From the NCBI RefSeq assembly GCF_963675065.2, contig NZ_CAXXLR010000001.1, forward strand, positions 56,550 to 120,549: a DNA stretch of 64,000 nucleotides, in the 5' to 3' direction. How positions within the stretch are numbered: the first letter of the stretch is position 1; each line of letters starts with the position of its first letter. Under the pieces are notes generated by a model, which did not search any database, was not told where the DNA came from, and saw nothing but the letters and a program-made list of their open reading frames with translations. Positions 1-64,000 of the stretch are shown here, piece after piece. Both the position numbers and the translations under genes were made by a program. Source of the DNA: an uncultured Draconibacterium sp. (lineage in GTDB: Bacteria; Bacteroidota; Bacteroidia; Bacteroidales; Prolixibacteraceae).

Positions 1-164
1 AAGAACAGGGAATAACAACCTTGTATACAATGGCCCGGCTAAATTCCATAGGAATGACAAAAACTTTCCTGAAGATGGATTATTGTTATTCGGGAACATT
101 GATAAAGAACACGCACATTGCCGGAAAAATTGAAAGTTTGAACATTTTATATAAACATATCTAA
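1..164 (+). CDS. ablB: 3' end of putative beta-lysine N6-acetyltransferase (AblB/YodP-like GNAT), partial
   Basis: Frame-3 translation EQGITTLYTMARLNSIGMTKTFLKMDYCYSGTLIKNTHIAGKIESLNILYKHI* matches the AblB C-terminal pattern (YT.AR..S.GM...F....Y...GTL.NNT.I.G.IES.N.WYK); stop at 162-164; not in the ORF track. Confidence 0.75.
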   Translation, partial: EQGITTLYTMARLNSIGMTKTFLKMDYCYSGTLIKNTHIAGKIESLNILYKHI

Positions 165-165
165 T

Positions 166-345
166 ATGAACCTGGGATACCGATGTCATTTTGCTAAAAC
201 CTGCCCGCTCTACAAAGGAGAGGAGAAAACAAAGGATATGCCTTTGCTACTTTTTAGAAACGTGTTTTGTAACCGTGGAATGAAAGGATGGAAAAACTGT
301 AGCAGATTCAACGAATTGACTGAGCAGGAAAATCAGAAAGAATAA
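166..345 (+). CDS. Small 59-aa Cys-rich protein
   Basis: ATG 166 directly after the ablB stop; MNLGYRCHFAKTCPLYKG...VFCNRGMKGWKNCSRFNE..., four Cys; below the ORF-track cutoff. Confidence 0.7.
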   Translation: MNLGYRCHFAKTCPLYKGEEKTKDMPLLLFRNVFCNRGMKGWKNCSRFNELTEQENQKE

Positions 346-361
346 TCAGTTTAAAGAATTT

Positions 362-586
362 ATGAGTAGAAAAACAATTGAAATTCAGGAAATCAGTAAC
401 CAATTAGAAAAAGACATTTTAAAACTTTTAGAAGAAAAAGAAGAATGCGTTTACGGCGATATCATCAAAGACCTCAAACTCTCGGCCAGAAAAGGCCAGG
501 AGTTAATTTATTCCCTTATTAATAAGGGTTTTGTAAAACGCATTGATCAATCATCTTACCTTAAACTTAATGTTGATATTAAATAA
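362..586 (+). CDS. Small winged-helix DNA-binding protein
   Basis: 74 aa with wHTH-like pattern (YGDIIKDLKLS...ELIYSLINKGFV); stop overlaps the next start. Confidence 0.65.
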   Translation: MSRKTIEIQEISNQLEKDILKLLEEKEECVYGDIIKDLKLSARKGQELIYSLINKGFVKRIDQSSYLKLNVDIK

Positions 587-2010
587 TGGGGTGGATTGAT
601 CTCTCTATTTTTTGCGTATACCTGTTGTCAATGCTTGGTGTAGGTGTTTATTTTCTGCGCAAAAACAAAAATACAGACGACTATTTTGTTGGTGGACGTA
701 AACTAAGTAGTATTCACATTGGCTTATCGGTGGTAGCTACCGATGTTGGCGGAGGTTTTTCCATCGGATTGGGCGGATTGGGTTTTACCATGGGATTATC
801 GGGCAGCTGGTTACTGTTTACCGGTTTGCTGGGTGCCTGGCTTAGTGGTGTTCTGCTCATTCCTAAGGTTTCGGGGCTGGCACGCCGAAAAGGATTCCTG
901 TCTTTTCCCCAGTTCCTCGAACATGTTTTCGATAAAAGAGTAGCCCTCATTGCCGGATTAATTTCGGCTATCGGGTACCTGGGCTTTACCAGTTCGCAAA
1001 TTCTGGCTGGAGCCAAACTGGCATCTTCTACTTTCGATGGGCTTAGCATCGACAACGCCTTGTTAATAATGGGAACGATTGCCATTGTTTACACCGTTCT
1101 GGGTGGTTTAAAAGCGGTTATTTACACCGATACTATCCAATGGATAATTCTTATGGCCGGGCTGATATTTGTTGGCCTGCCTTTCGCTTATACCAGTATT
1201 GGAGGTTACGAAGCCATTGCAGAAACACTACCGGCGGAGTTTTTATCGCTGCGCAATGTAAGCTGGCAGCAAATTGTTAACTGGATGTTTACCATTATCC
1301 CAATATGGTTTATCGGGATGACACTCTATCAGCGAATTTACGCAGCAAAAAATACACAAACAGCACAACGCGGCTGGTTTATTGCCGGGCTGTTTGAATA
1401 CCCGTTAATGGCATTTATCGGAGTAGTTTTAGGCATGTTTGCACGTGTGGCAATGGAGAATCATTTGCTACCAGGCTATAACGCTGCCAACCTCGATGCA
1501 GAAATGGGACTTCCGGTATTATTAAAAACCGTACTTCCGGTAGGTTTTCTGGGAATTGTATTATCGGCCTACTTTTCGGCCATCATGTCAACTGCCGACA
1601 GCTGTTTAATGGCTGCATCGGGTAACTTGTTAACCGATGTATTTCGCCTGCACAACGGAAGAAGAAGCTTACTTCTTTCGCAGTTGTTGACCTTAATAAT
1701 TGGATCAATCGCCTTGTTACTGGCTTTAAAAATGACCAGTGTTCTGGATCTAATGCTCCACTCCTACTCGTTTATGGTTTCAGGAATGATCATTCCGGTG
1801 CTTGCCGCTTTATTTTCTAAAAATCCGAATAAAGTTGCAGCACTTTTATCCATGCTTACCGGAGGCTCGTTAACGCTGTTCCTCATTCTGTCGGGATTAA
1901 AACTTCCGCTGGAACTGGATGCCAATATCTTTGGAATAGGAGGTTCGCTATTGGTTTATGTCCTTGTAGCATCAGTAAAAAAAGAGAGGACAATAAGGAT
2001 AAAAGTTTAG
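586..2010 (+). CDS. Sodium:solute symporter (SSS/PutP family)
   Basis: About 13 TM segments; DDYFVGGR, GGLKAVIYTDTIQ and AIMSTADS SSS motifs. Confidence 0.9.
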   Translation: MGWIDLSIFCVYLLSMLGVGVYFLRKNKNTDDYFVGGRKLSSIHIGLSVVATDVGGGFSIGLGGLGFTMGLSGSWLLFTGLLGAWLSGVLLIPKVSGLARRKGFLSFPQFLEHVFDKRVALIAGLISAIGYLGFTSSQILAGAKLASSTFDGLSIDNALLIMGTIAIVYTVLGGLKAVIYTDTIQWIILMAGLIFVGLPFAYTSIGGYEAIAETLPAEFLSLRNVSWQQIVNWMFTIIPIWFIGMTLYQRIYAAKNTQTAQRGWFIAGLFEYPLMAFIGVVLGMFARVAMENHLLPGYNAANLDAEMGLPVLLKTVLPVGFLGIVLSAYFSAIMSTADSCLMAASGNLLTDVFRLHNGRRSLLLSQLLTLIIGSIALLLALKMTSVLDLMLHSYSFMVSGMIIPVLAALFSKNPNKVAALLSMLTGGSLTLFLILSGLKLPLELDANIFGIGGSLLVYVLVASVKKERTIRIKV

Positions 2011-2060
2011 TGATAAAATTCTATTAATCGGGAAAGAAAAACCTCAAACAATACGCAATA

Positions 2061-2092
2061 AAAAAAGGTGTTACAAATTGTAGCTCCTTTTT
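2061..2092. terminator. Intrinsic terminator hairpin, probably bidirectional; resembles the hairpin after tRNA-Arg
   Basis: aaaaaaggtgttaca-aat-tgtagctccttttt; compare aaaaggcgtttacaaaattgtaaacgcctttt at ~54260-54291. Confidence 0.7.
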
Positions 2093-2099
2093 GCTTTTC

Positions 2100-2144
2100 T
2101 GGTGCATCTGAAAGGACCGCACCAACCTCCTGATCCGTAGTCAG
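2100..2144 (-). pseudogene. Degenerate tRNA-Arg(ACG) 3' half (att-like remnant)
   Basis: Reverse complement CTGA-CTACGGA-TCAGG-AGGTT...CCTTT-CAGATGC-A-CCA: anticodon loop, variable region, damaged T arm (4 nt shorter than in the intact tRNA), acceptor strand and CCA. Confidence 0.7.
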
Positions 2145-2239
2145 AATAAATTATGTTTCATGAAATTACAGCAATGAAAATCCATGTTGTGTAGACATAT
2201 TTCGTATGATGGTCGTCGAATATACGATAACAATTAATC

Positions 2240-2264
2240 CACTTTAAACATTACCTTTAAAAAG
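2240..2264 (+). promoter_or_regulatory. Promoter of GH130 copy 1 (-7-like TACCTTTA), shared with copy 2
   Basis: cactttaaacattacctttaaaaag; 23/25 identical to 36324-36348. Confidence 0.6.
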
Positions 2265-2281
2265 TTTAAAATGTATAATTT

Positions 2282-3751
2282 ATGAAGGTAGCAGTAAACA
2301 GGAAGGACATAAAATTTATACCGGATTCATCGAGGGTAATTGCACGGTTTCTTTATACCGGTGATGAAAGGGCGCTAAACACCATTCGCGCAGTGATTGA
2401 AATGTCCGAAAAGTCGGTATTACAGGTGTTAAGTCCTGTATTGAGAGATTACTCGCTACGGCATCGGAATATCTCCAAGATATTTGAGAAGCATTTTAAT
2501 AGGGTCGCTCATCTACTGGAACGGTTAAATGTTGGGACTGATTCGCTTAGCACGTCCACAAAAATACTTATTGGCTCCTATTTTACCATGGAGTATTCGA
2601 TTGAATCCGCTGCATTTTTTAATCCTTCGATTGTCGAACATCCCGATCAGTCGGAAACCGGCCCGGATGAGAAAAGAGTAATCTTTAGTTTCAGAGCCAC
2701 TGGTGAAGGACACATATCGTCCATTGTTTTCCGCACTGGCGTGCTGGATAAAGACAATAATCTATCCATTGAACCGGTTGGGAAGATGTTGGAAGAAGCG
2801 GAGCACATCCGGCGACATGTCTATGAAAAGAAGTCATTCAAAAAGAAATTAAGCGAGATGAAGGATGTGCATGCGATTATCCCCTCCGACTTAATTCTTG
2901 ATAGGCTAAAAGATACATTTACCTATGACGAACTGCGCGATTGTATACAAGAGGCAAGAAAATCGGTGCATCTTACCGAAGAAAAAGAAGCATTATTTAA
3001 TCAGATTATTTGGTTGGCCTCGTCGCATTACGAACTGGACTTTTCGCTGGATACTAACATTTCAGAACGGGTAATTTTCCCGGTTTCGGCCAACGAAAGA
3101 AATGGGATTGAAGATGCGCGCTTTGTAAAATTTGTTGATGATGACGGAAAGATCAGTTATTATGCAACATATACTGCGTATGACGGTACTACTGTGATGC
3201 CAAAAATGATCGACACCACTGATTTTTACCATTTTCGGATTTTGCCGCTTCATGGAGAAATTGCCCAAAACAAAGGGATGGCGCTTTTCCCACGAAAAGT
3301 GAATGGCAAATATGCCATGCTTTGCAGGTTGGATGGTTTCAATAATTACATTGCCTTTTCAGATAATATTTCAGTTTGGCGCAACGCAAAATTGCTGCAA
3401 CAACCTAAATTCCCATGGGAGTTTATCCAGATAGGAAATTGCGGTTCGCCTATTGAAACATCCGAGGGCTGGTTGGTGATAACCCATGGAGTGGGTCCGA
3501 TGCGCGAATATGCGCTCGGGGCATCGCTGTTCGATCTTGAAAATCCGGAAAAAGAAATTGGCCGTTTGGAATCTCCTTTGCTGATGCCCAATGCCGAAGA
3601 ACGCGAAGGATATGTACCCAATGTGGTTTATTCCTGTGGTTCGATCATTCATAACGGTGAATTGATTATACCTTATGCCATGTCTGATTATGCATCTACT
3701 TATGCAACGGTCAATTTACAAGAACTATTAAATGAATTGAAAAGCTCATGA
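2282..3751 (+). CDS. Glycoside hydrolase family 130-like protein with N-terminal extension (copy 1)
   Basis: GIEDARF, YATYTAYDG, NKGMALFP, HGVG and YVPNVVYSCG five-blade propeller motifs. Confidence 0.85.
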   Translation: MKVAVNRKDIKFIPDSSRVIARFLYTGDERALNTIRAVIEMSEKSVLQVLSPVLRDYSLRHRNISKIFEKHFNRVAHLLERLNVGTDSLSTSTKILIGSYFTMEYSIESAAFFNPSIVEHPDQSETGPDEKRVIFSFRATGEGHISSIVFRTGVLDKDNNLSIEPVGKMLEEAEHIRRHVYEKKSFKKKLSEMKDVHAIIPSDLILDRLKDTFTYDELRDCIQEARKSVHLTEEKEALFNQIIWLASSHYELDFSLDTNISERVIFPVSANERNGIEDARFVKFVDDDGKISYYATYTAYDGTTVMPKMIDTTDFYHFRILPLHGEIAQNKGMALFPRKVNGKYAMLCRLDGFNNYIAFSDNISVWRNAKLLQQPKFPWEFIQIGNCGSPIETSEGWLVITHGVGPMREYALGASLFDLENPEKEIGRLESPLLMPNAEEREGYVPNVVYSCGSIIHNGELIIPYAMSDYASTYATVNLQELLNELKSS

Positions 3752-3754
3752 AAA

Positions 3755-4399
3755 ATGGGTAATTCTATAGAAACTGACAAGCAGAGGGGTCTTGAGATTG
3801 CTGCAGTAATTGCAACCGGTTTGCTAAAACATGTTTTTATGGACTGGTTAAACCTGCGGGCATTCTATATTGGTGTTGCCTGTATTTTTTGGTCGGTATA
3901 TATTTACAAAAGATACCGGAAAAACAAACAGATCCTCCAGCAGTGGGGCTTTCGTAAAAATCATTTTAATCAATCGTTTCTTTTTCTTACACCTTTCGCC
4001 TTACTGATGACTGCAGCCATCGTTTGGTATGGCGTTACTCACAATGCTGTCTTTCTTAACTGGCATGTCATTCCCGTTTTTATTTTTTATCCGGTGTGGG
4101 GATTCATTCAGCAGTTTTTAATGCTGTCGCTGTTTGCCGGAAATTTAATGTCCACCAGCACGATAAAACGCAGTAAAATTCAGATTATCCTGCTCACTTC
4201 CGTGTTATTTGCCTTGATTCATTATCCCAGCCTCCCGCTAATGGTTTTTGCTTTTTTAATGGAACTGATGTTTGCATTTGCTTTTTTTAAGTGGCGAAAT
4301 CTTTGGGCTTTGGGGCTTTACCACGGATGGGTGGCGAGTTTGCTTTTATTTTTCGTGTTGGGCAGGGAGCTATGGAGTGAGCTATGGACAATTTTATGA
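3755..4399 (+). CDS. CPBP/Abi (CAAX protease-like) membrane protein
   Basis: Multi-TM; FALIH and LYHG motifs; QQ in place of the usual EE. Confidence 0.6.
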   Translation: MGNSIETDKQRGLEIAAVIATGLLKHVFMDWLNLRAFYIGVACIFWSVYIYKRYRKNKQILQQWGFRKNHFNQSFLFLTPFALLMTAAIVWYGVTHNAVFLNWHVIPVFIFYPVWGFIQQFLMLSLFAGNLMSTSTIKRSKIQIILLTSVLFALIHYPSLPLMVFAFLMELMFAFAFFKWRNLWALGLYHGWVASLLLFFVLGRELWSELWTIL

Positions 4400-4403
4400 A
4401 ATT

Positions 4404-5129
4404 TCAGATATGAAAAAAGCGTTTCAGATCGGTTGCTTTTTTTAACCGGTAGTGAATATAGAACAAAGGTAGGCTAACAAACAAAAAGGACACCATCACA
4501 ATCAGGCTCCATCCAAAAAGCATTGAGCCCCGTGTATAAACGGATATGATTCCTTCGATACAAACACATAACAGCCCTGCTGCAATCATCGAGTAAGCGA
4601 TAATATTCAGCCCTTTCTGCTTTGCTTTACGGATAAAAAATACCAACAGAAAAACAGTTAAGTAGGCTACCAAAATGATGGGAATTCCCAACTTTATCTC
4701 CCAGGCAGTGCCGCCGGCATAAACATCGAACAGCATAAAAAGGCCAGCTGCCGACAAAAAACTGATGCCGCCCGCGAGTATAAATTTTTTGTGTAAAAAT
4801 GTGTTCAACGTAAAATTAACAACTAAAACAAGACTCACGGTGGCTGGGTATCTCGACCATGTGATACTTTGATTTCCAATAAAATCAACAAGCAACGTGA
4901 TGATTATACCGGAAATGAGAATTAGTCCTGATATTTGCCAAAAAATTATTCTTTTTTGACGGCCGGTTAACTGCTGGTATTCGGTGAGCCGTTTTTCTCC
5001 CCTCCCTTGTTTCCCCGATTTTATGAAAGTCTTGTTATCGGTGATACTATCAAGGAGCGGTTCACCACATAATGAGCAATAAATGGCATTCTCTTCTGTC
5101 TCTACCCCGCAATTCGGACATTGTACCAT
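4404..5129 (-). CDS. Zinc-ribbon membrane protein (DUF6320-like)
   Basis: N-terminal CPNC...CSLC followed by about 5 TM helices. Confidence 0.7.
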   Translation of the reverse strand: MVQCPNCGVETEENAIYCSLCGEPLLDSITDNKTFIKSGKQGRGEKRLTEYQQLTGRQKRIIFWQISGLILISGIIITLLVDFIGNQSITWSRYPATVSLVLVVNFTLNTFLHKKFILAGGISFLSAAGLFMLFDVYAGGTAWEIKLGIPIILVAYLTVFLLVFFIRKAKQKGLNIIAYSMIAAGLLCVCIEGIISVYTRGSMLFGWSLIVMVSFLFVSLPLFYIHYRLKKATDLKRFFHI

Positions 5130-5138
5130 AACCTTTAA

Positions 5139-6437
5139 TTAATTAGTTTTTAATTCAACCGGAACTTCTTGTTGTCGCAAAAATTGCAGAAACTTTTCTT
5201 CAAATTCCCCGGAAAGTGTAATGTTGCCAAAACTCAACGTCAGGATATTTCCAAACGCGACCACGCCACAATTAATTTTCAGCATTTTGTTGGGCGGAGG
5301 TGGTGTTATTACAAAATAATCGATCATTTGACCGGTTTCATCAGGTAAATCTATTTTCCCGAGGTTGGTAAGTACCCCGCTATACTGGCTTGTGCCCAGC
5401 GAGTAGTATTTCATTCGCAGGATCAAACTTTTAATAAATAACGGTATCCCCCTGATAAACAGTTTCCTTTCGCTTCCCACATTTCTCGATATATTTTTAT
5501 TGATCAACTTTTCATCCGTTTCAAGCTTCATCTGGTGATACACCGTTTTAACTATTTCATCAAAAGAATAATGGCCCAAACGCAAATCAATTTCAGGTAA
5601 CACAAACAACGAAAAATTCCGCTTGGTTTTCGACGGAAAAATGTTTCGCAAGTTTAAAGGAACCTGCACACGAAGCCTTTTTTGTTTCTTATATTTACTC
5701 AAGCCATTCATATCTTCATAGATTTCCTGTAAAACATACAGGTAAACTGATGTAAGATAAACGGTTAGGCTTACTCCTCTATATTGGGCAATCTCCTTTA
5801 TTTGTTTTAGCGGAACCATTGCGTAATGCCGTGTGAAACGGGGGCGTGACCTCAACGGATAAGGCAGGTGAAAAGCCTTCGACCGTTTTACCATCGGCGG
5901 AATTTCTGCCTTAAAATAGCGGTTGTAGGCATCTTCGTATTCCTCTTCCGGAATCTGATAATCTTTACCGCTAATCCGATATTCAGCAGGGACTTCAGCA
6001 CCACATTCGGCCGAATAAAGAATGAGGATAGTTTTGAAAAACTCAAGTGCCCCGGCGCCGTCTGTTAAAATGTGCGAACATTCAACACTGATATTGTTGT
6101 CCTTTACCAGTATTCGAATTAACAAACTTCCTTTTTGAAATTTCCTGCACAGAGGTTGCAGATCGGGCTCAACGGGAATATGTTGCGGAAGATGCTCTAG
6201 ATAATACCAGAAAAAACCTTCTTTAAGTTGAACCCTAAAAAACGGGAACCGTTCTTCAGCCTTCAAAGCTGCTTTTCGAAAGGATTTTATTTTAACAGAT
6301 TTTTTCAAGATGGCCGTCATCCTGAAAACGGCAGTATTATTTTCGTTGCTAATGGCAGGATATATTTTAGCAGCATTATCGAGTGCAAACCAAAATTTGC
6401 CCGAATTTGGTACGGTATTTCTGTTATCAGTATCCAA
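5139..6437 (-). CDS. CoA-dependent acyltransferase (alcohol acetyltransferase/condensation-like)
   Basis: WFALDNAAKIYP N-terminus and HxxxDG catalytic motif (SHILTDGAG). Confidence 0.75.
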   Translation of the reverse strand: MDTDNRNTVPNSGKFWFALDNAAKIYPAISNENNTAVFRMTAILKKSVKIKSFRKAALKAEERFPFFRVQLKEGFFWYYLEHLPQHIPVEPDLQPLCRKFQKGSLLIRILVKDNNISVECSHILTDGAGALEFFKTILILYSAECGAEVPAEYRISGKDYQIPEEEYEDAYNRYFKAEIPPMVKRSKAFHLPYPLRSRPRFTRHYAMVPLKQIKEIAQYRGVSLTVYLTSVYLYVLQEIYEDMNGLSKYKKQKRLRVQVPLNLRNIFPSKTKRNFSLFVLPEIDLRLGHYSFDEIVKTVYHQMKLETDEKLINKNISRNVGSERKLFIRGIPLFIKSLILRMKYYSLGTSQYSGVLTNLGKIDLPDETGQMIDYFVITPPPPNKMLKINCGVVAFGNILTLSFGNITLSGEFEEKFLQFLRQQEVPVELKTN

Positions 6438-6530
6438 ATAGTAGATCTTAGATTTTAAATTCTCCCCGTTAGTTGTTCAAATTTATGAATTAATCGCAAA
6501 CCAGGCTGTCATTTGTAAAGGTGACAATTA

Positions 6531-6548
6531 AATGTGTGAATGATGTAA
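6531..6548 (+). promoter_or_regulatory. Repeat box #1 (orphan; second half degenerate)
   Basis: Perfect AATGTGTGAATGATGTAA; no second box at +21; GATATTTG at 6589 is 3 bp closer than in intact copies. Confidence 0.6.
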
Positions 6549-6832
6549 CCTGGAAACGCATAATTTTATAGCCTGCTTTTGTAACCGGGATATTTGCATA
6601 ATAATTATCACCCAGATCAATTCAATTTTGGTATTTTTTGGCCTCAGCAAGCATCGTTTTTGGCTCTGTGCGAATCAACTAAATATGAATCATCCTGTTT
6701 CCAGTGATCTTCAAAAAATTTCAACAGCACATAAAAATTATCATAACTATTAATTTTAATTGTAAAAAGTATCTCTTAAGTTTATAGAAAAATTTGTCCT
6801 ATAGGTTTTTACGTTAAAAAATCAACAAAAAT

Positions 6833-7735
6833 ATGCTTAACAAAAAAAAGAAAATCGGATTTATTGGTCTTGGAGTAATGGGTAAACCAATGAGTCTAAA
6901 TCTAATTAAGGCCGGTTATTCATTAATGGTCTTTGACATTAACCAGGATTCAGTAAATGAAGTCGTTTCGCGTGGAGCCGAACGAGGCAACTCACCAAAC
7001 CACATTGGCGAGAGCTGCGAAATAATAATTACCATGCTTCCAAACTCACCTCAGGTTGAAACAGTAATTGCCGGTGAAAATGGTGTTATGGAAGGAGCTA
7101 AACCGGGTTCTGTCATTATTGACATGAGTTCCATTTCGCCGATTACTGCAACAAAAATTTCGGCAATTGCAGCCGAAAAGGGAGTTGAAATGATAGACGC
7201 ACCCGTTAGTGGTGGCGAGCCCAAAGCAATAGACGGTACTTTATCTATTATGGCTGGTGGAAAAGAAGATGTATTTGATTCAATAAAAGATATTCTTTTA
7301 TCGATGGGAGCTTCGGCAATTCTAATTGGAGAAATTGGAAGTGGAAATATTTGCAAACTTGCCAATCAGATTATGGTCGCATTACATTTAGCGGCGATGT
7401 CGGAAGCCATGGTTTTTGCTGAAAAAGCGGGAGTAGATGCTGAAAAAGTTTTTCAAGCGATTCGTGGAGGTTTGGCTGGCAGCACTGTACTGGATGCCAA
7501 AATTCCATTAATTCTTGATCGTAATTTTAAACCAGGTGGTCCAATCCGAATGCATACAAAAGATCTTTTAAATGTTCGGGATACTGCACTCGAAATTGAT
7601 GCGCCCATTCCTTTAACAACCCAGGTTATGGAATTTATGAAAGCTTTAAAAGCAGACGGAAAACAGGAAGATGATCACGGTGGAATTATCCAGTATTGGG
7701 AGAAACTGGCACATGTAGAAGTGAAAAAGAAATAA
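6833..7735 (+). CDS. garR: 2-hydroxy-3-oxopropionate (tartronate semialdehyde) reductase, HIBADH family
   Basis: GFIGLGVMG, DAPVSGG, GNICKLANQ, GLAGSTVLDAK..LDRNFKPG. Confidence 0.8.
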   Translation: MLNKKKKIGFIGLGVMGKPMSLNLIKAGYSLMVFDINQDSVNEVVSRGAERGNSPNHIGESCEIIITMLPNSPQVETVIAGENGVMEGAKPGSVIIDMSSISPITATKISAIAAEKGVEMIDAPVSGGEPKAIDGTLSIMAGGKEDVFDSIKDILLSMGASAILIGEIGSGNICKLANQIMVALHLAAMSEAMVFAEKAGVDAEKVFQAIRGGLAGSTVLDAKIPLILDRNFKPGGPIRMHTKDLLNVRDTALEIDAPIPLTTQVMEFMKALKADGKQEDDHGGIIQYWEKLAHVEVKKK

Positions 7736-7739
7736 TATT

Positions 7740-7817
7740 TGTCATTTCGATGGTGGTACGACTTGGAAATCTGTTCTCTTATGAGCGATTTCTCCTCGTA
7801 CTCTCATCGAAATGACA
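7740..7817. repeat. REP/MITE-like palindromic element between convergent genes
   Basis: Perfect 11-bp terminal IR TGTCATTTCGA...TCGAAATGACA with internal GAAATC/GATTTC arms. Confidence 0.7.
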
Positions 7818-7829
7818 AGCTATATTATT

Positions 7830-8837
7830 CTAAAAATATAATGCAACCTCGTTCTTTTTCTGATTTGCACTTAATATATAATCTGTTTTTCCATCAGAGA
7901 AAACTTGTGTTTGTGTAGGTCCGGCATCCTCTTCAAGAACCTCGCGAATGAACTCTCCCTTAGCTAAATCTACGACTTTAAATTGATCAAGCGTAAAAGA
8001 TCCTCTTCGGTTTCCTACCATAATAATTGGCTTACCATTTACAAAACCACAACTTAATCCATGTCCAAAAGAAAGCGAGTTCGTGTATTTCAATTCCCAA
8101 CTGTTTGCGGTCTTTTTGTAAACATTTAATGTTTGCCCGTGAAAAGGTTCTATACATACCAGTTCTTCCTGTCCGTCTCCGTCTAAATCAATGAAACAAA
8201 ATTCACTTACTTCTTTATCAAACAAAGGCTTTTTAATCCATTTATCGCCCGCTTCTTGTTCAAAGTAAAAAATCCCTTCAGCTCCCGAAATACACAGGGT
8301 TTCTAATCCGTTAATTTTAGTACGTAACATACCGTGATTTCTTGTCAGGTTATTGTCAATAAGTTCTGATTGTAAGGGCAATTGAAAATCATCTTCCAAA
8401 CGAAATAAATGCATTTCTCCGGGTTTTGACCAGTCAGCCGGATTTTCTTTGTATTTACTAACCGAAGCAGCGAAAAGGTAATTTTTCCCGTCGCGGTTAA
8501 GAATTTCACAGCGGTGTGCAAAAGGTAAATCAAAAGCCTTTTTCGTAGTCCATTCGTTACCCGATTTGCGGTGCATAAAAACACCGGCTTCGGCTCCAAT
8601 AAAAGGAGGAAATAATCCCATTATAGAAAAGAAAAGATCGGAGCTTCCGGGCACTGGAATAAAACTCATTACTCCACCCGGACAACCGCTAACGAGGCTT
8701 GATTCACCTGTAGTGATATTATAGAGATAAACCTCGGGTAAAGTTTCCGAACCTGCACCAACAAAAAAATCTGAACCAATTTGAAAAGCATTTGCGGTAT
8801 AAACCGATTCAATATTAAGTATAACTTTCTTTTTCAT
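7830..8837 (-). CDS. Hypothetical beta-propeller (FG-GAP-like) protein
   Basis: DLDGDGQEELV motif and repeated His motifs FAHR, RNHG, PFHG, FGHG. Confidence 0.65.
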   Translation of the reverse strand: MKKKVILNIESVYTANAFQIGSDFFVGAGSETLPEVYLYNITTGESSLVSGCPGGVMSFIPVPGSSDLFFSIMGLFPPFIGAEAGVFMHRKSGNEWTTKKAFDLPFAHRCEILNRDGKNYLFAASVSKYKENPADWSKPGEMHLFRLEDDFQLPLQSELIDNNLTRNHGMLRTKINGLETLCISGAEGIFYFEQEAGDKWIKKPLFDKEVSEFCFIDLDGDGQEELVCIEPFHGQTLNVYKKTANSWELKYTNSLSFGHGLSCGFVNGKPIIMVGNRRGSFTLDQFKVVDLAKGEFIREVLEEDAGPTQTQVFSDGKTDYILSANQKKNEVALYF

Positions 8838-8857
8838 TTTATTTGATTTTTAACTTA

Positions 8858-10195
8858 CTAACAAAACAATAAATGGATCATCCAAACCACGAGCATTGAA
8901 GTACATCCACACACCAGGGTTCCTAAGGAATGTAGTTTTAATCCGGTTTTAACGTTCATATTCGAAAACTGTGTCACCACCCAAAAAAAACTGTCATTTA
9001 ATTGGGATACTACCATTGAACCTGCACCAATTGCTGAAATTACAAGGGCTTTTTCCAATGGAGAATCAAATCCTAAAATAAGCATAAGAGGAGCCATAAT
9101 TGAGGCAGTTGTAATAACGGCAACTGTTGATGATCCTTGAGCACTTTTTAACGAGGCTGCTATTATAAACGGCAACCATATACTAAGGTTTATCTCAGAT
9201 AATGAACTACCTAAAATATCGGCTATTCCCGAGTTTCGTAAAACCATTCCGAATGCTCCCCCTGCTCCTGTAATAAGTATTATTACGGCAGAAGACAACA
9301 AGGCTTTGCCCACCCAACCAGTGGTTGAAAGCATAGAGCGCTCGAACTTTTTTGGTAATCGAAAAGCAAAAAACACCCCAATTATTAACGCGATTACCGG
9401 CTCTCCTATAAATCCAAATAAGGTTTTAATAAATCCTGTTCCGAGAGGATTTGTTGGGAAATCAGACAGAGACTTCATAACAATTAATAATAGCGGTATT
9501 ACAATCGGAATAAAAGCCTTTAGCGCAGATGGAGCTTCTTTTGCTTGTTCAATTATCTCCTCTTCACTTTTATCAGGATTGGGATCGATAAACACTTTTG
9601 AGGCAAATTTGGTTGCAAATATCCAGGCAGCCATAACGGCAAAAAAACTCACCACGCCTCCTACCATAATCACCAATCCAATATCAGCATCTAAAATCCC
9701 TGCTGCTGCAATTGGCCCGGGAGTTGGAGGTATCAGACAATGAGTTATGGTAAGGCCAAGCCCCAGAGCAATTGCAGGACCAGCCAACGAAATTTTCGCT
9801 TTTTTTGAAAGTGCTTTGTTTAATGGCGATAATACTATAAACCCAGAATCTGCATAAACAGGGATGGAAACAAAATAACCAAGAATTACCATCGCCAGCG
9901 GAACATGTTTCTCGCCCACCAGTTTCATTAGTTTCTGAGCCATAATATATGCCCCGCCCGATTCTTCTAAAAAAGTACCAATTATGCAGCCTGCTACAAT
10001 CACAATTCCAATGTACCCAATGGTTGTTCCAAACCCGTTATTTACTGATGTAACAATCTCTGGTAAAGGCATACCTGAAAACAATCCGAATCCTATAGCC
10101 GCCAATAACAAAGCCATAAACGGATGCAATTTGAATTTAGTTGTTGAGATAACTATAAATAAAACACTAACTAGTAATAAGATGATTAACAGCAT
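8858..10195 (-). CDS. GntP family (gluconate:H+ symporter-like) permease
   Basis: LHPFMALL, PPTPGP, AQGSSTVA and NDSFFWV GntP motifs. Confidence 0.9.
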   Translation of the reverse strand: MLLIILLLVSVLFIVISTTKFKLHPFMALLLAAIGFGLFSGMPLPEIVTSVNNGFGTTIGYIGIVIVAGCIIGTFLEESGGAYIMAQKLMKLVGEKHVPLAMVILGYFVSIPVYADSGFIVLSPLNKALSKKAKISLAGPAIALGLGLTITHCLIPPTPGPIAAAGILDADIGLVIMVGGVVSFFAVMAAWIFATKFASKVFIDPNPDKSEEEIIEQAKEAPSALKAFIPIVIPLLLIVMKSLSDFPTNPLGTGFIKTLFGFIGEPVIALIIGVFFAFRLPKKFERSMLSTTGWVGKALLSSAVIILITGAGGAFGMVLRNSGIADILGSSLSEINLSIWLPFIIAASLKSAQGSSTVAVITTASIMAPLMLILGFDSPLEKALVISAIGAGSMVVSQLNDSFFWVVTQFSNMNVKTGLKLHSLGTLVCGCTSMLVVWMIHLLFC

Positions 10196-10244
10196 ATCAT
10201 AATGTTTATCGGTTTAATCTTTCACACGATTAACGCCTATTGTT

Positions 10245-10520
10245 TACTTCCAGATCGCACACAAACCTTCATTTCCCCCCAAAAGGGTCCTAATCAGGAA
10301 TAGCGACACCAGCAATATTTTTGATTGCTTCCTCCCTTTCTTTTGCTTCTCCACGCAGTAAATCGACCTAACTTCCCAGAGGATATGCACCTACTACTCC
10401 AAGGTTACTGCTTCCCAAATTTTTATGTCCTACACCAGCAGGGATAATTATTATATCACCGGCTTCAACCTCCACTTACTGTCCTTTTTCTCCTCACAGT
10501 TGAACCATCGCTTTTCCAGA
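10245..10520 (-). pseudogene. Decayed YjlB-like cupin gene
   Basis: Minus strand reads MVQL*GEKGQ*VEVEAGDIIIIPAGVGHKNLGSSNLGVVGAYPLGS*VDLLRGE...IPD*DP, with at least 4 in-frame stops. Confidence 0.75.
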
Positions 10521-10563
10521 ATATTTCTGACACGATCTTCTATTTGCTTGTACTGATTATTCG

Positions 10564-11214
10564 CTATTTCAGTAATTCTTTTGTGGTACCGGCCAGTGTT
10601 TCGAGCAGCAAACAACACGATGTTGCACCGGCATCCAACACGCCACGTGAGCGCTCTCCCAAACGACTGGCACGCCCCAGTTGCGCAATCATATCCTTAG
10701 TTGAATCGCGTCCAATAATGGCTGCTTCTTTCATCTCATCCAATGCCTTGTCGAATGCTTTTCCCTCTGCCTGAGCTATTTTGTAGGCTTCAACAGCGGG
10801 TACCAGCGTATCCATTAATGTTTTATCACCTGGCTTAGCCGGCGATATGCTCTGAATTGAGCTTAACATCCCCTCCAAAGCTGCACCCATTTCCTGGATA
10901 CCGATTTGTTCCTTTCCCGTGAGTTCTTTGGCAAAACCACGATACAGTTTTCCGTAAAGCGGCCCCATAGAACCTCCGATTTTCATCATTAATATTTTTG
11001 AAAGGGTTTTTGCAGCATGCGCCAGATCACCGGGATTATTATCCAGTTCTTCTTTACACATCTGAAATCCTTTGTTCATGTTGATACCATGGTCGCCATC
11101 GCCTATCAGACCATCGATGTCGCTGAGGTATTGCTTGTTCTCTTTGATGACCAGAATCATTTTTTCAATGATCAGGGCTCCCTCTTTATTCGTGAATGTT
11201 TTCATTTTTGCCAA
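10564..11214 (-). CDS. dhaL: Dihydroxyacetone/erythrulose kinase subunit L
   Basis: GDGDHGINM, GGSMGPLYG, GDKTLMD, GRASRLGERS..DAGA. Confidence 0.9.
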   Translation of the reverse strand: MAKMKTFTNKEGALIIEKMILVIKENKQYLSDIDGLIGDGDHGINMNKGFQMCKEELDNNPGDLAHAAKTLSKILMMKIGGSMGPLYGKLYRGFAKELTGKEQIGIQEMGAALEGMLSSIQSISPAKPGDKTLMDTLVPAVEAYKIAQAEGKAFDKALDEMKEAAIIGRDSTKDMIAQLGRASRLGERSRGVLDAGATSCCLLLETLAGTTKELLK

Positions 11215-11217
11215 ATT

Positions 11218-12222
11218 TTATCGTTGGAACTGACGCATGCCAACCGAGTCGCATTCATAATCCATACATTCCTTCAGCTCGTCATCCAGTTTCATTAAAG
11301 TACAGGTAACCCCTGCCATCTCAAGCGACGTAAAATAATTGCCCACATACGACAGATATACTTTTATTCCCTTTTCTGCCAATATTTTTTCAACATCGTT
11401 AAAAACAATGTACTGCTCCATAACCGGAGTTGAACCCAAACCTGATATTAAAACAACAACTTCATCGCCACTTTTAAAAGGAAGATCCGGTAGGATTACA
11501 TCGCAAAAACGTTGTGCTATTTTTGCTGAAGGTTCCAATTTACAAACTTCGATACCCGGTTCACCATGATGCCCAATACCTACTTCCATTGTCCCTTCTT
11601 CAATTTTAAAATTAGGGTGTCCGACTTCAGGAATGGCACATGGTGCTAATCCTATTCCCATGCTTCTGGTATTATCAATTGCTTTTTGTGCAACTGTGAT
11701 CACTTCATCCAATGAAGCTCCCATTGCCGCTTTTGCTCCACCAACTTTCCACATCAAAATTTCGCCGGCTACACCTCTGCGCTTTGCTTCCTGCCCCTTC
11801 GGAGCCGATGGTACATCGTCGTTGGCTACTACTTTTTTAACCTCAATATCATCGTCCTCAGCTTCATCCATTGCCATGGCCACATTCATATTATCGCCGG
11901 CATAATTCCCATATAACAGCGCGACTCCTTTTCCTCCATCGGCAGCTTTAATGGCATCGTAAAACATTTGTGCAGGAGGCGATGAAAATATTTCACCACA
12001 GGCAGCAGCATCAACCATATTTCGCCCCACATAACCAACAAATGCAGGTTTATGTCCCGATCCTCCTCCGGTTACAATTCCTACTTTGCCTTCAATGGGT
12101 GCATCTTTGTATTTAATTACCCGGTCGTTCTCGGTTGGTCTAACCAAATCGGAATGTACTTTTACATACGCTTCCAGCATTTCATCCACTACTTTTGACG
12201 GGTCGTTGATAAACTTTTGCAT
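11218..12222 (-). CDS. dhaK: Dihydroxyacetone/erythrulose kinase subunit K
   Basis: GGGSGH, GEIFSSP, NYAGD, GIGHHGEPG. Confidence 0.9.
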   Translation of the reverse strand: MQKFINDPSKVVDEMLEAYVKVHSDLVRPTENDRVIKYKDAPIEGKVGIVTGGGSGHKPAFVGYVGRNMVDAAACGEIFSSPPAQMFYDAIKAADGGKGVALLYGNYAGDNMNVAMAMDEAEDDDIEVKKVVANDDVPSAPKGQEAKRRGVAGEILMWKVGGAKAAMGASLDEVITVAQKAIDNTRSMGIGLAPCAIPEVGHPNFKIEEGTMEVGIGHHGEPGIEVCKLEPSAKIAQRFCDVILPDLPFKSGDEVVVLISGLGSTPVMEQYIVFNDVEKILAEKGIKVYLSYVGNYFTSLEMAGVTCTLMKLDDELKECMDYECDSVGMRQFQR

Positions 12223-12352
12223 GACGATATTATTTTTTGATTGAGTAATTCATATTGATTGAGCTTTCCATATTCTTTTCTCATCCCTCTGTCTTCAGCA
12301 TTAGACTCTTTGACAGGAGAATAGTTTAGCAGTATTTAAGCTTTTGTTTTTA

Positions 12353-12814
12353 CTACACTTTTGGATGAAATGATTTTTTTTCCAGCTCGCGCATTTGTGC
12401 CACTTTTGGTGTTGAGCCTCCACCGGCAAACTCAGAAACCAGCCATGCATCGATTATGGTTTTAGCCAGTTCAGGGCCAATCACCCTTTCACCCATTGTA
12501 ATAACCTGAGCATCATTACTTTTGCGTAATCTTTCAGCTGAAAAAACATCGTGGCATGTTCCGGCGAACACGCCTTCAACTTTATTGGCAATCATAGCCA
12601 TACCCAATCCGGTTCCACAAATGCTAATCCCGCGGTCGTAATTTCCGGTAGCAACTTCTTTTGCCAGGTTAAAACCAATTTCAGGATACATGGCATTTTC
12701 TTTGCCTTCTGAATAATTCAAATCGGTGATATCGACACCTTTATTTTTGAGATGTTCGAAAAGTACTTTTTTCAGGTTTACTGCTGCATCATCGCAGTCG
12801 ATACATATTTTCAT
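12353..12814 (-). CDS. rpiB: RpiB/LacA-LacB family isomerase, DerI (D-erythrulose-4-P isomerase)-like
   Basis: ICGTGLG; HD.FSAER..SNDAQV..GERVIG.ELAK resembles the DerI subgroup more than canonical RpiB (NDAN). Confidence 0.8.
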   Translation of the reverse strand: MKICIDCDDAAVNLKKVLFEHLKNKGVDITDLNYSEGKENAMYPEIGFNLAKEVATGNYDRGISICGTGLGMAMIANKVEGVFAGTCHDVFSAERLRKSNDAQVITMGERVIGPELAKTIIDAWLVSEFAGGGSTPKVAQMRELEKKSFHPKV

Positions 12815-12869
12815 GTTTGTTTTATTTGAAATTCAATCTGTTAGTTGAAAATTTATCTCAGATTAAATA

Positions 12870-13460
12870 CTATTGGCATGGGTAAAACTTTATGTTTCGC
12901 TTAAATGAATATGCAATATAAGGCTTTTTGGATATGCAACAATAACCTGAACCATTAGTTATGTATAATGCTGCAATTCTCTGATTGTTATTTATTAGAT
13001 TAAATTCTTCCATTGTTTTATATCCCAAAGCAGAGTTATTGCTTTTGATTTCCGTTAATATGCTCAAGTTGAAGGTTTGCAATATCATTGAAATCCCGCT
13101 ACATAATTAATTAAAAATGAAAATATCTCTTGCGAACTGAACAGACTCTTTTCTTGTCTCAAATTGACTTTAATAATTTACTGAGATTGTTAAGGGGAAA
13201 ATTTTGATTGTCTGCACCTAAGTTTAACAGTAGTTTTTGTAACTCCGTTACCTTGTTTAGAATGATTTGCTGAATATACCTTACATCAGGACAAGTAGGC
13301 TTAGGACGGTTCTTTTTAAAGTCCCAGTCACTTTGGTTTACAGAGATACCCAGACTTTTGTATTTCCGCCTACCATCTTTGTTTACTTGCAACATTAGCG
13401 GATTCTCGCCATTAGCAAGGTTTTTAGACTTAAAACAAATGACTGAAATTGAAGCAATCG
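12870..13460 (-). pseudogene. Truncated tyrosine integrase (Arm-DNA-binding N-terminus, then decay)
   Basis: ASISVICFKSKNLANGENPLMLQVNKDGRRKYKSLGISV...WDFKKNRPK, typical of Bacteroidetes integrase N-termini; frameshifts and stops follow; no catalytic domain. Confidence 0.75.
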
Positions 13461-13504
13461 GGATATAAAACGGGTTACATTCTCCGTTAAACCTGTGTAA
13501 AAAA

Positions 13505-13568
13505 GAAAAATCAGCCAAACACTTCAAAGTGCGCTAGCTGATTTTAAGTACCCCGGACGGGATTCGAA
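13505..13568 (-). mobile_element. att-like tRNA 3' end (TTCGAATCCCGTCCGGGGTAC) plus hairpin in front of the integrase
   Basis: 21-bp T-loop/T-stem/acceptor strand at 13548-13568 without the rest of a tRNA; followed by the AAAATCAGC...GCTGATTTT hairpin. Confidence 0.65.
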
Positions 13569-14401
13569 TATTTTCTATAACTAACTCAATTAGTGGCAAT
13601 TAAAATCTCAAATGATTATAGGTATCGATTAAGTCTCTCTTCGAAATATCCCATAATGTTTCTCCTAAGTTAGGAATTTTTTGAATAAAATTTAAATAGA
13701 AATATTGAAATTACAATTAAATAAATATGCTTTAGAATACTCGAGTTCAACATTGTATAAATTTTTAATACTTCGGAAAAAGATTTGGGGGCTTCATTAG
13801 CATTATAAATAGAAATTCATGGAAAGAGAAGCTGATTTACTTTTCTTCTTTGTGGAAACTGGTACCACCAGTTTAGGATTTGAATCCTGATGATCCAAAA
13901 TATAATTAACAGCTTTCTGATCCAAACTAGAAGTCATTACTAATTTTTTCTTTTGTAAGTAACTGTCATAACCTGTGAGTAAATTCGTTGAAAATCATTT
14001 TTTTATTATCCCATTGGTTTCTACTTCCTCATAATAGATAATACGTTTTAACTGTTAAGACTTTAATTCGCAGAATTAATCAAGCTTTTAATCGCCAGAT
14101 TAAAAGTCCCTGCCGGACAGGCACAAGCGATTTTGTGAAACAAAGTCACATCTTGCCAACCCCTCCCCCACCAGCAATAGCAAGGACTTCGGGCTTGCGA
14201 AAAAAAAGAGAAACGGTTTTACCCGTTCCTATTTCAAAATTCTGGCATAGCCATTTTATATTTGGATGTAAAGGCTGCAACTATTATAACAACCATTAAA
14301 AACAGGCTGTTTTAATTTTATTTGTTAAAATAAAATATTCCCAAAAAGAAGAGAAAAGAAGAAAAAAAAAGAGAAGAAAGCCCTGGGAACCGCCATCCGG
14401 G

Positions 14402-14494
14402 GATAAAAAGCAAGGCTGGCCCGTCCCTGTTAACGTTTAAAATCAAACTTTTAGATTAGTATGACGGGACATTTATTTAGCCTTGCGGTTTATC
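14402..14494. other. Nested long hairpin in decayed mobile DNA
   Basis: GATAAA/TTTATC, GCAAGGCT/AGCCTTGC and CCCGTC/GACGGG nested stems. Confidence 0.5.
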
Positions 14495-14888
14495 GGGCGT
14501 TGGCCTTGGTGGAGCATGGTGATCTTTGGGCGTCTTTTTTTGTTTTCAACCTTTTAAAAATTAATACCAATTAAATCGATACGTGTGCCGGGGCGGTTCA
14601 AGTGCAGAACTGAAGTGCAACAGAAGGATGGCTCTTTGACGTGCAGTGCCTAAAGGCTTTTTTCATTGTAAGTGCGAGACCAGTACACTTTTACCGTGAG
14701 TAAGCGAACAGGTTTAGGGAATATCGGAGACCATCAGGGGAAATGGCCGTGGCATGGGAGAAATACTCAACACCGGTAAAGTTATTGAGCGAGTTGGCTA
14801 AAGGCAAGTGCATTTCTGCTGCGAACGTTTTGTCATGCTTGAAAAAAGAAAGTATTATATCTACTTAATGTGGTTGCTATTTGGCGAG

Positions 14889-14927
14889 AATGTGTGAATA
14901 GTGTAACTCTTTTTCAGAATTGTGTAA
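14889..14927 (+). promoter_or_regulatory. Repeat box #2
   Basis: AATGTGTGAA TAGTGTAA N13 TTGTGTAA; -7-like GATCTTGT at 14950. Confidence 0.8.
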
Positions 14928-15017
14928 TACTTCCTAACAGTATAGTTATGATCTTGTTGTTGTGAAAAATTATTCACTACTGTCTCGCCAGTTGCGAGAA
15001 TTTAATTTAAACAGTTT

Positions 15018-15470
15018 ATGAAAATGCAAAATATAAACCGACCGATAAAAAGTATCTTTTTGGTAGTTTTTGCGGTTATGATGATAGTTCCACTCACATC
15101 GTGTGCAAAAAAGTTCACTTTTTTAAGTTCAACTGTTGTACCGGGAGCTGATGGATATGTTAAGGTAAAAAAGGATAAGAATAAGAATTATATTGTAAAA
15201 ATAGAAGTGTCGGATTTAGCTGAAGTAGAAAGGGTTCAACCAACAAAAACAACTTATGTTGTTTGGATGGAAACCGATGAGGGTAATGCCGAAAATCTTG
15301 GACAATTAAAAAGCTCCACAAGTTTTTTATCAAAACGCCATACTGCGTCTTTGGAAACGGCATCTTCTTTTAAGCCGGTAAAAGTATTTATTACAACCGA
15401 AAATGGAACAAACGTGCAATATCCGGGCCGGCAGGTGGTACTTACCACAGAAGATTTTACTGTGAAATAG
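15018..15470 (+). CDS. Hypothetical lipoprotein
   Basis: Signal peptide with lipobox LTSC. Confidence 0.75.
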   Translation: MKMQNINRPIKSIFLVVFAVMMIVPLTSCAKKFTFLSSTVVPGADGYVKVKKDKNKNYIVKIEVSDLAEVERVQPTKTTYVVWMETDEGNAENLGQLKSSTSFLSKRHTASLETASSFKPVKVFITTENGTNVQYPGRQVVLTTEDFTVK

Positions 15471-15504
15471 ATATTTATGCCTTCGACAAACAATTAAACA
15501 ATTC

Positions 15505-15531
15505 AAAAGGCAGCCACATGGTTGCCTTTTT
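15505..15531 (+). terminator. Intrinsic terminator
   Basis: aaaaggcagcc-acat-ggttgcctttt followed by T. Confidence 0.75.
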
Positions 15532-15551
15532 GCATTTTGCAATTCAGCTAA

Positions 15552-15590
15552 AATGTGAGAATGATGTAACTCAAATCGAAAATTGTGTAA
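15552..15590 (+). promoter_or_regulatory. Repeat box #3
   Basis: AATGTGAGAA TGATGTAA N13 TTGTGTAA; GATCTTTG at 15613. Confidence 0.85.
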
Positions 15591-15657
15591 AACATTTTAT
15601 TGGGTAGAACCTGATCTTTGGGAAGTAGAATTTAGTAGCAATTTTAAATGAATTATT

Positions 15658-15836
15658 ATGTTTAACTATTCTTGTTGTTGTTGGAGTTGTTGGAGTTATC
15701 CTATGACTCATAAACAACTACATTCCGATGCAACGCACTATTAAAAATATTCTTAATGCCGTGGTTGTAATTATTCTGGTAATATGGTTGCTGAAAGAAT
15801 TTGGTGTGCTGGATAGTTTGAAGAATATCCGAATTC
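15658..15836 (+). pseudogene. Decayed copy of the Thivi_2564-family small membrane protein gene
   Basis: Nearly colinear with 21562-21747 (NNYIPMQRTIKNILNAVVVIILVIWLLK) but with a 5' frameshift and a TGG>TGA stop. Confidence 0.8.
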
Positions 15837-16044
15837 AATTTCAGTATCTTAGGCTGTAAACTACTGCTGATAGATAATTGAAATATTCAGACAATTTTTC
15901 ATGAGATATCGATATCCGTTGGATTTAAAAGATTGGGGTTTGTAAAGTGGTTGGATGATGAGCCCATCTTCAGTTTTGTGTAATACTATCTCAAATAAAA
16001 ATCCAACCATTATATGAGGAAATTTAATCACAAAAATTATTACA

Positions 16045-16263
16045 ATGAAAAAAACTTTGGGAATTATACTAATTGTAATTGGACTATTAATGATGGTGTA
16101 TACCGGATTTAACTACATCACAAAAGAGAAGGTGGTGGATTTGGGTCCCATTGAAATTAATGCCGAAGAAAGCCATACCGTTAAATGGCCGCCTATTGTT
16201 GGAGTTATTTTTATTGTTGGAGGCATCGTTGTAATTGCACTCGATAAAAAGGCTCGAATTTAG
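16045..16263 (+). CDS. Small 2-TM membrane protein (DUF3185-like)
   Basis: Two TM helices around EKVVDLGPIEI. Confidence 0.7.
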   Translation: MKKTLGIILIVIGLLMMVYTGFNYITKEKVVDLGPIEINAEESHTVKWPPIVGVIFIVGGIVVIALDKKARI

Positions 16264-16288
16264 TGCCGTGTAATAATTGAAGTTTCTA

Positions 16289-16346
16289 AATGTGTGAAGA
16301 ATGTAATTTATTATTCAGTATTAGTAGTAGTATTAGTAGTAGTAGT
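16289..16346 (+). promoter_or_regulatory. Repeat box #4, second half replaced by a (TAG)n microsatellite
   Basis: AATGTGTGAA GAATGTAA ... agtattagtagtagtattagtagtagtagta. Confidence 0.65.
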
Positions 16347-16416
16347 ACACAGCAATTAAAGTATAAAATTGTTACAATCTTGTACCTATGATTTAGGTAT
16401 AATAAAGTTAAAAATA

Positions 16417-16602
16417 ATGAGTATCATAGAATTAGAAGGAAGCTGGGAAGAAAAGAAGGGTAAACTCAAACAGAGATTTGAAGTATTAACACACGATGAC
16501 CTTATGTTTGCTGGAGGAAATATTGAAGTACTGTATGATAAACTTCAAATAAAGCTAGGCTTAACAAAAGCAGAATTTCAAGAAATTATTGAATCACTAT
16601 AA
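16417..16602 (+). CDS. csbD: CsbD-family general stress protein
   Basis: EGSWEEKKGKLKQRFEVLTHDDL; probable ATG at 16417. Confidence 0.8.
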   Translation: MSIIELEGSWEEKKGKLKQRFEVLTHDDLMFAGGNIEVLYDKLQIKLGLTKAEFQEIIESL

Positions 16603-16631
16603 TCTGTTATATAATTTTAAAAAATCACAAA

Positions 16632-16967
16632 ATGAAAAAGGCAATTTTTTTTGTAATCGTAATGATTTTGGCAATGAGTTCGGCTATGGCATTTGCAAGT
16701 CCCAAGGATGTAAAAACAGATGCTGAAAAGTCTGCTGTTCCTGTAAAAACCGAAAACAAATTGTCGGAAGCGGAAATTACCCGTTTGACAAAACGTGTTG
16801 AAGAAATCCGGGATTTGGATAAATCAGAAATGAATACCAAAGAACGGAAAGAACTGAGAAAAGAACTGAAAGAGATTAAGAAGAATGTTAAGAATAGCGG
16901 AGGAACCGTTGTTATTAGTGGTGCTGCCCTCGTTTTAATTATTATTCTGATTATCCTTTTGGTTTGA
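16632..16967 (+). CDS. Hypothetical exported helical protein with C-terminal TM anchor
   Basis: Signal peptide, coiled coil (KRVEEIRDLDKS...RKELKEIKK), hydrophobic C-terminus. Confidence 0.75.
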   Translation: MKKAIFFVIVMILAMSSAMAFASPKDVKTDAEKSAVPVKTENKLSEAEITRLTKRVEEIRDLDKSEMNTKERKELRKELKEIKKNVKNSGGTVVISGAALVLIIILIILLV

Positions 16968-17179
16968 TTAAATGTTTTTTAACCTGAGTTACTGATAACT
17001 ACTTTATTTTATTAGAGAGGATTCACTTAGGATAAGAATTTCCCCGAAATCAGCTCCTCAATCAAGACAATGAAAACGAGTAATTTTCAAAAGCAGGGTT
17101 GTTTGATGAAAAGATTTCGTGGGATATAAATCTAAAAGTTAAAGTTTAGTTAGATACAATGCATTCAAAATCCGAGTAG

Positions 17180-18325
17180 ATGAAAACTCTTTCAAAAATA
17201 CTTGCTGTACTGCTTTTAATAAACATTTATGCTCTGTTTTCAGCTCAATCGTTATCAGCACAGCAAGGACCGGAATTTGTCAGTTTCCGGGTTTTTTATG
17301 ATGAATTAAGTCCTTATGGATTTTGGGTCAACTATCCGAATTACAATTACGTTTGGATTCCCAATGTAGATGCCCATTTTACTCCTTACTCAACTGCCGG
17401 ACAATGGGTAATGACAGAATATGGCTGGACCTGGGTGTCGAGTTATTCCTGGGGCTGGGCGGCATTTCATTACGGACGTTGGGATTACGATGATTATTAT
17501 GGATGGTTTTGGATTCCTGACAATGAATGGGGGCCATCGTGGGTTGTCTGGAGAAAAGCCCATGGCTATTATGGGTGGGCGCCTCTGAGGCCGGGAATGA
17601 ACAGCAACATGAATTTCGGTAGCAAATACGATGATAATATCCATTGGAATTTTGTACAATACAGCGATTTTGGGAAATCAAATATTGGAACTTATGTTGT
17701 TGACAATTCCACCTATAACAATTTAATAAGAAGCTCTTCCGTAATAAACAATACATACAACGATAACAGACGCAACGTAAGTTATATTTCAGGCCCTTCA
17801 TTACGACAGGTTCAACGGACATCGGGCAGGGAAATGGGGAGGGTTGCAATAACGGATTACAACAGGCCCGGACAAGTATTTGAAAACAATCGATTGCAAT
17901 TATACAGACCATTGATAGAAAAAAACACGGGCATGAACAAAAGGTTGGAGCCATCGAAAATAACAGACCTCCTGTATGTAAAATCACCACAAGAGCGAGT
18001 TGATTTTTATCAACGTGGGGCAATAACGCCCAAAGATGAATTGAGAAATAAAAAACAAATCAGGCCATTGGAGGCCGAAAGAATAAACCAACAGCATCAG
18101 AATCAATTCCTGTATATAACACGACTAAACAAATACAAAATTCGACGGATTAGATCCATTCAGGAGATTGAGTTCCGATCGCAGGAAAAACAACTACTTC
18201 AACCGATGAACCTCCACAATAAGAATAATGTTGCCCCGCCAGTCAATGCGCAAAAAAGATCGAAAACAACAGGAGAAAGAAGACAACAGGAGCCCGACAA
18301 ACAAAGAGAAAGACGTAACAAATAG
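17180..18325 (+). CDS. DUF6600-like Trp/Tyr-rich exported protein
   Basis: FYDELSPYGFW, WGWAAFHYGRW, WGPSWVVW, GWAPL; low-complexity C-terminus. Confidence 0.75.
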   Translation: MKTLSKILAVLLLINIYALFSAQSLSAQQGPEFVSFRVFYDELSPYGFWVNYPNYNYVWIPNVDAHFTPYSTAGQWVMTEYGWTWVSSYSWGWAAFHYGRWDYDDYYGWFWIPDNEWGPSWVVWRKAHGYYGWAPLRPGMNSNMNFGSKYDDNIHWNFVQYSDFGKSNIGTYVVDNSTYNNLIRSSSVINNTYNDNRRNVSYISGPSLRQVQRTSGREMGRVAITDYNRPGQVFENNRLQLYRPLIEKNTGMNKRLEPSKITDLLYVKSPQERVDFYQRGAITPKDELRNKKQIRPLEAERINQQHQNQFLYITRLNKYKIRRIRSIQEIEFRSQEKQLLQPMNLHNKNNVAPPVNAQKRSKTTGERRQQEPDKQRERRNK

Positions 18326-18378
18326 AAAATATAGTACTCGTTAAAATAGGAAATGTTATTTGCAGTCCAACGTCAGTA

Positions 18379-21300
18379 TTGGAATGTAGTATACAGATCT
18401 TAAACTGGCTTTCATTGAAATGGAATACAATCAATTATTCATGCCGAAAGAATGATAAAAAATTACCCTGGTTCGTTCAAAAACTTCGCGTTATACTGGT
18501 CTGTCTGTTTTTTCTCGCATCTTACTCCAATACTTTATCCCAGGAATATTTCCAGCAAGAAGTCAACTACAAAATTCAGGTTTCGTTAAACGATAAGCTT
18601 CATAAATTAAGTGCATTAGAAACCCTTGAATACATCAACCACTCACCGGACACGCTTCATCTATTATATTTCCATTTATGGCCCAATGCCTATTCAAACA
18701 ACACGACTCCTTTAGCCCGTCAAATGTTTCAGTTTTATGGAAAAGAGAAGTTGTTCAATAATCCTGAATTAAGAGGAGCTATTGATTCGCTTGATTTTGC
18801 AGTAAATGGAAGCAAGGTTAATTGGGAATTATTATCCGGCCAGCCCGACATTTGCCGGATATATCTGGAGGTTCCCTTAAATCCGGGCGACAGCCTGCTT
18901 ATTACCACCCCTTTCCGGGTAAAAATCCCCAAAGGAGTAACTTCCAGACTGGGTCACATCGGCGAATCTTATCAAATTTCACAATGGTATCCCAAGCCGG
19001 CAGTTTATGATAAAAATGGATGGCATCCAATGTCGTATCTTGATCAAGGAGAATTCTATTCTGAATTTGGCCGTTTTGAGGTGTATATAACTTTGCCCGC
19101 TAATTACATTGTAGGAACATCGGGAAACCTACAAAACTACAGCGAAATTGAAATGCTGGATAAACTTGCAGCCGACACTGCCTGGATAAAAACCGCCAGT
19201 TTAACAGATACTGATTTTCCGGCTTCATCAAAACAGGTTAAAACACTCCATTACACTGCCGATAAAATTCATGATTTTGCATGGTTTGCGGATAAACGGT
19301 TCCATGTGCAGAGAGGAAAGGTGAAACTTCCAAACTCCGACAGAGAAGTAACGACCATGGTTTTGTTTACAAATGAGCAATCTGAACTTTGGAAAGATGC
19401 CTTACAATATGTAGATGAAGCAATTTATTGGTTTTCGGATAAAATTGGCGATTATCCCTATCAAAGTTTTACGGCAGTTCAAAGCGCGCTCACTTCGGGC
19501 GACGGAATGGAATATCCGGGACTTACCGTGGTCGGACTGGCAGACAATGCCTATGCGCTCGACGAAGTTCTTTCTCACGAAATTTGCCACAACTGGTTTT
19601 ACAGTGCGCTGGGGTCGAATGAGCGTAGATACCCATTTATGGATGAAAGCATTACCAGCGCCTACACCGACCGGTATTTGGCGGAAAAATATCCGGAGAA
19701 AAAGCTTTGGGAGGTGTACCTGAAAAACAGAAAGTTGGCAAAATTTGTACATGTCGACAAATTGCCAATCCAGCGATTAAAGGAAATGGAATGGCTTTTC
19801 CAGGCACGTAACAACCGGGAACAACCGATAAACATTCCTGCAACAGAATATACCGATTTAAATTACGTATTGATGCTTTACAACAAAGCCGCAATTTCTT
19901 TTAATTATCTGCGGATTTATCTTGGTGATGCTGTTTTTGATTCGGCAATGCAGGAATATTTTCGCCAATGGAGGTTCAAACATCCACAACCCGAAGACCT
20001 ACGCGAAATTATTGAAACACATTCAGAAAAGGATTTAAGCTGGTTTTTTACCGATTTACTGGGCACTACCAAACGAATCGACTATAAAATGGTTCGCACA
20101 AGTAATCAGCAGGTGCTTATTAAAAACAAAGGAGAATTGGTTTCGCCGCTTTTCATTTCGGGTACAACCGGAGATTCAATTTTCTTTGAAAAATGGGAAG
20201 ATGGTTTTAAAGGCAAAAAATGGATCGATCTTCCATCGGGTGATTATACAGAACTAATTATCGATCCCGGACATACAACACCTGAGATCTTCAGAATCAA
20301 CAATAATATCAAAACAAGCGGTACTTTTCCAAAGGCTGATCCTATTCGAACTCAGCTCCTCTTTTCAATGGATGACACGGAAGCACACACAATTATGTAT
20401 ATGCCTGCAATTAACTGGACCAGAGAAAACAGTTTTATGCTGGGCATGGCAATTCATAACGGCTTTATTATTCCCAAACCAATCGAATATTTTGTGATGC
20501 CATTTTATGCATTCGGAAATTCGGATTTGGCCGGATTTGGTCGAATAAATTACAACATTACCCCTTATGATAAATTAATCCGTTTGGCAACTATCTCGCT
20601 TGAAGGAACACAATTTGGTGCACCGGGCAATTACAATTATCACAGGATTAAAACAGGACTGGAACTTCATTTTCGAAATAAAAAAATGACTCACCCTTTC
20701 CAACAGAGCATATTGGGAAATTACATTGCCGCATCCAATCTTTCTCATATTAATCATCAGGAGAAGGCAAAATTGAATTCATATATCCAAATTGGTTACC
20801 TGCTTGAAAAGACCGGTTTTGTTAATCCATATACTTTGCTGACATCTTTCGAATCCGGAAAAACGTACAAAAAAACATCGCTGGAGTTAAATTACAAATT
20901 AAGTTACTTAGGAAAAAAGGATGGACTGGAGATGCGTTTTTTTGCCGGGGCGATGCTAAAAAACGATGCCAATAATCCATTCTACGCATTTTCAGCAAGC
21001 GGAAGAAACGGAAGGGAACAATATCTTTACGAAGGAAACTACCCGGACCGTTTCAGTGTATTTCCCGAGAACTTTTTCTCCCGGCAAATGACACTTACTG
21101 AAGGAGGCCTTGTTTCTCCTTTGAACAATAGCCTGGGATATAGCCGGTGGCTTATTTCGTTTTCGCTTACAAGCAATTTGCCCGGCAAAGCTGCCAAATT
21201 CCCGGTAAAACCATTTCTTAATTTATTAATGAATGACCATGGCATTTCAGCCAGCCAAAATTCGCTGATCTTTTACGAAGCCGGCTTGAAAACCGGATTT

Positions 21301-21438
21301 TGGAATTTTTTTGAAATCTATATTCCCTTACTTGTTTCCAAAAATATTGATTCAGTCGATAGCACTTTCAAAAACAGGATCCGATTTGTTTTCTCAATCG
21401 ATTCAATCAGCAGGTTCAGATTAAATGGCAATATATAG
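18379..21438 (+). CDS. M1 family metallopeptidase with C-terminal extension; start uncertain
   Basis: GMEYP and HEICH zinc motifs; the signal peptide before QEYFQQ suggests a later start. Confidence 0.85.
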   Translation: MECSIQILNWLSLKWNTINYSCRKNDKKLPWFVQKLRVILVCLFFLASYSNTLSQEYFQQEVNYKIQVSLNDKLHKLSALETLEYINHSPDTLHLLYFHLWPNAYSNNTTPLARQMFQFYGKEKLFNNPELRGAIDSLDFAVNGSKVNWELLSGQPDICRIYLEVPLNPGDSLLITTPFRVKIPKGVTSRLGHIGESYQISQWYPKPAVYDKNGWHPMSYLDQGEFYSEFGRFEVYITLPANYIVGTSGNLQNYSEIEMLDKLAADTAWIKTASLTDTDFPASSKQVKTLHYTADKIHDFAWFADKRFHVQRGKVKLPNSDREVTTMVLFTNEQSELWKDALQYVDEAIYWFSDKIGDYPYQSFTAVQSALTSGDGMEYPGLTVVGLADNAYALDEVLSHEICHNWFYSALGSNERRYPFMDESITSAYTDRYLAEKYPEKKLWEVYLKNRKLAKFVHVDKLPIQRLKEMEWLFQARNNREQPINIPATEYTDLNYVLMLYNKAAISFNYLRIYLGDAVFDSAMQEYFRQWRFKHPQPEDLREIIETHSEKDLSWFFTDLLGTTKRIDYKMVRTSNQQVLIKNKGELVSPLFISGTTGDSIFFEKWEDGFKGKKWIDLPSGDYTELIIDPGHTTPEIFRINNNIKTSGTFPKADPIRTQLLFSMDDTEAHTIMYMPAINWTRENSFMLGMAIHNGFIIPKPIEYFVMPFYAFGNSDLAGFGRINYNITPYDKLIRLATISLEGTQFGAPGNYNYHRIKTGLELHFRNKKMTHPFQQSILGNYIAASNLSHINHQEKAKLNSYIQIGYLLEKTGFVNPYTLLTSFESGKTYKKTSLELNYKLSYLGKKDGLEMRFFAGAMLKNDANNPFYAFSASGRNGREQYLYEGNYPDRFSVFPENFFSRQMTLTEGGLVSPLNNSLGYSRWLISFSLTSNLPGKAAKFPVKPFLNLLMNDHGISASQNSLIFYEAGLKTGFWNFFEIYIPLLVSKNIDSVDSTFKNRIRFVFSIDSISRFRLNGNI

Positions 21439-21455
21439 CTGTTTGTCGTTTCCCA

Positions 21456-21494
21456 AATGTGTGAATGATGTAACTCTTTCACGAAATAATGTAA
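21456..21494 (+). promoter_or_regulatory. Repeat box #5
   Basis: AATGTGTGAA TGATGTAA N13 TAATGTAA; GACCTTTG at 21517. Confidence 0.85.
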
Positions 21495-21561
21495 TAAATT
21501 CTATGGCAGGTTGGCAGACCTTTGCAAGGAAGGATTTAGTAACAAATTAAAATTTAAAAAT

Positions 21562-21747
21562 ATGCCTATTTTAACGATCATTATTGTGATTTTGGTTGTA
21601 GGAGTTATTCTCTGGTTGGTAAATAACTACATTCCTATGCAACGCACCATTAAAAATATTCTTAATGCGGTGGTTGTAATTATTCTTGTGATTTGGCTGC
21701 TGAAGGCATTTGGTGTTTTGGACAGCTTACAAAACATAAAAATTTAG
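21562..21747 (+). CDS. Thivi_2564-family small membrane protein
   Basis: MPILTIIIVILVVGVILWLVNNYIPMQRTIKNILNAVVVI. Confidence 0.8.
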   Translation: MPILTIIIVILVVGVILWLVNNYIPMQRTIKNILNAVVVIILVIWLLKAFGVLDSLQNIKI

Positions 21748-21805
21748 GATTAGTTTTATCTGCGATCATTTCTGTCTTCTTTTTGAATTGGATAAAATTG
21801 GGTCA

Positions 21806-21844
21806 AATGTGAGAATATTGTAATTCTTATTCAAAATTATGTAA
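21806..21844 (+). promoter_or_regulatory. Repeat box #6
   Basis: AATGTGAGAA TATTGTAA N13 TTATGTAA; CACCTTTG at 21867. Confidence 0.8.
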
Positions 21845-21933
21845 TATTCTCCGAACCCAAAGTTTTCACCTTTGCTCAGTGAAAATATTTTCACGACTGT
21901 GCCGCCAGACGCGGTAAAAATATTCAGAATAAA

Positions 21934-22755
21934 ATGATAAAAAAAAATAAAGTATTCAATGCCTTAGCGATGGTTTTGGTGGCCATATTACCGGTACTAA
22001 ACAGCGGTTGTAAAAATGAAGACACACCGCCCCTGGAAACAAGTTTTAATCTGAAAGTACAAGATGTTCTTGGAGTTACGGGTACTGCAACTTTTATTGA
22101 AACAAGCGCTACCGTGTCGACAATAACGTTAAAACTGTATGGCGCTCCTTCAGGAACTCATCCGGCTGCCTTGTACATGAATTCAGTTGTCGAGGGTGGC
22201 GAAATTGTTCAGGAGCTCAATCCTGTAGATGCTTCAGGCACCAGTTCTACCGATGTAAATTTATTAACTTACAATCAGCTGATAGCTTATGACGGCTTTA
22301 TAAAAGTGATTAAGAGCAGCAACGAACCTAACATCATTTTAGTACAGGGCGACATTGGCGGAAATGTACTGACAGGGGACAAAACGACTTTTGTTTTGGA
22401 TACAATTGGCGCATTTGGCGTTTCGGGAACTGCACTTTTCGAAAAAAGGGAAAACGGGAATACTCTGGTAACCCTTTCGCTAACCGGTGCAATTGCAGAA
22501 GAAATGTATCCGGCAACCATTAACTTGAGTTCTGTGGCCACAATTGGAGGCGGACCTGTAACAAAAACATTAAACAATGTTAATGGGACTACCGGGAAAA
22601 GCTTTACCAACATCCGAAAACTGGACGAAGGCCTGAAAATAACCTATGATAATTGGCTGGTTTATAATGGCTATATTAATATTTATCAGACAGCGGTTGA
22701 TTTTAACAATATTATTAGCCATGGAAATATAGGGTCGAACGTAAACAGCAATTGA
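21934..22755 (+). CDS. Lipoprotein with two CHRD-like repeats
   Basis: Lipobox NSGC; two internal repeats (GTATF..HPAALY..GG..Y..L..YDG / GTALF..YPATIN..GG..Y..L.YNG). Confidence 0.65.
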   Translation: MIKKNKVFNALAMVLVAILPVLNSGCKNEDTPPLETSFNLKVQDVLGVTGTATFIETSATVSTITLKLYGAPSGTHPAALYMNSVVEGGEIVQELNPVDASGTSSTDVNLLTYNQLIAYDGFIKVIKSSNEPNIILVQGDIGGNVLTGDKTTFVLDTIGAFGVSGTALFEKRENGNTLVTLSLTGAIAEEMYPATINLSSVATIGGGPVTKTLNNVNGTTGKSFTNIRKLDEGLKITYDNWLVYNGYINIYQTAVDFNNIISHGNIGSNVNSN

Positions 22756-22817
22756 TGCTGCGCAAATAATCCAAATACTCTTTTGCCGTATTACCGAAAA
22801 ATTATTGCCAAACCAAT

Positions 22818-24518
22818 ATGAAAAAGCAAAAAAGCACATTCAATAAAGTCGACAATTTGCATTCAAAAGCAGAAGCCTTCCTAAATAAAAAAGACAAAGG
22901 ATCTAAACTTTCTTTTTCCGAAGCCGATAATTTAAAGCTCATATATGAACTTGAAGTGCATCAGGAAGAATTGGAGGCACAAAACGAAGAATTAAGGCTG
23001 GCAAAGGAAAAAGCAGAACGAGCAGAAAAGAGATACACGGAATTATATGACTTTTCCCCTTCAGGATACCTGTCGCTTACAAAGACGGGGAAAATTACGA
23101 ATTTGAATTTTAATGTAGAACGCTTGTTGGGGAAAAAGCGCTCGTCGCTGATTAACAGTAGTTTTGGCTTTTTTATTTCTTCCGACACAAGAACCATTTA
23201 TACTAATTTTCTGGATGAAATATTCAAAACCCAATTAAAACAAAGCTGCGAACTTAAACTGGAAACTAAATCCGACGATGTGACTTATGTACTCGTCAAC
23301 GGTATTGTCAGTAATATTGATGAAAAATGTCTGATATCATTGGTTGATATAACAAAGCGTAAAATTATCGAGATCGAATTAATAAAAGCCAAAGAGAAAG
23401 CAGAAGAAGGTGAAAGGCTAAAGTCGGCGTTTCTTGCCAACATGAGTCACGAAATTCGAACACCCATGAATGGTATTATGGGGTTCTCCGAGCTTTTAAA
23501 AACGTTAAAGCTGACCGGTGAAAAACAGCAGGAGTTTATTGATATTATTCAGAAAAGCGGTACACGTATGCTCAATATTATAAACGATATTATTAACATT
23601 TCAAAAATAGAATCGCAACAAATTGAAGTTCTGGTTTCCGACACAAACATAAACGAACAGGTAGAGTACATTTATCATTTTTTCAAGCTCGAAGCAGATC
23701 AAAAAAAATTGAATTTTTCCTTCAAAAATGGACTGAATTCAAAAAATGCTTTAATCCGTACAGACCGGGAAAAAGTGTATGCAATTCTTACCAACCTGGT
23801 TAAAAATGCCATAAAGTTTACCCAAACAGGCTCCATTGAATTGGGTTACGAATTGAAGAGTGAACGCATAGAATTTTATGTAAAAGATAGTGGACCCGGT
23901 ATTCCGGATGAACAGAAAAAAATCATTTTTGAACGCTTCAGACAAGGCCACAAATCCTTAACATCTAACGTTGAAGGAGCCGGCCTTGGATTATCTATCT
24001 CAAAAGCATACGTCGAAATGTTGGGTGGCGAAATTTGGGCAGAGAATAATATTGGACAAGGTTCAACATTCCGTTTTACCCTTCCTCATCTTAATGGGAT
24101 TAAAGAAAAAGAACCACATCAAATAGTTGCTGAGGAAGAAATCAGTTCAATAAGAAAGATAAAAATACTGGTTGTTGAAGACGATAAAACTTCCCAACGA
24201 TTATTAGGTTTTATGATTGAGCATTTGACAGGCGAAATAATCCAGGTTACTACTGGTGAGGAGGCTGTTGAGATCTGTCGTGAAAATCCCGATATTGATT
24301 TGGTGCTTATGGATATACAGATGCCCGGAATAAATGGCCTTGAAGCTACACGCCAAATTCGCGAGTTTAACAAAGAGATTGTTATCATTGCGCAAACAGC
24401 GTTTGCATTAAACGGCGACAGGGGAAAGTCAATTGAAGCAGGATGTAACGATTACATTTCAAAACCGATTAACCGGGCCAATTTAAATAATATGATAAAC
24501 AATTATTTTCGCAATTAG
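22818..24518 (+). CDS. Hybrid sensor kinase (PAS-HisKA-HATPase-receiver)
   Basis: FLANMSHEIRTPMN H-box, NAIKFT, DSGPGI, GAGLGL, receiver VLMDIQMP. Confidence 0.92.
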   Translation: MKKQKSTFNKVDNLHSKAEAFLNKKDKGSKLSFSEADNLKLIYELEVHQEELEAQNEELRLAKEKAERAEKRYTELYDFSPSGYLSLTKTGKITNLNFNVERLLGKKRSSLINSSFGFFISSDTRTIYTNFLDEIFKTQLKQSCELKLETKSDDVTYVLVNGIVSNIDEKCLISLVDITKRKIIEIELIKAKEKAEEGERLKSAFLANMSHEIRTPMNGIMGFSELLKTLKLTGEKQQEFIDIIQKSGTRMLNIINDIINISKIESQQIEVLVSDTNINEQVEYIYHFFKLEADQKKLNFSFKNGLNSKNALIRTDREKVYAILTNLVKNAIKFTQTGSIELGYELKSERIEFYVKDSGPGIPDEQKKIIFERFRQGHKSLTSNVEGAGLGLSISKAYVEMLGGEIWAENNIGQGSTFRFTLPHLNGIKEKEPHQIVAEEEISSIRKIKILVVEDDKTSQRLLGFMIEHLTGEIIQVTTGEEAVEICRENPDIDLVLMDIQMPGINGLEATRQIREFNKEIVIIAQTAFALNGDRGKSIEAGCNDYISKPINRANLNNMINNYFRN

Positions 24519-24530
24519 CCTGGTCGTAAA

Positions 24531-24569
24531 AATGTGAGAATAATGTAACTAAATCCTAAAGTTGTGTAA
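24531..24569 (+). promoter_or_regulatory. Repeat box #7
   Basis: AATGTGAGAA TAATGTAA N13 TTGTGTAA; canonical TACCTTTG at 24592. Confidence 0.85.
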
Positions 24570-24639
24570 CAATTTCAGAGCGAATGAGAAATACCTTTGA
24601 TAGTGCATTAATTTATATGCACAGTTAATACTGAAAATT

Positions 24640-25101
24640 ATGAAAAAAATATTTTTTACACTGGCTGTTGTACTATTTATAGCTGGTTCAAATTTCACTG
24701 GGTGCAATACTCCTTCGCAAAAACTTGAAAATGCTGAGGAAGATGTAACCGAAGCAAAAAAGGCGGTTTTAGATGCGCAGAGTGATCTAAACCAGGCTCA
24801 TCAGGATTCGATTACAGCATACCAGCAATTCAAAATTGAATATGAAAACAGAATTATTGCAAACCAAAAAAGTATCGACGAGCTAAAAGTAAAAATTGTA
24901 AGTGCAAACAAGGAGAATAAAGCATTGTACGAAACAAAACTGGCCGAACTGCAGAAAAGAAACAACGATTTGAAAGTTAAACTGGTTAACTACAAAGCAG
25001 ATGAAACGGATAACTGGCAAACATTCAAGCTGGAGTTTAAACGGGACATGGATGAACTGGGAAAAGCATTTTCCGATTTTACGGTGAGTAATACAAAATA
25101 A
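24640..25101 (+). CDS. Coiled-coil lipoprotein (stress-associated family)
   Basis: Lipobox FTGC; C-terminal WQTFKLEFKRDMDELG. Confidence 0.75.
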   Translation: MKKIFFTLAVVLFIAGSNFTGCNTPSQKLENAEEDVTEAKKAVLDAQSDLNQAHQDSITAYQQFKIEYENRIIANQKSIDELKVKIVSANKENKALYETKLAELQKRNNDLKVKLVNYKADETDNWQTFKLEFKRDMDELGKAFSDFTVSNTK

Positions 25102-25376
25102 TATCGAAATAGATAAATAAACGAAATGGCTGTCAAATCGATATCATATCATCCTAAAGTGCTCAGATTCTATAAGATAAAGGCAACTACAAAAGTTTGG
25201 AAAATTCAGATTCAATTGCCTATGGGAGTTTGGTTAAAGAATAGTACAAATGTTGAAACCACAAAATGGACTATTTGGCAATTATTAAATTAATGGACAA
25301 TTATTGAATCCAAAAGTGTTTGTAAAAGACAAAAACATTTAGAAAAATAAAACAAGATACTTTAAAGCTTAATGCC

Positions 25377-25532
25377 ATGGGAAATTTACTTTACATTATC
25401 GCAGTTATACTGATTATAGCATGGGCTATTGGATTTGTAGGTTACAATGTCGGTGGCCTTATACATATATTGCTCGTAATTGCAGTAATTGCAATTATAG
25501 TTCGAATTATCCAGGGAAGACGGATTTTGTAA
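25377..25532 (+). CDS. lmo0937-family (DUF5670) small membrane protein
   Basis: MGNLLYIIAVILIIAWAIGFVGYNVGGLIHILLVIAVIAIIVRIIQGRRIL*; 51 aa, absent from the ORF track. Confidence 0.9.
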   Translation: MGNLLYIIAVILIIAWAIGFVGYNVGGLIHILLVIAVIAIIVRIIQGRRIL

Positions 25533-25621
25533 AAAATCATTCATTCTATGTTGGGAATAAGACAAATAATTATGGACTTCTGGGGTCAACTTAGCCCCGT
25601 TTATATAGTTGGGTTAAATTT

Positions 25622-25652
25622 AAAAATGTGGGCATTATGTCCACATTTTTTT
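25622..25652 (+). terminator. Probable intrinsic terminator after lmo0937
   Basis: aaaaatgtgggcat-t-atgtccacattttt near-perfect palindrome with a T tract. Confidence 0.55.
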
Positions 25653-25701
25653 CTTTAATATTCTTAATGCGCAAACGATTAATAGCTTAAAAACAAAAGT
25701 C

Positions 25702-26505
25702 ATGAAAAAAATTATTATCTCAATATTTATCGCATCTATTCTAACCGGGTGTATTTTAAACAAAGTAACTGGTCGTAAACAATTGAGTCTTGTTCCGGAA
25801 TCGGAATTGCAAGTGATGGCCGTCAGCCAATACAGCACATTCCTGTCAGAAAATAAGGTATTAAATCCGCGCAACAACAAAAGCGCAGCAATGGTTGACC
25901 AGGTTGGTGCACGTATTTCAAATGCTATTACACAATATTACAATAGCCAGGGGAAAAAATCAGTAACTGAAGGCTACAAATGGGAATTTAACACCATAGA
26001 AAGCAAAGAAGCCAATGCCTGGTGCATGCCCGGCGGGAAAGTGGTTGTATATACCGGCTTATTGTCAATAACCCAAAACGAAACAGCGCTGGCCATTGTT
26101 GTCGGGCACGAAATTGCGCATGCCATTGCCAAGCACGGCAGCGAACGTATGAGCCAGGGAATGATGCAACAGCTGGGTGGAATGGCCTTAGAGGTTGCTT
26201 TATCGCAAAAACCGCAGGATACTCAAAATTTGTTTATGCAGGCTTATGGCATTGGAAGCACAGTTGGCGCCGTGTTACCGTGGTCGAGACAGCAGGAAAC
26301 AGAAGCCGACCAATACGGGTTAATTTTTGCTGCAATGGCTGGCTACGATCCCCGTGAAGCAATACCTTTCTGGCAACGAATGTCGAATGCAGGTGGGGCA
26401 AAACCACCAGAATTTTTGAGCACTCACCCATCGGATGAGACAAGGATGAGAAAGCTCAATCAATTTATGCCTGAAGCCATGAAATATTATAAACAGGGCA
26501 ATTGA
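25702..26505 (+). CDS. M48 family metalloprotease lipoprotein
   Basis: Lipobox LTGC; NAWCMPGGK, HEIAH, E.EADQYG, FLSTHP. Confidence 0.9.
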   Translation: MKKIIISIFIASILTGCILNKVTGRKQLSLVPESELQVMAVSQYSTFLSENKVLNPRNNKSAAMVDQVGARISNAITQYYNSQGKKSVTEGYKWEFNTIESKEANAWCMPGGKVVVYTGLLSITQNETALAIVVGHEIAHAIAKHGSERMSQGMMQQLGGMALEVALSQKPQDTQNLFMQAYGIGSTVGAVLPWSRQQETEADQYGLIFAAMAGYDPREAIPFWQRMSNAGGAKPPEFLSTHPSDETRMRKLNQFMPEAMKYYKQGN

Positions 26506-26580
26506 TGGGACTGATATTTCTGTACAAAATTCCATTCAATCAAAACCACTTCCGGCAGGCAAAAAAGGCAAACTATTTCA

Positions 26581-26619
26581 AAAGTGTGAATGATGTAAAT
26601 CTTTCACGAAATTGTGTAA
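26581..26619 (+). promoter_or_regulatory. Repeat box #8
   Basis: AAAGTGTGAA TGATGTAA N13 TTGTGTAA; GATCTTTA at 26642. Confidence 0.85.
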
Positions 26620-26689
26620 TACCTTTTACCCGGGGAAGGCTGATCTTTACAAGTGTTAAATATTAAAACAATTACTTAAAATAATTATT

Positions 26690-27004
26690 ATGAGTTCAGG
26701 AAAAGTTGTACTAGGATTACTGGCAGGCGCTGTCGCCGGTGCATTTGCAGGTATTTTATTAGCCCCTGCAAAAGGTTCGAAAACCAGGAAAAGGATTGCA
26801 AGAAAAGGAGAAGATTACTACGATTCGTTAAAGGAAAAATTTGATGAATTGCTTGATGCCGTTTCCGACAAATTTGAAGAGGTAAAAGAAGATGTTACCG
26901 AATATGCTGAAAAAATAAAAGAAGATGTTTCGGATTTTGCTGAAAAAAAGATGTCTAAAACACCCGAAGAAACAGAAAAAAACGCTAAAGCAACGGAAGT
27001 TTAA
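26690..27004 (+). CDS. YtxH-domain protein
   Basis: GLLAGAVAGAFAGILLAP.KG..TR. Confidence 0.9.
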   Translation: MSSGKVVLGLLAGAVAGAFAGILLAPAKGSKTRKRIARKGEDYYDSLKEKFDELLDAVSDKFEEVKEDVTEYAEKIKEDVSDFAEKKMSKTPEETEKNAKATEV

Positions 27005-27107
27005 CTAAAGTTTCAGGTTAATGTAAAAGTGCAATAGACTAAAAACTAAAGCATTTTAAACAAAAACATTTAAGCGCATTGTTAAGGCAAAATAAACAGG
27101 AAGTCGG

Positions 27108-27389
27108 ATGAAAGGAGAGTTGCACTCAAAGATTCTTATGAACAGAGCAGACAAGCAAATTGTGCTAACCACTATTCATGAGAATACAGAAATTGATTCT
27201 TATCAATCGGATGATTCAGTTACTTTTCAGGTAATTGGGGGAAAATTGAAACTTCGTACGCGAAAGAAATCAATAATTCTTCATGAAGGCCAGTTTTTTT
27301 CACTTCATAAAAACACGAATTACAACCTTTCAACAAAGGAAGAAACAGTGTTTCTGTTAACAATCTTAAATGGAAGCAAGCAGCAGTAA
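27108..27389 (+). CDS. Small cupin-fold protein
   Basis: TFQVIGGKL...LHEGQ cupin strands, no canonical His ligands. Confidence 0.55.
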   Translation: MKGELHSKILMNRADKQIVLTTIHENTEIDSYQSDDSVTFQVIGGKLKLRTRKKSIILHEGQFFSLHKNTNYNLSTKEETVFLLTILNGSKQQ

Positions 27390-27418
27390 AATGAATACAT
27401 TTTTATAATAATAGTATC

Positions 27419-27772
27419 ATGCCCGAAGTTATGGAAGACATTGTGGATTCAATTGAATCGTTACTGGAAAGTGCTGCCGATTATGGTAAAACAAGCTATG
27501 ATCTTGTAAAACTAAAGACAATTGATAAAACAACAGATGTGGTTTCCTCGTTGATTTCACATGCTGTTGTTTTTGTAATCTTTATGTCATTTCTGCTTTT
27601 TCTCACTTTGGGTCTGGCATTTTGGTTGGGTGAAATTATCGGGAATATGTTTTATGGTTTTTTTGTTGTTGCTGCATTTTACGGCATTGTCGGACTTGTA
27701 CTATATTTCGTTCTTCACGATCGGATTAAAAAGAAGATTTCGGATTATATGATTAAACAGGCACTTAAATAG
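27419..27772 (+). CDS. Phage-holin-like membrane protein (stress-cluster type)
   Basis: Amphipathic N-terminus plus two TM helices; GFFVVAAFY. Confidence 0.7.
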   Translation: MPEVMEDIVDSIESLLESAADYGKTSYDLVKLKTIDKTTDVVSSLISHAVVFVIFMSFLLFLTLGLAFWLGEIIGNMFYGFFVVAAFYGIVGLVLYFVLHDRIKKKISDYMIKQALK

Positions 27773-27778
27773 AATCCA

Positions 27779-28159
27779 ATGGAAAAAATATCTTCCAATG
27801 CTGAACTTCAGAATGCCATCCTAAATCTGGAAGCAGAACAGGCTGTTAAATTGAAACTAATGAAAGAACAATTTAATCTGGCTTATGAGAATTTAAAACC
27901 TGCAAAGCTTATTGAGAGCACCTTGAAAGATATTACCGCTTCTCCTCATCTGATAAACAAAATAATCATCACTTTTTTAGGGATGTTTACCGGTTATCTT
28001 TCCCAAAAAGTCATTACACGTCGATCAGGAAGCAAATTCAGGAAACTTTTCGGATATATTTTGCAATATGGTATCACAAATCTTGTTGCCAGTAACGCTG
28101 AGGCTATAAAGTCATTTTGGCATGTTGTTTCTCATCGTATCCTTTATAAGAAAGAATAA
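27779..28159 (+). CDS. Hypothetical protein partnering the holin-like gene
   Basis: Coupled ORF; EQFNLAYENLKPAKLI. Confidence 0.7.
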   Translation: MEKISSNAELQNAILNLEAEQAVKLKLMKEQFNLAYENLKPAKLIESTLKDITASPHLINKIIITFLGMFTGYLSQKVITRRSGSKFRKLFGYILQYGITNLVASNAEAIKSFWHVVSHRILYKKE

Positions 28160-28373
28160 ATTCTGCAGCTTGTGGCTAGCAAAGAATCGAAAACGAGACG
28201 CGGCGCTTCAGTTGGTTGAAGAACGTATCACATCTTATTCCAACAATTTAAAACTCTGATTAGATGAGTTGTCACAAAATCATCGCCCTGGCATGCGCTG
28301 TTGGTTCTGACGCTCTACGTTGGAATACAATTATATTGAAAATCAAACCGATCTTGAGAAAATTGATTCGGAA

Positions 28374-28412
28374 CATGTGTGAATGATGTAACTCTTTCCG
28401 AAAGTTATGTAA
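28374..28412 (+). promoter_or_regulatory. Repeat box #9
   Basis: CATGTGTGAA TGATGTAA N13 TTATGTAA; CAACTTTC at 28435. Confidence 0.8.
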
Positions 28413-28472
28413 TACTTTCTACTTTGAATATCCTCAACTTTCGCACATTAAATATTCACCAAAAAGAACAAA

Positions 28473-29291
28473 ATGAAAAAATCAATTCACACGCTTACTT
28501 TATTAATCCTGGTTGCTGGATTATTATTGACGTCATGCGTATCCAATAAGAAATTTATGGCTTCAGAAGCCCGGGGAGTTAAACTGCAAAAAGAGAATGC
28601 ACTAGCACTCAATAAACTAAACGAAAGCAACATGCTTCTGATGGATGTAGAGAATGAAAAAGAAATTATGCAACAGAAGAACGAAATGATGCAAAAGGAA
28701 TATGCGACGATTCAGAAAAATCTGATGATGCGTTCTTCAGAATCAAAAATGACCATTGCTGAACAGGCCCGGCGACTAAACGATCTTCAGAATATTATTG
28801 ATGCCCAGACTGAAATAACTACCCGGTTAAAAAATTCGATAGGCAATGCATTGAAGAATTATAAAACCGACGAATTGAATGTTTACATGCTGAATGGAAA
28901 CGTACATGTATCGCTGGCAGAAAAGCTGCTCTTTAAATCGGGAAGCGATGTGGTGGATTCAAAAGGAAAAGCAGCACTTAAATCGCTTGCCACTGTTTTA
29001 AACAGTTCTGAAGATTTCACCGTTGCCATTGTAGGCCATACCGATGATGTTCCGATTAAAACAAAAATATTCGAAGATAATTGGGATCTTAGCACTGCAA
29101 GAGCAACATCTATCGTTCGGATTCTTACCATTGATAATGGTTTTGATTCATCGCGAATCACTGCTTCAGGAAAAAGTGAGTTTCATCCGATAAGTGCAAA
29201 TTCATCTACCGAAGGACGCGCTGATAATCGAAGAACAGAAGTTATTCTTTCGCCTGATTTACAGGAAATATATAAGCTTTTGTATCAATAA
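28473..29291 (+). CDS. OmpA/MotB-family lipoprotein with coiled coil
   Basis: Lipobox LTSC; GHTDDVP, NWDLSTARA, NRRTE. Confidence 0.88.
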   Translation: MKKSIHTLTLLILVAGLLLTSCVSNKKFMASEARGVKLQKENALALNKLNESNMLLMDVENEKEIMQQKNEMMQKEYATIQKNLMMRSSESKMTIAEQARRLNDLQNIIDAQTEITTRLKNSIGNALKNYKTDELNVYMLNGNVHVSLAEKLLFKSGSDVVDSKGKAALKSLATVLNSSEDFTVAIVGHTDDVPIKTKIFEDNWDLSTARATSIVRILTIDNGFDSSRITASGKSEFHPISANSSTEGRADNRRTEVILSPDLQEIYKLLYQ

Positions 29292-29318
29292 TTGACTTTG
29301 TTGATTTGAAAGCTAAAT

Positions 29319-29350
29319 CACCGCGCATTGTAAAAAATGTGCGGTTTTAT
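29319..29350 (+). terminator. Probable intrinsic terminator
   Basis: ccgcgcatt...aatgtgcgg followed by T-rich tract. Confidence 0.55.
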
Positions 29351-29527
29351 TTTGCTTTAAAATCTAACTGAATATGATGTGAAGAGGTTTGTTTTTTGTT
29401 AGGAGAAATTAATGGTCGGATTAAACAGGGACTTTGAGTTTCCTTACACAAAGTTTTTTATTTTGTTTTTATTCAGGTTAAAGAATCATGGATTTGGGAA
29501 AGTTCATGTTCTGCTTATCAAACCAAA

Positions 29528-29566
29528 AATGTGTGAATGATGTAAATTTTTTCAAGAATAGCGTAA
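29528..29566 (+). promoter_or_regulatory. Repeat box #10 (upstream of CsbD-like and AraC genes)
   Basis: AATGTGTGAA TGATGTAA N13 TAGCGTAA; TAATTTTA at 29589. Confidence 0.8.
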
Positions 29567-29634
29567 CATTTTAAAAATTCGAATGGTTTAATTTTATATT
29601 GGATTACTGGCATCTGATTAAAAAGAATAAAAAA

Positions 29635-29817
29635 ATGTACAACAATGCGATGGGTTACTGGAACGGAAAAAAAGAAAAAATTAAACAAAAATATCCGCTT
29701 ATTACCGATGAAGACTTGAATTTTCGCGAAGGAAAGGAAGTAGAAATGATAGAGATGCTGGGGTACAAACTTGGAATGTCGATTGAAGAAATGCGTTGTA
29801 TAATTGCCGACTTGTAA
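29635..29817 (+). CDS. CsbD-like general stress protein
   Basis: GYWNGKKEKIKQKYPLITDEDL..EGKE.EM...LGYKLG; probable ATG at 29635. Confidence 0.8.
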   Translation: MYNNAMGYWNGKKEKIKQKYPLITDEDLNFREGKEVEMIEMLGYKLGMSIEEMRCIIADL

Positions 29818-29884
29818 AACATTTCGTTGTGCTTTGTAAGCGAAAAGAGTTGCTTTGATGAATTAAGTAATAATATGGATACTG

Positions 29885-30442
29885 ATGATACTGAAAATTA
29901 AAAATATGGAAAGCAGCCGGTGTAAAACATTGGTAAAGCAGGAAATGACCAGGCTTGGCTTTCATGAAATTTCAGTAGAACTGGGCGAAGTAGAATTTGA
30001 AGGCGATATCTCAAATGAAGAGTTACAGTTATTCGATTCGGCCCTTAAAAATTTGGGCCTTGAAATACTGGTGGATAAAAGGAGCCGACTTATTGCAAAA
30101 ATTAAAGATGCTGTTGATCAGTTGGTCTACCTCACCGACGATCTCCCAAGGCCAAACTATTCCGAGTACATCAGCCAAAAGGTAAATCTTAGTTACAGTT
30201 CGCTTAGCAATGTCTTTTCAGCAATGGAAAACACCACCATTGAAAAGTATATTATTGCACAACGAATTGAACGGGTGAAAGAGCTGCTTATCTATTCCGA
30301 TCTTAGCCTCAGCGACATTGCTTTCAAAATGCATTTTAGTAGTGTGGCTCATTTATCCAACCAGTTTAAGAAAGTTACCGGTTTAACCCCTTCCTTTTTC
30401 AGGAAAAACAGAATTAACAATAACGAAACGAATGATAATTGA
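29885..30442 (+). CDS. AraC-family regulator with HMA-like N-terminus (SxxC variant)
   Basis: KIKNMESSRC N-terminus; LSLSDIAFKMHFSSVAHLSNQFKKVTGLTP AraC HTH. Confidence 0.9.
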   Translation: MILKIKNMESSRCKTLVKQEMTRLGFHEISVELGEVEFEGDISNEELQLFDSALKNLGLEILVDKRSRLIAKIKDAVDQLVYLTDDLPRPNYSEYISQKVNLSYSSLSNVFSAMENTTIEKYIIAQRIERVKELLIYSDLSLSDIAFKMHFSSVAHLSNQFKKVTGLTPSFFRKNRINNNETNDN

Positions 30443-30475
30443 AAAGGCCGTCGTTGTTAATAACGACAGCCTTTT
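30442..30475. terminator. Bidirectional intrinsic terminator
   Basis: aaaaggccgtcgtt...aacgacagcctttt between convergent genes. Confidence 0.75.
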
Positions 30476-30502
30476 GTGAATTGATTGATTGCTGATATTC
30501 TG

Positions 30503-31120
30503 TTAAAACCGGTATCCAAGCGATAGCCCGTATCCGGTATTTCTAAGCGTTTTTTCACTGTTTGAAGTATCATCCGGATAAATGTTCATCATCCCCATTT
30601 GTGTATTTAATTGCACAAATAATCCTCCTGCCATTTCATATCCGAAGAAAAGATTGCCCCCCGCATCGAACGGTTTAAAAGTTCTGTCCGGATTGCCTGA
30701 CCCCAGGTCTTTACTAAATTCAATATCTTCTCCCCCGATTCCGTACGCCAGGTAAGGCCCAAATCCAAGCATAAAATAGCCATTCCCTAACAGGGCTTTG
30801 TATACAAAATTCAACGGCAATTCAACATACGATAGTTTATAAGTAACGCCTGAAGTTTTTGCGCCTTTTGTGCTAAAAAGCAAACCCGGCTGAAAATAAA
30901 ACTGAGGCGCAACGGGCAATTGAACATTTGCACCGACGTGAAAACCAACAAGCATATCATTTTTTAGTTTGTCGCCACTGGCATCTTTCCCGTTCAGATT
31001 CTGAAGATTTACGCCTCCCAAAATGGCAAATGCTGTTTTTGAATTATCGGTGCCCTGAGCAAAAACCAGGGAAGCGGATAGCATTAATACCATTGCGATG
31101 AAAATAAATTTTGTCTTCAT
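30503..31120 (-). CDS. Outer-membrane beta-barrel protein (porin family)
   Basis: Signal peptide; QPGLLFSTKG, LSYVELP; terminal GYRF. Confidence 0.85.
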   Translation of the reverse strand: MKTKFIFIAMVLMLSASLVFAQGTDNSKTAFAILGGVNLQNLNGKDASGDKLKNDMLVGFHVGANVQLPVAPQFYFQPGLLFSTKGAKTSGVTYKLSYVELPLNFVYKALLGNGYFMLGFGPYLAYGIGGEDIEFSKDLGSGNPDRTFKPFDAGGNLFFGYEMAGGLFVQLNTQMGMMNIYPDDTSNSEKTLRNTGYGLSLGYRF

Positions 31121-31148
31121 AATAAATAATTTTAAGTGAGTTTATGGA

Positions 31149-31820
31149 TTAATCAACTGAATTTTGCTGGGCTTCTGCTTTCATCTTCTCGTTGGCAGTA
31201 ATCAAAAATTCAACCCGCCGGTTTTGTGTCTGGCCGTTTGCCGAATCGTTGGAATATTTTGGCAGATTTTCGCCAAAACCTTTAATGCTTAAACGATCAT
31301 TGGCAATACCTTTACCCGACAGGTAACCGGAAACAGCACCGGCTCGTTGTTCCGATAAAGTTTGGTTATACGCTTCACTCCCTTTATCGTCGGTATGTCC
31401 CTGAACTTCAATATCGGTATCCGGATAACTATTCAATACCAGAACCAGTTTGTCCAGGTTTGTTTTTGCATCATTTGACAGGTTTGATTTATCAAAGGCA
31501 AACAGCACGTTGCTGCTAAATTCAACCACAATACCTTCTCCCACGCGTTCAACTTTTGCATCGGGTACAGTATTTTTAATTTCTTCTGCCTGCTTATCCA
31601 TCTGCCGACCAATTACAGCGCCCGAAGCGCCACCCACTGCGGCACCAATTATTGCACCCAGTGCAGTATTGCCTGAAGTCCGGCCAATTACAGCGCCAGC
31701 CGTACCACCGGCTGCAGTTCCTATTACTGCACCTTTCTGTGTTTTGTTCCATGTTGCACAGCCCATAAAAATAAAGGCTGAACTTAATACGATTAGAAAA
31801 CTAATTTTTAGCTTAATCAT
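31149..31820 (-). CDS. OmpA-family lipoprotein with glycine zipper
   Basis: Lipobox FMGC, glycine zipper, GHTD..G...NQ.LS..RA, NRRVE; probable ATG at 31820. Confidence 0.9.
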   Translation of the reverse strand: MIKLKISFLIVLSSAFIFMGCATWNKTQKGAVIGTAAGGTAGAVIGRTSGNTALGAIIGAAVGGASGAVIGRQMDKQAEEIKNTVPDAKVERVGEGIVVEFSSNVLFAFDKSNLSNDAKTNLDKLVLVLNSYPDTDIEVQGHTDDKGSEAYNQTLSEQRAGAVSGYLSGKGIANDRLSIKGFGENLPKYSNDSANGQTQNRRVEFLITANEKMKAEAQQNSVD

Positions 31821-31880
31821 TTTTGTAGTTTTAATTGTTAAAAACATTTATTTAATTCGGAAGAGAATGTCAGTTGGGCA

Positions 31881-32048
31881 TCAAATTTTAAAATCTTCCA
31901 ATGCATTCATTCCATATCGCTCAGGGCTTTTATTTCGTGAATTTTGAATTTGCGTTAGTTGATCTCTAAGTATCAAGACATCTTGCTCTCCAACGGCCTG
32001 CCACACATCTTTGTAGCGCTTATTCTTCGCCTTTATTTTTAATCCCAT
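31881..32048 (-). CDS. Possible 55-aa small protein behind box #11
   Basis: MGLKIKAKNKRYKDVWQAVGEQDVLILRDQLTQIQNSRNKSPERYGMNALEDFKI*; ATG at a distance from the -7 similar to other box genes. Confidence 0.35.
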   Translation of the reverse strand: MGLKIKAKNKRYKDVWQAVGEQDVLILRDQLTQIQNSRNKSPERYGMNALEDFKI

Positions 32049-32121
32049 CGCTTGTACTTTTCCTTTATTAACAGCTTGTTATAAAATCAATTAAAGTTAG
32101 GTGGGTTTTTCTGGTGAGGTG

Positions 32122-32160
32122 TTACATAACTTTCAAGAACTGTTACATCATTCACACATT
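32122..32160 (-). promoter_or_regulatory. Repeat box #11 (divergent from #12)
   Basis: Reverse complement AATGTGTGAA TGATGTAA N13 TTATGTAA; TAACTTTA at 32099-32092. Confidence 0.85.
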
Positions 32161-32323
32161 ATGCAGGTGTTTGGAATGAATTGAAACCATTGATAATAAG
32201 ATTTTCTTGCATTATCCTGATAGTACCTCAAAAACCAGAGAAAGTTTCTGACTAAAAAATAGCTAAAGCTGTGTGTTATTTTATAGGCGAACTCAGGTTA
32301 TTACAACCCGGTCGCATGTGAAA

Positions 32324-32362
32324 AAAGTGTGAATTATGTAAATTTTTATCAGATTTGTGTAA
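32324..32362 (+). promoter_or_regulatory. Repeat box #12
   Basis: AAAGTGTGAA TTATGTAA N13 TTGTGTAA; TATTTTAG at 32385. Confidence 0.8.
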
Positions 32363-32415
32363 CAAACCTCTACCCGGTGTTTCTTATTTTAGCACTTAAA
32401 TCATTCCGAAAATTG

Positions 32416-32586
32416 ATGAATGGAAATACGCTTTTAAAGGGAATGACTTTTTATACGATTATTATCGCTGTGATCATAATCATGGTTTATCTGCTGCCTG
32501 ACGGTAAAAATTGGATGGTGGGCCCAATGTATGATCAGGGAAATAACAGACATAATCTGATGGGAATGGGCTCAAATCATAATTAG
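32416..32586 (+). CDS. Small single-TM protein
   Basis: MNGNTLLKGMTFYTIIIAVIIIMVYLLP...; probable ATG at 32416 downstream of box #12. Confidence 0.5.
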   Translation: MNGNTLLKGMTFYTIIIAVIIIMVYLLPDGKNWMVGPMYDQGNNRHNLMGMGSNHN

Positions 32587-32770
32587 TCTGGAATAGTAAA
32601 TCTAATAAGGGAATGCGTATATTTATATATAGTTTTATGGGGAAGAGCATCTTTCATATTATTCATACTTCGGCAATAAATTGCGCGACGATAATGTCAG
32701 GCCTCTGATATTCTGTTTTGCAGGCAGTTGAGGGTTAATTCGTAGTAAATAAATTATAAAAGGTTAAAAT

Positions 32771-35677
32771 TTGAAAATCAAAAAAGTAAAACCGGTTGTT
32801 TCATCGCATGACAAAAAGCCCGTGAAGTTTCCAATAATTGGAATCGGAGCATCGGCCGGTGGTTTGGAAGCTTTGGAACAATTGCTTAGTAATGTGCCTG
32901 AAAATAGTGGAATGGCGTTTATTGTCATTCAACATTTAGATCCAACACATAAAGGAATGCTTCCTGAATTGCTTCAACGCATTTCCAGGATAAAGGTATA
33001 CCAGGCAAAAGACAAAATGAAAGTGAATCCCAACTGTATTTATGTGATTCCACCCAACAAAAGCATGTCGATTTTAAAAAGCACGCTTTATCTATTCGAC
33101 CCCGTTGAAGCACGGGGAATGCGTCTACCCATCGATTTTTTCCTGCATTCGCTCGCCGATGATCAAAAAGAATTTGCTGTAGGTATTATTCTTTCGGGCA
33201 TGGGTTCTGATGGTAGTGTCGGAATTGGTGCCATCAAAGAAAAAAACGGAATTGTAATGGTACAGGAACCTGAAACCGCAAAATTCGACAGTATGCCGCG
33301 TAATGCCATTAATTCCGGGTTGGTTGATGTTGTTGCTCCTCCTAAAGAAATCCATTTAAAATTAGTTGAATTTCTTGAACAGGTAACTCTTGTACAAACA
33401 GATAAAGCTTTTGGAGAGAAAAACAAAAGTGCGCTGGATAAAATAATTATTTTACTCCGCACACATACCGGGAACGATTTTTTGCTCTACAAAAAGAACA
33501 CGGTTTACCGACGTATCGAAAGACGAATGGGTGTGCATAAAATTGGTCAAATCAATTCGTACGTTCATTTTTTGCAGGAAAACCCGGAAGAAGTGCATAT
33601 TCTGTTTAAAGAGCTGATGATTGGTGTTACCAATTTTTTTCGCGATCCCCTGGTTTGGAAAGAATTAAAGAAAACCGTTATTCCGCCAAAGATTGATAAA
33701 AAACAATCGGCCTCAACAATCAGGGCATGGATACCCGGCTGTTCTACTGGCGAGGAGGCTTATTCGCTGGCCATTGTATTTAAGGAAGTGTTGGAAGAAA
33801 TTAATCCGCACGGAGGATTCTCATTGCAGGTATTTGCAACCGATCTTGACAACGACGCCATTGAAAAGGCAAGAAAAGGAATATTTCCGGTAAATATAGA
33901 AGCGGATGTCTCGCCAAAACGCCTGAGCCGTTTTTTCTCCAAAACGGAGGATGGTTATTTGATAAATAAAGAGATCAGGGAATCCATAATATTTGCACAG
34001 CACAATATTATCATGCATCCGCCTTTTACCAACATCGATTTTATTTCGTGCCGGAACCTGCTTATTTATTTGGATCCCGAGTTGCAAAAGAAATTGCTGG
34101 GATTGTTTTATTACAGCTTGAATCCGGAAGGAATTTTGCTGCTGGGAAATTCAGAAACACTGGGTTCACAAAGCCATCTTTTCACACCCGAAAATTCAAG
34201 TCTAAAAATATACAAACGCGGTAATGCCAACCTGTATCCCGAATTGTTTGATTTCCCTTCTTCTTTTTCAAGGCCAAAACTAACCATTTACGAAAACAAA
34301 GTACCCGATAAACCCATTATGAATATTCAATCACTTGTTGATCAATTATTATTGAAGCAATTTTCACCTCCCAGTGTTTTGGTAAACGAAAACGGCGACA
34401 TTCTTTACATCAGCGGACGAACAGGGAAATATTTGGAACCTGCCGTAGGAAAGGCAAACCTGAATATTTTTGCCATGTTGCGCCCGGGATTTCAGAATGA
34501 TTTTGCCATTGCTTTCCGCAAAGTTGTAACAAAAAAGGAAACGGTGATTTTGCACAAGGTAAAAATTGGTACAAACGGAAGTACAATCACTTTAAATGTT
34601 ACAATTCAATGGGTGAATAAACCTGAAGCGTTATATGGGAAAATATTGATAATTTTTGCAGATGTTGCCAGGTCTTCTGAGCAGGTTTCACATCCTGATG
34701 AAGGAAAACATGCAGTCGGTTCTGCCAGGGAAAAAGAATTGGAAGAAGAATTGGAGCATACCCGTGAGGAAGTGCAGAACATTACGGAAGAAATGCAGAC
34801 TTCGCAGGAAGAGTTGAAATCAACCAATGAAGAATTACAATCAACCAACGAAGAACTGCAATCAACCAACGAGGAACTAACCACTTCGAAAGAAGAGATG
34901 CAAAGCCTGAACGAGGAGTTACAAACCGTAAATGCTGAACTGCAGTCGAAAGTAGATGATTACTCGCGGGTAAATAACGACATGAAAAATTTGCTAAACA
35001 GCACCGATATTGCCACCTTATTTCTCGATAAGGAGCTAAATATTCGTCGGTTTACAAACCAGGCAACCAAAATTTTCAAGCTTATAAAAAGCGACATCGG
35101 ACGTCCGTTTACCGACCAGGTTTCCCAACTCATTTACCCGGATTTGGCAGAAGATGCCCTTGAAGTTTTGCGAACACTTATTTTTATCGAGAAACAAATC
35201 CCAACAAAAGACGGCAGGTGGTTTTCAACACGCATAATGCCCTATCGCACTTTCGACGACAGAATTGATGGATTGGTCATCACTTTTATTAATGTCTCAG
35301 ATTTAATGCTGACGGAAGAAAAACTAAATGAAACCGACCAGTTCAACCGTCTCCTACTTGAGCAACATCCCGATGTAATCATCAAATTATCTGCCGATTG
35401 GAAAATACTGGACTTTAATTCAGCCGCGGAACAAGTTTTTGGGAAAAAGTGCGAATATGTGATAAATAAAAATTATTTGGAATTGTTTGTTCCTGAACCT
35501 GAAAGGGATAAAACGAAACAACAAATGGACAAGCTGTTGAAAAAGCCTGATAAGACTAAAATAAAGATGAAGGCAATTGGTGCAAACGGTGTTGAAATGG
35601 AAATCAACTGGACGGCTAATGTCCTTCATAATAAACTGAATTTACCAATGGTTGTTATTATTACTACAAAAAAATGA
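32771..35677 (+). CDS. CheB-CheR-coiled coil-PAS-PAS fusion protein
   Basis: CheB triad in GASAGG, IQHL, LSGMGSDG; CheR PGCSTGEE, ATDLD, CRNLLIY; (STNEELQ)n coil; PAS domains; TTG start. Confidence 0.92.
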   Translation: MKIKKVKPVVSSHDKKPVKFPIIGIGASAGGLEALEQLLSNVPENSGMAFIVIQHLDPTHKGMLPELLQRISRIKVYQAKDKMKVNPNCIYVIPPNKSMSILKSTLYLFDPVEARGMRLPIDFFLHSLADDQKEFAVGIILSGMGSDGSVGIGAIKEKNGIVMVQEPETAKFDSMPRNAINSGLVDVVAPPKEIHLKLVEFLEQVTLVQTDKAFGEKNKSALDKIIILLRTHTGNDFLLYKKNTVYRRIERRMGVHKIGQINSYVHFLQENPEEVHILFKELMIGVTNFFRDPLVWKELKKTVIPPKIDKKQSASTIRAWIPGCSTGEEAYSLAIVFKEVLEEINPHGGFSLQVFATDLDNDAIEKARKGIFPVNIEADVSPKRLSRFFSKTEDGYLINKEIRESIIFAQHNIIMHPPFTNIDFISCRNLLIYLDPELQKKLLGLFYYSLNPEGILLLGNSETLGSQSHLFTPENSSLKIYKRGNANLYPELFDFPSSFSRPKLTIYENKVPDKPIMNIQSLVDQLLLKQFSPPSVLVNENGDILYISGRTGKYLEPAVGKANLNIFAMLRPGFQNDFAIAFRKVVTKKETVILHKVKIGTNGSTITLNVTIQWVNKPEALYGKILIIFADVARSSEQVSHPDEGKHAVGSAREKELEEELEHTREEVQNITEEMQTSQEELKSTNEELQSTNEELQSTNEELTTSKEEMQSLNEELQTVNAELQSKVDDYSRVNNDMKNLLNSTDIATLFLDKELNIRRFTNQATKIFKLIKSDIGRPFTDQVSQLIYPDLAEDALEVLRTLIFIEKQIPTKDGRWFSTRIMPYRTFDDRIDGLVITFINVSDLMLTEEKLNETDQFNRLLLEQHPDVIIKLSADWKILDFNSAAEQVFGKKCEYVINKNYLELFVPEPERDKTKQQMDKLLKKPDKTKIKMKAIGANGVEMEINWTANVLHNKLNLPMVVIITTKK

Positions 35678-35681
35678 AGTC

Positions 35682-36230
35682 ATGGATCGATTAGAAATGG
35701 ATTATACAAATGCCGAAATGTTGCGTAAAAAAGCGGAAGAACTGCTCAAAGACAAACAACAGAAAGAGAACTTCATTAAGGAAGAAACCGATATGAAAAA
35801 ACTCCTGCATGAATTGCAGGTACACCAGATAGAACTGGAAATGCAAAACGAGGAATTACGTCAGGCCTATGAAACTGCGGAAACAGCACTAAAAAAATAT
35901 ACCATGCTGTTCGACCTCTCCCCCATGGGCTATTTTACGCTCGATTCAGATGGAACCATTTGCGAGCTGAATTTCAGGGGTGCAGAAATGCTCGGAGAAC
36001 GACGTTTTAGTTTGATAAACAGCAATTTTAAACTGTTTATTTCAGAAGATTCGAAGCCGGTTTTTAATAATTTTTTTAGAAAAATTTACTCCACCAATGC
36101 AAATGAATCGTGCGAAGTGTTACTGGGCTATGATAAAAAACCTTTGTGCCCGGTGTATATGGAAGGAGTTGTGACTGAAGAGGATCAGAAATGCCTTTTG
36201 TCGGTGGTGAATATTTCAAAATTTAAATAA
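35682..36230 (+). CDS. Stand-alone coiled-coil/PAS protein
   Basis: LLHELQVHQIELEMQNEEL..YTMLFDLSP.GY, homologous to the N-terminus of the 22818 kinase; probable ATG at 35682. Confidence 0.8.
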   Translation: MDRLEMDYTNAEMLRKKAEELLKDKQQKENFIKEETDMKKLLHELQVHQIELEMQNEELRQAYETAETALKKYTMLFDLSPMGYFTLDSDGTICELNFRGAEMLGERRFSLINSNFKLFISEDSKPVFNNFFRKIYSTNANESCEVLLGYDKKPLCPVYMEGVVTEEDQKCLLSVVNISKFK

Positions 36231-36323
36231 GCTTGCGAATACCCCTTCTGTAGGCAGGCATCTGGTACCAATAAAATCCATCGTCCTAAAATATTAGCTA
36301 TCAGACTATAATAGTAGTAAATT

Positions 36324-36348
36324 CACTTTAAACACTACCTTTAGAAAG
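36324..36348 (+). promoter_or_regulatory. Promoter of GH130 copy 2
   Basis: cactttaaacactacctttagaaag; matches 2240-2264. Confidence 0.6.
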
Positions 36349-36366
36349 ATTAAATACAAAAAGTAA

Positions 36367-37839
36367 ATGCAGGTAGCCATAAACAGAAAGGACATAAAAT
36401 TTATGCCTGATTCATCGAGGGTAATTGCACGGTTTCTATACACCGGCGATGAACGGGCGCTAAATACCATTCGATCGGTACTTGGCATAACAGAAGTATC
36501 AGCATTAGAGGCGCTAAATCCCATTCTAAGGGACTACTCCATGCGTCATAGAAATATCTCTAAAATATTTGAAAAACACTTTAACAAAATTTCTCATCTG
36601 TTAAAACAGTTGAAAATTGATTCTGACACTCTCAGCGTATTTCAAAAAATACTGATTGGCTCCTACTTTACCATGGAATATTCAATTGAATCGGCAGCCT
36701 TTTTTAATCCGTCGATTATGGAGCATCCCGATCAGTCGGAGACGGGCACGGAAGAAAAAAGGGTTATTCTAAGTTTCAGGGCGACCGGAGAAGGACATAT
36801 TTCTTCTATTGTTTTCAGAACAGGAGTCCTGGATAAAAACAACAATCTTTCGATTGAACCGGTGGGCAAAATGCTGGAAGAAGCAAAGCATATCAGGAGG
36901 TATGTATATGAAAAAGATGCCTTCAAAAGCAAACTGAACGAGATGAAGGATTTTCACGCCATTATTCCTCCTGGTCTAATTCTGGATAAGTTGAACGATA
37001 CATTTACGTATGGAGAACTGCGCGATTGTATAAAAGAAGGTAGAAAATCATTGCATCTTGCAGCAGATAAAGAAATTCTGTTTAACCAGATTATCTGGCT
37101 GGCCTCGTCACATTACGAACTTGATTTCTCATTAGATACCAACATTTCGGAACGGGTAATTTTTCCGGTTTCGACAAATGAAAAAAATGGAATTGAAGAT
37201 GCACGTTTCGTAAAATTTGCTGATGATGACGGCAAAATGAATTATTATGCCACCTACACCGCATACGACGGCACCACCATTTTACCTAAAATGCTTGACA
37301 CAAGAGATTTTTACCATTTCAGGGTGTTGCCTCTTCATGGCGAGATTGCCCAAAACAAAGGAATGGCACTTTTCCCGCGCAAAGTGAACGGTAAATATGC
37401 CATGCTGTGCCGTTTGGATGGTTTCAACAATTACATCGCTTTTTCTGATAATATTTCAATTTGGCGCGAAGCAAAATTGTTGCAGCAGCCAAAATTTCCG
37501 TGGGAATTTATTCAAATCGGAAATGGAGGCTCTCCTATTGAAACACCGGAAGGTTGGCTGGTAATTACACACGGAGTAGGACCGATGCGCGAATATGTTC
37601 TCGGTGCATCGCTGTTCGATCTTCAAAATCCGGAAAAAGAGATTGGCCGGTTGAAATCGCCACTGCTAATACCTAATACCGAAGAGAGAGAAGGATACGT
37701 GCCCAATGTAGTTTATTCCTGCGGATCGATGATCAATAATGATGAGTTGATAATTCCATACGCCATGTCGGATTATGCATCTACTTATGCCACCGTTAAC
37801 CTTAGAGAACTTTTGAATGAGTTGAAGAATTCGAAATAA
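36367..37839 (+). CDS. Glycoside hydrolase family 130-like protein (copy 2)
   Basis: Colinear paralog of 2282-3751 with long identical peptide stretches. Confidence 0.85.
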   Translation: MQVAINRKDIKFMPDSSRVIARFLYTGDERALNTIRSVLGITEVSALEALNPILRDYSMRHRNISKIFEKHFNKISHLLKQLKIDSDTLSVFQKILIGSYFTMEYSIESAAFFNPSIMEHPDQSETGTEEKRVILSFRATGEGHISSIVFRTGVLDKNNNLSIEPVGKMLEEAKHIRRYVYEKDAFKSKLNEMKDFHAIIPPGLILDKLNDTFTYGELRDCIKEGRKSLHLAADKEILFNQIIWLASSHYELDFSLDTNISERVIFPVSTNEKNGIEDARFVKFADDDGKMNYYATYTAYDGTTILPKMLDTRDFYHFRVLPLHGEIAQNKGMALFPRKVNGKYAMLCRLDGFNNYIAFSDNISIWREAKLLQQPKFPWEFIQIGNGGSPIETPEGWLVITHGVGPMREYVLGASLFDLQNPEKEIGRLKSPLLIPNTEEREGYVPNVVYSCGSMINNDELIIPYAMSDYASTYATVNLRELLNELKNSK

Positions 37840-37859
37840 CCTCACTTTTCTGGCATAAA

Positions 37860-37898
37860 AATGTGTGAATGATGTAACTATTATCAAGAATTGTGTAA
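37860..37898 (+). promoter_or_regulatory. Repeat box #13
   Basis: AATGTGTGAA TGATGTAA N13 TTGTGTAA; GATATTTA at 37921. Confidence 0.88.
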
Positions 37899-37986
37899 CA
37901 TAACATTCATTAAAAAGCCTGATATTTAAAAATCTAGACAAATAGTTAATAAGCGGGTATTTGTTTAAATCCTTAAATTAAATGCT

Positions 37987-39546
37987 ATGGCTAATTCAAC
38001 TACCAATCAAAACTCAGGAAAAAGAAAATCAACACCTTCTGCAAAGGAAGCTTTAATTACCTCTGAAATTCGTTACCGCCGCTTATTTGAATCGGCAAAA
38101 GACGGAATTTTAATTCTTGATGCCGAAACGGGGATGATTGTTGACGTGAATCCGTTTTTAATAGAGTTACTGGGTTATTCGAAAGAAAGTTTTATTGAAA
38201 AAACAATATGGGAAATAGGGTTCTTAAAGGATATTATTGACAATAAAGAAAAATTTCTGGAATTACAGCAAAAGAAATATGTCCGTTATGAAGATTTACC
38301 TCTGGAAACAGCAGACGGGCGAAGAATTCATGTAGAATTTGTGAGCAATGTATACTTATCAGACAGTCAAAAGGTTATCCAATGCAATATACGCGATATA
38401 ACAGAGCGCAAGCTATCAGAAGCGACAATTATCAATGGAAAAAATATGCTGCGTACATTGATAGATAACCTTCCCGCAATGATTTATATTAAAGATATTG
38501 AGTGCAGGAAAGTTATTGCCAATATAACTGATATCAAAAATATTGGATATCAAAACGAAGAAGAGATCCTTGGAAAAACAGACATTGAACTTTTCCCGGG
38601 GGACATTGGCCAACGAGGTTATGCCGATGATCAAAAGGTAATTAACTTAGGAATAGCAATCAATAACAGGGTTGAAGATTTTTACAATAGCGAAGGGAAA
38701 AGAAGTTGGATATCCACTACTAAAATACCTTTAAGAAATAACGAAGGTGAAATTACCGGACTTGTTGGGATCGGCTATGATATTACTGAAAGTAAAAAGA
38801 TTGAGGAAGAATTGACTTATGCCAAAGAAAAGGCAGAAGAAAGCGACCGTCTGAAATCAGCTTTTTTGGCCAATATGAGCCATGAAATCCGCACACCAAT
38901 GAATGGTATTCTTGGGTTTACAAATCTTTTGCAAGACCCTGAGTTAACCGGCGAAGAACAGCAAGAATATATTGGAATTATTCAAAAAAGTGGCGATCGA
39001 ATGTTAAATACGGTGAATGATATTATCAATATCTCCAAAATTGAAGCCGGGCAAACGACAGTTTTTGTTTCTGAATTTAATATTGACGAACAACTCAAAA
39101 CTATTTATTCCTTTTTTAAACCGGAAACCGATAAAAAAGGCATCCAATTTATTTTAAAAAATTCATTGACAGAACAGGACGATGTGATTGAATCTGACAA
39201 GGAGAAACTAGATTCAATTCTCACAAATCTGGTTAAAAATGCTATTAAATTTTGTGATAAGGGCAAAATTGAATTTGGCTGTTTTAAAAAAGAAAGAGGA
39301 CTGCAATTTTATGTTAAGGATTCAGGCATTGGTATACCCCTCAACAGACAGCAAGCCATTTTCGAACGTTTTATTCAGGCCGATATTGATGATAAGAATG
39401 CACTGCAAGGATCGGGGTTGGGTTTAGCAATTGCAAAAGCATATACAAAAATGCTGGGTGGAAAAATTTGGGTTGAAAGCGCAGAAGGCCAGGGGTCGAC
39501 TTTCTTTTTTAATATTGCTTACAAATCTAATAAAGTGCACAGGTAA
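37987..39546 (+). CDS. PAS-PAS sensor histidine kinase without receiver
   Basis: Two PAS/PAC domains, SHEIRTPMN H-box, NAIKFC, GSGLGL. Confidence 0.9.
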   Translation: MANSTTNQNSGKRKSTPSAKEALITSEIRYRRLFESAKDGILILDAETGMIVDVNPFLIELLGYSKESFIEKTIWEIGFLKDIIDNKEKFLELQQKKYVRYEDLPLETADGRRIHVEFVSNVYLSDSQKVIQCNIRDITERKLSEATIINGKNMLRTLIDNLPAMIYIKDIECRKVIANITDIKNIGYQNEEEILGKTDIELFPGDIGQRGYADDQKVINLGIAINNRVEDFYNSEGKRSWISTTKIPLRNNEGEITGLVGIGYDITESKKIEEELTYAKEKAEESDRLKSAFLANMSHEIRTPMNGILGFTNLLQDPELTGEEQQEYIGIIQKSGDRMLNTVNDIINISKIEAGQTTVFVSEFNIDEQLKTIYSFFKPETDKKGIQFILKNSLTEQDDVIESDKEKLDSILTNLVKNAIKFCDKGKIEFGCFKKERGLQFYVKDSGIGIPLNRQQAIFERFIQADIDDKNALQGSGLGLAIAKAYTKMLGGKIWVESAEGQGSTFFFNIAYKSNKVHR

Positions 39547-39682
39547 TCATCCCGGCCCGAACTTCTTTTGCGCCGGAAGATGTCCGCGTAAAAACAATTG
39601 AAGAGGCTTGTAGCTTTTATATACTGTAACCGGATAATAAAGCAGCTTACTAAAAGTTACAGTACAACATTGCACCAGTAGA

Positions 39683-39721
39683 AATGTGTGAATGATGTAA
39701 ATATTATTCAGAATTATGCAA
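39683..39721 (+). promoter_or_regulatory. Repeat box #14 (heads a ~8 kb gene run)
   Basis: AATGTGTGAA TGATGTAA N13 TTATGCAA; TAATTTTA at 39744. Confidence 0.8.
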
Positions 39722-39795
39722 CACTTCCTGCGCACTTTCAACGTAATTTTATAAAAATAATTAAAGCTCTTTGTAGTGTTAATAAAAACTATGAG

Positions 39796-39966
39796 ATGAA
39801 AAATTCACTTTATATCGTCGCGGGGCTACTTGCACTTCTTTGGGCTATAATAACATTTGGGTTCTACTCATTCCGCTATTTTGATTTACTTCTTCTTGTG
39901 GCAGGTTTTATGGTACTTCTCCAAATTCTTTTTAATAAAAAGTCACCCCGGAATCATAATAAATAA
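39796..39966 (+). CDS. Diverged lmo0937-like small membrane protein
   Basis: MKNSLYIVAGLLALLWAIITFGF...LLLVAGFMVLLQIL; probable ATG at 39796. Confidence 0.65.
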   Translation: MKNSLYIVAGLLALLWAIITFGFYSFRYFDLLLLVAGFMVLLQILFNKKSPRNHNK

Positions 39967-39982
39967 ACTTTAAACAATTGAA

Positions 39983-40483
39983 ATGAAAAAACAGATTTTA
40001 ACTGTCGTTTTACTGATGACAGCAAGTGTAATTTTTGCGCAGGGTCCGATTAATAAAGGCGAAACCCAAGTAAATTTCGGAGTTGGGCTTTCTTCATGGG
40101 GAGTTCCCGTTTATGTGGGATTTGATTATGGAGTTCATCCCGATATCACGCTGGGAGCAGAACTATCGTATCGCTCCTATAACAACAATTGGAACCAAAA
40201 TAAATACAATCACTCCATTATTGGTTTTTTGGGCAATGCCAATTATCACTTCAACAATGTGTTGAATATACCTTCTCCCTGGGACTTTTACGCAGGGCTA
40301 AATCTTGGCTTTTACAACTGGAACTCACCTAACGATTACGATGGCTCACATAATTCTGGAGTTGGACTGGGCGCTCAGATAGGAGGCCGGTACTATTTCA
40401 GTAATAAAGTGGGTATAAACCTGGAATTTGGTGGCGGAAATGCTTTTAGTAACGGAAAATTTGGATTAACAATTAAAATATAA
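39983..40483 (+). CDS. Outer-membrane beta-barrel protein
   Basis: Signal peptide; alternating strands; GAQIGGRYYF. Confidence 0.8.
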   Translation: MKKQILTVVLLMTASVIFAQGPINKGETQVNFGVGLSSWGVPVYVGFDYGVHPDITLGAELSYRSYNNNWNQNKYNHSIIGFLGNANYHFNNVLNIPSPWDFYAGLNLGFYNWNSPNDYDGSHNSGVGLGAQIGGRYYFSNKVGINLEFGGGNAFSNGKFGLTIKI

Positions 40484-40485
40484 TT

Positions 40486-40682
40486 ATGGAAACAGAATTT
40501 GGCGTGTACGAATGGGGAAGAGTAAAGGAACAACTTAGAACTAAATTTCCTGAATTATCCAATGCTGACTTGGTTTGGGGAAGAACCACACGAGATGATT
40601 TAATAGAAATGATTTCAACCAAATTGGGCAAAAAAAAAAAGACTTGATAGATGTAATTGACTCATTGGTGTATTCTTCCTGA
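40486..40682 (+). pseudogene. CsbD-like gene frameshifted in an A11 tract
   Basis: METEFGVYEWGRVKEQLRTKFPELSNADL...ISTKLGKKKKT* (stop 40647); one extra A would give ...KKKKDLIDVIDSLVYSS* (stop 40682). Confidence 0.65.
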
Positions 40683-40810
40683 CCGGAAAAATGACAATAT
40701 GAAAGTATTGGAATGAAATAATGAATTATAGATTAACTATTAATTAGTAAAGATATGTACGTCGGGTTATTGAGAATATCAGGCGTCGCCAAAAAATAAA
40801 TTATAAGCAC

Positions 40811-41671
40811 ATGAATTATTTGTATTTAATTTTTCCGATAGTAATTTTTTTGCTCTTAGGCATTAGAATTGTCAGACCAACACACCGCGGACTTATTGAG
40901 CGTTTGGGGAAATATAAAAAACTCGCTGATCCCGGATTTCACTGGATTATACCGGCTGTCGATCGCCTTTTTATGGTCAACATTACCGAACAAATGGTGG
41001 ATGCCGAACCTCAGGAAATTATTACCAACGATAACCTGAACGCAAGTGTAGATGCCCAGGTATATTTTCGTGTAAAAGCGGATGAGGAAAGTATAAAAGG
41101 TTCAACCTATGATGTTGACAACTACCAATGGCAGATTGTAAACCTGGCGCGTACAACGCTTCGTAATATTATAGGTACACTCACCTTAAAATCGGCGAAT
41201 AGCGAACGTGGCAAAATAAACACCGAATTGCATGAAACCCTGCACAAAGAAACCAAAAACTGGGGAATTGAAATTATACGTACTGAATTAAAACAGATTG
41301 ATCCCCCTTCGGATGTGCAGGAAACCATGAATAAAGTGGTGAAAGCCGAAAACGAAAAAATTGCAGCCATTGATTCTGCAACAGCTGCCGAAACGGTTGC
41401 TGACGGAGTAAAACGCGCCAAAATAAAAGAAGCAGAAGGCTACAGACAATCGAAAATATTGCATGCACAGGGAGAAGCAGAAGCTATAAAACTGGTTAAC
41501 GAAGCTGCCGATAAATATTTTATTGGTAATGCTCAGCTTTTGCGAAAACTGGAAGCCCTGGAAGCATCGCTGGGTAACAACGCAAAAATTGTGGTACCAA
41601 CCGGTTCCGATTTAGTAAATGTTATCGGGGAAATGGCCGGGATAGTGCCTGTAGAAAGAAGACAGAAATAA
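40811..41671 (+). CDS. SPFH/Band 7 (prohibitin/stomatin) protein
   Basis: GLIERLGKY, QEIITNDN, WGIEI.RTELK.IDPP. Confidence 0.9.
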   Translation: MNYLYLIFPIVIFLLLGIRIVRPTHRGLIERLGKYKKLADPGFHWIIPAVDRLFMVNITEQMVDAEPQEIITNDNLNASVDAQVYFRVKADEESIKGSTYDVDNYQWQIVNLARTTLRNIIGTLTLKSANSERGKINTELHETLHKETKNWGIEIIRTELKQIDPPSDVQETMNKVVKAENEKIAAIDSATAAETVADGVKRAKIKEAEGYRQSKILHAQGEAEAIKLVNEAADKYFIGNAQLLRKLEALEASLGNNAKIVVPTGSDLVNVIGEMAGIVPVERRQK

Positions 41672-41681
41672 ATTATACACA

Positions 41682-42086
41682 ATGAAACAGGCAAAACAAT
41701 TAGGAATTTGGATGGACCATTCAACCGCCAATATTATGGAATTATCGGATGGCATAGTAATATCAAAAACACTGGACTCAACTCCGGCCTTCCCTGAACA
41801 AATCGAAAATTTGAGAATGGATGAAAGCCTGATGCATAATAAGGAACAAAATCAAGTGTCCGACTATTATAAAAAATTGAGTTATGTGATTAATGATTAC
41901 AGTGAAGTTCTGCTTTTTGGCCCTACCGAGGCAAAAACCGAATTATTCAACTCCTTAAAAAGTAATCGTCGTTTTGAAAGGGTGAAGATTACTGTTCAAT
42001 CTGCTGATAATATGACTAATAATCAGCAGCAGGCTTATGTCAAAGATTTTTTTAATGCCCCTTTAAAAATTAAAGGAGTAAAATAA
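41682..42086 (+). CDS. eRF1/baeRF-like (host-attachment-like) small protein
   Basis: LGIWMDHSTA N-terminus and EVLLFGP.EAK.EL.N motif. Confidence 0.6.
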   Translation: MKQAKQLGIWMDHSTANIMELSDGIVISKTLDSTPAFPEQIENLRMDESLMHNKEQNQVSDYYKKLSYVINDYSEVLLFGPTEAKTELFNSLKSNRRFERVKITVQSADNMTNNQQQAYVKDFFNAPLKIKGVK

Positions 42087-42730
42087 TGGCTGAAATAAAA
42101 CCAAAAGAGGTTGCCATTATTGTTGCCCACCCCGATGATGAAACATTGTGGGCAGGGGGAACAATATTGAGCCATCCATCGTGGAATTGTTTTGTTGTTT
42201 CGGTTTGCCGGGGAAACGATCCCGACCGGTCAGCTAAATTTTATAATGCATTAAAAACGTTTAATGCGACGGGAGCAATGGGAACCCTGGATGATAGTCC
42301 GGAACAAAAACCTCTCGATCTTAAAATCGTGGAACAGGCCATTCTTGAACTTCTGCCGGCAAAACATTATCATTTAATTATTTCGCATAATCCATCGGGT
42401 GAATACACCCGGCACATTAGACACGAAGAAGTAAGCAAAGCCGTAATTAAACTTTGGTACAAGAAGAAAATAGCAACCGACAAACTTTGGACTTTTGCCT
42501 ATGAAGATGGCAAAAAAAAGTATTACCCACGTCCGGAGAAAGATGCGGCAATTTACCGTACACTTACCAAGCGAATTTGGAAGAGAAAATACAGCATAAT
42601 TACTGAAACCTATGGATTTGATGAAGATAGCTGGGAGGCAAAAACAACACCTAAAGACGAAGCTTTCCGTCAATTCACAGATTCGTTTACAGCCGTAAAA
42701 TGGCTTAATAATGGAGGAGTTTACTTATGA
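42086..42730 (+). CDS. PIG-L family deacetylase
   Basis: AHPDDE metal motif; GEYTRHIRH. Confidence 0.85.
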   Translation: MAEIKPKEVAIIVAHPDDETLWAGGTILSHPSWNCFVVSVCRGNDPDRSAKFYNALKTFNATGAMGTLDDSPEQKPLDLKIVEQAILELLPAKHYHLIISHNPSGEYTRHIRHEEVSKAVIKLWYKKKIATDKLWTFAYEDGKKKYYPRPEKDAAIYRTLTKRIWKRKYSIITETYGFDEDSWEAKTTPKDEAFRQFTDSFTAVKWLNNGGVYL

Positions 42731-43869
42731 AAGTATTGGTTTTATATGATTATCCTCCATCTCCCGGAGGACTTGCCACGCAAGGAGATTTGCTTTACAA
42801 GGGACTTGTTGAAATGGGAATAGATGTCCATCCGGTGCATTTCGAATCGGCACAGGAAAAGGAATGGTATTACCGATGGTTTGAACCCGATGTGGTGGTT
42901 GGAGTTGGCTATTGGGGGCACACTCCACAGTTGATTCTTCATCCGCAGAGATATGGTGTTCAGCCTATTCCCTGGCTCGTTGCCGATGGTTATATCGCCA
43001 ACTACCAGGAGGTTTTAAATGCACTTCCCCTAATCCTTGTAACGTCAAACTGGGTAAAAGAAATGTATGTTCGCGATGGCATTGATGGCAGCAAAATAGA
43101 AGTGTTGCCGGTTGGTTGCAATACGGATACGTTTATCCCTTTTCAAAAGAATGATCCCAAAATCCTGGCCGTTCGCGAAGCGTTGGGTGTTTCACCTGAG
43201 CAGTTAATGATCCTTACCGTTGGTGGCGACGCTGCATCCAAAGGGGCACAGGAAGTAATGCAGGCATTAGCGATTATCGATGCCCAAGCCCCCGACTGGA
43301 AATACGTATGCAAAGTATGGCCGCAACCACGAACCAAAACTCAAAATTTGCTCGATTTGGAAATGGCGGCACATCTCGGTATCGAAAAAAATGTAACCTA
43401 TGCAACCAACACTATTTCGCGCAATTTTATGCCCTACCTGATTGGAGCATGTGATATTTATGCAGCTCCTTCGCGACTCGAAGGTTTTGGAATGCCGCAG
43501 GTGGAAGCCGGGGCATGCGGGAAACCGGTTATAAGTTTAAAAGCCATGGGAATGCTGGATACCCTAATTCATGGCGAAACGGCACTTCTGGCAAAAGTAG
43601 CACGTAAAATTGCTGTGAATGAAGTTGTTCTTGGCGAAGAATCGGGATTTGAAGATGAGCATAAAGTTACGTTTAAAGTACCTCGAACAGTCGATTACCG
43701 GGCAAATGTCCAGGATATTGCAAAGTATTTATTGCAACTAATGACTGATGCCGAATTACGCGAAAAAATGGGCAGAGCAGGCAGGGAAAGAGTGGTGGAA
43801 AATTTCGATTACCGGGTGGTGGCAAAACGCTTTGTACAGATCATCAACGATAAGTTGGGAATATATTGA
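42727..43869 (+). CDS. Glycosyltransferase family 4
   Basis: PSRLEGFGMPQVEAGACGKPV; ATGA overlap with the PIG-L gene. Confidence 0.9.
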   Translation: MKVLVLYDYPPSPGGLATQGDLLYKGLVEMGIDVHPVHFESAQEKEWYYRWFEPDVVVGVGYWGHTPQLILHPQRYGVQPIPWLVADGYIANYQEVLNALPLILVTSNWVKEMYVRDGIDGSKIEVLPVGCNTDTFIPFQKNDPKILAVREALGVSPEQLMILTVGGDAASKGAQEVMQALAIIDAQAPDWKYVCKVWPQPRTKTQNLLDLEMAAHLGIEKNVTYATNTISRNFMPYLIGACDIYAAPSRLEGFGMPQVEAGACGKPVISLKAMGMLDTLIHGETALLAKVARKIAVNEVVLGEESGFEDEHKVTFKVPRTVDYRANVQDIAKYLLQLMTDAELREKMGRAGRERVVENFDYRVVAKRFVQIINDKLGIY

Positions 43870-43903
43870 TATCGGCCCATTTTTTAATATAAAACAAATA
43901 ACC

Positions 43904-44662
43904 ATGAAACGAACAGAAAACAAAGTTGTCATCGTTACAGGCGGTGCTTTAGGAATTGGACGCGAAACAAGCATTTTATTGGCTAAGGAGGGTGCAAAAG
44001 TTGCCGTAACTGATGTTCTTGATAAAGAAGGTCAGAATTTAGTCGAAGAAATTAGTCAGTCAGGCGGAGTAGCAAAATTCTGGCATCTAAACGTAGCAGA
44101 CGAAAAAGAGGTTGAAAAAGTTTATGCTGAAGTGGTCAAAGAATTTGGAAAACTGGATGCCACAGTTAATAATGCCGGAATTGCAGGTGCCGACAAGCCA
44201 ACCCATGAGTTAACCGAAAAAGAGTGGGATGCGGTTATGAATATAAACGTAAAAGGAGTTTTCTTCTGCACCAAACATGCCATTCCTCACCTGCAAAAAT
44301 CGGGCAAAGGAAGCATTGTAAACCTTTCCTCCATATACGGTTTAATTGGAGCAGGAGATATTCCTCCCTATCATGCTTCAAAAGGTGCAGTGAGGCTAAT
44401 GACAAAAAATGATGCACTTATTTATGCAAAAGACAATATTAGAGTGAACTCCGTGCATCCGGGTTTTATCTGGACGCCACTGGTGGAACAGTTAGGTAAA
44501 AATAATCCTCAATTTAGAAAACAACTGGATAGCCTGCATCCGATAGGACATGTTGGCGAAGCGATTGACATCGCATACGGAATACTATATCTGGTATCTG
44601 ACGAATCAAAATTTGTTACCGGAAGTGAATTAGTTATTGATGGAGGTTATACCTGTAAATAA
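43904..44662 (+). CDS. Classical SDR oxidoreductase
   Basis: TGGALGIG, NNAG, YHASK, NSVHPG; probable ATG at 43904. Confidence 0.9.
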   Translation: MKRTENKVVIVTGGALGIGRETSILLAKEGAKVAVTDVLDKEGQNLVEEISQSGGVAKFWHLNVADEKEVEKVYAEVVKEFGKLDATVNNAGIAGADKPTHELTEKEWDAVMNINVKGVFFCTKHAIPHLQKSGKGSIVNLSSIYGLIGAGDIPPYHASKGAVRLMTKNDALIYAKDNIRVNSVHPGFIWTPLVEQLGKNNPQFRKQLDSLHPIGHVGEAIDIAYGILYLVSDESKFVTGSELVIDGGYTCK

Positions 44663-44667
44663 ATTTT

Positions 44668-45357
44668 GTGGAAAGTGAAAATCATTTTGTAAAAAGAAGC
44701 GGATGGCTGAGAGCCTCTGTATTAGGTGCCAATGATGGGATTCTTTCCACCACCAGTTTAGCCATTGGTGTTAGTGCCGCAAGTGTAGCGAGAGCCCCAA
44801 TCATACTGGCAACTCTGGCAGGTCTGGTTGCAGGAGCACTGTCAATGGCTGCCGGAGAATATGTTTCTGTAAGTTCGCAATTGGATGTTGAAACAGCTGA
44901 TTTAAAAAGGGAAAAAAATGAACTTGCCAATACGCCGGAAATTGAATTGGATGAACTTTCTAAAATTTACGAAAAAAGAGGCCTGACCAGCGATTTGGCC
45001 ATAGAAGTTGCAATCCAACTAACTGCTCATAATGCCTTGGAAGCACACGCACGTGATGAATTGGGCCTTAATGAAATATCCAGGGCAAAACCTTTGCAGG
45101 CTGCCTTTGCGTCTGCATTTTCGTTTCTAGTGGGCGGAATATTTCCACTCTTGATTTCAATTTTTGCTCCCTTAAGTCAAATGATATACTTCCAATATGG
45201 TTTCTCAATTTTATTTCTTGCTTTATCCGGAACTATTGCAGCAAAGGTTGGGGGTTCGGTAATTAGCAAATCGGTATTGAGAATTTGTATATGGGGTACC
45301 ATTGCAATGGTAATGTCAGCATTAATTGGATACCTGTTTGGAGTTGGGATAAATTAG
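44668..45357 (+). CDS. VIT1/CCC1 family Fe/Mn transporter
   Basis: WLRASVLGANDG, SMAAGEYVSV. Confidence 0.9.
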   Translation: MESENHFVKRSGWLRASVLGANDGILSTTSLAIGVSAASVARAPIILATLAGLVAGALSMAAGEYVSVSSQLDVETADLKREKNELANTPEIELDELSKIYEKRGLTSDLAIEVAIQLTAHNALEAHARDELGLNEISRAKPLQAAFASAFSFLVGGIFPLLISIFAPLSQMIYFQYGFSILFLALSGTIAAKVGGSVISKSVLRICIWGTIAMVMSALIGYLFGVGIN

Positions 45358-45386
45358 GTTTTTGATAATAATTATCTGAGGAACAA

Positions 45387-46274
45387 ATGAATTTCATCGA
45401 TTATTACAAAATATTAGGGATAGACAAAAAAGCCACTGCAAGTGACATCAAAAAGGCCTATCGTAAACAAGCCCGAAAATATCACCCCGATTTGAATCCC
45501 AAAGATGCAGATGCCAAAAAGAACTTTCAGCAAATTAATGAAGCCAATGCTGTACTTAGCGACCCCGAAAAACGAAAGAAATACGACAAATATGGGAAAG
45601 ACTGGCAACATGCCGATCATTTTGAAAATACAAAACAGTATCAGGAACAAAGTTCAGGTTTTAGCGGGCGGGAATATTCGCAGGCTCATTCTGGCCGTGA
45701 TTTTTCCGATTTTTTCGAATCTATGTTTGGTGGTTCAACAAATACAGGAAGAAGCAGGCAGGTAAAATTCAGAGGCGAGGATTATTATGCGAAGTTTCAG
45801 CTTAAACTTACAGATGCTTATAAGCCCCACCAACAAACCCTTTCGGTAAATGGTAAGAATATAAGAATAACCATCCCCGCCGGAATTGAAAACGGACAAA
45901 CCATTAAGATTTCAGCACATGGGGGGACGGGAATAAATGGCGGGCCAAACGGCGATTTGTATATTACATTTTCAATAGCTATTCATCCGGGCATTAAAAG
46001 ACTGGGAAATGATTTATATACGCATGTTGATTTAGAATTATACACAGCGGTATTGGGTGGCGAAATAACCATCGATACCTTGAGCGGAAAAGTGAAATTA
46101 AAAGTAAAGGCCGAAACGCAAAATGGAAGCAAGGTAAAACTCAAAGGGAAAGGATTTCCTGTCTATAAAAAGGAGGGGCAGTTCGGAGATTTATACATAA
46201 CCTATGTGATTAAAATCCCAACTCATTTAACCGAAAAGCAAAAAGGCTTATTTGCCGAGCTATCAAAATCTTAA
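45387..46274 (+). CDS. cbpA: DnaJ-class chaperone (CbpA-like)
   Basis: J domain with HPD, DnaJ_C, no zinc finger. Confidence 0.88.
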   Translation: MNFIDYYKILGIDKKATASDIKKAYRKQARKYHPDLNPKDADAKKNFQQINEANAVLSDPEKRKKYDKYGKDWQHADHFENTKQYQEQSSGFSGREYSQAHSGRDFSDFFESMFGGSTNTGRSRQVKFRGEDYYAKFQLKLTDAYKPHQQTLSVNGKNIRITIPAGIENGQTIKISAHGGTGINGGPNGDLYITFSIAIHPGIKRLGNDLYTHVDLELYTAVLGGEITIDTLSGKVKLKVKAETQNGSKVKLKGKGFPVYKKEGQFGDLYITYVIKIPTHLTEKQKGLFAELSKS

Positions 46275-46284
46275 TCTTTTAATC

Positions 46285-46587
46285 ATGAAGGAAACACAAC
46301 CAGATGATTTAATAGCGGTAAATGAATTCTGTGCCAATCACAACATCGGAATTACTTTTATAGACCATTTGCAGCAAAGCGGGTTAATTGAAATCTATAT
46401 TATAGAATCAAAGAACTTTGTTGAAAAGGAGCAGCTTCCTCAGCTTGAAAAATTTGTTCGTTTCTATTACGATCTGGATATTAACTTCGAAGGAATTGAG
46501 ACCATAAACTATTTATTGCAACGAATGGAAAACCTACAAAATGAGATAGTTGCGCTTAAAAACAGGCTTCGGCTTTATGAAGGATAG
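46285..46587 (+). CDS. cbpM: Chaperone modulator CbpM (MerR-like)
   Basis: Follows cbpA; YDLDINFEGI..LL..ME.LQ; probable ATG at 46285. Confidence 0.8.
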   Translation: MKETQPDDLIAVNEFCANHNIGITFIDHLQQSGLIEIYIIESKNFVEKEQLPQLEKFVRFYYDLDINFEGIETINYLLQRMENLQNEIVALKNRLRLYEG

Positions 46588-46615
46588 TAGTTAAATAAAT
46601 TAACAAGACAAGATC

Positions 46616-47794
46616 ATGCAACCCAATAACGGAAAAGAGATTGAACAAGCAAAGAAAGCAGCACTGGAAGTACTTCTTCACAACGCTCACGGGCCGTTTC
46701 ACGGATTACCCCGAACAGCAGGTTGGGGGTATCCGGAACCTTATACACGGGATCTGATGATTTCCATTCTGGGGATAGCTGTTTCCGGAAATAAAAAGTT
46801 GCTCGACAGCATTCGGAAAGTATTGGAAACACTTGCAAAAAACCAAACCGAACGTGGCCATATTCCATCGCTGGTGCACGACAACGATGATCGTGGTGCC
46901 AGTGATACCACTCCTCTGTTTTTACTGGCAACCGGTATATTCAGAAAAGTTACAGGTGAAGCGGACTTTCTTGCTGAAGCAGTTAAAAAATCATTGGTGT
47001 GGATGAGTTTTCAAAGCCCTGCCGACAAGTTATTAATAGCTCAACTACCTACCAGCGACTGGCGCGACGAGCAATGGGTACTTGGATATGGTATTTATGT
47101 AAATACGCTGGTATATAGTTATCTGAAAATTCTTGACAAACATGAATTGGCAGATAATATGCAACGAGCTATGAGCCGTTTTACCGTAACCGGCGGAATT
47201 CTGCACCGCCATGTGCACGAAGGAATGGTGGTAAAACACAAACCTTATTATGCCTTTTGGTCGTACAAAATTTTTAGCAGCGAGCGTTTCGATCTACTTG
47301 GAAACAGTCTGGCCATTCTTTCCGGAATTGCATCACCTTCACGAGCCAATGAAATGATTTACTGGATTGAAGATGAATGCAATGCGATGCGGAAAAGCGG
47401 TGAATTAACTGGAGACTTGCCACCCAATTTTTTCCCTTTTACAAAACCGGAAGATCCCGACTGGCACGAGCGATATTCGACATACAACAAACCGGGAGAC
47501 TACCACAACGGCGGAATTTGGCCATTTATATGCGGATTTTATATTGCAGCCTTAGTTGCTGCCAAACGATATAAACTTGCTGAAGAAAAACTGGTAGCGT
47601 TTACTCAATGTGTTAAACTCACCCGAACTGAAAACCTTGAGTTTGGATTTAACGAATGGATAAAAGCACAGGATGGCAAGCCAATGGGACAGGACTGGCA
47701 GACATGGAGTGCAGCAATGTATCTGTATGCAGCAAAATGTGTCGAACAAAAGAGTACGCCCTTTTTTGACGAGATAAGACATAAAATTATTTAA
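46616..47794 (+). CDS. (alpha/alpha)6 glycosidase, GH100 invertase/amylo-alpha-1,6-glucosidase-like
   Basis: YTRD, YHNGGIWP, FNEW...QTWSAA. Confidence 0.75.
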   Translation: MQPNNGKEIEQAKKAALEVLLHNAHGPFHGLPRTAGWGYPEPYTRDLMISILGIAVSGNKKLLDSIRKVLETLAKNQTERGHIPSLVHDNDDRGASDTTPLFLLATGIFRKVTGEADFLAEAVKKSLVWMSFQSPADKLLIAQLPTSDWRDEQWVLGYGIYVNTLVYSYLKILDKHELADNMQRAMSRFTVTGGILHRHVHEGMVVKHKPYYAFWSYKIFSSERFDLLGNSLAILSGIASPSRANEMIYWIEDECNAMRKSGELTGDLPPNFFPFTKPEDPDWHERYSTYNKPGDYHNGGIWPFICGFYIAALVAAKRYKLAEEKLVAFTQCVKLTRTENLEFGFNEWIKAQDGKPMGQDWQTWSAAMYLYAAKCVEQKSTPFFDEIRHKII

Positions 47795-47813
47795 CAAATT
47801 AAATTTCATTACA

Positions 47814-48005
47814 ATGAACAAAGGAACAGTAAAATTTTACAATGAAACCAAAGGATTTGGGTTTATAAAAGATGCCGAATCATCGAAAGAATATTATGTA
47901 CATTCAACCGGAGTAACGGATAATATCGGGGAAAATGATGAAGTAACGTTTGATTTGGAAGAAGGAAAAAAAGGATTAAATGCAGTAAATGTTAAACTGG
48001 CTTAG
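47814..48005 (+). CDS. Cold-shock protein
   Basis: GTVKFYN..KGFGFI, YYVH. Confidence 0.92.
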   Translation: MNKGTVKFYNETKGFGFIKDAESSKEYYVHSTGVTDNIGENDEVTFDLEEGKKGLNAVNVKLA

Positions 48006-48035
48006 TTTACAACGATTACGATCATTTATATTTTT

Positions 48036-48060
48036 ATCCCGCTAATAGCGGGATTTTTTT
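48036..48060. terminator. Intrinsic terminator between convergent genes
   Basis: atcccgct-aat-agcgggat followed by a T tract. Confidence 0.7.
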
Positions 48061-50307
48061 TTATACCAATTTTAAATCCGACCGGTGAAACTCTTCGTAG
48101 GCCTGCAGTACGGTTAAATGAGAAATTAGATACGCAAGCGAACTTTCTGCTCCCTGATTCCGGTTAACACCATAGCTTTCGAAACCATCGCAACAACCTT
48201 TGGTTTCGAAATCGTACAAACTCATCCGCAAATCATTTTCACCCAGAAACCACAAAAAGGAGGTGTACAGTTTGTTGAGATAATCCTTATCCTTTGTCAG
48301 GTAAAATGCCTGATGATACATTAAAACCGTGGCCATTGCATCAATAGGTTGCTGGGCAAAAACAGAACGTTCTCCTTCCTTTTTATACCATTTTTCATTG
48401 CCAATAACCGAAAGGTATTCATCTTTTAACGTATGTTTTGTTAAAAAATTCATCGAATCAATGGCTGTTTTTGTAATGTTCTGGTCGTTCAAAATTTCGG
48501 CAGAATGTAAAAGAGCCAAGGGTAAAATTCCATTATCGTAAGCCAGCAATGCTTCAAACCAATTCCAGTCTTCTGAACGATTTTCGTCGTAATGTTTCAT
48601 CAATACATTCGCCAGATTTCTTAATCTTTCGGTCATTGAATCGTCAGATGGATTACTCTTCAGATAATAGCTAATACCAATCATTGTATTGGCAATTCCC
48701 CGAATTGATTTTAGTTTTTCAAAATTAGGAGCAGCCGTGAAAAACACCAGTCTGCCGGTTTGATAATAAGCATCGTTTGGTGCATTCGCCAATAAATAAC
48801 CCAGGGCCCAAATTGTTCTTCCAAACGAATCTTCAGAGCCCACTTCATCCAGGAAATTTCGGTTAAAACTCAGGAAATTCCGAAAGGTCCCGTCAGCGTT
48901 TTGCATATAATGAATGTAACTTAAGTAAACAGGCGATAATTCAAGTGCACGCATATCTTTTTTCTGACGGTAAGCTTTTAAAACCATTAGCAAGGCGCGC
49001 GAATTATCATCAAGGCAATACCCTTCCTTTAAATTTGGTATGCCAAATTTTGCATGTTGAATAATACCTGTATCGTCTGTTAATCGATTTATATGAGCCA
49101 GGGAAAAGGGAGGAAGAATGAGTAAATCTGGTTCAGGTTCTTTTCGCTTAAGAACCGGTTGCTCATCCTTCATTATTTTTTCAGCAAGTTGCATGTATCT
49201 TTCGCCCGTTTTTGGCCAGGTAATTTTTTTGCCATATTCATCGGCATTTTGTTTCAGTTTCCTGAGCTCTTCTGGGTTATCAAAAAGATCAATTAGAGTT
49301 TCAGCCAAATCATCCGAGTCATTAAACCTGAACAACCGGCCTCTTCCTTTGTCCAGCAATTCAGCAGCATGCCAGTATGGTGTTGAGAGAACAGCCGCAC
49401 CAGTACCTACTGCATACGAAAGGGTTCCGCTGGTAATCTGGGCTTCGTTTAAATAAGGAGTGATGTAAATATCGCAGGCATACAAATATTTGAATAAGTC
49501 CTGTTCGTCAATAAATTCATTGAGAAATGTCACATGATTTTCGAGTTGGAGACTTTTTACCAGACGTAAAAGAAAAATCCGGTATTCTTCGCCTGAATGA
49601 CGAAGCACATTCGGATGGGTTTTACCCAAAACAATGTAAATAAGCTCCGGATATTTTTTTACTACTTCCGGCAAAGCTTTAATTACTGTTTCAATACCTT
49701 TGCTTCGGCCAATAAAGCCAAAAGTAAGCAGCACTTTCTTTTTCTCAAGTTTAAACTCCTTTTTCGATTTTTCGGGACTGAAACGAATGTCCGGCACACC
49801 ATGTTCAATCAATGCGATTTTTTCTTTGGGTACATCATAAATTGTTGTCAGAAACTCAATCGCCTTATGGCTCATCACCACAATTTTATGTGCCATTTTA
49901 CAGATTTCCTTCAGTACTGCTTTCTCGTTGTAAGAAGGCGTTTTAAGAATGGTATGAAGCGTAACAATGAGCGGAATTTCAAGCCGGTGAAGCAAGGGAA
50001 GGATATATACCCCACTTTGTCCGCCAAATATGCCAAATTCGTGCTGGAGAACACAAACATCGGCGCCGCTTAAATTAATGTATTTCACGGCTTTCAAATA
50101 ATCTTCCTGATGATCTTGCCTGATGGTAACTTTTACTTCTTCAGGATATTTATAGGTGAGCTCGTTATCGTTTAATGCAACCACAAAACCTTCATTTGTT
50201 AGTTCATTTGGCTCATTTTGTCGTAACATCGATTTGAACAGGTTGTTCGTGAAGGTTCCAATACCACATTCGCGTGGTGGATATGTTGCAATATAAGTGA
50301 TCTTCAT
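48061..50307 (-). CDS. GT4 glycosyltransferase fused to a C-terminal (alpha/alpha)6 domain
   Basis: YPPRECGIGTF, QHEFGIFGG, QITSGTL..STPYW; C-terminal DDTGIIQH, YCLDDN.RAL, NQGAES. Confidence 0.85.
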   Translation of the reverse strand: MKITYIATYPPRECGIGTFTNNLFKSMLRQNEPNELTNEGFVVALNDNELTYKYPEEVKVTIRQDHQEDYLKAVKYINLSGADVCVLQHEFGIFGGQSGVYILPLLHRLEIPLIVTLHTILKTPSYNEKAVLKEICKMAHKIVVMSHKAIEFLTTIYDVPKEKIALIEHGVPDIRFSPEKSKKEFKLEKKKVLLTFGFIGRSKGIETVIKALPEVVKKYPELIYIVLGKTHPNVLRHSGEEYRIFLLRLVKSLQLENHVTFLNEFIDEQDLFKYLYACDIYITPYLNEAQITSGTLSYAVGTGAAVLSTPYWHAAELLDKGRGRLFRFNDSDDLAETLIDLFDNPEELRKLKQNADEYGKKITWPKTGERYMQLAEKIMKDEQPVLKRKEPEPDLLILPPFSLAHINRLTDDTGIIQHAKFGIPNLKEGYCLDDNSRALLMVLKAYRQKKDMRALELSPVYLSYIHYMQNADGTFRNFLSFNRNFLDEVGSEDSFGRTIWALGYLLANAPNDAYYQTGRLVFFTAAPNFEKLKSIRGIANTMIGISYYLKSNPSDDSMTERLRNLANVLMKHYDENRSEDWNWFEALLAYDNGILPLALLHSAEILNDQNITKTAIDSMNFLTKHTLKDEYLSVIGNEKWYKKEGERSVFAQQPIDAMATVLMYHQAFYLTKDKDYLNKLYTSFLWFLGENDLRMSLYDFETKGCCDGFESYGVNRNQGAESSLAYLISHLTVLQAYEEFHRSDLKLV

Positions 50308-50519
50308 TTATTGATGATTACGTTTAAGGAAGTTAATATTCCAATGTTATTTATGTCGAGCGGGAGGAGTTCTCTTTCGAAATAAACCAGATCTTTATGC
50401 TTGGGTTTTTCCTGTATCTTACAATAATAAATCCGGTCGATATACCGCCTGATTATCAGATTTTGATTTGGATTAACTTTTGCCCGTACAACTTCTCCTT
50501 CTTTAAATTTGTTTTCCAT
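50304..50519 (-). CDS. Small hypothetical protein (SH3-like)
   Basis: KFKEGEVVRAK..RYIDRIYYC..YFERELL; overlaps the GT start. Confidence 0.65.
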   Translation of the reverse strand: MENKFKEGEVVRAKVNPNQNLIIRRYIDRIYYCKIQEKPKHKDLVYFERELLPLDINNIGILTSLNVIINK

Positions 50520-50552
50520 GGTTCACCTCTTCCGTTTTCTGTTTTGTTCTAC

Positions 50553-50822
50553 TTAAATATCTACCGGCATTGAAATGGTAATTGGCCTTAATACGGTATG
50601 TTTTTTTTGCATTTCAGCATTTGCCGGATCGTCAATGATTGACTGTAATTTTTCCATGTCCGTAACTTCAATTACCAATGCAATCGAATTGGGATCATTA
50701 GCATCTCTAAACGTTTTGAAACTGGTTATTGCGGGTGCAAAAACCCTTTTCCTGTCATCATGTCCTTTAAGCCATGTGTCAAAATCTCCTACCTTATGTC
50801 GTGCTACAATTGTTGTCATCAT
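50553..50822 (-). CDS. Small dimeric alpha/beta-barrel (ABM-like) protein
   Basis: VARHKVGDFDTW..FRD.NDPN. Confidence 0.65.
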   Translation of the reverse strand: MMTTIVARHKVGDFDTWLKGHDDRKRVFAPAITSFKTFRDANDPNSIALVIEVTDMEKLQSIIDDPANAEMQKKHTVLRPITISMPVDI

Positions 50823-50938
50823 TTTGTTCTTTTAAGATGCTTATGCCTACTCTATTCGGTTTTCGGCTAACTCGATTTAAAGCTCTTCTTTCAACTATTT
50901 TATGCGATAGATGAATACTACTCTGACTAAGTTAGGCC

Positions 50939-51052
50939 TTAATCGCTTTTCCTGGCTTTTTTGGCTGCTTTAGCTGCCCGTTTTTCTTTCAAGCTCATAA
51001 CGGCTTCCTTCTTCTCGTTCTTCCGTTCTTTTCCTTCCTTACTTTTTGCCAT
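50939..51052 (-). CDS. 37-aa Lys-rich small protein
   Basis: MAKSKEGKERKNEKKEAVMSLKEKRAAKAAKKARKSD*; not in the ORF track. Confidence 0.75.
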   Translation of the reverse strand: MAKSKEGKERKNEKKEAVMSLKEKRAAKAAKKARKSD

Positions 51053-51076
51053 GATATTTATTATTAGATATTTAAA

Positions 51077-51427
51077 CTATAATATATTTCCTTCGTACCC
51101 ACTTTTAATCACTGTTGAAATCATCTTGAATCGACCATTCGCCTTAACTGTATTGGAACTATGAGCCGGAATAATTATGCCTTGTCCCGTTTGAATTATG
51201 GTTGACTGATCATCAATCACTACTTCGGCTGTACCTTCAATTATCTGTATAAAGGTGTCAAACGGAGATATCTTCTCGGCCAGAGCCTCGCCGGTATCAA
51301 TGGCCATAACAACTATGTTTCCGGTTGTTTTCCGGATAATTGTTTTACTTACCACCGAATTGGGAACATACTGAATGATTTCGATGAGGATGCGAATTTT
51401 CGATTTTTCTAATTCCTTCATTTGCAT
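51077..51427 (-). CDS. Cupin-domain protein
   Basis: SPFDTFIQIIEG.AE...IIIPAH. Confidence 0.8.
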   Translation of the reverse strand: MQMKELEKSKIRILIEIIQYVPNSVVSKTIIRKTTGNIVVMAIDTGEALAEKISPFDTFIQIIEGTAEVVIDDQSTIIQTGQGIIIPAHSSNTVKANGRFKMISTVIKSGYEGNIL

Positions 51428-51482
51428 GAGTCTTCAAATAAGATAATCTCCTCAAAGTTACATCCGCTCAATTTTGAAAGTG

Positions 51483-51521
51483 TTACACAATCGATGTTAT
51501 AATTTACATCATTCACACATT
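51483..51521 (-). promoter_or_regulatory. Repeat box #15
   Basis: Reverse complement AATGTGTGAA TGATGTAA N13 TTGTGTAA; AAACTTTG at 51460-51453. Confidence 0.88.
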
Positions 51522-51524
51522 TTG

Positions 51525-53021
51525 CTACTTGATGCCAATTTGGCGCAACCCGTAAACGGTTCTGAAATGATACCCATAAACAGTGTATGTAAGGGCGTCA
51601 ACCATTAATTTTGGCTTATTGAAAAGGGTCCAGATGACAAATTTCCAATATTCAGTTCTCCCCTTGTCGAGGAAACCAATTACATAAACCGATTTTAAAA
51701 ATGCGAACAGCAGCGAAAATTTTATTTTGGATTTTCCTTTTGTCAAACGATTGTAGTTAAGTAATAACCGCCTGACCCTTTTGTAATAGGGTTTTACCGA
51801 GTAAATATTTTTGATTATTCTTTTATAACCTTCCTGAAGCTCGTTGGAATCCATTTTAGGAATAAAGTTCATTGATGAATCGGTATTATTTCCTGTAGCT
51901 TCCACGGTTAACCGGTTTTCTGCATTTAACTGATTGTAAAGTTTGGTGTTTTTGGGCGCGTTTAATAATCCAACCATAGCCGAAACAATTCCACTTTGTT
52001 GAATGAAATCGATTTGACGTTGAAAAACTGACGGCGTGTCGCTGTCGAAACCAACAATAAAACCACCTGACACCTGAATTCCAGCTTGTTGTATCGTTTT
52101 AACGCTTTGAATAAGATCCCTGTTTTTATTCTGAACTTTATTGCACGATTGAAGAGATACTTCATCGGGAGTTTCAATGCCAATAAAAGCAGCATTAAAA
52201 CCTGCATCAATTAACTGCGACATGAGCTCTTTATCATCGGCCAGATTTATCGAACTCTGGATACTAAAATTAAAAGGGTACTTATGGCTTTGCATCCATT
52301 TTTTCATTGCCGGAAGCAAACTCTTTTTTATTTCTTTGATGTTTCCAATAAAATTATCATCGACAATTGAAACCGGCCCACGCCATTTAATGGTATCGTA
52401 CAAAACATCCAGTTCGTTAATAATTTGGGGGGTGCTTTTCATCCTCATTTTATGCCCCAGCAATGACGTAATTTCACAAAAGCTACAGTTATATGGACAT
52501 CCACGTGTTACCTGGATATTCATGTTAGCATAGTCTTTTGCTGATAGCAAATGAAAATCGGGAGCTGGTGTTTGGGTTAAATCTGCATATTTATCTGTAG
52601 CATAAACCCGTTGGAGTTGTCCGGTATTGATATCGGCCAGAAAAAGGGGCATGGTGATTTCTGCCTCATTCAAAATAAAGTGATCTACATCCGGATAATT
52701 GGGATATTCCTGGGTAAAAAGCGGACCACCTGCAACTATTTTTTTGCCCCATTTTTTGCTTTCCGCAATTACCTTGGTTACCGATTCCTTTTGAATATAC
52801 ATGGCGCTGATAAAAACATAATCAGCCCACTGAATATCGCTTGTCTGAAGCGGTGAGATATTTAAATCCACCAGTTTTTTTTGCCATGTTTCAGGCAGCA
52901 TTGCCGACACCGTAATTAAACCAAGTGGCGGAACTGCAGCTTTTTTCGAAATAAATTTCAGGGCATGGGTAAAACTCCAGAACGAATCCGGACACTTTGG
53001 ATAAACCAATAATACTTTCAT
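51525..53021 (-). CDS. B12-binding radical SAM protein (DUF4070, HpnP-like architecture)
   Basis: PPLGLITV, AGGP, RGCPYNCSFC (CxxxCxxC), IGIET, GGFIVGFD. Confidence 0.88.
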   Translation of the reverse strand: MKVLLVYPKCPDSFWSFTHALKFISKKAAVPPLGLITVSAMLPETWQKKLVDLNISPLQTSDIQWADYVFISAMYIQKESVTKVIAESKKWGKKIVAGGPLFTQEYPNYPDVDHFILNEAEITMPLFLADINTGQLQRVYATDKYADLTQTPAPDFHLLSAKDYANMNIQVTRGCPYNCSFCEITSLLGHKMRMKSTPQIINELDVLYDTIKWRGPVSIVDDNFIGNIKEIKKSLLPAMKKWMQSHKYPFNFSIQSSINLADDKELMSQLIDAGFNAAFIGIETPDEVSLQSCNKVQNKNRDLIQSVKTIQQAGIQVSGGFIVGFDSDTPSVFQRQIDFIQQSGIVSAMVGLLNAPKNTKLYNQLNAENRLTVEATGNNTDSSMNFIPKMDSNELQEGYKRIIKNIYSVKPYYKRVRRLLLNYNRLTKGKSKIKFSLLFAFLKSVYVIGFLDKGRTEYWKFVIWTLFNKPKLMVDALTYTVYGYHFRTVYGLRQIGIK

Positions 53022-53134
53022 TTTCTCTGATTTTCCGTAAACTCCTAACTATAATCTCTTCCCCTTTTTTGAGGAACTCAATTGCCGGGGCTGCTCATTT
53101 AAGGTAAATTTCGTAAGATTGAACGTGTAATGTG

Positions 53135-53173
53135 TTACACAATTCTGATGATTATTTACATCATTCACACATC
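53135..53173 (-). promoter_or_regulatory. Repeat box #16 (overlaps the AraC stop codon)
   Basis: Reverse complement GATGTGTGAA TGATGTAA N13 TTGTGTAA; GAAATTTA at 53112-53105. Confidence 0.85.
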
Positions 53174-53725
53174 TTCGAGTGTGTCGCGCCGTATATTCTT
53201 GAGTTTTTTGAAATGTGTAGGTGTGAGGCCGGTGTATTTTTTAAACTGATTGGAAAGATGAGCGACACTACTGTAGTGCATTTTAAAAGCGATTTCTGAA
53301 AGATTCAGTTCATCATAAACAATTAGTTCTTTTACCCTTTCAATTTTGTGCGTCAGATAAAATTTTTCAATGGTAGTACCTTTCACCTCTGAAAAAAGAT
53401 TGGACAGGTAAGTATAATCGTAATTGAGTTTTTCACTCAGATAATCGGAAAGGTTTACTTTAATTTGATCTTCGGTATAATGAACCAATTCGATAATGGC
53501 ACTTTTTATTTTTTCAACCAGCACACTTTTTTTGTTATCCATTAGTAACAGGCCCGCCTTTTTCAAATCAACTTTTAATTGTTCTAACTGCTCCAGCTGC
53601 ACATCTCCAATAATATTTGCTTCACCTATTTTCACATAAACATAGCGAAGGCCGAGCTTTTCAAGTTCGGCTTTTACCACCATCTGGCAGCGAATACAAA
53701 CCATATTTTTAATGTATAATTTCAA
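53165..53725 (-). CDS. AraC-family regulator with HMA-like CxxC N-terminus
   Basis: YIKNMVCIRC; YDYTYLSNLFSE; LSEIAFKMHYSSVAHLSNQFKKYTGLTP; TTG start. Confidence 0.92.
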   Translation of the reverse strand: MKLYIKNMVCIRCQMVVKAELEKLGLRYVYVKIGEANIIGDVQLEQLEQLKVDLKKAGLLLMDNKKSVLVEKIKSAIIELVHYTEDQIKVNLSDYLSEKLNYDYTYLSNLFSEVKGTTIEKFYLTHKIERVKELIVYDELNLSEIAFKMHYSSVAHLSNQFKKYTGLTPTHFKKLKNIRRDTLEDV

Positions 53726-54231
53726 ATCAAGTTTGTTTTAACAAGTTAAAGGTAAGCTATTAAAATTACGAAACCTTTGATTTTTTGTTTATCCCTTTAT
53801 CAATGTTCCTTTGCTGAACTCTATTGCTCCATGAATAGATGCTTAAGTCCCATTAAGCTGAGTTACCCCCCAATATTAGCCACTCCGATAATAACCAGAA
53901 ATCAGTTTAAAATCAATTTTGCTTTTTGTTTCAAGTCCATGTAGTACCAGATTAATATCTTCTTTATTTTTTTCTGCAAAGCCCAAATCTGGCAGATGGA
54001 TTCCGTTCAAATTACTCCTGGTAAACCGGAAGCACCCGAAAGGTACTTGTTTTTGATAATCTGCGAGCTTTATTGATTGAGCCGTTAGTTACTAAAATTA
54101 AAAACAATCCAGTAATACATATGGAGGAATAGACGATAATACGGATAAATGTATTTGGCTTCCAAAATCTTGAAGAATATAAAATGTCTCTTTGTATTTG
54201 GTAGCTTTTGGCGGCTTATATTGGGTGATCT

Positions 54232-54251
54232 TGTTGTACCTGTGTTGTACC
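54232..54251 (-). repeat. Direct repeat GGTACAACA x2 (integrase arm-site-like)
   Basis: tgttgtacc at 54232-54240 and 54243-54251, just inside the tRNA terminator. Confidence 0.5.
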
Positions 54252-54257
54252 TAAAAA

Positions 54258-54293
54258 ACAAAAGGCGTTTACAAAATTGTAAACGCCTTTTTT
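54258..54293 (-). terminator. Terminator downstream of tRNA-Arg
   Basis: aaaaggcgtttaca-aaat-tgtaaacgcctttt perfect hairpin. Confidence 0.85.
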
Positions 54294-54294
54294 C

Positions 54295-54371
54295 TGGTGA
54301 ACCTGGCAGGACTCGAACCTGCAACCTCCGCATCCGTAGTGCGGTGCTCTATCCAATTAAGCTACAGGTCC
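54295..54371 (-). tRNA. tRNA-Arg(ACG)
   Basis: GGACCTG-TA-GCTT..GAGC-A-CCGCA-CTACGGA-TGCGG-AGGTT-GCAGG-TTCGAGT-CCTGC-CAGGTTC-A-CCA cloverleaf. Confidence 0.97.
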
Positions 54372-54515
54372 AGAACCTGTTTGCTTTTTAAGCGGTGCAA
54401 ATATAACGCTTATTTGTATAAATACAAGTCTGTGTAGAAATTTTATTGAAATAAATTACAAATCATTTTGGCCTGCTTTTTTGCCAAAGTATTCAACCGC
54501 CTAACAACAAAATAA

Positions 54516-54818
54516 TTACGCGTATTTTTCCATTTTATCTTCAATGGCCACATCTTTTTCAAAGTTCACCTGAAGTTTCATATTCGTTATCATTCGTTGT
54601 GTTCCTGCTTCGCCACAGGCTGCATGAATACTCTCCAACAAAGCCGGCAATTCATGAAATCCACACTCAACTACCGTTTCAAACGGGCACACCTGATAAC
54701 GGTAGCCCGATTTCTGAATAGTTTCAATTGCTTTGTCAACCAACTCGTATTTTATTTTTCCATCCGCTTCAGGCAATACCTGAATGGCCACATTTACCTT
54801 ATTCGTCTTCCAACTCAT
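54516..54818 (-). CDS. Thiamine-binding protein (MTH1187/YkoF family)
   Basis: AIQVLP..VDKAIE.IQ.SG..Y.VCPFETVVE. Confidence 0.8.
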   Translation of the reverse strand: MSWKTNKVNVAIQVLPEADGKIKYELVDKAIETIQKSGYRYQVCPFETVVECGFHELPALLESIHAACGEAGTQRMITNMKLQVNFEKDVAIEDKMEKYA

Positions 54819-55551
54819 CGTTACTCTTATTTTTCTTTTGATGTATTAATTGAATAATCTCGCCACGAGACAAAATCTTAACATTGGTAATTACCATATC
54901 TTCACGTAAAAAACCACCATACTGATTACATTCGCTAATTACGTTCTGAAAAGTATCTTTAATTTCAGCAGTAATGGGTAACATTACCAGTGCCGACGAA
55001 AATCCTTCCATAAAATCCATCGATTCGAATACACCATCCTGCTGATTTAGTTCGAATATTAACTCATCTTTAAGAAGTTTTTGTTGCGTGCTGCTCAACA
55101 TTTCATTTTCATTAACCGACAGGAACACCACAAAATACCGCAACTTCTTACCTTTTCCTCCGAGCCCGGTTGAAATAAAAACCTGCTGCTCATCGAGTAA
55201 CGAACTGTGCATAAGCATTCTGCTTTCCTGCAATGCCAGTGTTCCCCACTGTTTCATATCGCCTTCAGCTTCATCCACAAACTTTTCAAGCGTTCGATAT
55301 GCTTTCACATCGTCGTAAACAGCAATGGCAGTAAGTATCTCTTTTTTACGCTCTTCATCCACTTCTTTATCAAAAAGCTCTTCTCTCGCCTCAAAGCATT
55401 CTTCTGAAATGTCCTTATCCCGTAACGATTTAGTGAATTCAAAGTATTTCATTTGAATAGCAACATCAATCTGTTCCTCAAGAATGCTAAAGTTCTCGGG
55501 CAGGTCATCCAAAGCTTTCTGAATATTATTATAAAATTTATCTTCCTCCAT
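54799..55551 (-). CDS. Conserved hypothetical Bacteroidetes protein
   Basis: Long ORF; VFISTGLGGKG.KLRYF. Confidence 0.75.
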   Translation of the reverse strand: MEEDKFYNNIQKALDDLPENFSILEEQIDVAIQMKYFEFTKSLRDKDISEECFEAREELFDKEVDEERKKEILTAIAVYDDVKAYRTLEKFVDEAEGDMKQWGTLALQESRMLMHSSLLDEQQVFISTGLGGKGKKLRYFVVFLSVNENEMLSSTQQKLLKDELIFELNQQDGVFESMDFMEGFSSALVMLPITAEIKDTFQNVISECNQYGGFLREDMVITNVKILSRGEIIQLIHQKKNKSNDELEDE

Positions 55552-55639
55552 TTATCCTCCTTCGTTCGAACAAAAGTAATCACTTGTTGTAACTATGTAA
55601 AGAACAAATATATTTTATTTTTTATCATTGGAATTTAAA

Positions 55640-55673
55640 TATATTTGTAGGCTTATTTTTATTTAATTTAAAT
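55640..55673 (+). promoter_or_regulatory. -7 element (TATATTTG) followed by an AT-rich imperfect palindrome, possibly an iron-repressor site for feoB
   Basis: tatttttatttaatttaaata is an imperfect IR, but AT-rich sequence makes chance likely. Confidence 0.25.
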
Positions 55674-55692
55674 ACAGAAAGCAGGGGAGAGA

Positions 55693-58155
55693 GTGAAATT
55701 AAGCGAAGCAAGAAATAATGAACCGGTGGTTATCACCAAAGTTTTAGGTCATGGTTCGTTTCGGAAGAGAATTACTGAAATGGGATTTATCCGTGGCAAC
55801 GAAGTTCGGGCCATAAAAGATTCCCCCTTTAAAGGCCCCAGCGAATACAAAATTCTGAACTACAATATTACGCTGCGGAAATCGGAAGCCGATCAAATTG
55901 AGGTTATTCCAGCGTCCGAGTTCAAAAAAACATCTACTGCCAATTACGAGGGTACTATTGATCGGAATATTGATCTTATCGACCAGTCGGCGCGTACAAA
56001 AACAATCAATATCGCATTGGTAGGTAATCCCAATTGCGGAAAAACCACGCTGTTTAATTTTATCTCCGGCTCGAAAGAAAAAGTTGGCAATTACAGTGGG
56101 GTGACGGTTGACGTTCACAAAGCCACTTTTAAAAGCGGCGGTTATACCTTCAACTTTTACGACCTGCCCGGCACATACAGTTTAACAGCCTATTCAAAAG
56201 AAGAAATTTTTGTAAGGAAGTTTATTTACGAAGAAACTCCCGACATTGTAATTAACGTACTGGATTCAACCAACCTGGAACGAAGTCTGTTTCTTACCAC
56301 ACAATTAATCGACATGGATTTAAGGGTTATAATGGCCCTGAACATGTTCGACGAGCTGGAAAAAAACGAGCTAAAACTGGACAAGGAAGAGTTGTCTAAA
56401 CTGGTTGGAATTCCGCTTATCCCAACAGTTAGCTCAAAAGGACTGGGTCTTGATTCGTTAATTGAAAAAGTGATCGAAGTTTTTGAGGGCCGAGACAACT
56501 TTTCGCGCCATATTCATATCAATTATGGAAAAGAGCTTGAAAAGTCAATCCGCACCATTCGTCAGAAAATAAAAGAAGACAAACCGATCACCGATAAGAT
56601 CTCGTCGCGTTTTCTGTCCATTAAACTGCTTGAAAAAGACAACCAGGTAATCGAACTGCTCTCGAAATACTCCAATTTCGACGAAATACAGAAAGTTACC
56701 CTGAAGGAAATAAAGAAAATAGAACTGCTTGAAAACGATGATAGCGAAACGGTTATTGCCAATGCCAAGTACAGTTTTATTACCGGTGCTTTACGCGAAA
56801 CATACAGCAACAAACACAAGGAAAAGAAAACCCAATCGGAGAAAATAGATAGTGTGTTAACCAACCGCTACCTTGGATTTCCGATATTTACCGCAATGCT
56901 GTTTTTTATTTTCTGGACTACCTTTAAACTGGGAGCTTACCCAATGGACTGGATTGATGCGGGCGTAGTGGCATTGGGCAAATTTGTGGGCAATATAATC
57001 CCCGACGGAATGCTGAACGACCTCCTGGTTGACGGTATAATTGGTGGCGCCGGAAGTGTACTGGTGTTTTTGCCCAATATCCTTATTTTGTTCTTTTTTA
57101 TATCCCTTCTCGAAGGTTCGGGGTACATGGCTCGTGCTGCCTTTATAATGGACAATATTATGCACCGCTTTGGCTTGCACGGCCGTTCATTCATTCCTAT
57201 GATCATGGGGTTTGGATGTAATGTTCCGGCCATTTTAGCAACACGTTCCATGCGAAATCGTGGCGACCGCATTCTTACCATGCTTATCATACCGTTTATG
57301 TCGTGTAGTGCGCGGCTACCGGTATATATACTTATTATTTCAGCCTTTTTCCAGAAATACGAAGCCTGGGTTTTAATTGGAATTTACGCAGTTGGAATTC
57401 TCTTTGCGTTTATTACAGCGCAAGTGCTCAATAAAACGGTTTTTAAGAATAAAGAAACACCGTTTGTAATGGAACTCCCCACCTATCGTCTGCCAACTTT
57501 CAGGAATGTGGTATACCATATGTGGGACAAAACGCAACATTACCTAAAAAAGATCGGGACGATTATTTTGCTGGGTGTTATTATTATTTGGGCACTGGAA
57601 TATTTTCCGCGAAAAACGAATAATACTGCCGGTTTTGAAGAACAAATTGAGCAGATAACAAGCTCGGAAATACCCGAAATACAAAAAGAAGAACGCATTG
57701 CTGAGGTAAACCATTCCATGGAATCCGACCGTTTAATCAACTCCTACCTTGGCCGAACCGGAAAACTCATTCAACCGATTATGAATCCGTTAGGTTTCGA
57801 TTGGAAAATGAGTATTGCCGTGGTAGCAGGTCTGCCGGCAAAAGAAATTGTGGTGAGTACCATGGGAGTGCTTTACCAATCGCAGGATGGCGAAACAACC
57901 ATCAACCTGCAGCAAAAATTACAAAACGAAGTTCACCAGTTAGGCAAACATAAAGGACAGGCAGTATTTACCACTCCTGCTGCACTGGCATTTATAATTT
58001 TTATTCTGCTTTATTTCCCGTGTATTGGTGTTGTGGCAAGCATTAAAAACGAATCGGGCTCGTGGAAATGGGCCGCGTTTTCAGTATTTTACACCACGGC
58101 GTTGGCGTGGGTAGCAGCGTTTGTAACTTATAATATAGGCATGTTATTCGTATAA
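55693..58155 (+). CDS. feoB: Ferrous iron transporter B with N-terminal FeoA domain
   Basis: FeoA-like N-terminus; GNPNCGKT, GVTV, DLPGTY, NMFD; GFGCNVP, SCSARLP. Confidence 0.95.
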   Translation: MKLSEARNNEPVVITKVLGHGSFRKRITEMGFIRGNEVRAIKDSPFKGPSEYKILNYNITLRKSEADQIEVIPASEFKKTSTANYEGTIDRNIDLIDQSARTKTINIALVGNPNCGKTTLFNFISGSKEKVGNYSGVTVDVHKATFKSGGYTFNFYDLPGTYSLTAYSKEEIFVRKFIYEETPDIVINVLDSTNLERSLFLTTQLIDMDLRVIMALNMFDELEKNELKLDKEELSKLVGIPLIPTVSSKGLGLDSLIEKVIEVFEGRDNFSRHIHINYGKELEKSIRTIRQKIKEDKPITDKISSRFLSIKLLEKDNQVIELLSKYSNFDEIQKVTLKEIKKIELLENDDSETVIANAKYSFITGALRETYSNKHKEKKTQSEKIDSVLTNRYLGFPIFTAMLFFIFWTTFKLGAYPMDWIDAGVVALGKFVGNIIPDGMLNDLLVDGIIGGAGSVLVFLPNILILFFFISLLEGSGYMARAAFIMDNIMHRFGLHGRSFIPMIMGFGCNVPAILATRSMRNRGDRILTMLIIPFMSCSARLPVYILIISAFFQKYEAWVLIGIYAVGILFAFITAQVLNKTVFKNKETPFVMELPTYRLPTFRNVVYHMWDKTQHYLKKIGTIILLGVIIIWALEYFPRKTNNTAGFEEQIEQITSSEIPEIQKEERIAEVNHSMESDRLINSYLGRTGKLIQPIMNPLGFDWKMSIAVVAGLPAKEIVVSTMGVLYQSQDGETTINLQQKLQNEVHQLGKHKGQAVFTTPAALAFIIFILLYFPCIGVVASIKNESGSWKWAAFSVFYTTALAWVAAFVTYNIGMLFV

Positions 58156-58156
58156 A

Positions 58157-58408
58157 ATGGTACAGGAAATTCTGACATACCTGATTGTTGCTGCTGCTTT
58201 CTTCTGGGCAGCATTAAAAATGTACCGTCGTTTTTTTAAACCGGCTAAAAAAGCCAGAAAAACCGATTTTAAGAAGGATAAAATAACCATGGTACACAAC
58301 TGCTCCGACTGCTCGGCAGGCGACTGTGCTTTACGGGATTTACCACGAAAGGTTATTGAGAAGAATATTGAAGAGTGCCACGACAACGCGGTACCTTCAT
58401 CACAATGA
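58157..58408 (+). CDS. FeoB-associated Cys-rich membrane protein
   Basis: N-terminal TM plus CSDCSAGDC directly after feoB. Confidence 0.75.
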   Translation: MVQEILTYLIVAAAFFWAALKMYRRFFKPAKKARKTDFKKDKITMVHNCSDCSAGDCALRDLPRKVIEKNIEECHDNAVPSSQ

Positions 58409-59050
58409 TTTTAATCCTGAAATAATTTCTTTTGGATTCCCGGCGCTAAAAACAAAACTTCCGGCAACAAGTACATCCGCTCCTTTATCGAGCAACTTTT
58501 TACCCGTTTCGTAGTTTACACCACCATCAATTTCAATCTTACAGTCACTATTTCTGTTATTGATAAGTTCCCGCAACTGAGCCACTTTCTTGAAAGTATT
58601 TTCAATGAATGCCTGGCCACCAAAACCCGGATTTACCGACATCAGCAACACCATGTCCAAATCGCCGATAATATCCTCTAAAACGGCTATTGGCGTATGT
58701 GGATTTAAACACACGCTTGCCTTGGCACCAAATGATTTTATTAGCTGAACCGTACGATGCAAATGACGACAAGCCTCGTAATGCACCGTGATAATTGATG
58801 CGCCGGCGTCAACAAAAGGCTCGATGAATTTATCCGGATCAACGATCATCAAATGCACATCGAGCGGTTTTTCTGCGATTTTTTTTACATGTTTTATTAC
58901 CGGAATCCCGAATGATATATTCGGAACAAACACACCATCCATTACATCAAAATGAATATAATCAGCTTCACTTTGATTGATCATTTCGATATCCTTTCCG
59001 AGATTGTTAAAGTCGGCCGACAGAATGGAGGGTGCTACCAAAGCTCTCAT
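58400..59050 (-). CDS. rpe: Ribulose-phosphate 3-epimerase
   Basis: APSILSADF, HFDVMDG, MSVNPGFGGQ, DGG. Confidence 0.97.
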   Translation of the reverse strand: MRALVAPSILSADFNNLGKDIEMINQSEADYIHFDVMDGVFVPNISFGIPVIKHVKKIAEKPLDVHLMIVDPDKFIEPFVDAGASIITVHYEACRHLHRTVQLIKSFGAKASVCLNPHTPIAVLEDIIGDLDMVLLMSVNPGFGGQAFIENTFKKVAQLRELINNRNSDCKIEIDGGVNYETGKKLLDKGADVLVAGSFVFSAGNPKEIISGLKSL

Positions 59051-59059
59051 AAGTTTCGT

Positions 59060-59926
59060 TTATTTACCCAGGTATGATTTTAGTAACCTGTTTCGGTATT
59101 GATTTTTTAGTTTTTTTATTGCTTTTTCTTTTATTTGACGAACGCGTTCGCGCGTTAATCCAAAAACATCGCCAATTTCTTCCAGGGTATGCGGTTGATA
59201 TCCTTTCAAACCAAAGTAATACCGCAGAATTTCCGCCTCACGTTCTCCCAGGGTAGACAATGATCGTTCAATTTCTTTACGAAGTGAATTATCCATCAGC
59301 TCTCCGTCTGGATCCGGTGAATCTTCGTTTAGCATCACATCATATAAATTATTCGCATCCTCTTCACGAAGAGGGGCATCCATTGATACATGTGTACTTG
59401 AAAAATTCATAGAATCCTCTACCAAATCCGGTTTTGACTCCATTAATTCTGCCACTTCGTCAACAGTGGGTTCGCGCTGAAATTCCTGCTCTAACTTATT
59501 AAATGCTTTGTTGATTTTATTTATCGAGCCAATTTTATTCAAAGGTAAACGAACAATTCTCGATTGTTCGGCCAAAGCCTGAAGTATCGATTGGCGAATC
59601 CACCATACGGCGTACGATATAAATTTAAATCCGCGGGTTTCATCAAAACGTTCCGCAGCTTTTATCAATCCTAAATTTCCTTCATTTATTAAATCCGGCA
59701 GACTTAGCCCCTGATTTTGGTATTGTTTCGAAACGGAAACAACAAACCTGAGGTTTGCTTTTATCAGCGTTTCCAAAGCTTCGCGATCACCTTTTTTTAT
59801 GCGTTTGGCTAACTCCACTTCTTTCTCCGCAGACAACAACTCTACCTTCCCAATTTCATGCAGGTACTTATCCAGCGAGAGGGTGTCGCGATTAGTAACC
59901 TGTTTGGTAATTTTTAGTTGTCTCAT
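59060..59926 (-). CDS. rpoD: RNA polymerase sigma-70 factor, Bacteroidetes SigA/RpoD type (no region 1.1)
   Basis: [40 protein letters not shown]. Confidence 0.9.
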
Positions 59927-60092
59927 ATATTGATATTGTTAACATTAATCCTTTTGAAAAATGATATACTCTATAATAATATTACATTTCGGGGATAAAA
60001 GTAACACTCAAAACTGAATAAATTTACCATTAAATTTATCATTATCAACTAAAACACGAAAATCAGTCAACTGTTCAACTGCATATCTCCTT

Positions 60093-61406
60093 TCAATTCG
60101 GCTGATTCAGAAGATAACTTTTAAAAACAGCATACTCACTGGTCATCTGCTCACTTTGTTTTTCGCCCTTCATAAAGGCGGCAAGCTTTTCAGGCAACTC
60201 AACTTTGCCTTTTCCAATAACCTTCTCCACAGTTTCAGTGAACTTTGCCGGATGTGCTGTTTCCAAAAAAACACCAATTTCATTTTCCGACAAATATTCG
60301 CTTAACGACTGATACCCACATGCTCCATGCGGATCGCATAAATAGTTGCATTCGTTGTAAACCTTCAAAACAACTTCCCTGATTTGCTTATCAGAATAGC
60401 GGTAACCTTTAATTTTTTGGGCAACTATCGCATGTTCGTTTTTGTACAAATCGAGAATACGCGCAAAGTTGCTCGGTGCCCCCACATCCATAGCATTGGC
60501 AATGGTCTCAACCGACGGGCGAGGTTTATACTCTCCGCTGTTGAGGTATTCAAAAACCACATCGTTTTCGTTATTAGCTGCAATAAATTGTTTTACCGGC
60601 AATCCCATTTCTGCTGCAATCAATCCTGCCGTAAGGTTTCCAAAGTTTCCGCTGGGCACTGAAACAACCAATTGGTTACTATCGAGTTTCCCTGCTTCTT
60701 TCAGGCGGGCATAAGCATTAAAATAATAAAATGCCTGCGGAAGAAAACGAGCAACATTTATTGAGTTAGCCGATGTAAGTACCAGCTTTTTATTCAGTTC
60801 ATCATCGAGGAATGCCGTTTTCACCAAGTGCTGACAATCGTCGAAAGTTCCGTCAATTTCAAGCGCTGTAATATTCTGCTTCAGTGTTGTAAACTGCGAT
60901 TCCTGAATATCACTAACTTTTCCTTTTGGATAAAGTACGTAAACATGAATGCCATCAACGCCCAGGAAACCATTGGCAACAGCACTTCCGGTATCGCCCG
61001 ATGTGGCCACCAAAACGTTTACCAATTTCTCTTGTTTGCCTAGAAAATGATTCAGTAAACGCGCCATAAAACGCGCGCCAACGTCTTTAAATGCCAGTGT
61101 TGGCCCATGAAACAGTTCCAGGGAATAAATAGAATCGGCAACTTTTACAACCGGACAATCAAACTGTAACGTATCGTAAACGATCTCCTTTAATTTAGCC
61201 TCTTCAATATCTTCGCCAAAGAATTTCTTTGCCACTTCAAAAGCAATTTCCTGAAACGACAGGTTTTGAATGTTATCAAAAAAAACAGGCTCGAACTTTT
61301 CAATCCGCTCGGGCATAAACAATCCGTTATCGGCTGCCAATCCTTTTACAACTGCTTCTTTTAAAGAAACATCAGGTGTATTTCTATTTGTACTATAATA
61401 TTTCAT
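60093..61406 (-). CDS. thrC: Threonine synthase
   Basis: LELFHGPTLAFKD, ATSGDTG, PSGNFG, TAHPAKF. Confidence 0.97.
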   Translation of the reverse strand: MKYYSTNRNTPDVSLKEAVVKGLAADNGLFMPERIEKFEPVFFDNIQNLSFQEIAFEVAKKFFGEDIEEAKLKEIVYDTLQFDCPVVKVADSIYSLELFHGPTLAFKDVGARFMARLLNHFLGKQEKLVNVLVATSGDTGSAVANGFLGVDGIHVYVLYPKGKVSDIQESQFTTLKQNITALEIDGTFDDCQHLVKTAFLDDELNKKLVLTSANSINVARFLPQAFYYFNAYARLKEAGKLDSNQLVVSVPSGNFGNLTAGLIAAEMGLPVKQFIAANNENDVVFEYLNSGEYKPRPSVETIANAMDVGAPSNFARILDLYKNEHAIVAQKIKGYRYSDKQIREVVLKVYNECNYLCDPHGACGYQSLSEYLSENEIGVFLETAHPAKFTETVEKVIGKGKVELPEKLAAFMKGEKQSEQMTSEYAVFKSYLLNQPN

Positions 61407-61603
61407 CTCATTTCAATTATAACTTTAGGGGCATTCGATGGAACTCGCACAATACTATCGATCTACGTGAAAAATTGGTTTATAAGCTCGTTTCATTTCT
61501 GTGCACAAAAATATAGTTTTGGTTTTAAGGATTTATTCCTGACACCACAAAAACATGACATATATCAGAAACTTAACATCTTTTGATACCTATAAATGGA
61601 TAT

Positions 61604-62809
61604 TTATTTCAAAAATTCACGAATAAATTCGTCACCTTTTAAAGTTCCCAAAATGCCTTTGCGCGGATCGAATTCATCGTAAACTTCAACTTCATCGGCT
61701 TTAGCACCCGGTTTGTAAATGGTAAACGGCACGGCATCGCGGGTATGTGTTTTTAGTGCACAGGGTGTTGGATGATCAGGCAAAATAGCAATTGCCACTT
61801 CCTCGTCCATTTTTGCCGTTTCTTCCAGAATGTATTTTACCACACGTTGATCGAGGTATTCAATGGTTTTTGTTTTTAGCTCCACATCTCCTTCGTGGCC
61901 GGCTTCATCACTGGCTTCGATGTGTAAATACACAAAATCATTTTCTTTCAGCACTTCAATTGCAGCCTGTGCTTTTCCTTCGTAGTTGGTATCGTATAAA
62001 CCGGTTGCACCTTCAACATGAATTACTTTCATTCCGGCATACACGCCAATTCCATGAATCAGATCGACAGCTGAAATTACCGCAGAATTTTCAATACCAA
62101 ACATTTCCTTTAACGTTGGCATGGCCGGTTTATAACCCGGCGACCAGGGCCAAACACAGTTAGCAGGGTCTTTTCCAGCCGCTTTGCGCTTAAGGTTCAC
62201 CGGATGTTCTTTTAAAAGTTCCTGTGATTTTAAGATCAAATCAGTAACCAAATCAGCGGTTTCTTTTGCTGCGTCGGTTTTTGCTTTTGGCAAACAGTCG
62301 GCAAATGGTGATCCCGGCACATCGTGCGGCGGAGTGAAAGAAAAATCTTTTATACCATCTTTTATCACCAGCAAATGACGATACGAAACGCCCGGATAGA
62401 ATTTTATTTTATCTGTTCCCAGTTTCTCATTAAGATATTGAATTAGTACTTCTGCCTCTTCAGTTGAAATATGTCCCGCCGAGTGGTTTTTAATCTTCTC
62501 ATCTTCAACGCAAATCAGGTTGCAACGCATCCCCATGTCTCCGGGCTGTAATTCAACCCCCATGCTTGCAGCTTCCAGCACTCCCCTGCCTTCAAAAACC
62601 GTTTCAACATCGTAGCCCATTACGGCCATGTTTGCAATTTCGCTACCCGGATGCATACTTTCCGGTACGGTTTTTAATAAGCCCGACTGGCCGTTTTTTG
62701 CCAGCCAATCGATATGTGGTTTTTTTGCCATTTGCAGCGGAGTTTTTCCGCCATAAGCAGCGAGTGGCTCGTCGGACATGCCATCGCCAAGTATAATTAT
62801 GTGTTTCAT
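61604..62809 (-). CDS. apgM: Cofactor-independent phosphoglycerate mutase-like protein (proposed homoserine kinase, TIGR02535 type)
   Basis: GDGMSD, PGSE, EASDEAGH, PDHPTP; between thrA and thrC; probable ATG at 62809. Confidence 0.85.
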   Translation of the reverse strand: MKHIIILGDGMSDEPLAAYGGKTPLQMAKKPHIDWLAKNGQSGLLKTVPESMHPGSEIANMAVMGYDVETVFEGRGVLEAASMGVELQPGDMGMRCNLICVEDEKIKNHSAGHISTEEAEVLIQYLNEKLGTDKIKFYPGVSYRHLLVIKDGIKDFSFTPPHDVPGSPFADCLPKAKTDAAKETADLVTDLILKSQELLKEHPVNLKRKAAGKDPANCVWPWSPGYKPAMPTLKEMFGIENSAVISAVDLIHGIGVYAGMKVIHVEGATGLYDTNYEGKAQAAIEVLKENDFVYLHIEASDEAGHEGDVELKTKTIEYLDQRVVKYILEETAKMDEEVAIAILPDHPTPCALKTHTRDAVPFTIYKPGAKADEVEVYDEFDPRKGILGTLKGDEFIREFLK

Positions 62810-62917
62810 TTTGTTCAGTAAATAGCAGAAGACCAATCTCCGGTGACAGCAGTTGGCAACCGATCTTCAATGTTTTTTTATTGTCTTTTATAACAATGCT
62901 TTTAGCGGCATTTTGTT

Positions 62918-64000
62918 CTAGATGTTCGACACTTTTATTAAATCGGCAAATACTCCGGCTGCGGTTACAGAAGCTCCGGCACCGTATCCTTTTATCAGCA
63001 TCGGGAATTCATGGTAGCGTTCGGTTGTGTACATTACCAGGTTATTGCTTCCTTCCAGGTCGTAAAACGGATGCGTAGAATCAACCTCCTGCAATCCGGC
63101 TTCGGCTTTACCATTTTCGAACTTAGCCACAAAACGCCATTTTTTATTTTCAGCTTCAAGTCGCTGACGCTGGATTTCAAATTTGGCATCCAACTCCGAA
63201 ACACCGGCCCAAAACTCATCGAGTGTACCGGCAAAAAGTTCTTCGGAGACAAAACGGTTGATCGAAATATCATCCATTTCAATACGATAACCAGACTCGC
63301 GGGCAAGAATCAAAATTTTACGAGCCACGTCAACACCACTTAAATCAACACGAGGATCGGGTTCTGAATAACCTTCTTCCTTGGCCATTTGAATGGTTTT
63401 ACTCAATGGAATATCAGCCGAAATTGTATTGAAAATATAGTTAAGCGTACCGGAAAGAACAGCTTCAATCCGCAACACTTTATCGCCCGAATTTACCAAA
63501 TCATTAAGTGTATTAATAATTGGCAAACCTGCACCAACATTGGTTTCGAAAAGAAATTTAATCCCTTTCTTTTTGGCGATTTTTTTCAGTTCGGCATAAT
63601 TATCGTACTCCGATGAAGCGGCTACTTTATTGGCCGTAACAATGGAAACGTTGGAACTTAAAATTTCATTGTAAAGATCAGCAACTGCATCGTTGGCCGT
63701 ACAATCCACAAACACAGAATTGTAAATATTCATCTCCTTGATCTCGTCAACAAACCCCTGCAACGAAGATGTTTTCTCTGAAGCATCCAACTGCTCTTTA
63801 AAGGAATCAATTTCAATTCCATCGCGGTGAAAGAGCATTTTTTTTGAGTTGGCAATTCCGGCCAACTTCAATCGCAGGTGATTTTCTTTTAAAAGACGTT
63901 CTTGTTGTTGCTTTATCTGCTGAAGCAGGTTTCCTCCAACAGTACCAATCCCCATGAGGAAAATATTTAGCTCCACATTCTCCGACAGGAAGAACGATTC
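62918..64000 (-). CDS. thrA: Bifunctional aspartokinase/homoserine dehydrogenase, C-terminal part (runs off the window)
   Basis: GIGTVGG, VTANK, ETNVGAGLP, EPDPR.DLSG.DVARK, GAG..VTA. Confidence 0.95.
   Translation of the reverse strand, partial: ESFFLSENVELNIFLMGIGTVGGNLLQQIKQQQERLLKENHLRLKLAGIANSKKMLFHRDGIEIDSFKEQLDASEKTSSLQGFVDEIKEMNIYNSVFVDCTANDAVADLYNEILSSNVSIVTANKVAASSEYDNYAELKKIAKKKGIKFLFETNVGAGLPIINTLNDLVNSGDKVLRIEAVLSGTLNYIFNTISADIPLSKTIQMAKEEGYSEPDPRVDLSGVDVARKILILARESGYRIEMDDISINRFVSEELFAGTLDEFWAGVSELDAKFEIQRQRLEAENKKWRFVAKFENGKAEAGLQEVDSTHPFYDLEGSNNLVMYTTERYHEFPMLIKGYGAGASVTAAGVFADLIKVSNI

Follow-up and report, generated by a model that had tools for sequence, protein, structure and literature searches.

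Two direct-repeat sites placed 21 bp apart, the distal one strong and the proximal one weaker, are bound by AraC at araBAD (I1-I2) and by XylS at Pm. The 39-base element analysed here was found in a window of 64,000 nucleotides (the whole stretch of DNA under study) from an uncultured Draconibacterium sp., and resembles the AraC and XylS sites in that its proximal site touches the -35-equivalent or overlaps with it, and in that its proposed regulator, called here HMA-AraC, has an AraC-type domain with two helix-turn-helix (HTH) units. However, AraC senses through a cupin/dimerisation domain, whereas the sensor of HMA-AraC would be a 62-residue HMA-like ferredoxin fold; the element also differs in its Bacteroidota -7/-33 promoter, in giving no hint of an O2-type site for looping and in serving a putative multi-operon stress regulon rather than a catabolic operon. 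MarA, SoxS and Rob share with HMA-AraC the DNA-binding fold, an asymmetric site of ~20 bp contacted by two HTH units one turn apart and the control, putative for HMA-AraC, of a stress regulon whose numerous promoters are dispersed, and the position equivalent to the base-contacting Arg46/Arg96 of MarA is the one that covaries in HMA-AraC. MarA and SoxS are nevertheless monomers controlled by abundance and acting at a single site, whereas the element has two tandem sites and HMA-AraC an N-terminal domain; the marbox consensus is unrelated to that of the element. As for this N-terminal domain, it shares with Atox1, Atx1 and CopZ the beta-alpha-beta-beta-alpha-beta order and, in paralogue A, an M-x-C-x-x-C at the loop/helix-1 junction, but differs from them in its fusion to a transcription factor, in the replacement of the first Cys by Ser in most orthologues and in a marginal sequence similarity.

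With regard to gene content, there is overlap with the regulons of sigma-B in Bacillus, RpoS in Proteobacteria and EcfG in Alphaproteobacteria, including Usp, OmpA-like and envelope proteins, and CsbD and YtxH count among the classic general stress proteins of sigma-B. These regulons are likewise defined by a single conserved promoter signature on dozens of otherwise unrelated genes. The likeness is a functional analogy only: they depend on an alternative sigma factor, whereas here the housekeeping -7 box is kept and specificity would lie in the upstream activator site. Within the same phylum, PM2 of B. thetaiotaomicron is also a stress/stationary-phase promoter signature (PMC7366714). PM2, near-palindromic and located at -30/-10, has been ascribed to ECF sigma factors (PMC12596196), while the element extends from about -75 to -35, 5' of a canonical -7 box.

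Box 1 of the element (AATGTGWGAATDATGTAA) has 16 matches in the window, 13 on the + strand and three, at the high coordinates 32160, 51521 and 53173, on the - strand, each with 0-1 mismatch, where 0.66 would be expected with up to 3 mismatches allowed; in 100 shuffles, 16 matches were never attained. Fourteen of the 16 are intact, with box 2 (TTRTGTAA) beginning at offset 31 (offset 0 being the first A of AATGTG), the TGTAA cores of both boxes 21 bp apart and a -7-like octamer at offset 61, 30 bp past box 2, in 14/14 (A62, T65 and T66 in 14/14, T67 in 12/14). The remaining two, at 6531 and 16289, are box 1 without box 2. Scored with the cross-genome PWM, the intact copies reach 38-55 bits, and no other position of the whole window exceeds 12 bits. 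Every copy lies 5' of co-oriented ORFs, and this holds for the divergent pair 32160(-)/32324(+) too. The original prediction had put forward these 16 coordinates, the spacing and octamers of 14 intact copies (with examples at 24592, 15613, 21517 and 21867), by implication the two non-intact ones, and the constant orientation toward genes, all of which were recovered exactly. The copies and their predicted targets are as follows.

6531..6549, + strand: isolated box 1 without box 2 or a -7 box at the fixed offset, outside the cluster, a dehydrogenase gene 302 bp downstream; probably a relic or non-functional.
14889..14957, + strand: intact element (boxes 14889-14927), -7 box GATCTTGT at 14950, 51.0 bits, leader palindrome at 14962-14977; lipoprotein gene 15018-15470.
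15552..15620, + strand: intact element, -7 box GATCTTTG at 15613, 47.9 bits; small membrane-protein ORFs 15728-15859 and 16045-16263.
16289..16307, + strand: box 1 only, a (TAG)n microsatellite (16322-16345) in the place of box 2; followed by a CsbD-like gene 16417-16602, a 111-aa gene 16632-16967, DUF6600 and M1 peptidase genes.
21456..21524, + strand: intact element, -7 box GACCTTTG at 21517, 47.3 bits; small membrane protein 21562-21747.
21806..21874, + strand: intact element, -7 box CACCTTTG at 21867, 38.2 bits, leader palindrome at 21879-21894; 273-aa protein 21934-22755 and hybrid histidine kinase-receiver 22818-24518.
24531..24599, + strand: intact element, -7 box TACCTTTG at 24592, 49.1 bits; coiled-coil lipoprotein 24640-25101 and possibly M48 peptidase 25702-26505.
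26581..26649, + strand: intact element, -7 box GATCTTTA, 53.4 bits; YtxH 26690-27004 and the next three genes to 28159.
28374..28442, + strand: intact element, -7 box CAACTTTC, 55.5 bits; OmpA-family gene 28473-29291.
29528..29596, + strand: intact element, weaker box 2 TAGCGTAA, 44.4 bits; CsbD-like gene 29635-29817 and HMA-AraC paralogue B.
32092..32160, - strand: intact element, one arm of the divergent pair, 48.4 bits; Gly-zipper OmpA gene 31149-31847 and OMP barrel gene 30503-31120.
32324..32392, + strand: intact element, the other arm, 44.4 bits, long leader (~370 nt); followed by CheB-CheR-PAS 32771-35677, a PAS protein and GH130 36367-37839.
37860..37928, + strand: intact element, 53.6 bits; PAS histidine kinase 37987-39546.
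39683..39751, + strand: intact element, box 2 TTATGCAA, 48.4 bits; DUF5670-like small membrane protein (~39796-39966), OMP gene 39983-40483, and it may also drive the Band7-to-GH100 run ending at 47794.
51453..51521, - strand: intact element, -7 box TAACTTTG, 51.9 bits; cupin gene 51077-51427.
53105..53173, - strand: intact element; B12-binding radical SAM gene 51525-53021.

So many copies in a small region might recall a dispersed MITE- or REP-like repeat devoid of regulatory role. The 40 bases 5' of each copy show no relatedness among copies, hence these are not parts of a longer repeat; the constant orientation toward a gene, the -7 box offset and ATG distance fixed in four orders and the conserved downstream families argue in the same direction, so that on sequence grounds this reading is effectively refuted and its probability next to nil.

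The element recurs across four Bacteroidota orders, with at least 120 genome stretches carrying it, as detected with a pattern made of boxes 1 and 2 alone, the -7 box being left out. In 132 sites from other genomes, offsets 61-69 read yACCTTTGy (A62 92%, T65 and T66 98%, G68 67%), and the distance from the element start to the start codon peaks at 105-110 bp. The yACCTTTG at a fixed offset and the start codon at 105-110 bp make the element the upstream part of a sigma-A promoter, of a type that is conserved phylum-wide in Bacteroidota. A 'self-contained' regulon is not supported by these results: the element is phylum-wide and occupies several separate places on one contig in other genomes. 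No prior description of it was found in the literature.

Could the TGTAAC boxes instead be a -35-like element recognised by an alternative sigma factor of the ECF class? Such factors typically use -35 elements resembling GTAAC/GGAAC. ECF-like non-canonical stress promoters have been reported in B. thetaiotaomicron (PMC7366714, PMC12596196), which counts for such a reading. However, the downstream box is a housekeeping yAnnTTTG -7 box and no CGT-type -10, it is separated from TGTAAC by 21 bp, the TGTAAC box is doubled at 21 bp with a third conserved block before it, and the cluster contains no sigma or anti-sigma gene, ECF sigma genes not being enriched at motif loci in general (6/200). We consider an ECF promoter very improbable. 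At its usual place, the proximal TGTAAC end (offset 39), the -33 TTTG is absent; since Bacteroidota in general conserve this motif only weakly, its lack adds little to the case for activator dependence.

Two HMA-AraC genes are found in the window.

53165..53725, - strand: HMA-AraC paralogue A, 186 aa, NMVCIRC, the proposed activator.
29885..30442, + strand: HMA-AraC paralogue B, 185 aa, NMESSRC, first Cys lost, 3' of the 29528 element.

Paralogue A is preceded by an ordinary -7 box of its own and no element; B is 48% identical to A, with an identical HTH2 recognition helix and a different HTH1 helix. The predicted fold of the C-terminal domain matches the DNA-binding domains of MarA, SoxS, Rob and AdpA (Foldseek E 1e-3 to 1e-5 for MarA/SoxS/Rob), and that of the 62-residue N-terminal domain, beta-alpha-beta-beta-alpha-beta, matches Atox1, Atx1 and CopZ. 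The 'HMA' label given originally is hence borne out by the predicted fold but not by Pfam, which calls no HMA domain at normal thresholds (best E=0.084). Cys13 is invariant in this domain and the full MxCxxC occurs in Draconibacterium paralogue A; a classical HMA metal site as a general switch was ruled out because the first Cys of the CxxC is missing in 17/28 orthologues, as it is in paralogue B.

Unbiased clustering of all ORFs ranked HMA-AraC second among the families at motif loci (25/120), where it was the only DNA-binding family enriched. Conversely, 74/80 metagenome loci retrieved through the protein carry the element (shuffles gave 0 hits), as do 22/22 of those no shorter than 8 kb. 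In 24/78 loci the AraC stop codon and the element overlap in identical register; in the window, the first 9 bases of the 53173(-) element are the last two codons and stop of HMA-AraC A (GAT GTG TGA). It also lies ~95 bp 5' of the AraC start in several genomes and precedes the CsbD-AraC-B pair in the window, a layout suggestive of autoregulation. Genomic linkage alone would fit both a regulator and a conserved regulon member. Residue 159 (N159), in the second recognition helix, covaries with the choice between TGTAAC and TATAAC in the two repeats: lineages that carry A, S or T there have TATAAC in each repeat (p=1.8e-6 and 9e-4 per site, p=3e-6 per locus, for a hypothesis formed after data inspection). 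It is the top predictor among 98 variable columns (next-best p=2.8e-5), though the correlation is partial, with 46-50% G in variant lineages, and many other columns also correlate through shared ancestry. This position corresponds to the Arg46-type base contact of the recognition helix (PMC3315485).

Another protein encoded elsewhere might read a genuine activator/operator site, HMA-AraC being merely a conserved member of the regulon. The cupin, OmpA and CsbD families are enriched at motif loci too, so that linkage is not regulator-specific, and shared ancestry confounds the covariation of residue 159. Nonetheless, no second DNA-binding family is enriched in 200 loci, the architecture (asymmetric units of ~19 bp in direct repeat 21 bp apart) fits a two-HTH AraC domain, and the top covarying residue falls on the base-contact position of HTH2, which makes another reader unlikely. 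The anatomy, the phylum-wide conservation, the genomic association with HMA-AraC and the covariation of residue 159 were all computed here; the class II-like AraC-activated sigma-A promoter of the original prediction withstood each computational test that could be applied, gaining support from the -7 box in 132 sites, the enrichment of HMA-AraC as sole DNA-binding family, the linkage at 74/80 loci, the frequent placing of the AraC gene behind the element, the covariation and the predicted fold. Most likely, judging from sequence, the element is read by an AraC-type activator that is small, had not been characterised before and carries a metallochaperone-like sensor domain.

We therefore favour, as probable overall, a reading in which the element serves as the part of a sigma-A promoter that an activator binds, with HMA-AraC as its reader in a class II-like manner and a stress/envelope output; what we infer is binding by HMA-AraC, the direction of regulation, where transcription starts and which signal is sensed. 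Offsets 0-19 (AATGTGTGAATrATGTAAC) would form a full site for one AraC-type domain, TGTGAA being contacted by one HTH unit and TGTAAC, 9 bp downstream, by the second, and offsets 21-40 a second site in the same orientation two helical turns (21 bp) downstream, keeping only the TGTAAC half and AA at offsets 29-30. The yACCTTTG -7 box (offsets 61-68) would place the transcription start at offset ~73-75, with the start codon 30-35 nt further; a metatranscriptome contig over the CsbD mRNA of locus L115 ends 4-6 nt inside this predicted start, a faint RNA hint in its favour. The sequencing runs in which the Draconibacterium itself occurs are DNA. HMA-AraC A, expressed from its ordinary promoter, would occupy the strong distal site and, upon a signal, also the weak proximal one, cooperatively or as a dimer through the HMA-like N-domain, and would there recruit the RNA polymerase holoenzyme, while paralogue B, itself element-driven, may reinforce or modulate the response.

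In about one site in eight, a TGTGAA-containing palindrome, GTGAA-N6-TTCAC, lies exactly at the predicted start. It could be a second, repressive site of HMA-AraC, which, the sign of regulation being inferred, might act on the element as a repressor, anti-activator or dual-role factor rather than a class II activator. But the element sits at about -75 to -35, 5' of the -7 box and not over it, takes the place of the -33 element and keeps a base-pair-exact distance to the -7 box in 132 sites, as for polymerase-touching activators, so that such a role seems distinctly unlikely.

Under class II-like activation, the output would be a general-stress/envelope programme comprising CsbD, YtxH, OmpA-type and barrel outer-membrane proteins, DUF5670, cupin, peptidases, PAS kinases and sugar-modifying enzymes. 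Accordant with the families in the window, the first downstream genes across genomes encode Ice_binding-like (9), CsbD (7), OmpA, YtxH, DUF5670 and cupin (4 each), and MlaE, B12-radical SAM, DUF6600 and AraC (3 each) proteins, by which the element appears to mark a general-stress and envelope gene set, not genes of metal resistance or metal homeostasis.

A search of the window with the AATGTGWGAATDATGTAA pattern returned 16 matches with 0 or 1 mismatch apiece, at exactly the coordinates that the original prediction had assigned to the 16 copies of the element; chance alone would give 0.66 matches at up to 3 mismatches, and 16 were reached in 0 of 100 shuffles. Alignment of the copies placed TTRTGTAA (box 2) at +31 bp from the first base in 14 of them, and in these 14 intact copies the TGTAA cores of the two boxes are spaced 21 bp and a −7-like octamer begins at offset 61 (offsets are counted from the first A of AATGTG, taken as 0), so that the predicted two-box geometry with its fixed octamer is present in all of them. 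The copies at 6531 and 16289 consist of box 1 alone. In the latter, which belongs to the promoter of a CsbD-like gene, the place of box 2 is taken by a (TAG)n microsatellite (TAGTAGTAGTATTAGTAGTAGTAG, 16322-16345) that may represent a length-variable disruption of the element. When a position weight matrix derived from the sites of other genomes was run on the window, the 14 intact copies were recovered at 38-55 bits, with the rest of the window at 12 bits or less and a maximum of 10.5 bits in the shuffled window. Every copy is oriented to a co-oriented ORF and lies 5' of it, as had been claimed, and the 40 bases preceding each copy are unrelated to one another; dissimilar flanks and a constantly gene-ward orientation argue against a dispersed repeat of the MITE or REP type. 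At the gathering score, an Rfam scan of the window retrieved tRNA alone and the element matched no family, nor was there an Rfam match at the leader region.

Scanning one genome per species with the pattern GTGWGAATDATGTAA-N13-TTRTGTAA yielded at least 120 stretches, which provided 132 sites for column analysis. Among the matches listed are Bacteroidales (Prolixibacteraceae, Draconibacterium, Maribellus, Mariniphaga, Paludibacter, Odoribacter, Lentimicrobiaceae), Chitinophagales (Chitinophagaceae, Saprospiraceae, Ferruginibacter, Segetibacter), Cytophagales (Emticicia, Arcicella, Flammeovirgaceae) and Flavobacteriales (Yeosuana, Lutibacter, Robiginitalea). The sole non-Bacteroidota label among them, a Syntrophales MAG (L069, JBAZOY010000146.1), is probably mis-binned, since the contig is just 3.7 kb long. 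Beyond the search pattern, the 132 sites conserve AAT at offsets 0-2, CTnTT at 18-22, AA at 29-30, CAyTT at 39-43 and, most strikingly, yACCTTTGy at 61-69, with A62 in 92%, T65 and T66 in 98%, T67 in 86% and G68 in 67% of sites; A62, T65 and T66 are found in 14 of 14 intact copies of the window. The −7 box of Bacteroidota has been described as TAnnTTTG (PMC7366714, PMC9723704), and yACCTTTG at offsets 61-68 is the sigma-A −7 box of this phylum, placed at a constant distance that is exact to the base pair. A TTTG at −33 is absent from these promoters: offsets 37-43 read AACAyTT and box 2 is there instead, its end lying 21 bp before the conserved −7 box, which by the published Bacteroidota geometry would be the −33 position. 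The motif rAATnrTGTAAC occurs twice, at offsets 8-18 and 29-39, in the 132 cross-genome and the 14 window sites, and the element thus has the asymmetric direct repeats of ~17-20 bp, ~21 bp centre to centre, that are expected of an AraC/XylS site.

From the position of the −7 box in F. psychrophilum, −12 to −5 (PMC9723704), transcription should start at offsets 73-75. The first ATG-initiated ORF begins most often 105-110 bp from the start of the element (84-136 bp in ~80% of sites), which together with the predicted start gives a leader of 30-35 nt. Leaders of this length are typical for Bacteroidota. The fixed distance to the −7 box and the spacing to the start codon make the element the upstream part of a sigma-A promoter, from about −75 to −35. 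The sequencing runs containing this organism are of DNA and show a flat depth. With a related locus as query, sparse metatranscriptome contigs were retrieved, of which one fits the predicted start, albeit not decisively. Recognition by an alternative sigma factor of the ECF type was also considered and is very unlikely, as the downstream box is that of sigma-A rather than a CGT-type −10 and the cluster contains no sigma gene. ECF sigma genes were found in 6 of 200 loci, and in 0 cases in the cluster of the window, by a search with RpoE and the sigma-A of the window, which is encoded outside the cluster:

59060-59926: housekeeping-type sigma-70 gene

Two short AraC proteins are encoded within the cluster, the first of them being the proposed activator:

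53165-53725, minus strand: HMA-AraC A, 186 aa
29885-30442, plus strand: HMA-AraC B, its paralogue, 185 aa

Pfam HTH_18 was detected in both (E=7.5e-16 and 5.5e-19), and the Pfam result and the matches of an AlphaFold2 model agree on an AraC-type domain with two helix-turn-helix units. The model (mean pLDDT 86.7, ~90 over residues 1-62) predicts an N-terminal beta-alpha-beta-beta-alpha-beta domain (1-62), a linker helix and a seven-helix AraC domain, for which Foldseek retrieved AraT, YesN, GadX, AdpA, MarA, SoxS and Rob. The relationship of the N-domain to HMA proteins is barely visible to sequence methods, the best Pfam HMA hit (E=0.084) being below normal thresholds, and a fold search was therefore used instead. 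Foldseek matched this domain to TTHA1718, Atox1, Atx1 and CopZ with probability 0.96-0.99 and TM 0.55-0.67; as modelled, it is a ferredoxin-like domain of the HMA fold. Paralogue A and 10 of 28 orthologues carry M-x-C-x-x-C; in paralogue B and 17 of 28 orthologues the first Cys is replaced by Ser (S-x-x-C). The second Cys of the motif is invariant across the orthologues. The N-domain family comprises 1461 clusters (50% identity, E up to 1e-3), most full-length members being ~175-190 aa long. The recognition helix of the second helix-turn-helix (HTH2), SSVAHLSNQFKK, is the same in A and B and almost invariant phylum-wide, a conservation that parallels the near-invariance of TGTAAC.

The link between this protein family and the element was found from both directions. 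When the 840 ORFs of the 120 listed motif loci, the genome stretches found by the element pattern, were clustered with no prior choice of family, the top clusters were PAS kinases (34 loci), which are a large paralogous family, and HMA-AraC (25 loci), followed by OmpA, cupin, ice-binding-like proteins and Mla components; among the top clusters of these loci there was no DNA-binding family besides HMA-AraC. For the reverse test, 80 metagenome loci (419 kb) were retrieved by the protein alone, at 63-83% identity. The strict box 1 pattern was present in 47 of the 80, and a tolerant matrix detected the element in 74 of the 80, among them every one of the 22 loci that are 8 kb or longer, with 0 matches on five shuffles of the 419 kb. 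In the window, the last two codons and the stop of HMA-AraC A coincide with the nine leading bases of the element that follows (53165-53173), and an element overlaps the AraC stop codon in an identical register in 24 of 78 metagenome loci. The C-terminal (N/D)-V-stop is encoded by (A/G)ATGTGTGA, and these nine shared bases mean that the protein end and the DNA site constrain each other. Several genomes carry an element ~95 bp 5' of the AraC start, an autoregulation-type layout; in the window an element precedes the CsbD-AraC-B pair, and upstream of HMA-AraC A there is an ordinary −7 box only. The nearest AraC homologues belong to Draconibacterium, Maribellus and Prolixibacteraceae. Cultured relatives in which the element is present include Maribellus, Draconibacterium, Gaoshiqia hydrogeniformans and Ancylomarina salipaludis. 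At the right-hand edge of the cluster, a tRNA (54298-54371, minus strand) lies just upstream of HMA-AraC A and is followed by a FeoA-FeoB fusion (55693-58155, plus strand).

In some lineages TATAAC replaces TGTAAC, often in both repeats. An all-against-all mutual information analysis of protein and DNA columns was unusable, as high-entropy columns and shared ancestry dominated it, and the protein columns were ranked against this single DNA change instead. For the counts at offsets 14 and 35, the sites were re-ascertained without these two columns. In loci with Asn159, in the HTH2 recognition helix, G was found at offset 14 in 73 of 86 G/A sites and at offset 35 in 68 of 87; in loci with Ala, Ser, Thr or Lys159 the corresponding counts were 26 of 56 and 28 of 56. 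Fisher tests gave p=1.8e-6 (offset 14) and 9e-4 (offset 35) per site and p=3e-6 per locus, values to be read in the light of a hypothesis that arose after the data had been seen. Residue 159 was the best predictor among 98 variable protein columns (p=5.8e-7, the next column 2.8e-5), in an association that is partial and stands among many weaker protein-DNA correlations due to shared ancestry. By the L-x-X-x-F pattern of the recognition helix and a BLASTP alignment, residue 159 occupies the position of Arg46 in MarA, whose helix 3 contacts bases through Trp42, Gln45 and Arg46 (PMC3315485). Since BLASTP pairs the query's HTH2 with the first HTH of MarA, the alignment was used solely for the position inside the helix. 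Arg96 is the helix-6 counterpart of Arg46. These observations are supportive, short of proof, of HTH2 reading the TGTAAC of both repeats, and linkage together with covariation at residue 159 gives indirect support to a role of HMA-AraC as the protein that would bind the element and activate transcription.

According to Pfam scans, the genes of the cluster encode stress proteins (two CsbD-like and YtxH), membrane and envelope proteins (a holin-X-like membrane protein, two OmpA-family proteins, two outer-membrane barrels, small DUF5670-like membrane proteins and Band7), peptidases and proteins of unknown function (M48, M1, DUF6600), signalling proteins (a hybrid histidine kinase, a CheB-CheR-PAS protein and a PAS kinase), carbohydrate enzymes (GH130, PIG-L, GT4, GH100-like and a 748-aa GT4), as well as an SDR, VIT1, a DnaJ-like protein, a cupin and a B12-binding radical SAM enzyme. 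In Bacillus, CsbD and YtxH belong to the sigma-B regulon as classic general-stress proteins. A metal-resistance cluster was rejected, given the stress and envelope content of these genes and the lack of any such cluster in the Pfam scans of the window. At 130 sites the first downstream proteins include Ice_binding-like (9), CsbD (7), OmpA, YtxH, DUF5670 and cupin (4 each), and MlaE, B12-radical SAM, DUF6600 and AraC (3 each); the downstream families across genomes are largely those in the window, and the regulon is conserved. A family with a His-rich N-terminus (e.g. 2107-4530 in the motif locus L054), P-type metal ATPase-like by eye, occurs in 9 of the 120 listed motif loci and a Usp-like family in 8 of the 120, a hint of lineage-specific extensions of the regulon, including metal transport. 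The description of the regulon as self-contained found no support, for in other genomes matches fall at separate places on one contig, as in CAWAHF010000004.1 (104-112 kb and 256-264 kb). Likewise, coverage of most of the cluster by the element depends on assumed operons, since some genes lie 300-770 bp past the preceding gene without an element of their own. Two GH130-family genes, one within the cluster (36367-37839) and one 30 kb off, near the isolated box 1 at 6531 (2282-3751), share 84% protein identity. The small membrane-protein genes 15728-15859 and 21562-21747 are also duplicated, with 36 shared residues nearly identical; in the copy driven by the 15552 element (15728-15859) there is no in-frame ATG from which the N-terminal half could be read, and this copy may be a truncated one.

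The two repeats of the element are unequally conserved. Site 1, the distal repeat (offsets ~2-19), keeps both sub-sites, TGTGAA and TGTAAC, 9 bp apart, and site 2, the proximal one (~23-40), keeps TGTAAC and an AA and nothing else. This layout resembles AraC at I1-I2 and XylS at Pm, where a strong distal site is combined with a weak proximal site. A signal received through the HMA-like domain could then cause site 2, next to the predicted −33 position, to be filled cooperatively, and from there the polymerase would be contacted; AraC-A would act as a constitutive sensor and AraC-B, the product of an element-driven operon, would feed forward. Candidate signals are the oxidation of thiols and a soft metal, acting at Cys13 alone or at Cys13 together with Cys10. 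With more doubt than confidence, we propose HMA-AraC as the master regulator of a general stress response that spans the phylum Bacteroidota. The HMA-like domain with its invariant Cys13 would provide a thiol- or metal-dependent switch that controls the cooperative occupation of the weak proximal site, and the protein might be a functional counterpart of RpoS, sigma-B and EcfG, which are alternative sigma factors, whereas HMA-AraC would employ an activator with the housekeeping sigma. To our knowledge, RpoS, sigma-B and EcfG are absent from Bacteroidota, and we know of little on what coordinates the general stress and envelope response of this phylum.

CsbD, YtxH, OmpA, Mla and related genes are marked by a nearly invariant element of ~70 bp that is common to Bacteroidales, Chitinophagales, Cytophagales and Flavobacteriales and directs attention to a single small family of regulators. 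A direct test would involve a single protein, a single DNA site and N159 as the predicted specificity residue, and a simple matrix scan could predict the regulon in any Bacteroidota genome. As a candidate stress-inducible promoter part, the element could also be of use in this phylum, for which few genetic tools exist. Activation from tandem sites by AraC proteins is a well-known class of mechanism; novelty appears to lie in the sensor domain, in the context of the promoter, and in a regulon that spans the phylum and has a stress content. Neither the element nor an HMA-AraC stress regulon was found in the full-text literature, including by literal sequence, in a coverage that leaves out most subscription journals and in which absence is no proof; the motifs PM2 of B. 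thetaiotaomicron (PMC7366714) and SM4-6 of F. psychrophilum (PMC9723704) differ from the element.

The leaders carry additional structure at some sites. A palindrome, GTGAA-N6-TTCAC, was observed at 20 of 163 sites and begins at offset 73 in 18 of these 20, exactly at the predicted transcription start; in the window it occurs at 14962-14977 and 21879-21894 and nowhere else, and it is found at 18 sites of other motif loci (e.g. L022, L067, L097). It could form a 5'-terminal stabilising hairpin of the mRNA or, as both the palindrome and box 1 contain TGTGAA, be a second protein site. Leader folding z-scores range from −1.7 to −2.9. After the palindrome there is a second leader hairpin, yCCGC-CAGnn-GCGGr, which has no Rfam match and is present in the window at 14983-14998 and 21900-21915 and in L050, L057, L065, L072 and L090, with compensatory changes between copies (CTCGC/GCGAG, CCCGC/GCGGG, TCCGC/GCGGA).

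Follow-up and report, generated by a model that had tools for sequence, protein, structure and literature searches.

A putative AraC-type stress regulon organized by tandem-repeat boxes in an uncultured Draconibacterium

Box-led gene units of the island

The window, a 64,000-nucleotide stretch from an uncultured Draconibacterium sp., contains a 39-kb cluster (14.9-53.2 kb of the window) in which a 44-nt box, AAATGTGTGAATGATGTAAC-N11-AATTGTGTAACA, is present 14 times in full; within the box, two TGTAAC-type half-sites form a direct repeat at a distance of 21 bp. When scored with a 46-nt PWM, these sites reached 36-53 bits, whereas 20 shuffled versions of the window scored 13.9 bits at most, and the box is thus far above chance in this DNA. 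Eleven boxes are on the + strand and three on the - strand (starts 32161, 51522 and 53174), while the distal half of the box alone was found at 6530 and 16288. Downstream of all 14 boxes, 93-153 nt from the box start, lies a start codon, which bears out the box-led gene clusters of the original prediction. The island also encodes two paralogous small AraC-family proteins with an HMA-like N-terminal domain, AraC1 and AraC2. Gene content was called with Pfam and NCBIfam profiles. The cargo list proposed previously proved essentially right, with most families recovered, except that the second Thivi_2564 copy is a pseudogene.

Box 1 (14888-14931, +; 49 bits) precedes the gene of a 150-aa lipoprotein (15018-15470) with a terminator at 15505-15530. 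The degraded Thivi_2564 copy (about 15653-15859), which lacks 5 nt after the ATG and has a TGA in frame, follows Box 2 (15551-15594, +; 47.5 bits); this promoter and gene duplicate the region 21455-21747 (84% identical), which comprises Box 3 (21455-21498, +; 49.3 bits) and a Thivi_2564-family membrane protein gene (21562-21747; NF041949, E=7e-21). A 72-aa membrane protein encoded after the pseudogene (16045-16263) may belong to the Box 2 unit. A split box (16288-16375, +), made up of the distal half (16288-16307), an (AGT)10 microsatellite (16317-16347) and the proximal-like sequence AAAATTGTTACA, heads genes for a CsbD-like protein (16417-16602), a 111-aa protein (16632-16967), a DUF6600 protein (17180-18325) and an M1 peptidase (18379-21438). 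Box 4 (21805-21848, +) leads into a 273-aa lipoprotein (21934-22755) and a hybrid PAS-HisKA-HATPase-REC kinase (22818-24518), and Box 5 (24530-24573, +) into a 153-aa coiled-coil lipoprotein (24640-25101), with homologues near AraC in 16 of 82 genome loci, and a 55-aa ORF, with terminators at 25581 and 25622. The M48 gene (25702) is placed after these terminators and has no box.

The operon behind Box 6 (26580-26623, +; 52.9 bits) recurs in relatives and encodes YtxH (26690-27004; E=1e-21), a 93-aa cupin-like protein (27108-27389) and a holin-X-like protein (27419-27772; Phage_holin_3_6, E=1.7e-7) paired with a 126-aa protein without family assignment (27779-28159). Also present in Maribellus are the promoter of Box 7 (28373-28416, +) and its OmpA-family lipoprotein gene (28473-29291; terminator at 29320). 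Box 8 (29527-29570, +) precedes a CsbD-like gene (29635-29817) and AraC1 (29885-30442, +), with a terminator at 30450, and a csbD-araC or box-araC order is conserved. On the opposite strand, Box 9 (32118-32161, -; 36.5 bits) is followed by three genes, which encode a 55-aa Lys-rich protein (31881-32048), an OmpA with a Gly zipper (31149-31847) and an OMP beta-barrel (30503-31120); two of these, as a pair, also adjoin AraC in Prolixibacter. The Box 10 unit (box 32323-32366, +), conserved in Maribellus, comprises a 56-aa membrane protein (32416-32586), a CheB-CheR-PAS fusion (32771-35677) and a PAS protein (35682-36230). The GH130 gene 3' of this unit (36367-37839) has no box but a promoter region of its own, a paralogue of which precedes another GH130 copy beyond the island. 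A PAS-PAS histidine kinase (37987-39546) follows Box 11 (37859-37902, +).

Box 12 (39682-39725, +) heads an apparently terminator-free run of 13 genes (39796-48005) ending at a strong terminator (48036-48054). These encode, in order, an lmo0937/DUF5670-like protein (39796), an OMP barrel (39983), a CsbD-like protein (40486), SPFH (40811), a 134-aa protein, PIG-L, GT4, SDR, VIT1 (44668), DnaJ/CbpA-like (45387), MerR_2/CbpM-like (46285), GH100/GDE_C-like and Csp (47814) proteins. The gene order box-small gene-SPFH-PIG-L-GT4-GH100 is conserved in Prolixibacter and Maribellus. Box 13 (51479-51522, -; 37.6 bits) precedes a 116-aa cupin (51077-51427), homologues of which occur in 30 of 82 AraC loci, often directly 5' of AraC, and further genes for 89-aa and 71-aa proteins and a GT4-GH fusion (48061-50307), which joins PIG-L, GT4, GH100/GDE_C-like and GH130 as glycan enzymes of the island. 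Box 14 (53131-53174, -; 42.4 bits), in front of a B12-binding radical SAM protein gene (51525-53021), overlaps the last codons of AraC2 (53165-53725, -).

HMM support for the three CsbD-like identities is weak: the gene at 16417 matched PF05532 under the gathering score (E=4.5e-5) and the YjbJ model at 1e-6, the gene at 29635 matched the YjbJ model at 5e-4, and the gene at 40486 was assigned by eye only. The lmo0937-like gene 39796 had no direct HMM match and is similar to 9-10 box-driven small genes elsewhere; DUF5670 was matched by 10 box-driven first genes of the metagenome sample, a set counted separately from the 39796-like one. Placement behind a box is direct only at the head of a unit, for its leading gene or genes, whereas control by the box is inferred for genes farther down the long operons. 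VIT1, CbpA/CbpM, GH100 and Csp are located 5-8 kb 3' of Box 12, and since box linkage elsewhere was rare or never seen for these genes and SDR, they may be local passengers.

Promoter architecture and the HMA-like AraC regulators

A sigmaA-type -7 element, nAnnTTTG, was found at exactly 63 nt from the box start at 13 of the 14 window boxes. Among genome-locus boxes with a good -7-like match, the element was at +63 in 69 of about 95 cases (81 with +62 included), and in an independent metagenome sample in 132 of 192, with a median of 0 for all other offsets. This element agrees with the flavobacterial sigmaA consensus TAnnTTTG at -12 to -5 (PMC9723704). The distance from box start to start codon clustered at 90-130 nt, and the promoter architecture is conserved across Bacteroidales, Chitinophagales, Cytophagales and Flavobacteriales. 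No ECF-type -35/-10 or sigma54-type motif was conserved at the box promoters, and these lack a -33 element (TTTG). The promoter-proximal half-site would occupy about -43 to -32, the usual place of the -33 element.

As judged from sequence, the best model is an AraC activator that works at sigmaA-type promoters devoid of a -33 element, in line with the predicted pairing of an AraC activator with the housekeeping sigma. Two regulator protomers bound to the direct repeat would most likely bring in the primary-type RNA polymerase holoenzyme in the way of a class II activator. The position of the proximal half-site could also let a bound protein occlude polymerase, making the box a repressor operator, or the box could be a dispersed repeat without activating role. 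However, we regard this as very unlikely, as the box lies entirely upstream of the -7 element at promoters devoid of the -33 TTTG, AraC/XylS proteins are for the most part activators, and a mobile repeat fits poorly with constant orientation and spacing to the -7 element and gene starts and with conservation before orthologous genes across orders.

The DNA-binding domain of the regulator matches MarA, SoxS and Rob in Foldseek and HMM searches, and the AdpA fold as well; the N-terminal domain matches HMA proteins. The recognition-helix residues S152, S153, H156, L157, S158, Q160 and F161 are invariant across the HMA-like AraC family, paralleling the conserved TGTAAC core of the box. No publication on this regulator or on the box was found in the literature. 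AraC2 shares 51% identity with AraC1 and is not preceded by a box. One Cys and one Arg are invariant across the family, and AraC2 and a subset of homologues keep the full M-x-C-x-x-C motif. Together with the HMA fold, the VIT1 gene in the island and FeoAB beside it, this would suit a metal or redox sensor governing a metal or thiol stress response. We nevertheless consider such a role unlikely: the first Cys of the motif is lost in most family members (51 vs 7), metal efflux ATPase, RND, chaperone and thiol-peroxidase genes are missing from the frequent cargo families, and VIT1 was never box-linked elsewhere (82 genome loci).

Recurrence across Bacteroidota and the place of sigma factors

Box and HMA-like AraC family co-localise in both directions. 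At least one box was detected in 40 of 82 AraC-centred genome loci, with AraC itself as the first gene behind the box in 13 of 100 cases, and the family was encoded on 28 of 120 box-selected metagenome contigs (562 kb in total). With the matrix trained on Bacteroidales, half of the AraC loci had no box; variant boxes of the same architecture adjoin AraC in Cytophagales and Flavobacteriales (22 matches vs 5.7 expected). The assignment of the box to AraC, made from co-localisation and architecture, is putative. Two independent first-gene censuses, covering 250 boxes in all and drawn from 20-kb neighbourhoods in genomes and from short metagenome contigs, returned the same top families: CsbD (8 and 15 cases, respectively), DUF5670 (4 and 10), OmpA (5 and 9), YtxH (3 and 6), ice-binding-like (6 and 6), MlaE and cupin. 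Window cargo was also matched by phmmer at AraC loci and on metagenome contigs, the island is syntenic with Maribellus and Prolixibacter, and cargo in relatives includes Mla, ice-binding-like, YceI, Usp, PAP2 and sigma factors. The predicted co-occurrence of these families with box and HMA-like AraC is found across Bacteroidota, and the comparative data, with this recurrence of box, regulator and cargo in the phylum, strengthen the core of the proposal.

No sigma gene lies inside the island. The full-length sigma-70 family gene of the window (59060-59926, -; 288 aa; regions 1.2, 2, 3 and 4), presumably the housekeeping sigmaA, is situated outside it among core genes and has no box. Maribellus has both a full-length sigmaA paralogue with 62% identity to this protein and an ECF sigma, each behind a box, and 4 of 100 first genes behind boxes in the relatives' genome loci encode sigma factors. 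The predicted independence from an alternative sigma therefore applies to this island, but not to relatives in which sigma genes are cargo. Furthermore, the -7 consensus of the metagenome promoters, CACCTTTG, departs from the sigmaA consensus at -12, with C instead of T in 101 of 192, implying that a sigmaA paralogue as in Maribellus could be the cognate sigma in some species. A sigma cascade, in which such a primary-like alternative sigma reads the box promoters alone or with AraC, seems to us improbable, slightly more so than metal or redox sensing. Where found, sigma genes are cargo 3' of the box, they are missing from the 25 commonest families of the metagenome box-first census, and the -7 element otherwise fits sigmaA without a conserved ECF-like -35/-10 motif.

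A possible stress programme and its analogues

The best explanation, to which we assign a probability of roughly 60%, is an AraC-type activator regulon for a protective envelope and cytoplasm programme that is in part sigmaB/RpoS-like. By analogy, the region may constitute an undescribed stress regulon. The chromosomal cluster would comprise at least 14 activator-dependent promoters under a small AraC/XylS-family regulator with an HMA-like (ferredoxin-fold) domain. As AraC1 itself lies behind a box, positive autoregulation is predicted, and AraC2, having no box, would be a possible entry point. The conserved cargo, namely small hydrophilic (CsbD, YtxH) and membrane proteins (DUF5670/lmo0937-like, Thivi_2564, holin-X-like), OmpA-like and beta-barrel outer-membrane proteins, lipoproteins, cupins and PAS sensor kinases, points to envelope and cytoplasm protection under water-related stress or growth arrest. 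If this model is true, the programme is a functional analogue of part of the sigmaB/RpoS regulons with a transcription activator in charge.

The original interpretation is partly supported, with the general stress and desiccation role a conjecture by analogy between families. The sequencing runs that contain this DNA are all genomic. Both CsbD and YtxH, claimed as sigmaB-regulon members, belong with YflT to the SigB core set (PMC7824861). The cargo families overlap those of the SigB (Firmicutes) and RpoS (Enterobacteria) regulons in CsbD/YjbJ, YtxH, YflT, SDRs, glycosyltransferases, CbpA/CbpM, OmpA-like and osmotically inducible lipoprotein types. In E. coli, YjbJ and CbpA/CbpM are established as RpoS-regulated. 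However, the master regulator there is an alternative sigma, whereas here it would be a transcription activator without a partner-switching module. Moreover, envelope proteins and small proteins of hydrophilic or membrane type abound in the window regulon, and catalase, Dps and trehalose synthesis genes are absent from its cargo, so that a general scope is an extrapolation. A genuine AraC-box regulon of narrower range, devoted to envelope or water stress (osmotic shock, freezing, drying, outer-membrane damage) or to growth arrest and dormancy rather than being the phylum's equivalent of the sigmaB/RpoS response, is a tentative alternative that we rate clearly below the main reading. It would account for cargo in which outer-membrane proteins, lipoproteins and small membrane proteins predominate together with hydrophilins, ice-binding-like proteins, Mla, PAP2 and YceI, with no oxidative-stress, DNA-repair or proteostasis core save the local CbpA/CbpM and Csp, which are seldom box-linked elsewhere. 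However, CsbD, YtxH, YflT and Usp are well known as markers of multiple stresses, and the cargo census reflects 20-kb neighbourhoods and short contigs rather than whole genomes.

The partly sigmaB/RpoS-like activator regulon also has parallels in other systems. EcfG/PhyR of Alphaproteobacteria is likewise a lineage-specific general stress solution, and its regulon includes csbD (PMC7083833), but it employs an ECF sigma, an anti-sigma and the anti-anti-sigma PhyR, none of which is present here. MarA/SoxS/Rob of Enterobacteria share the AraC/XylS two-HTH DNA-binding domain, autoregulation (predicted here) and the use of primary sigma at many dispersed stress promoters with sites abutting or overlapping the -35 region, similar to the model proposed here. 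In contrast to their single degenerate 20-bp marbox of class I/II, the present regulon uses a tandem direct repeat of 44 nt that keeps a single fixed position, the sensor is the N-terminal HMA-like domain, the promoters are of the Bacteroidota -7/-33 type, and the cargo consists of hydrophilins and envelope proteins instead of efflux or redox enzymes. GadX/GadW and AdpA also exemplify AraC-family control of multi-operon adaptive programmes in stress or development; they differ from the regulator here in sensor/dimerisation domains, sites, cargo and phyla, but the DNA-binding domain of AdpA is its best structural match.

A conserved box and its promoter geometry

A repeat search of the window recovered a motif of ~45 nt in 11-13 direct and 3 inverted copies. 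The position matrix derived from these copies identified 14 sites scoring 36-53 bits, compared to a top score of 13.9 bits when the window was shuffled 20 times. The resulting 44-nt box has the consensus AAATGTGTGAATGATGTAAC-N11-AATTGTGTAACA and includes two TGTAAC-type half-sites, which form a direct repeat ~21 bp apart. All 14 full boxes mapped to the island at 14.9-53.2 kb and none to the 26 kb flanking it, and the start codon was situated 93-153 nt from the first box base in every case. Two more sites, at 6530 and 16288, represent the distal part only. The former is a lone perfect distal half-box (AAATGTGTGAATGATGTAAC, 6530-6549) lacking a proximal half, located outside the cluster, with a 3-hydroxyisobutyrate-dehydrogenase-like gene following 300 nt downstream. 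At 16288-16375, directly upstream of a CsbD-like gene, an (AGT)10 microsatellite separates the half-sites; this split box may be a length-variable switch or merely a dead promoter.

In 13 of the 14 window boxes the sequence nAnnTTTG, resembling a -7 box, begins at precisely +63 nt, counted from the box start. The same +63 offset was found in 69 of the ~95 boxes from related-genome loci in which a -7-like element is well matched (81 when +62 is included). An independent metagenome sample had it in 132 of its 192 boxes, with a median of 0 at other offsets. Since the flavobacterial sigmaA -7 box TAnnTTTG occupies positions -12 to -5 (PMC9723704), transcription is predicted to start ~75 nt from the box start, with the proximal half-site at approximately -43 to -32. 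A -33 TTTG is absent from box promoters at the position of the proximal half-site, and of 192 box promoters 101 have C at -12, where the sigmaA consensus has T (consensus CACCTTTG). Neither an ECF-type (CGT) nor a sigma54-type element is conserved in these promoters. Their predicted layout is that of an activator-dependent, class-II-like promoter, and AraC probably activates transcription from sigmaA-type promoters. A scan for E. coli-type -35/-10 elements gave no enrichment of promoter-like sites (74 vs 63; 61 vs 58), as expected for a host belonging to the Bacteroidota.

The island is bordered on the left by an integrase fragment comprising the Arm DNA-binding domain only (13159-13527, minus strand) and on the right by tRNA-Arg(ACG) (54295-54371, minus strand). 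Despite these features we rejected a mobile or integrative island, since no att-like repeat of the tRNA-Arg end was found and the gene order of the cluster is kept in Maribellus and Prolixibacter; integrase fragment and tRNA look like decayed remains, not like an island that is still active. An Rfam scan of the window detected tRNA only, leaving the ORF-free stretch 13528-15017 without a known RNA family. Three sequencing runs contain the window sequence, and the flat assembler depth identifies them as genomic DNA. In all three, short segments within 14048-14407 of the ORF-free stretch reached 10-35x the depth of the flanking single-copy DNA, which indicates a multi-copy repeat, e.g. the end of an IS or a MITE. 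Positions 14344-14378 form a purine-rich AAAAGAAGAG tract.

HMA-like AraC regulators and their association with the box

The original prediction assigned control of the island genes to an AraC activator. Membership in this family was confirmed, but the window encodes two such regulators instead of one. AraC1 (29885-30442) is part of a box-driven operon, downstream of a CsbD-like gene, and AraC2 (53165-53725), which is 51% identical to AraC1, is not preceded by a box. AraC/XylS proteins are characterized by a C-terminal DNA-binding domain of ~100 aa with two helix-turn-helix motifs (HTH_18/HTH_AraC), and matches to PF12833 (E=5.5e-19 for AraC1, 6.8e-16 for AraC2) place both regulators in this family. 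PDB profile matches of the regulator included AraC, XylR, SoxS, Rob and MarA. Its AF2 model (pLDDT 86.6) has a canonical AraC DNA-binding domain, for which Foldseek retrieved AdpA and MarA (TMt 0.65-0.8) as well as SoxS and Rob.

The N-terminal domain was modelled as beta-alpha-beta-beta-alpha-beta (E2-6, H11-23, E29-32, E35-38, H44-56, E60-62), and its predicted fold is the ferredoxin-like fold of HMA domains. Foldseek matched this part to TM0320, GolB and a CopZ-type protein with a TMt of ~0.65 and a probability of 0.99, but with an E of ~0.25. PF00403 detected a CxxC homologue at the borderline (E=4e-5; 24.3 bits, cut-off 24.8) and AraC1 weakly (E=0.13), and did not match AraC2. The HMA loop M-x-C-x-x-C is whole in AraC2 (MVCIRC), whereas AraC1 has lost the first Cys (MESSRC). 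Single-Cys versions prevail over CxxC across the loci (51 vs 7), most family members including AraC1 having the second Cys only, together with an invariant Arg. The conserved Cys/Arg (or CxxC) of this degenerate metal-binding loop may act as sensor. Furthermore, the gene directly preceding that of the HMA-like AraC often encodes a cupin of ~116 aa (51077-51427 in the window, ending ...ISTVIKSGYE), as in the related loci L021, L027, L051 and L063, and homologues occur in 30 of 82 loci. The cupin could be a partner or co-sensor rather than mere cargo.

The AraC family comprises at least 8000 database clusters at E<=1e-3 and at least 578 confirmed loci in a genome scan. It is distributed over Bacteroidales/Marinilabiliales, Chitinophagales, Cytophagales, Flavobacteriales, Sphingobacteriales and Balneolales, and was also found in MAGs labelled Ignavibacteria. 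No record of a protein identical to AraC1 was found; among the matches listed, the best named relatives are from Maribellus (81%), Lentimicrobium, Mariniphaga and Prolixibacter. The family shows no variation in the second recognition helix (SSVAHLSNQF), which parallels the conservation of the TGTAAC core of the box.

At least one box was present within 10 kb of AraC in 40 of 82 genome loci, and of 100 boxes in AraC-centred loci, 13 had the AraC gene itself as the first gene downstream. Conversely, 28 of 120 metagenome contigs selected for the box (562 kb in total) encode the AraC family. Loci from Cytophagales/Flavobacteriales without a matrix match have variant boxes directly beside AraC, of the form TGTGAT-N-ATGTAAC-N13-TGTAAC-N24-ACCTTTG (22 observed vs 5.7 expected). 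No further DNA-binding regulator was found in the island except a CbpM-like MerR_2 protein. From these associations we infer that the box is the binding site of AraC, and we assign a probability of about 0.85 to the region being an AraC-box regulon.

Genes behind the boxes

Pfam and NCBIfam scans of ~75 window ORFs confirmed nearly all cargo families named in the original prediction. Transcription units were delimited by the strongest intergenic terminator predictions only (15505, 25581/25622, 29320, 30450 and 48036). The families confirmed in the island include a YtxH protein with an 11-residue tandem repeat, a holin-X-like protein and its partner of no assigned family, two proteins of the OmpA family, of which one has a glycine zipper, a pair of OMP beta-barrels, SPFH, Csp, cupin and VIT1 proteins, and the glycan enzymes PIG-L, GT4, GH100/GDE_C-like, GT4-GH and GH130. 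The YtxH repeat is encoded by two copies of a 33-nt sequence (26883-26948; KEDVTEYAEKI and KEDVSDFAEKK) and recalls the 11-mers repeated in group 3 LEA proteins. The CbpA-like protein combines DnaJ and DnaJ_C in 295 aa without a zinc finger, and the following gene encodes a CbpM-like PF13591 MerR_2 protein (E=3.7e-23), consistent with a CbpA/CbpM pair; against the curved-DNA-binding-protein model the former scored 178 bits, under the equivalog cut-off.

Three CsbD-like genes had been proposed. Those at 16417 and 29635 matched family models weakly, while that at 40486 was recognized by eye only. The 16417 product reached 23.7 bits with PF05532 (E=4.5e-5; gathering cut-off 40), this Pfam model matched neither 29635 nor 40486, and the YjbJ model detected 16417 at 1e-6 and 29635 at 5e-4. 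Box-driven CsbD relatives elsewhere gave E values down to 2.5e-15. One of the two Thivi_2564 genes proved intact and the other, behind the box at 15551, broken: the segment 15551-15870 is an 84% identical duplicate of the box and Thivi_2564 unit at 21455-21747 that retains the promoter, but its coding part has lost 5 nt and contains a stop codon in frame.

The box at 39682 heads a run of 13 genes over 8.3 kb and presumably controls the distal VIT1, CbpA/CbpM, GH100 and Csp genes. The M48 peptidase gene has no box and is preceded by terminators. GH130 (beta-mannoside phosphorylase-like) paralogues lie outside (2227-3751) and inside (36311-37839) the box cluster; the island copy shares its promoter region with the paralogue at 2282, identity being 74% over the first 300 coding nt and 82% in the upstream promoter region. 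Box-driven genes additional to those originally listed encode a hybrid histidine kinase, a PAS kinase, a CheB-CheR-PAS fusion with a PAS partner, a B12-radical SAM enzyme, DUF6600, an M1 peptidase and four lipoproteins. A role of the PIG-L and GT4 pair in bacillithiol or mycothiol synthesis was rejected, as NCBIfam scores for BshB2, BshA and MshA were far below threshold.

Co-occurrence of cargo families, box and AraC across Bacteroidota had been suggested as a check and was observed. Two censuses of first genes behind boxes agreed, one in AraC-centred genome loci (A, n=100) and one in box-selected metagenome contigs (B, n=150). Counts in A and B were 8 and 15 for CsbD, 4 and 10 for DUF5670, 5 and 9 for OmpA, 6 and 6 for Ice_binding, 3 and 6 for YtxH, 13 and 2 for AraC, 1 and 5 for MlaE, 1 and 4 for Gly-zipper, and 1 and 3 for DUF6600. 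Some families fell outside the top 25 of one sample: Sigma70_r2 (4), YunG (2) and YflT (1) were counted in A only, Cupin_2 (4), YceI (3) and PAP2 (3) in B only. About half of all box-first genes resemble a window cargo protein. Window genes recurring near AraC are the cupin (30 loci), CsbD (23-25), YtxH (16), a coiled-coil lipoprotein (16), OmpA types (10-12) and the holin-X pair (8-9). VIT1 (0), CbpA (2) and SPFH (2) are rare near AraC elsewhere, as are SDR and GH100; nevertheless, the SPFH-PIG-L-GT4-GH100 operon is kept in Prolixibacter and Maribellus.

Relation to sigmaB and RpoS regulons

We know of no RpoS, SigB or EcfG-type general stress regulator in Bacteroidota, and to our knowledge the coordination of survival functions in this phylum is poorly understood. 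Sequence comparison delineates a candidate stress regulon of the AraC family that is conserved phylum-wide and is unusual in its sensor domain, in the geometry of its site and in its cargo. Sampled cargo is weighted to outer-membrane proteins, lipoproteins, hydrophilins and small membrane proteins, and we read the candidate regulon as a programme that would protect both envelope and cytoplasm during water-related stress or when growth is arrested. The SigB core set includes CsbD, YtxG/H/J and YflT (PMC7824861) and csbD of Sphingopyxis is EcfG-dependent (PMC7083833), so that the proposed likeness of the CsbD and YtxH cargo to a sigmaB regulon is sound at the family level. Box cargo includes CsbD, YtxH, YflT and Usp; no Dps, catalase or trehalose genes were found behind boxes in the sampled DNA. 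By this analogy the candidate regulon plausibly acts in stress or growth arrest, a reading that is somewhat favoured, while equivalence to the sigmaB/RpoS general stress response appears doubtful. SigB and RpoS are alternative-sigma masters with their own promoter consensus; the box promoters have a sigmaA-type -7 element and the island encodes no sigma factor.

Full-text literature searches found no publication on the regulator, box or regulon, and the regulator family, very large with at least 8000 clusters and more than 578 species genomes, is apparently uncharacterized. Tentatively, the HMA-like AraC and the TGTAAC direct-repeat box might constitute the missing master switch of general stress or dormancy in Bacteroidota and neighbouring lineages. 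If so, a class-II-type activator of sigmaA promoters would replace the alternative sigma factors of Firmicutes, Proteobacteria and Alphaproteobacteria. The candidate regulon is directly testable; it has a precise 44-nt site, a fixed promoter geometry and a reproducible core cargo, in which CsbD, YtxH, DUF5670 and OmpA-like proteins are joined by other small proteins without a known function. Confirmation would open the stress physiology of this phylum, which matters in ecology and in medicine, to study with a reporter and a genetic handle, and would place many small 'hypothetical' proteins in a context.

The original prediction further held that the regulon operates without an alternative sigma factor. 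This is true of the island but not of the regulon in general, since boxes precede sigma genes in Maribellus. The only sigma factor of the window (59060-59926) is of the primary type and is encoded among core genes, outside the island and without a box. In the Maribellus loci L001/L002, a full-length sigmaA paralogue (7020-7877), 62% identical to the window's sigmaA, and an ECF sigma (9173-9691) are each preceded by a box, with AraC adjoining; sigma factors can thus be outputs of the system. The second sigmaA-like gene of Maribellus would be a candidate for a stress-induced primary-like sigma factor in Bacteroidota.

Follow-up and report, generated by a model that had tools for sequence, protein, structure and literature searches.

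Paired HMA-like/AraC-type regulators and a recurrent 46-bp promoter box suggest a two-tier stress and envelope regulon in Bacteroidota

The window, a stretch of 64,000 nucleotides from an uncultured Draconibacterium sp., encodes two small related regulators, paralogs A and B. Paralog B, the upper-tier (B-type) regulator in the scheme developed below, is a 186-aa ORF with a TTG start on the minus strand (53165–53725), composed of an HMA-like domain (residues 1–62; 53540–53725), a linker helix (residues 65–83) and an AraC DNA-binding domain (about residues 90–186; 53168–53458). Paralog A, the box-driven lower-tier copy (A-type), is a 185-aa ORF on the plus strand (29885–30442), with its HMA-like domain at 29885–30070 and its DNA-binding domain at about 30152–30439. 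The initial annotation had B beginning KNMVCIRC with an intact CxxC and A beginning KNMESSRC with the first cysteine lost, and both readings hold. The N-terminus of B, MKLYIKNMVCIRC, read directly from the ORF, contains Cys10 and Cys13, while that of A, MILKIKNMESSRC, has Ser10 aligned to Cys10 of B and retains Cys13. The CxxC codons of B (TGT ATT CGC TGC, Cys10 to Cys13; 53687–53698, minus strand) fall in the loop that links strand 1 to helix 1 (E2–6 and H11–23 in the AF2 model), and the SxxC of A lies at 29912–29923.

The two proteins are 51% identical (BLASTP E=1e-62), and a resemblance by chance is excluded. Both exceed the Pfam HTH_18 cut-off of 33.6 bits, B with 58.6 and A with 68.7 bits, and their AF2 models (pLDDT 92.6 for B and 87.6 for A) show the same fold, with an identical beta-alpha-beta-beta-alpha-beta arrangement in the N-terminal domain. 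That this domain is HMA-like, as first proposed, is backed by a family profile that matched the HMA domains of ATP7B (3.3e-5), CopZ (1e-3) and CopA over residues 3–61, and by the predicted fold, for which Foldseek returned TTHA1718, GolB, HAH1 and CopZ (TM 0.6–0.68). Neither A nor B matched the Pfam HMA model at E<=1. The near-identical recognition helices reported earlier are present as described (YSSVAHLSNQFKKYTGLTP in B, FSSVAHLSNQFKKVTGLTP in A), but the argument from them to a common binding site is weakened: the common helix SSVAHLSNQFKK is the consensus across the whole family, so it says nothing specific to A and B, and the first recognition helices differ (DYTYLSNLFSEV in B, SYSSLSNVFSAM in A). 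A and B are members of a large Bacteroidota-specific family of ~186-aa one-component regulators, in which a ferredoxin-like domain derived from HMA forms the N-terminus and is followed by a linker helix and, at the C-terminus, an AraC/XylS DNA-binding domain. A literature search found nothing on this family or on the box, and the wiring described below appears uncharacterised. One lead is reg of Bacteroides fragilis (BF3248 / BF9343_3162; BT_1847 in B. thetaiotaomicron), a candidate member by its description: passages in PMC2707267 and PMC5028390, citing Casanueva et al. 2008, present it as an AraC-family regulator without a cupin domain, induced by metronidazole, on which survival after DNA-damaging agents depends.

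The box spans 46 bp. It is built from two direct repeats of AAT-N2-TGTAAC with a spacing of 21 bp, and its phase relative to a TAnnTTTG -7 element is fixed. An independent count gave 14 full and 2 partial boxes in the window, in agreement with the original numbering up to 16 and with the placement of #10 and #16. The box core has 15 matches in the window against 0.11 expected, and occurrence by chance is excluded. Box #16 (AGATGTGTGAATGATGTAAATAATCATCAGAATTGTGTAACACATT; 53174–53129, minus strand, PWM 57.3 bits) contains the B stop codon (53165–53167), so that the gene does end, GAT GTG TGA, inside the box. At the upstream edge of the island lies B, whose stop codon is overlapped by the first box. 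Box #16 is the putative promoter box of a B12-binding radical SAM / DUF4070 gene (51525–53021, minus strand; Pfam), a family found 3' of the box in 14 loci, and box #15 (51477–51522, minus strand; pattern and PWM) lies upstream of a cupin gene (51077–51427). The other full boxes of the island span 14888–39727, starting at 14888, 15551, 21455, 21805, 24530, 26580, 28373, 32323, 37859 and 39682 on the plus strand and at 32161 on the minus strand; the partial boxes are at 6530 and 16288. Genes directly 3' of boxes encode CsbD-like, YtxH and holin-X-like proteins, OmpA/Gly-zipper lipoproteins, small membrane proteins, a PAS histidine kinase and unassigned lipoproteins, and deeper in the box-led units we found an M48 peptidase, a PAS hybrid kinase, CheB/CheR-PAS and Band7. 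Of those window ORFs that a Pfam scan covered, only one more had a DNA-binding regulator domain, a CbpM-like MerR_2 protein.

Box #10 (AAATGTGTGAATGATGTAAATTTTTTCAAGAATAGCGTAACATTTT; 29527–29572, plus strand, PWM 55.1 bits) is followed in sequence by a -7-like TAATTTTA (29589–29596, plus strand), a CsbD-like small gene that is first in the unit (29635–29817, plus strand) and then A. A terminator-like hairpin lies 5' of the box (29320–29345) and another closes the unit (30450–30467, plus strand); none lies between the CsbD-like gene and A, and together with the gene order this upholds the placement of A in a CsbD-like unit behind box #10. The CsbD-like gene itself had no Pfam match, and its assignment therefore leans on homology to neighbouring paralogs, of which that at 16417–16602 scores 23.7 bits against Pfam CsbD (curated cut-off 40; E=4.5e-5). 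B has different surroundings. A candidate Bacteroidota -7 element, TACCTTTA, is found at 53754–53747 on the minus strand, ~21 nt 5' of the TTG, and a 3-mismatch pattern search and a PWM scan detected no box between 53175 and 64000, as expected from the earlier description of a plain -7 promoter with a box-free upstream region. The strong intrinsic terminator (54291–54260, minus strand) 3' of a tRNA-Arg gene (54295–54371, minus strand) would cut the B transcription unit off from upstream transcription. Some B orthologs have TAnnTTTA/G-like strings ~25 nt 5' of the start; their upstream regions are otherwise without conservation, so constitutive B expression is an assumption.

Conservation of this wiring was followed in 160 related loci, all picked for encoding the family, so co-occurrence is seen only among family-bearing genomes. 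A PWM trained on the boxes of this window scored 221 matches at 18 bits or more over the 1.28 Mb of loci around homologs versus 0 in Markov simulations. The sole internal control is the distance gradient: around B-type genes, boxes number 0.12 per 10 kb at 6–10 kb upstream and 1.7–4.8 per 10 kb downstream. The same box consensus recurs in distant lineages, and 105 of 189 boxes place the start of the -7 TTTG at box position 67. At 44 of 80 genome loci, and at further metagenome loci, the B-type stop codon is overlapped by a box in the identical register (-10). Across the 160 loci, no stop-box B-type gene had a same-strand box 5' of it, except for tandem duplicates, which are fed by the stop box of the neighbouring copy (e.g., L028); in L036, L063, L101, L113 and L119 the B-type stop-codon box directly drives a tandem SxxC paralog. 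A-type genes have a box 126 nt upstream, or 357–359 nt upstream through a gene homologous to the CsbD-like one (L081, L083, L085, L087 and L098 have such a small gene before the A-type gene), and in a third subfamily (IKYMVSxRC) the box is about 90–100 nt upstream. The regulator family is the commonest box-driven gene (38 genes, 37 loci), followed by cupins (35 genes, 34 loci). The wiring behind the master and feedback copy first proposed from this one locus, a stop-codon box on the B-type gene and a box-driven A-type gene, therefore recurs, and an upper-tier/lower-tier wiring across Bacteroidota is supported.

In AraC, RhaS and XylS, pairs of subunits occupy direct repeats that have a 21-bp periodicity, the proximal repeat lying over the -35 element, and the N-terminal domain provides dimerisation and sensing. 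The family box likewise has 21-bp-spaced direct repeats, the proximal one at the -35 position, although the N-terminal domain of those regulators is a ~170-aa cupin/jelly-roll ligand-binding domain rather than a 62-aa ferredoxin-like HMA-type one, and their regulons concern sugar or aromatic catabolism rather than stress and envelope. We infer that two family subunits bind the two repeats, (G)AAT-N2-TGTAAC, with the promoter-proximal one substituting for the -33 element at a constant phase relative to the sigma-A -7 element. Such a replacement would make the family class-II-type activators, in this case of general-stress and envelope genes. The DNA-binding domains also match MarA, SoxS and Rob of E. 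coli in sequence and fold. These are small AraC/XylS-type activators with two helix-turn-helix motifs, paralogs with one degenerate box in common, sites that abut or overlap the -35 region and overlapping stress regulons, and in the SoxR-to-SoxS two-step cascade one tier is controlled through its own transcription. Unlike the single-domain, monomeric MarA and SoxS with one 20-bp box, the family adds the HMA-like domain and uses two direct repeats; its promoters are of the Bacteroidota -33/-7 type, and its upstream tier is a same-family paralog, not a MerR- or MarR-type sensor.

We counted against this mechanism that the box could be bound by a factor encoded elsewhere in the genome. An activator or alternative sigma factor from outside the window might read it, leaving A a mere regulon member and B a mere neighbour whose 3' end overlaps a promoter by chance. 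Box binding by A and B is a prediction, TGTAAC resembles ECF-type -35 elements, and the box-driven genes of other loci include two for ECF sigma factors and two for response regulators. Even so, we regard an outside factor as quite improbable: a canonical sigma-A type -7 (TAnnTTTG) is kept at the box in fixed phase, direct repeats 21 bp apart suit AraC-type binding and not a sigma -35/-10 pair, the regulator family is the most consistent gene tied physically to boxes across orders, and these neighbourhoods hold no further conserved DNA-binding gene.

In a set of 150 representatives together with A and B (152 sequences), 82 have C and 43 have S at position 10, a site that varies among C, S, T, G and N across the family and also among B-type orthologs. 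Cys13 alone is near-invariant, occurring in at least 90% of the family across the phylum. Cysteine status goes with the wiring. Nearly all box-driven copies have S/TxxC (A-type genes: SxxC 68, TxxC 16, CxxC 1), the third subfamily is without the first Cys, and B orthologs of >82% identity have CxxC in 109 of 109 scorable cases. As a hallmark of the upper tier, however, CxxC is not essential, with about a third of stop-box B-type genes having SxxC or TxxC. Metal sensing is disfavoured by regulon content, since the called box-driven genes included general-stress and envelope genes and none for metal homeostasis.

The family domain shares the beta-alpha-beta-beta-alpha-beta fold with CopZ, Atx1/HAH1, GolB and the N-terminal domains of ATP7B and CopA, by profile and fold matches, and in B it has M-x-C-x-x-C at the strand 1/helix 1 junction. 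Unlike these metallochaperones, it is fused to a DNA-binding domain, frequently has Ser/Thr for the first Cys, is scoreless with Pfam HMA and has no genomic tie to metal transporters. HAH1 and CopZ form dimers in which a metal bridges the Cys motif of one subunit to that of the other, which by analogy suggests a dimerisation switch. The HMA-like domain would most plausibly serve subunit pairing; Cys13 would be the likeliest residue for a switch bridged by thiol or metal, and Cys10 an optional second ligand. The silence of Pfam HMA, the absence of metal-related regulon genes and the roughly one-third of B-type genes without Cys10 were counted against the mechanism.

The same wiring might instead operate with no Cys or metal sensing. 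The domain would then serve only dimerisation or partner binding, CxxC/SxxC would be near-neutral drift of a relic motif, and the signal would come in at another point, such as B abundance (TTG start, turnover) or the box-driven PAS kinases and CheB/CheR-PAS proteins. The toggling of position 10 even among B-type orthologs, the lack of box-driven metal homeostasis genes, the several PAS sensor kinases within the island and the failure of the Pfam HMA model are consistent with this. We consider it possible though doubtful, given that Cys13 is more widely kept than is usual for a purely structural site in degenerate HMA domains, that position-10 replacements are overwhelmingly isosteric Ser/Thr and not random, and that all close B orthologs strictly retain Cys10.

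Within the two-tier reading, B would be the upper tier: its own promoter lacks a box, its TTG start is weak, and it is very highly conserved (orthologs in Draconibacterium, Maribellus and Mariniphaga are 82–94% identical). A would be a lower-tier target transcribed from box #10 along with the CsbD-like gene, its level rising only with the regulon on. If A activates, the outcome would be feed-forward or positive feedback; if A is a competitor for the box or a partner in weaker heterodimers, damping. A pure antagonist, induced with the regulon and occupying boxes or pairing with B without activating, would shut the response down by negative feedback. A is box-driven, its first recognition helix is unlike that of B, Cys10 is lost, and its best non-self orthologs are only 82–85% identical versus 94% for B, indicating faster divergence. 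Yet the DNA-binding domain and fold of A are fully intact and sequence separates activation from competition in no way, and we judge this role unlikely.

The predicted targets (CsbD, YtxH, OmpA-like, Gly-zipper and small membrane proteins) are similar to those of sigma-B, RpoS and PhyR-NepR-EcfG, which are also autoregulated or feed-forward regulators. Those systems use alternative sigma factors, whereas the family promoters keep a housekeeping -7 element and are apparently activator-reliant. We hypothesize, with a probability of roughly 0.55, that this family acts as a box-binding, two-tier activator of a general-stress and envelope regulon, in which Cys13 of the HMA-like domain may serve as the switch.

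Both genes of the pair are as the initial annotation had described them. The copy beginning KNMVCIRC, here called B, is an ORF of 186 aa at 53165–53725 (−) with a TTG start and the N-terminus MKLYIKNMVCIRC, and its end (GAT GTG TGA) lies inside copy #16 of the 46-bp promoter element referred to below as the box. Its paralog A (KNMESSRC), at 29885–30442 (+), encodes 185 aa with the N-terminus MILKIKNMESSRC and is 51% identical to B over 174 residues (E=1e-62). The C-terminal ~100 aa of each protein carry the two helix-turn-helix motifs of the AraC/XylS family and match Pfam HTH_18 well above its cut-off of 33.6 bits (A 68.7, B 58.6). Among 1.84 billion cluster representatives scanned, the A/B family accounts for 547 clusters at 50% identity (E<1e-30); among the matches listed, most representatives are ~180–200 aa long and share the architecture of A and B.

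The initial annotation had also called the two paralogs HMA-like, and for their N-terminal domains this label is justified as distant homology by profile, fold and motif position. Searches with A and B singly against Pfam and NCBIfam returned generic AraC matches only, and Pfam HMA gave no match at E≤1. A 96-member family profile searched against the PDB matched HMA domains over residues 3–61 (ATP7B 2ew9, 3.3e-5; CopA 1p6t, 2.5e-4; CopZ, ~1e-3), along with the DNA-binding domains of YesN, AraC, SoxS, and MarA. Profile matches combined with the missing Pfam HMA match indicate a probable distant homology lying beyond the Pfam family boundary. AlphaFold models (pLDDT 92.6 for B, 87.6 for A) agree with the beta-alpha-beta-beta-alpha-beta ferredoxin-like HMA fold of ~65 aa, the predicted layout of B being strand 2–6, helix 11–23, strands 28–32 and 35–38, helix 44–56 and strand 60–62, with A alike. 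In both models a linker helix (65–83) and a seven-helix AraC domain follow. Foldseek paired the N-terminal part with TTHA1718, GolB, HAH1, and CopZ (2roe, 4y2i, 1fe0, 2qif; target-normalised TM 0.59–0.66) and the C-terminal part with AraC-family DNA-binding domains (TM 0.67–0.80). Cys10 and Cys13 of B are placed exactly as in the MxCxxC of HMA domains, which supports the label. Many database entries for B-type (B-like) proteins and a related subfamily, IKYMVS, take Met8 as the first residue, giving 179 aa, and so lose strand 1 of the HMA-like fold.

The box itself is sharply defined. Its core, TGTGTGAATGATGTAAAT, has 15 matches at ≤3 mismatches in the window against 0.11 expected, and once extended these matches resolve into 16 copies of the 46-bp element (14 full, 2 partial), whose order reproduces the earlier numbering (#10 at 29527, #16 at 53174 (−)). 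Each box has (G)AAT-N2-TGTAAC twice, as direct repeats at 21 bp spacing, the distal one extended to ATGTGTGAATnATGTAAC. The TTTG of the Bacteroidota −7 element (consensus nACCTTTG) begins at box position 67 in 105 of 189 copies from related genomes, and this fixed position means that the proximal repeat takes up the −33 region. AraC/XylS sites near promoters are typically direct repeats with ~21-bp spacing, overlapping the −35 position. The box is a candidate site with exactly this 21-bp geometry, and we infer binding by an AraC/XylS-type protein; its geometry is that of a putative class-II activator site used with the housekeeping sigma factor. Reading the box as the promoter of an alternative sigma factor is disfavoured by the same geometry, with the proximal repeat at −33 and a −7 element downstream. 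An Rfam scan of the whole window matched tRNA-Arg alone, so the boxes are no described RNA motif.

Two copies depart from the common form. In the box #4 region (16288–16350), upstream of a CsbD-like gene (16417–16602), the distal repeat is kept and a (GTA/TAG)n microsatellite (GTATTAGTAGTAGTATTAGTAGTAGTAGTA) stands in place of the proximal repeat; the promoter may have decayed here, or may vary through slippage of the repeats. Box #1 (6530–6585) has a perfect distal repeat, a second TGTAAC 27 bp away rather than the usual 21 bp, and a −7-like element, ATATTTG, closer than usual. It lies 300 nt upstream of a 3-hydroxyisobutyrate-dehydrogenase-like gene (6833–7735), and with this atypical geometry its function is doubtful.

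Near-identical recognition helices had been taken to mean that both paralogs share one binding site, an argument that does not hold up. The shared helix, SSVAHLSNQFKK, is the consensus across the whole family, so its identity in A and B carries no specific information and was rejected as proof of a common site. This helix plausibly recognises the invariant TGTAAC. In the first helix-turn-helix A and B do not match (DYTYLSNLFSEV in B, SYSSLSNVFSAM in A), and subfamilies vary there too, so an identical site preference cannot be assumed.

The two genes are placed differently with respect to the boxes. Upstream of B lie a tRNA-Arg (ACG) gene (54295–54371 (−)) and a strong terminator following it (54291–54260 (−)), so B requires a promoter of its own. 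A candidate −7 element read from the sequence, TACCTTTA, stands at 53754–53747 (−), and no box occurs in the upstream part of the window (53175–64000), both as originally noted. An alignment of the 235-nt regions preceding 16 B orthologs revealed no conserved motif, which argues against a hidden B operator. A belongs to a unit of box #10, a CsbD-like gene and A itself, bounded by predicted terminator hairpins at 29320–29345 and 30450–30467, with no terminator found between the CsbD-like gene and A. Terminator predictions alone were used here; a sigma-70 promoter scan gave shuffle-level output and is uninformative for Bacteroidota promoters. A search for RNA-seq data from this organism returned only runs of unknown, probably genomic, type.

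We compared this arrangement with 160 related loci: 80 genome loci from several Bacteroidota orders around B homologs (91% to 62% identical, found with an 8-sequence query) and 80 metagenome loci around A homologs, all scanned with a PWM trained on the window boxes. The genome loci (1.28 Mb) gave 221 matches at ≥18 bits against 0 in Markov-1 simulations. Average-linkage clustering left B-type genes and a third subfamily, IKYMVS, unseparated, and genes were classed by wiring features. B-type genes (C-terminus ..LE[DN][VM]) carry a stop-codon box in exactly constant register in 44 genome loci and in further metagenome loci. In both sets no B-type gene has a same-strand box upstream, save tandem duplicates fed by a neighbour's stop box. 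Close relatives have another box ~1.65 kb beyond the stop-codon box, behind the same radical-SAM gene as in the window. Box density around B-type genes is 0.12 per 10 kb at 6–10 kb upstream versus 1.7–4.8 downstream, so a box island has its upstream edge at these genes, as it does at B here.

The remaining members of the family sit behind boxes. Genes of the SxxC subfamily IKYMVSxRCKMAVKEE have a box ~90–100 nt upstream, which in five loci (L036, L063, L101, L113, and L119) is the stop-codon box of the adjoining B-type gene. A-type genes (I[KR]NMESxRC) have a box either 126 nt upstream or 357–359 nt upstream, on the far side of a homologous CsbD-like gene; A of the window has the latter arrangement, and the A-type operon is conserved. 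The commonest first gene behind a box is the A/B family itself (38 genes in 37 loci), an association measured within loci that were all chosen for encoding the family. The wiring of one copy outside and one inside the regulon is real and ancient.

Sequence conservation also differs between the tiers. The best orthologs of B are 94% identical and those of A 82–85%, and in the genome of Maribellus comscasis the counterparts are 87% and 81% identical, respectively; B is under tighter constraint than A. Start codons of B-type and IKYMVS genes across the 160 loci comprise 85 TTG, 58 ATG, and 10 GTG, a TTG preference that would be consistent with low expression of the upper tier.

In box #16 (53129–53174 (−)), as in other B-type genes, the stop codon and the two sense codons before it (xAT GTG TGA or AAT ATG TGA) form part of the distal repeat. 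This overlap has register −10 in L001–L053 and other loci and is kept across orders. An activator on the stop-codon box would cover the 3′ end of the very gene that encodes the regulator, where roadblock or read-through coupling is conceivable.

B carries the putative metal-binding motif M8-V-C10-I-R-C13 in the loop that joins strand 1 to helix 1; the corresponding M-E-S-S-R-C of A lacks the first Cys. Close B orthologs are CxxC in all 109 scorable cases, and A-type orthologs are SxxC (68), TxxC (16) or, once, CxxC. Among stop-codon-box genes with no upstream box in the two locus sets together, 44 are CxxC and 23 are not (22 SxxC, 1 TxxC), these 67 including genes whose flank is too short to judge an upstream box; the 55 box-driven genes divide into 6 CxxC and 49 non-C. 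The survey thus reveals a strong correlation of Cys10 state with the conserved division into a paralog outside regulon control and one behind its operator (Fisher p=4e-10 on raw counts, phylogeny ignored). The proposal of a CxxC master and an SxxC feedback copy is borne out in part, in that one copy lies outside and one inside the regulon. But the 22 SxxC and one TxxC B-type genes indicate that Cys10 is dispensable for the upper-tier position. In a set of 152 sequences, made up of A, B and 150 representatives, 82 have Cys at position 10 and 43 have Ser, the remainder having a gap or another residue; at least 90% carry Cys13, and Met8 hardly varies. The single Cys13 is the family-wide conserved feature.

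Genes behind the window boxes encode YtxH, small membrane proteins, a holin-X-like protein, outer-membrane beta-barrels, and lipoproteins of the OmpA and Gly-zipper kinds. Others encode CsbD-like proteins, an M48 peptidase, a Band-7 protein, a B12-binding radical-SAM protein, a cupin, PAS histidine kinases and a CheB/CheR-PAS protein. These families are also found behind boxes in other loci. None of the recurring box-driven families that could be assigned has a metal-homeostasis function, which counts against a metal-homeostasis role. The stress and envelope content of the regulon and the conservation of Cys13 alone likewise disfavour a dedicated Cu/Zn sensor. This leaves two options: a pairing switch, thiol-based or metal-bridged, that needs Cys13 alone, or no Cys sensing.

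Besides A and B, the only DNA-binding regulator domain in the Pfam-scanned window ORFs is that of a CbpM-like MerR_2 protein (46285–46587) beside its CbpA-like DnaJ partner (45387–46274). This pair and a cold-shock protein (47814–48005) lie inside the island without boxes and are stress genes under other control. In other loci, boxes precede KaiC-like ATPases (three loci, including L043 13046–14785), two ECF sigma factors and two stand-alone response regulators (sites including L044 10702–11205 and L060 8256–8747), which hints at extra regulatory layers beneath the A/B family.

Several genes of the island have a second copy in the window. GH130-like genes (2282–3751 and 36367–37839) share 74% nt identity across 300 nt, PAS histidine kinases (22818–24518 and 37987–39546) share 71–73%, and the two genes for a 61-aa membrane protein, one behind box #3 and one behind box #5 (15661–15835 and 21570–21744), share 79%. 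A truncated integrase of 78 aa, comprising the Arm DNA-binding domain alone, lies near the left edge (13159–13395 (−)), and the tRNA-Arg gene stands at the right edge. GC content is slightly lower in the island (0.36–0.385) than in the flanks (0.40–0.41). The integrase fragment, tRNA-Arg and lower GC may be the trace of an old genomic island, but the synteny of B with the boxes is kept across genera.

Taken together, these comparisons suggest a putative AraC-type activator with an HMA-derived input domain that would govern a phylum-wide stress box regulon through a conserved two-tier paralog cascade. We know of no characterised fusion of an HMA-type domain with an AraC-type DNA-binding domain, and to our knowledge no general or stationary-phase stress regulator like RpoS, sigma-B or PhyR/EcfG has been defined in Bacteroidota. 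Literature searches found no Bacteroidota counterpart of these regulators and no description of the A/B family or the box, whose exact string occurred in no paper retrieved. Two papers citing Casanueva et al. (2008) describe B. fragilis reg as a small AraC regulator that lacks a cupin domain and is required following DNA damage (PMC2707267, PMC5028390); compared by description, it is the only lead to a possible literature counterpart of the family.

We hypothesize, at a probability of roughly one in four, that the family is an activator-based general-stress master regulator of Bacteroidota. Its HMA-like domain would act as a dimerisation switch centred on Cys13, thiol- or metal-bridged, and the box-less gene would feed its box-driven paralogs, while the box in its own stop codon might make it self-limiting (e.g., through a roadblock giving non-stop mRNA). 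An HMA-type domain as the input module of an AraC-type DNA-binding domain would be unusual, and the analysis connects conserved stress and envelope genes and a sharply delimited promoter box with a regulator family that is very large and uncharacterised. If the hypothesis is true, the A/B family would be the long-missing master of the general stress response in Bacteroidota, one that is not based on a sigma factor.
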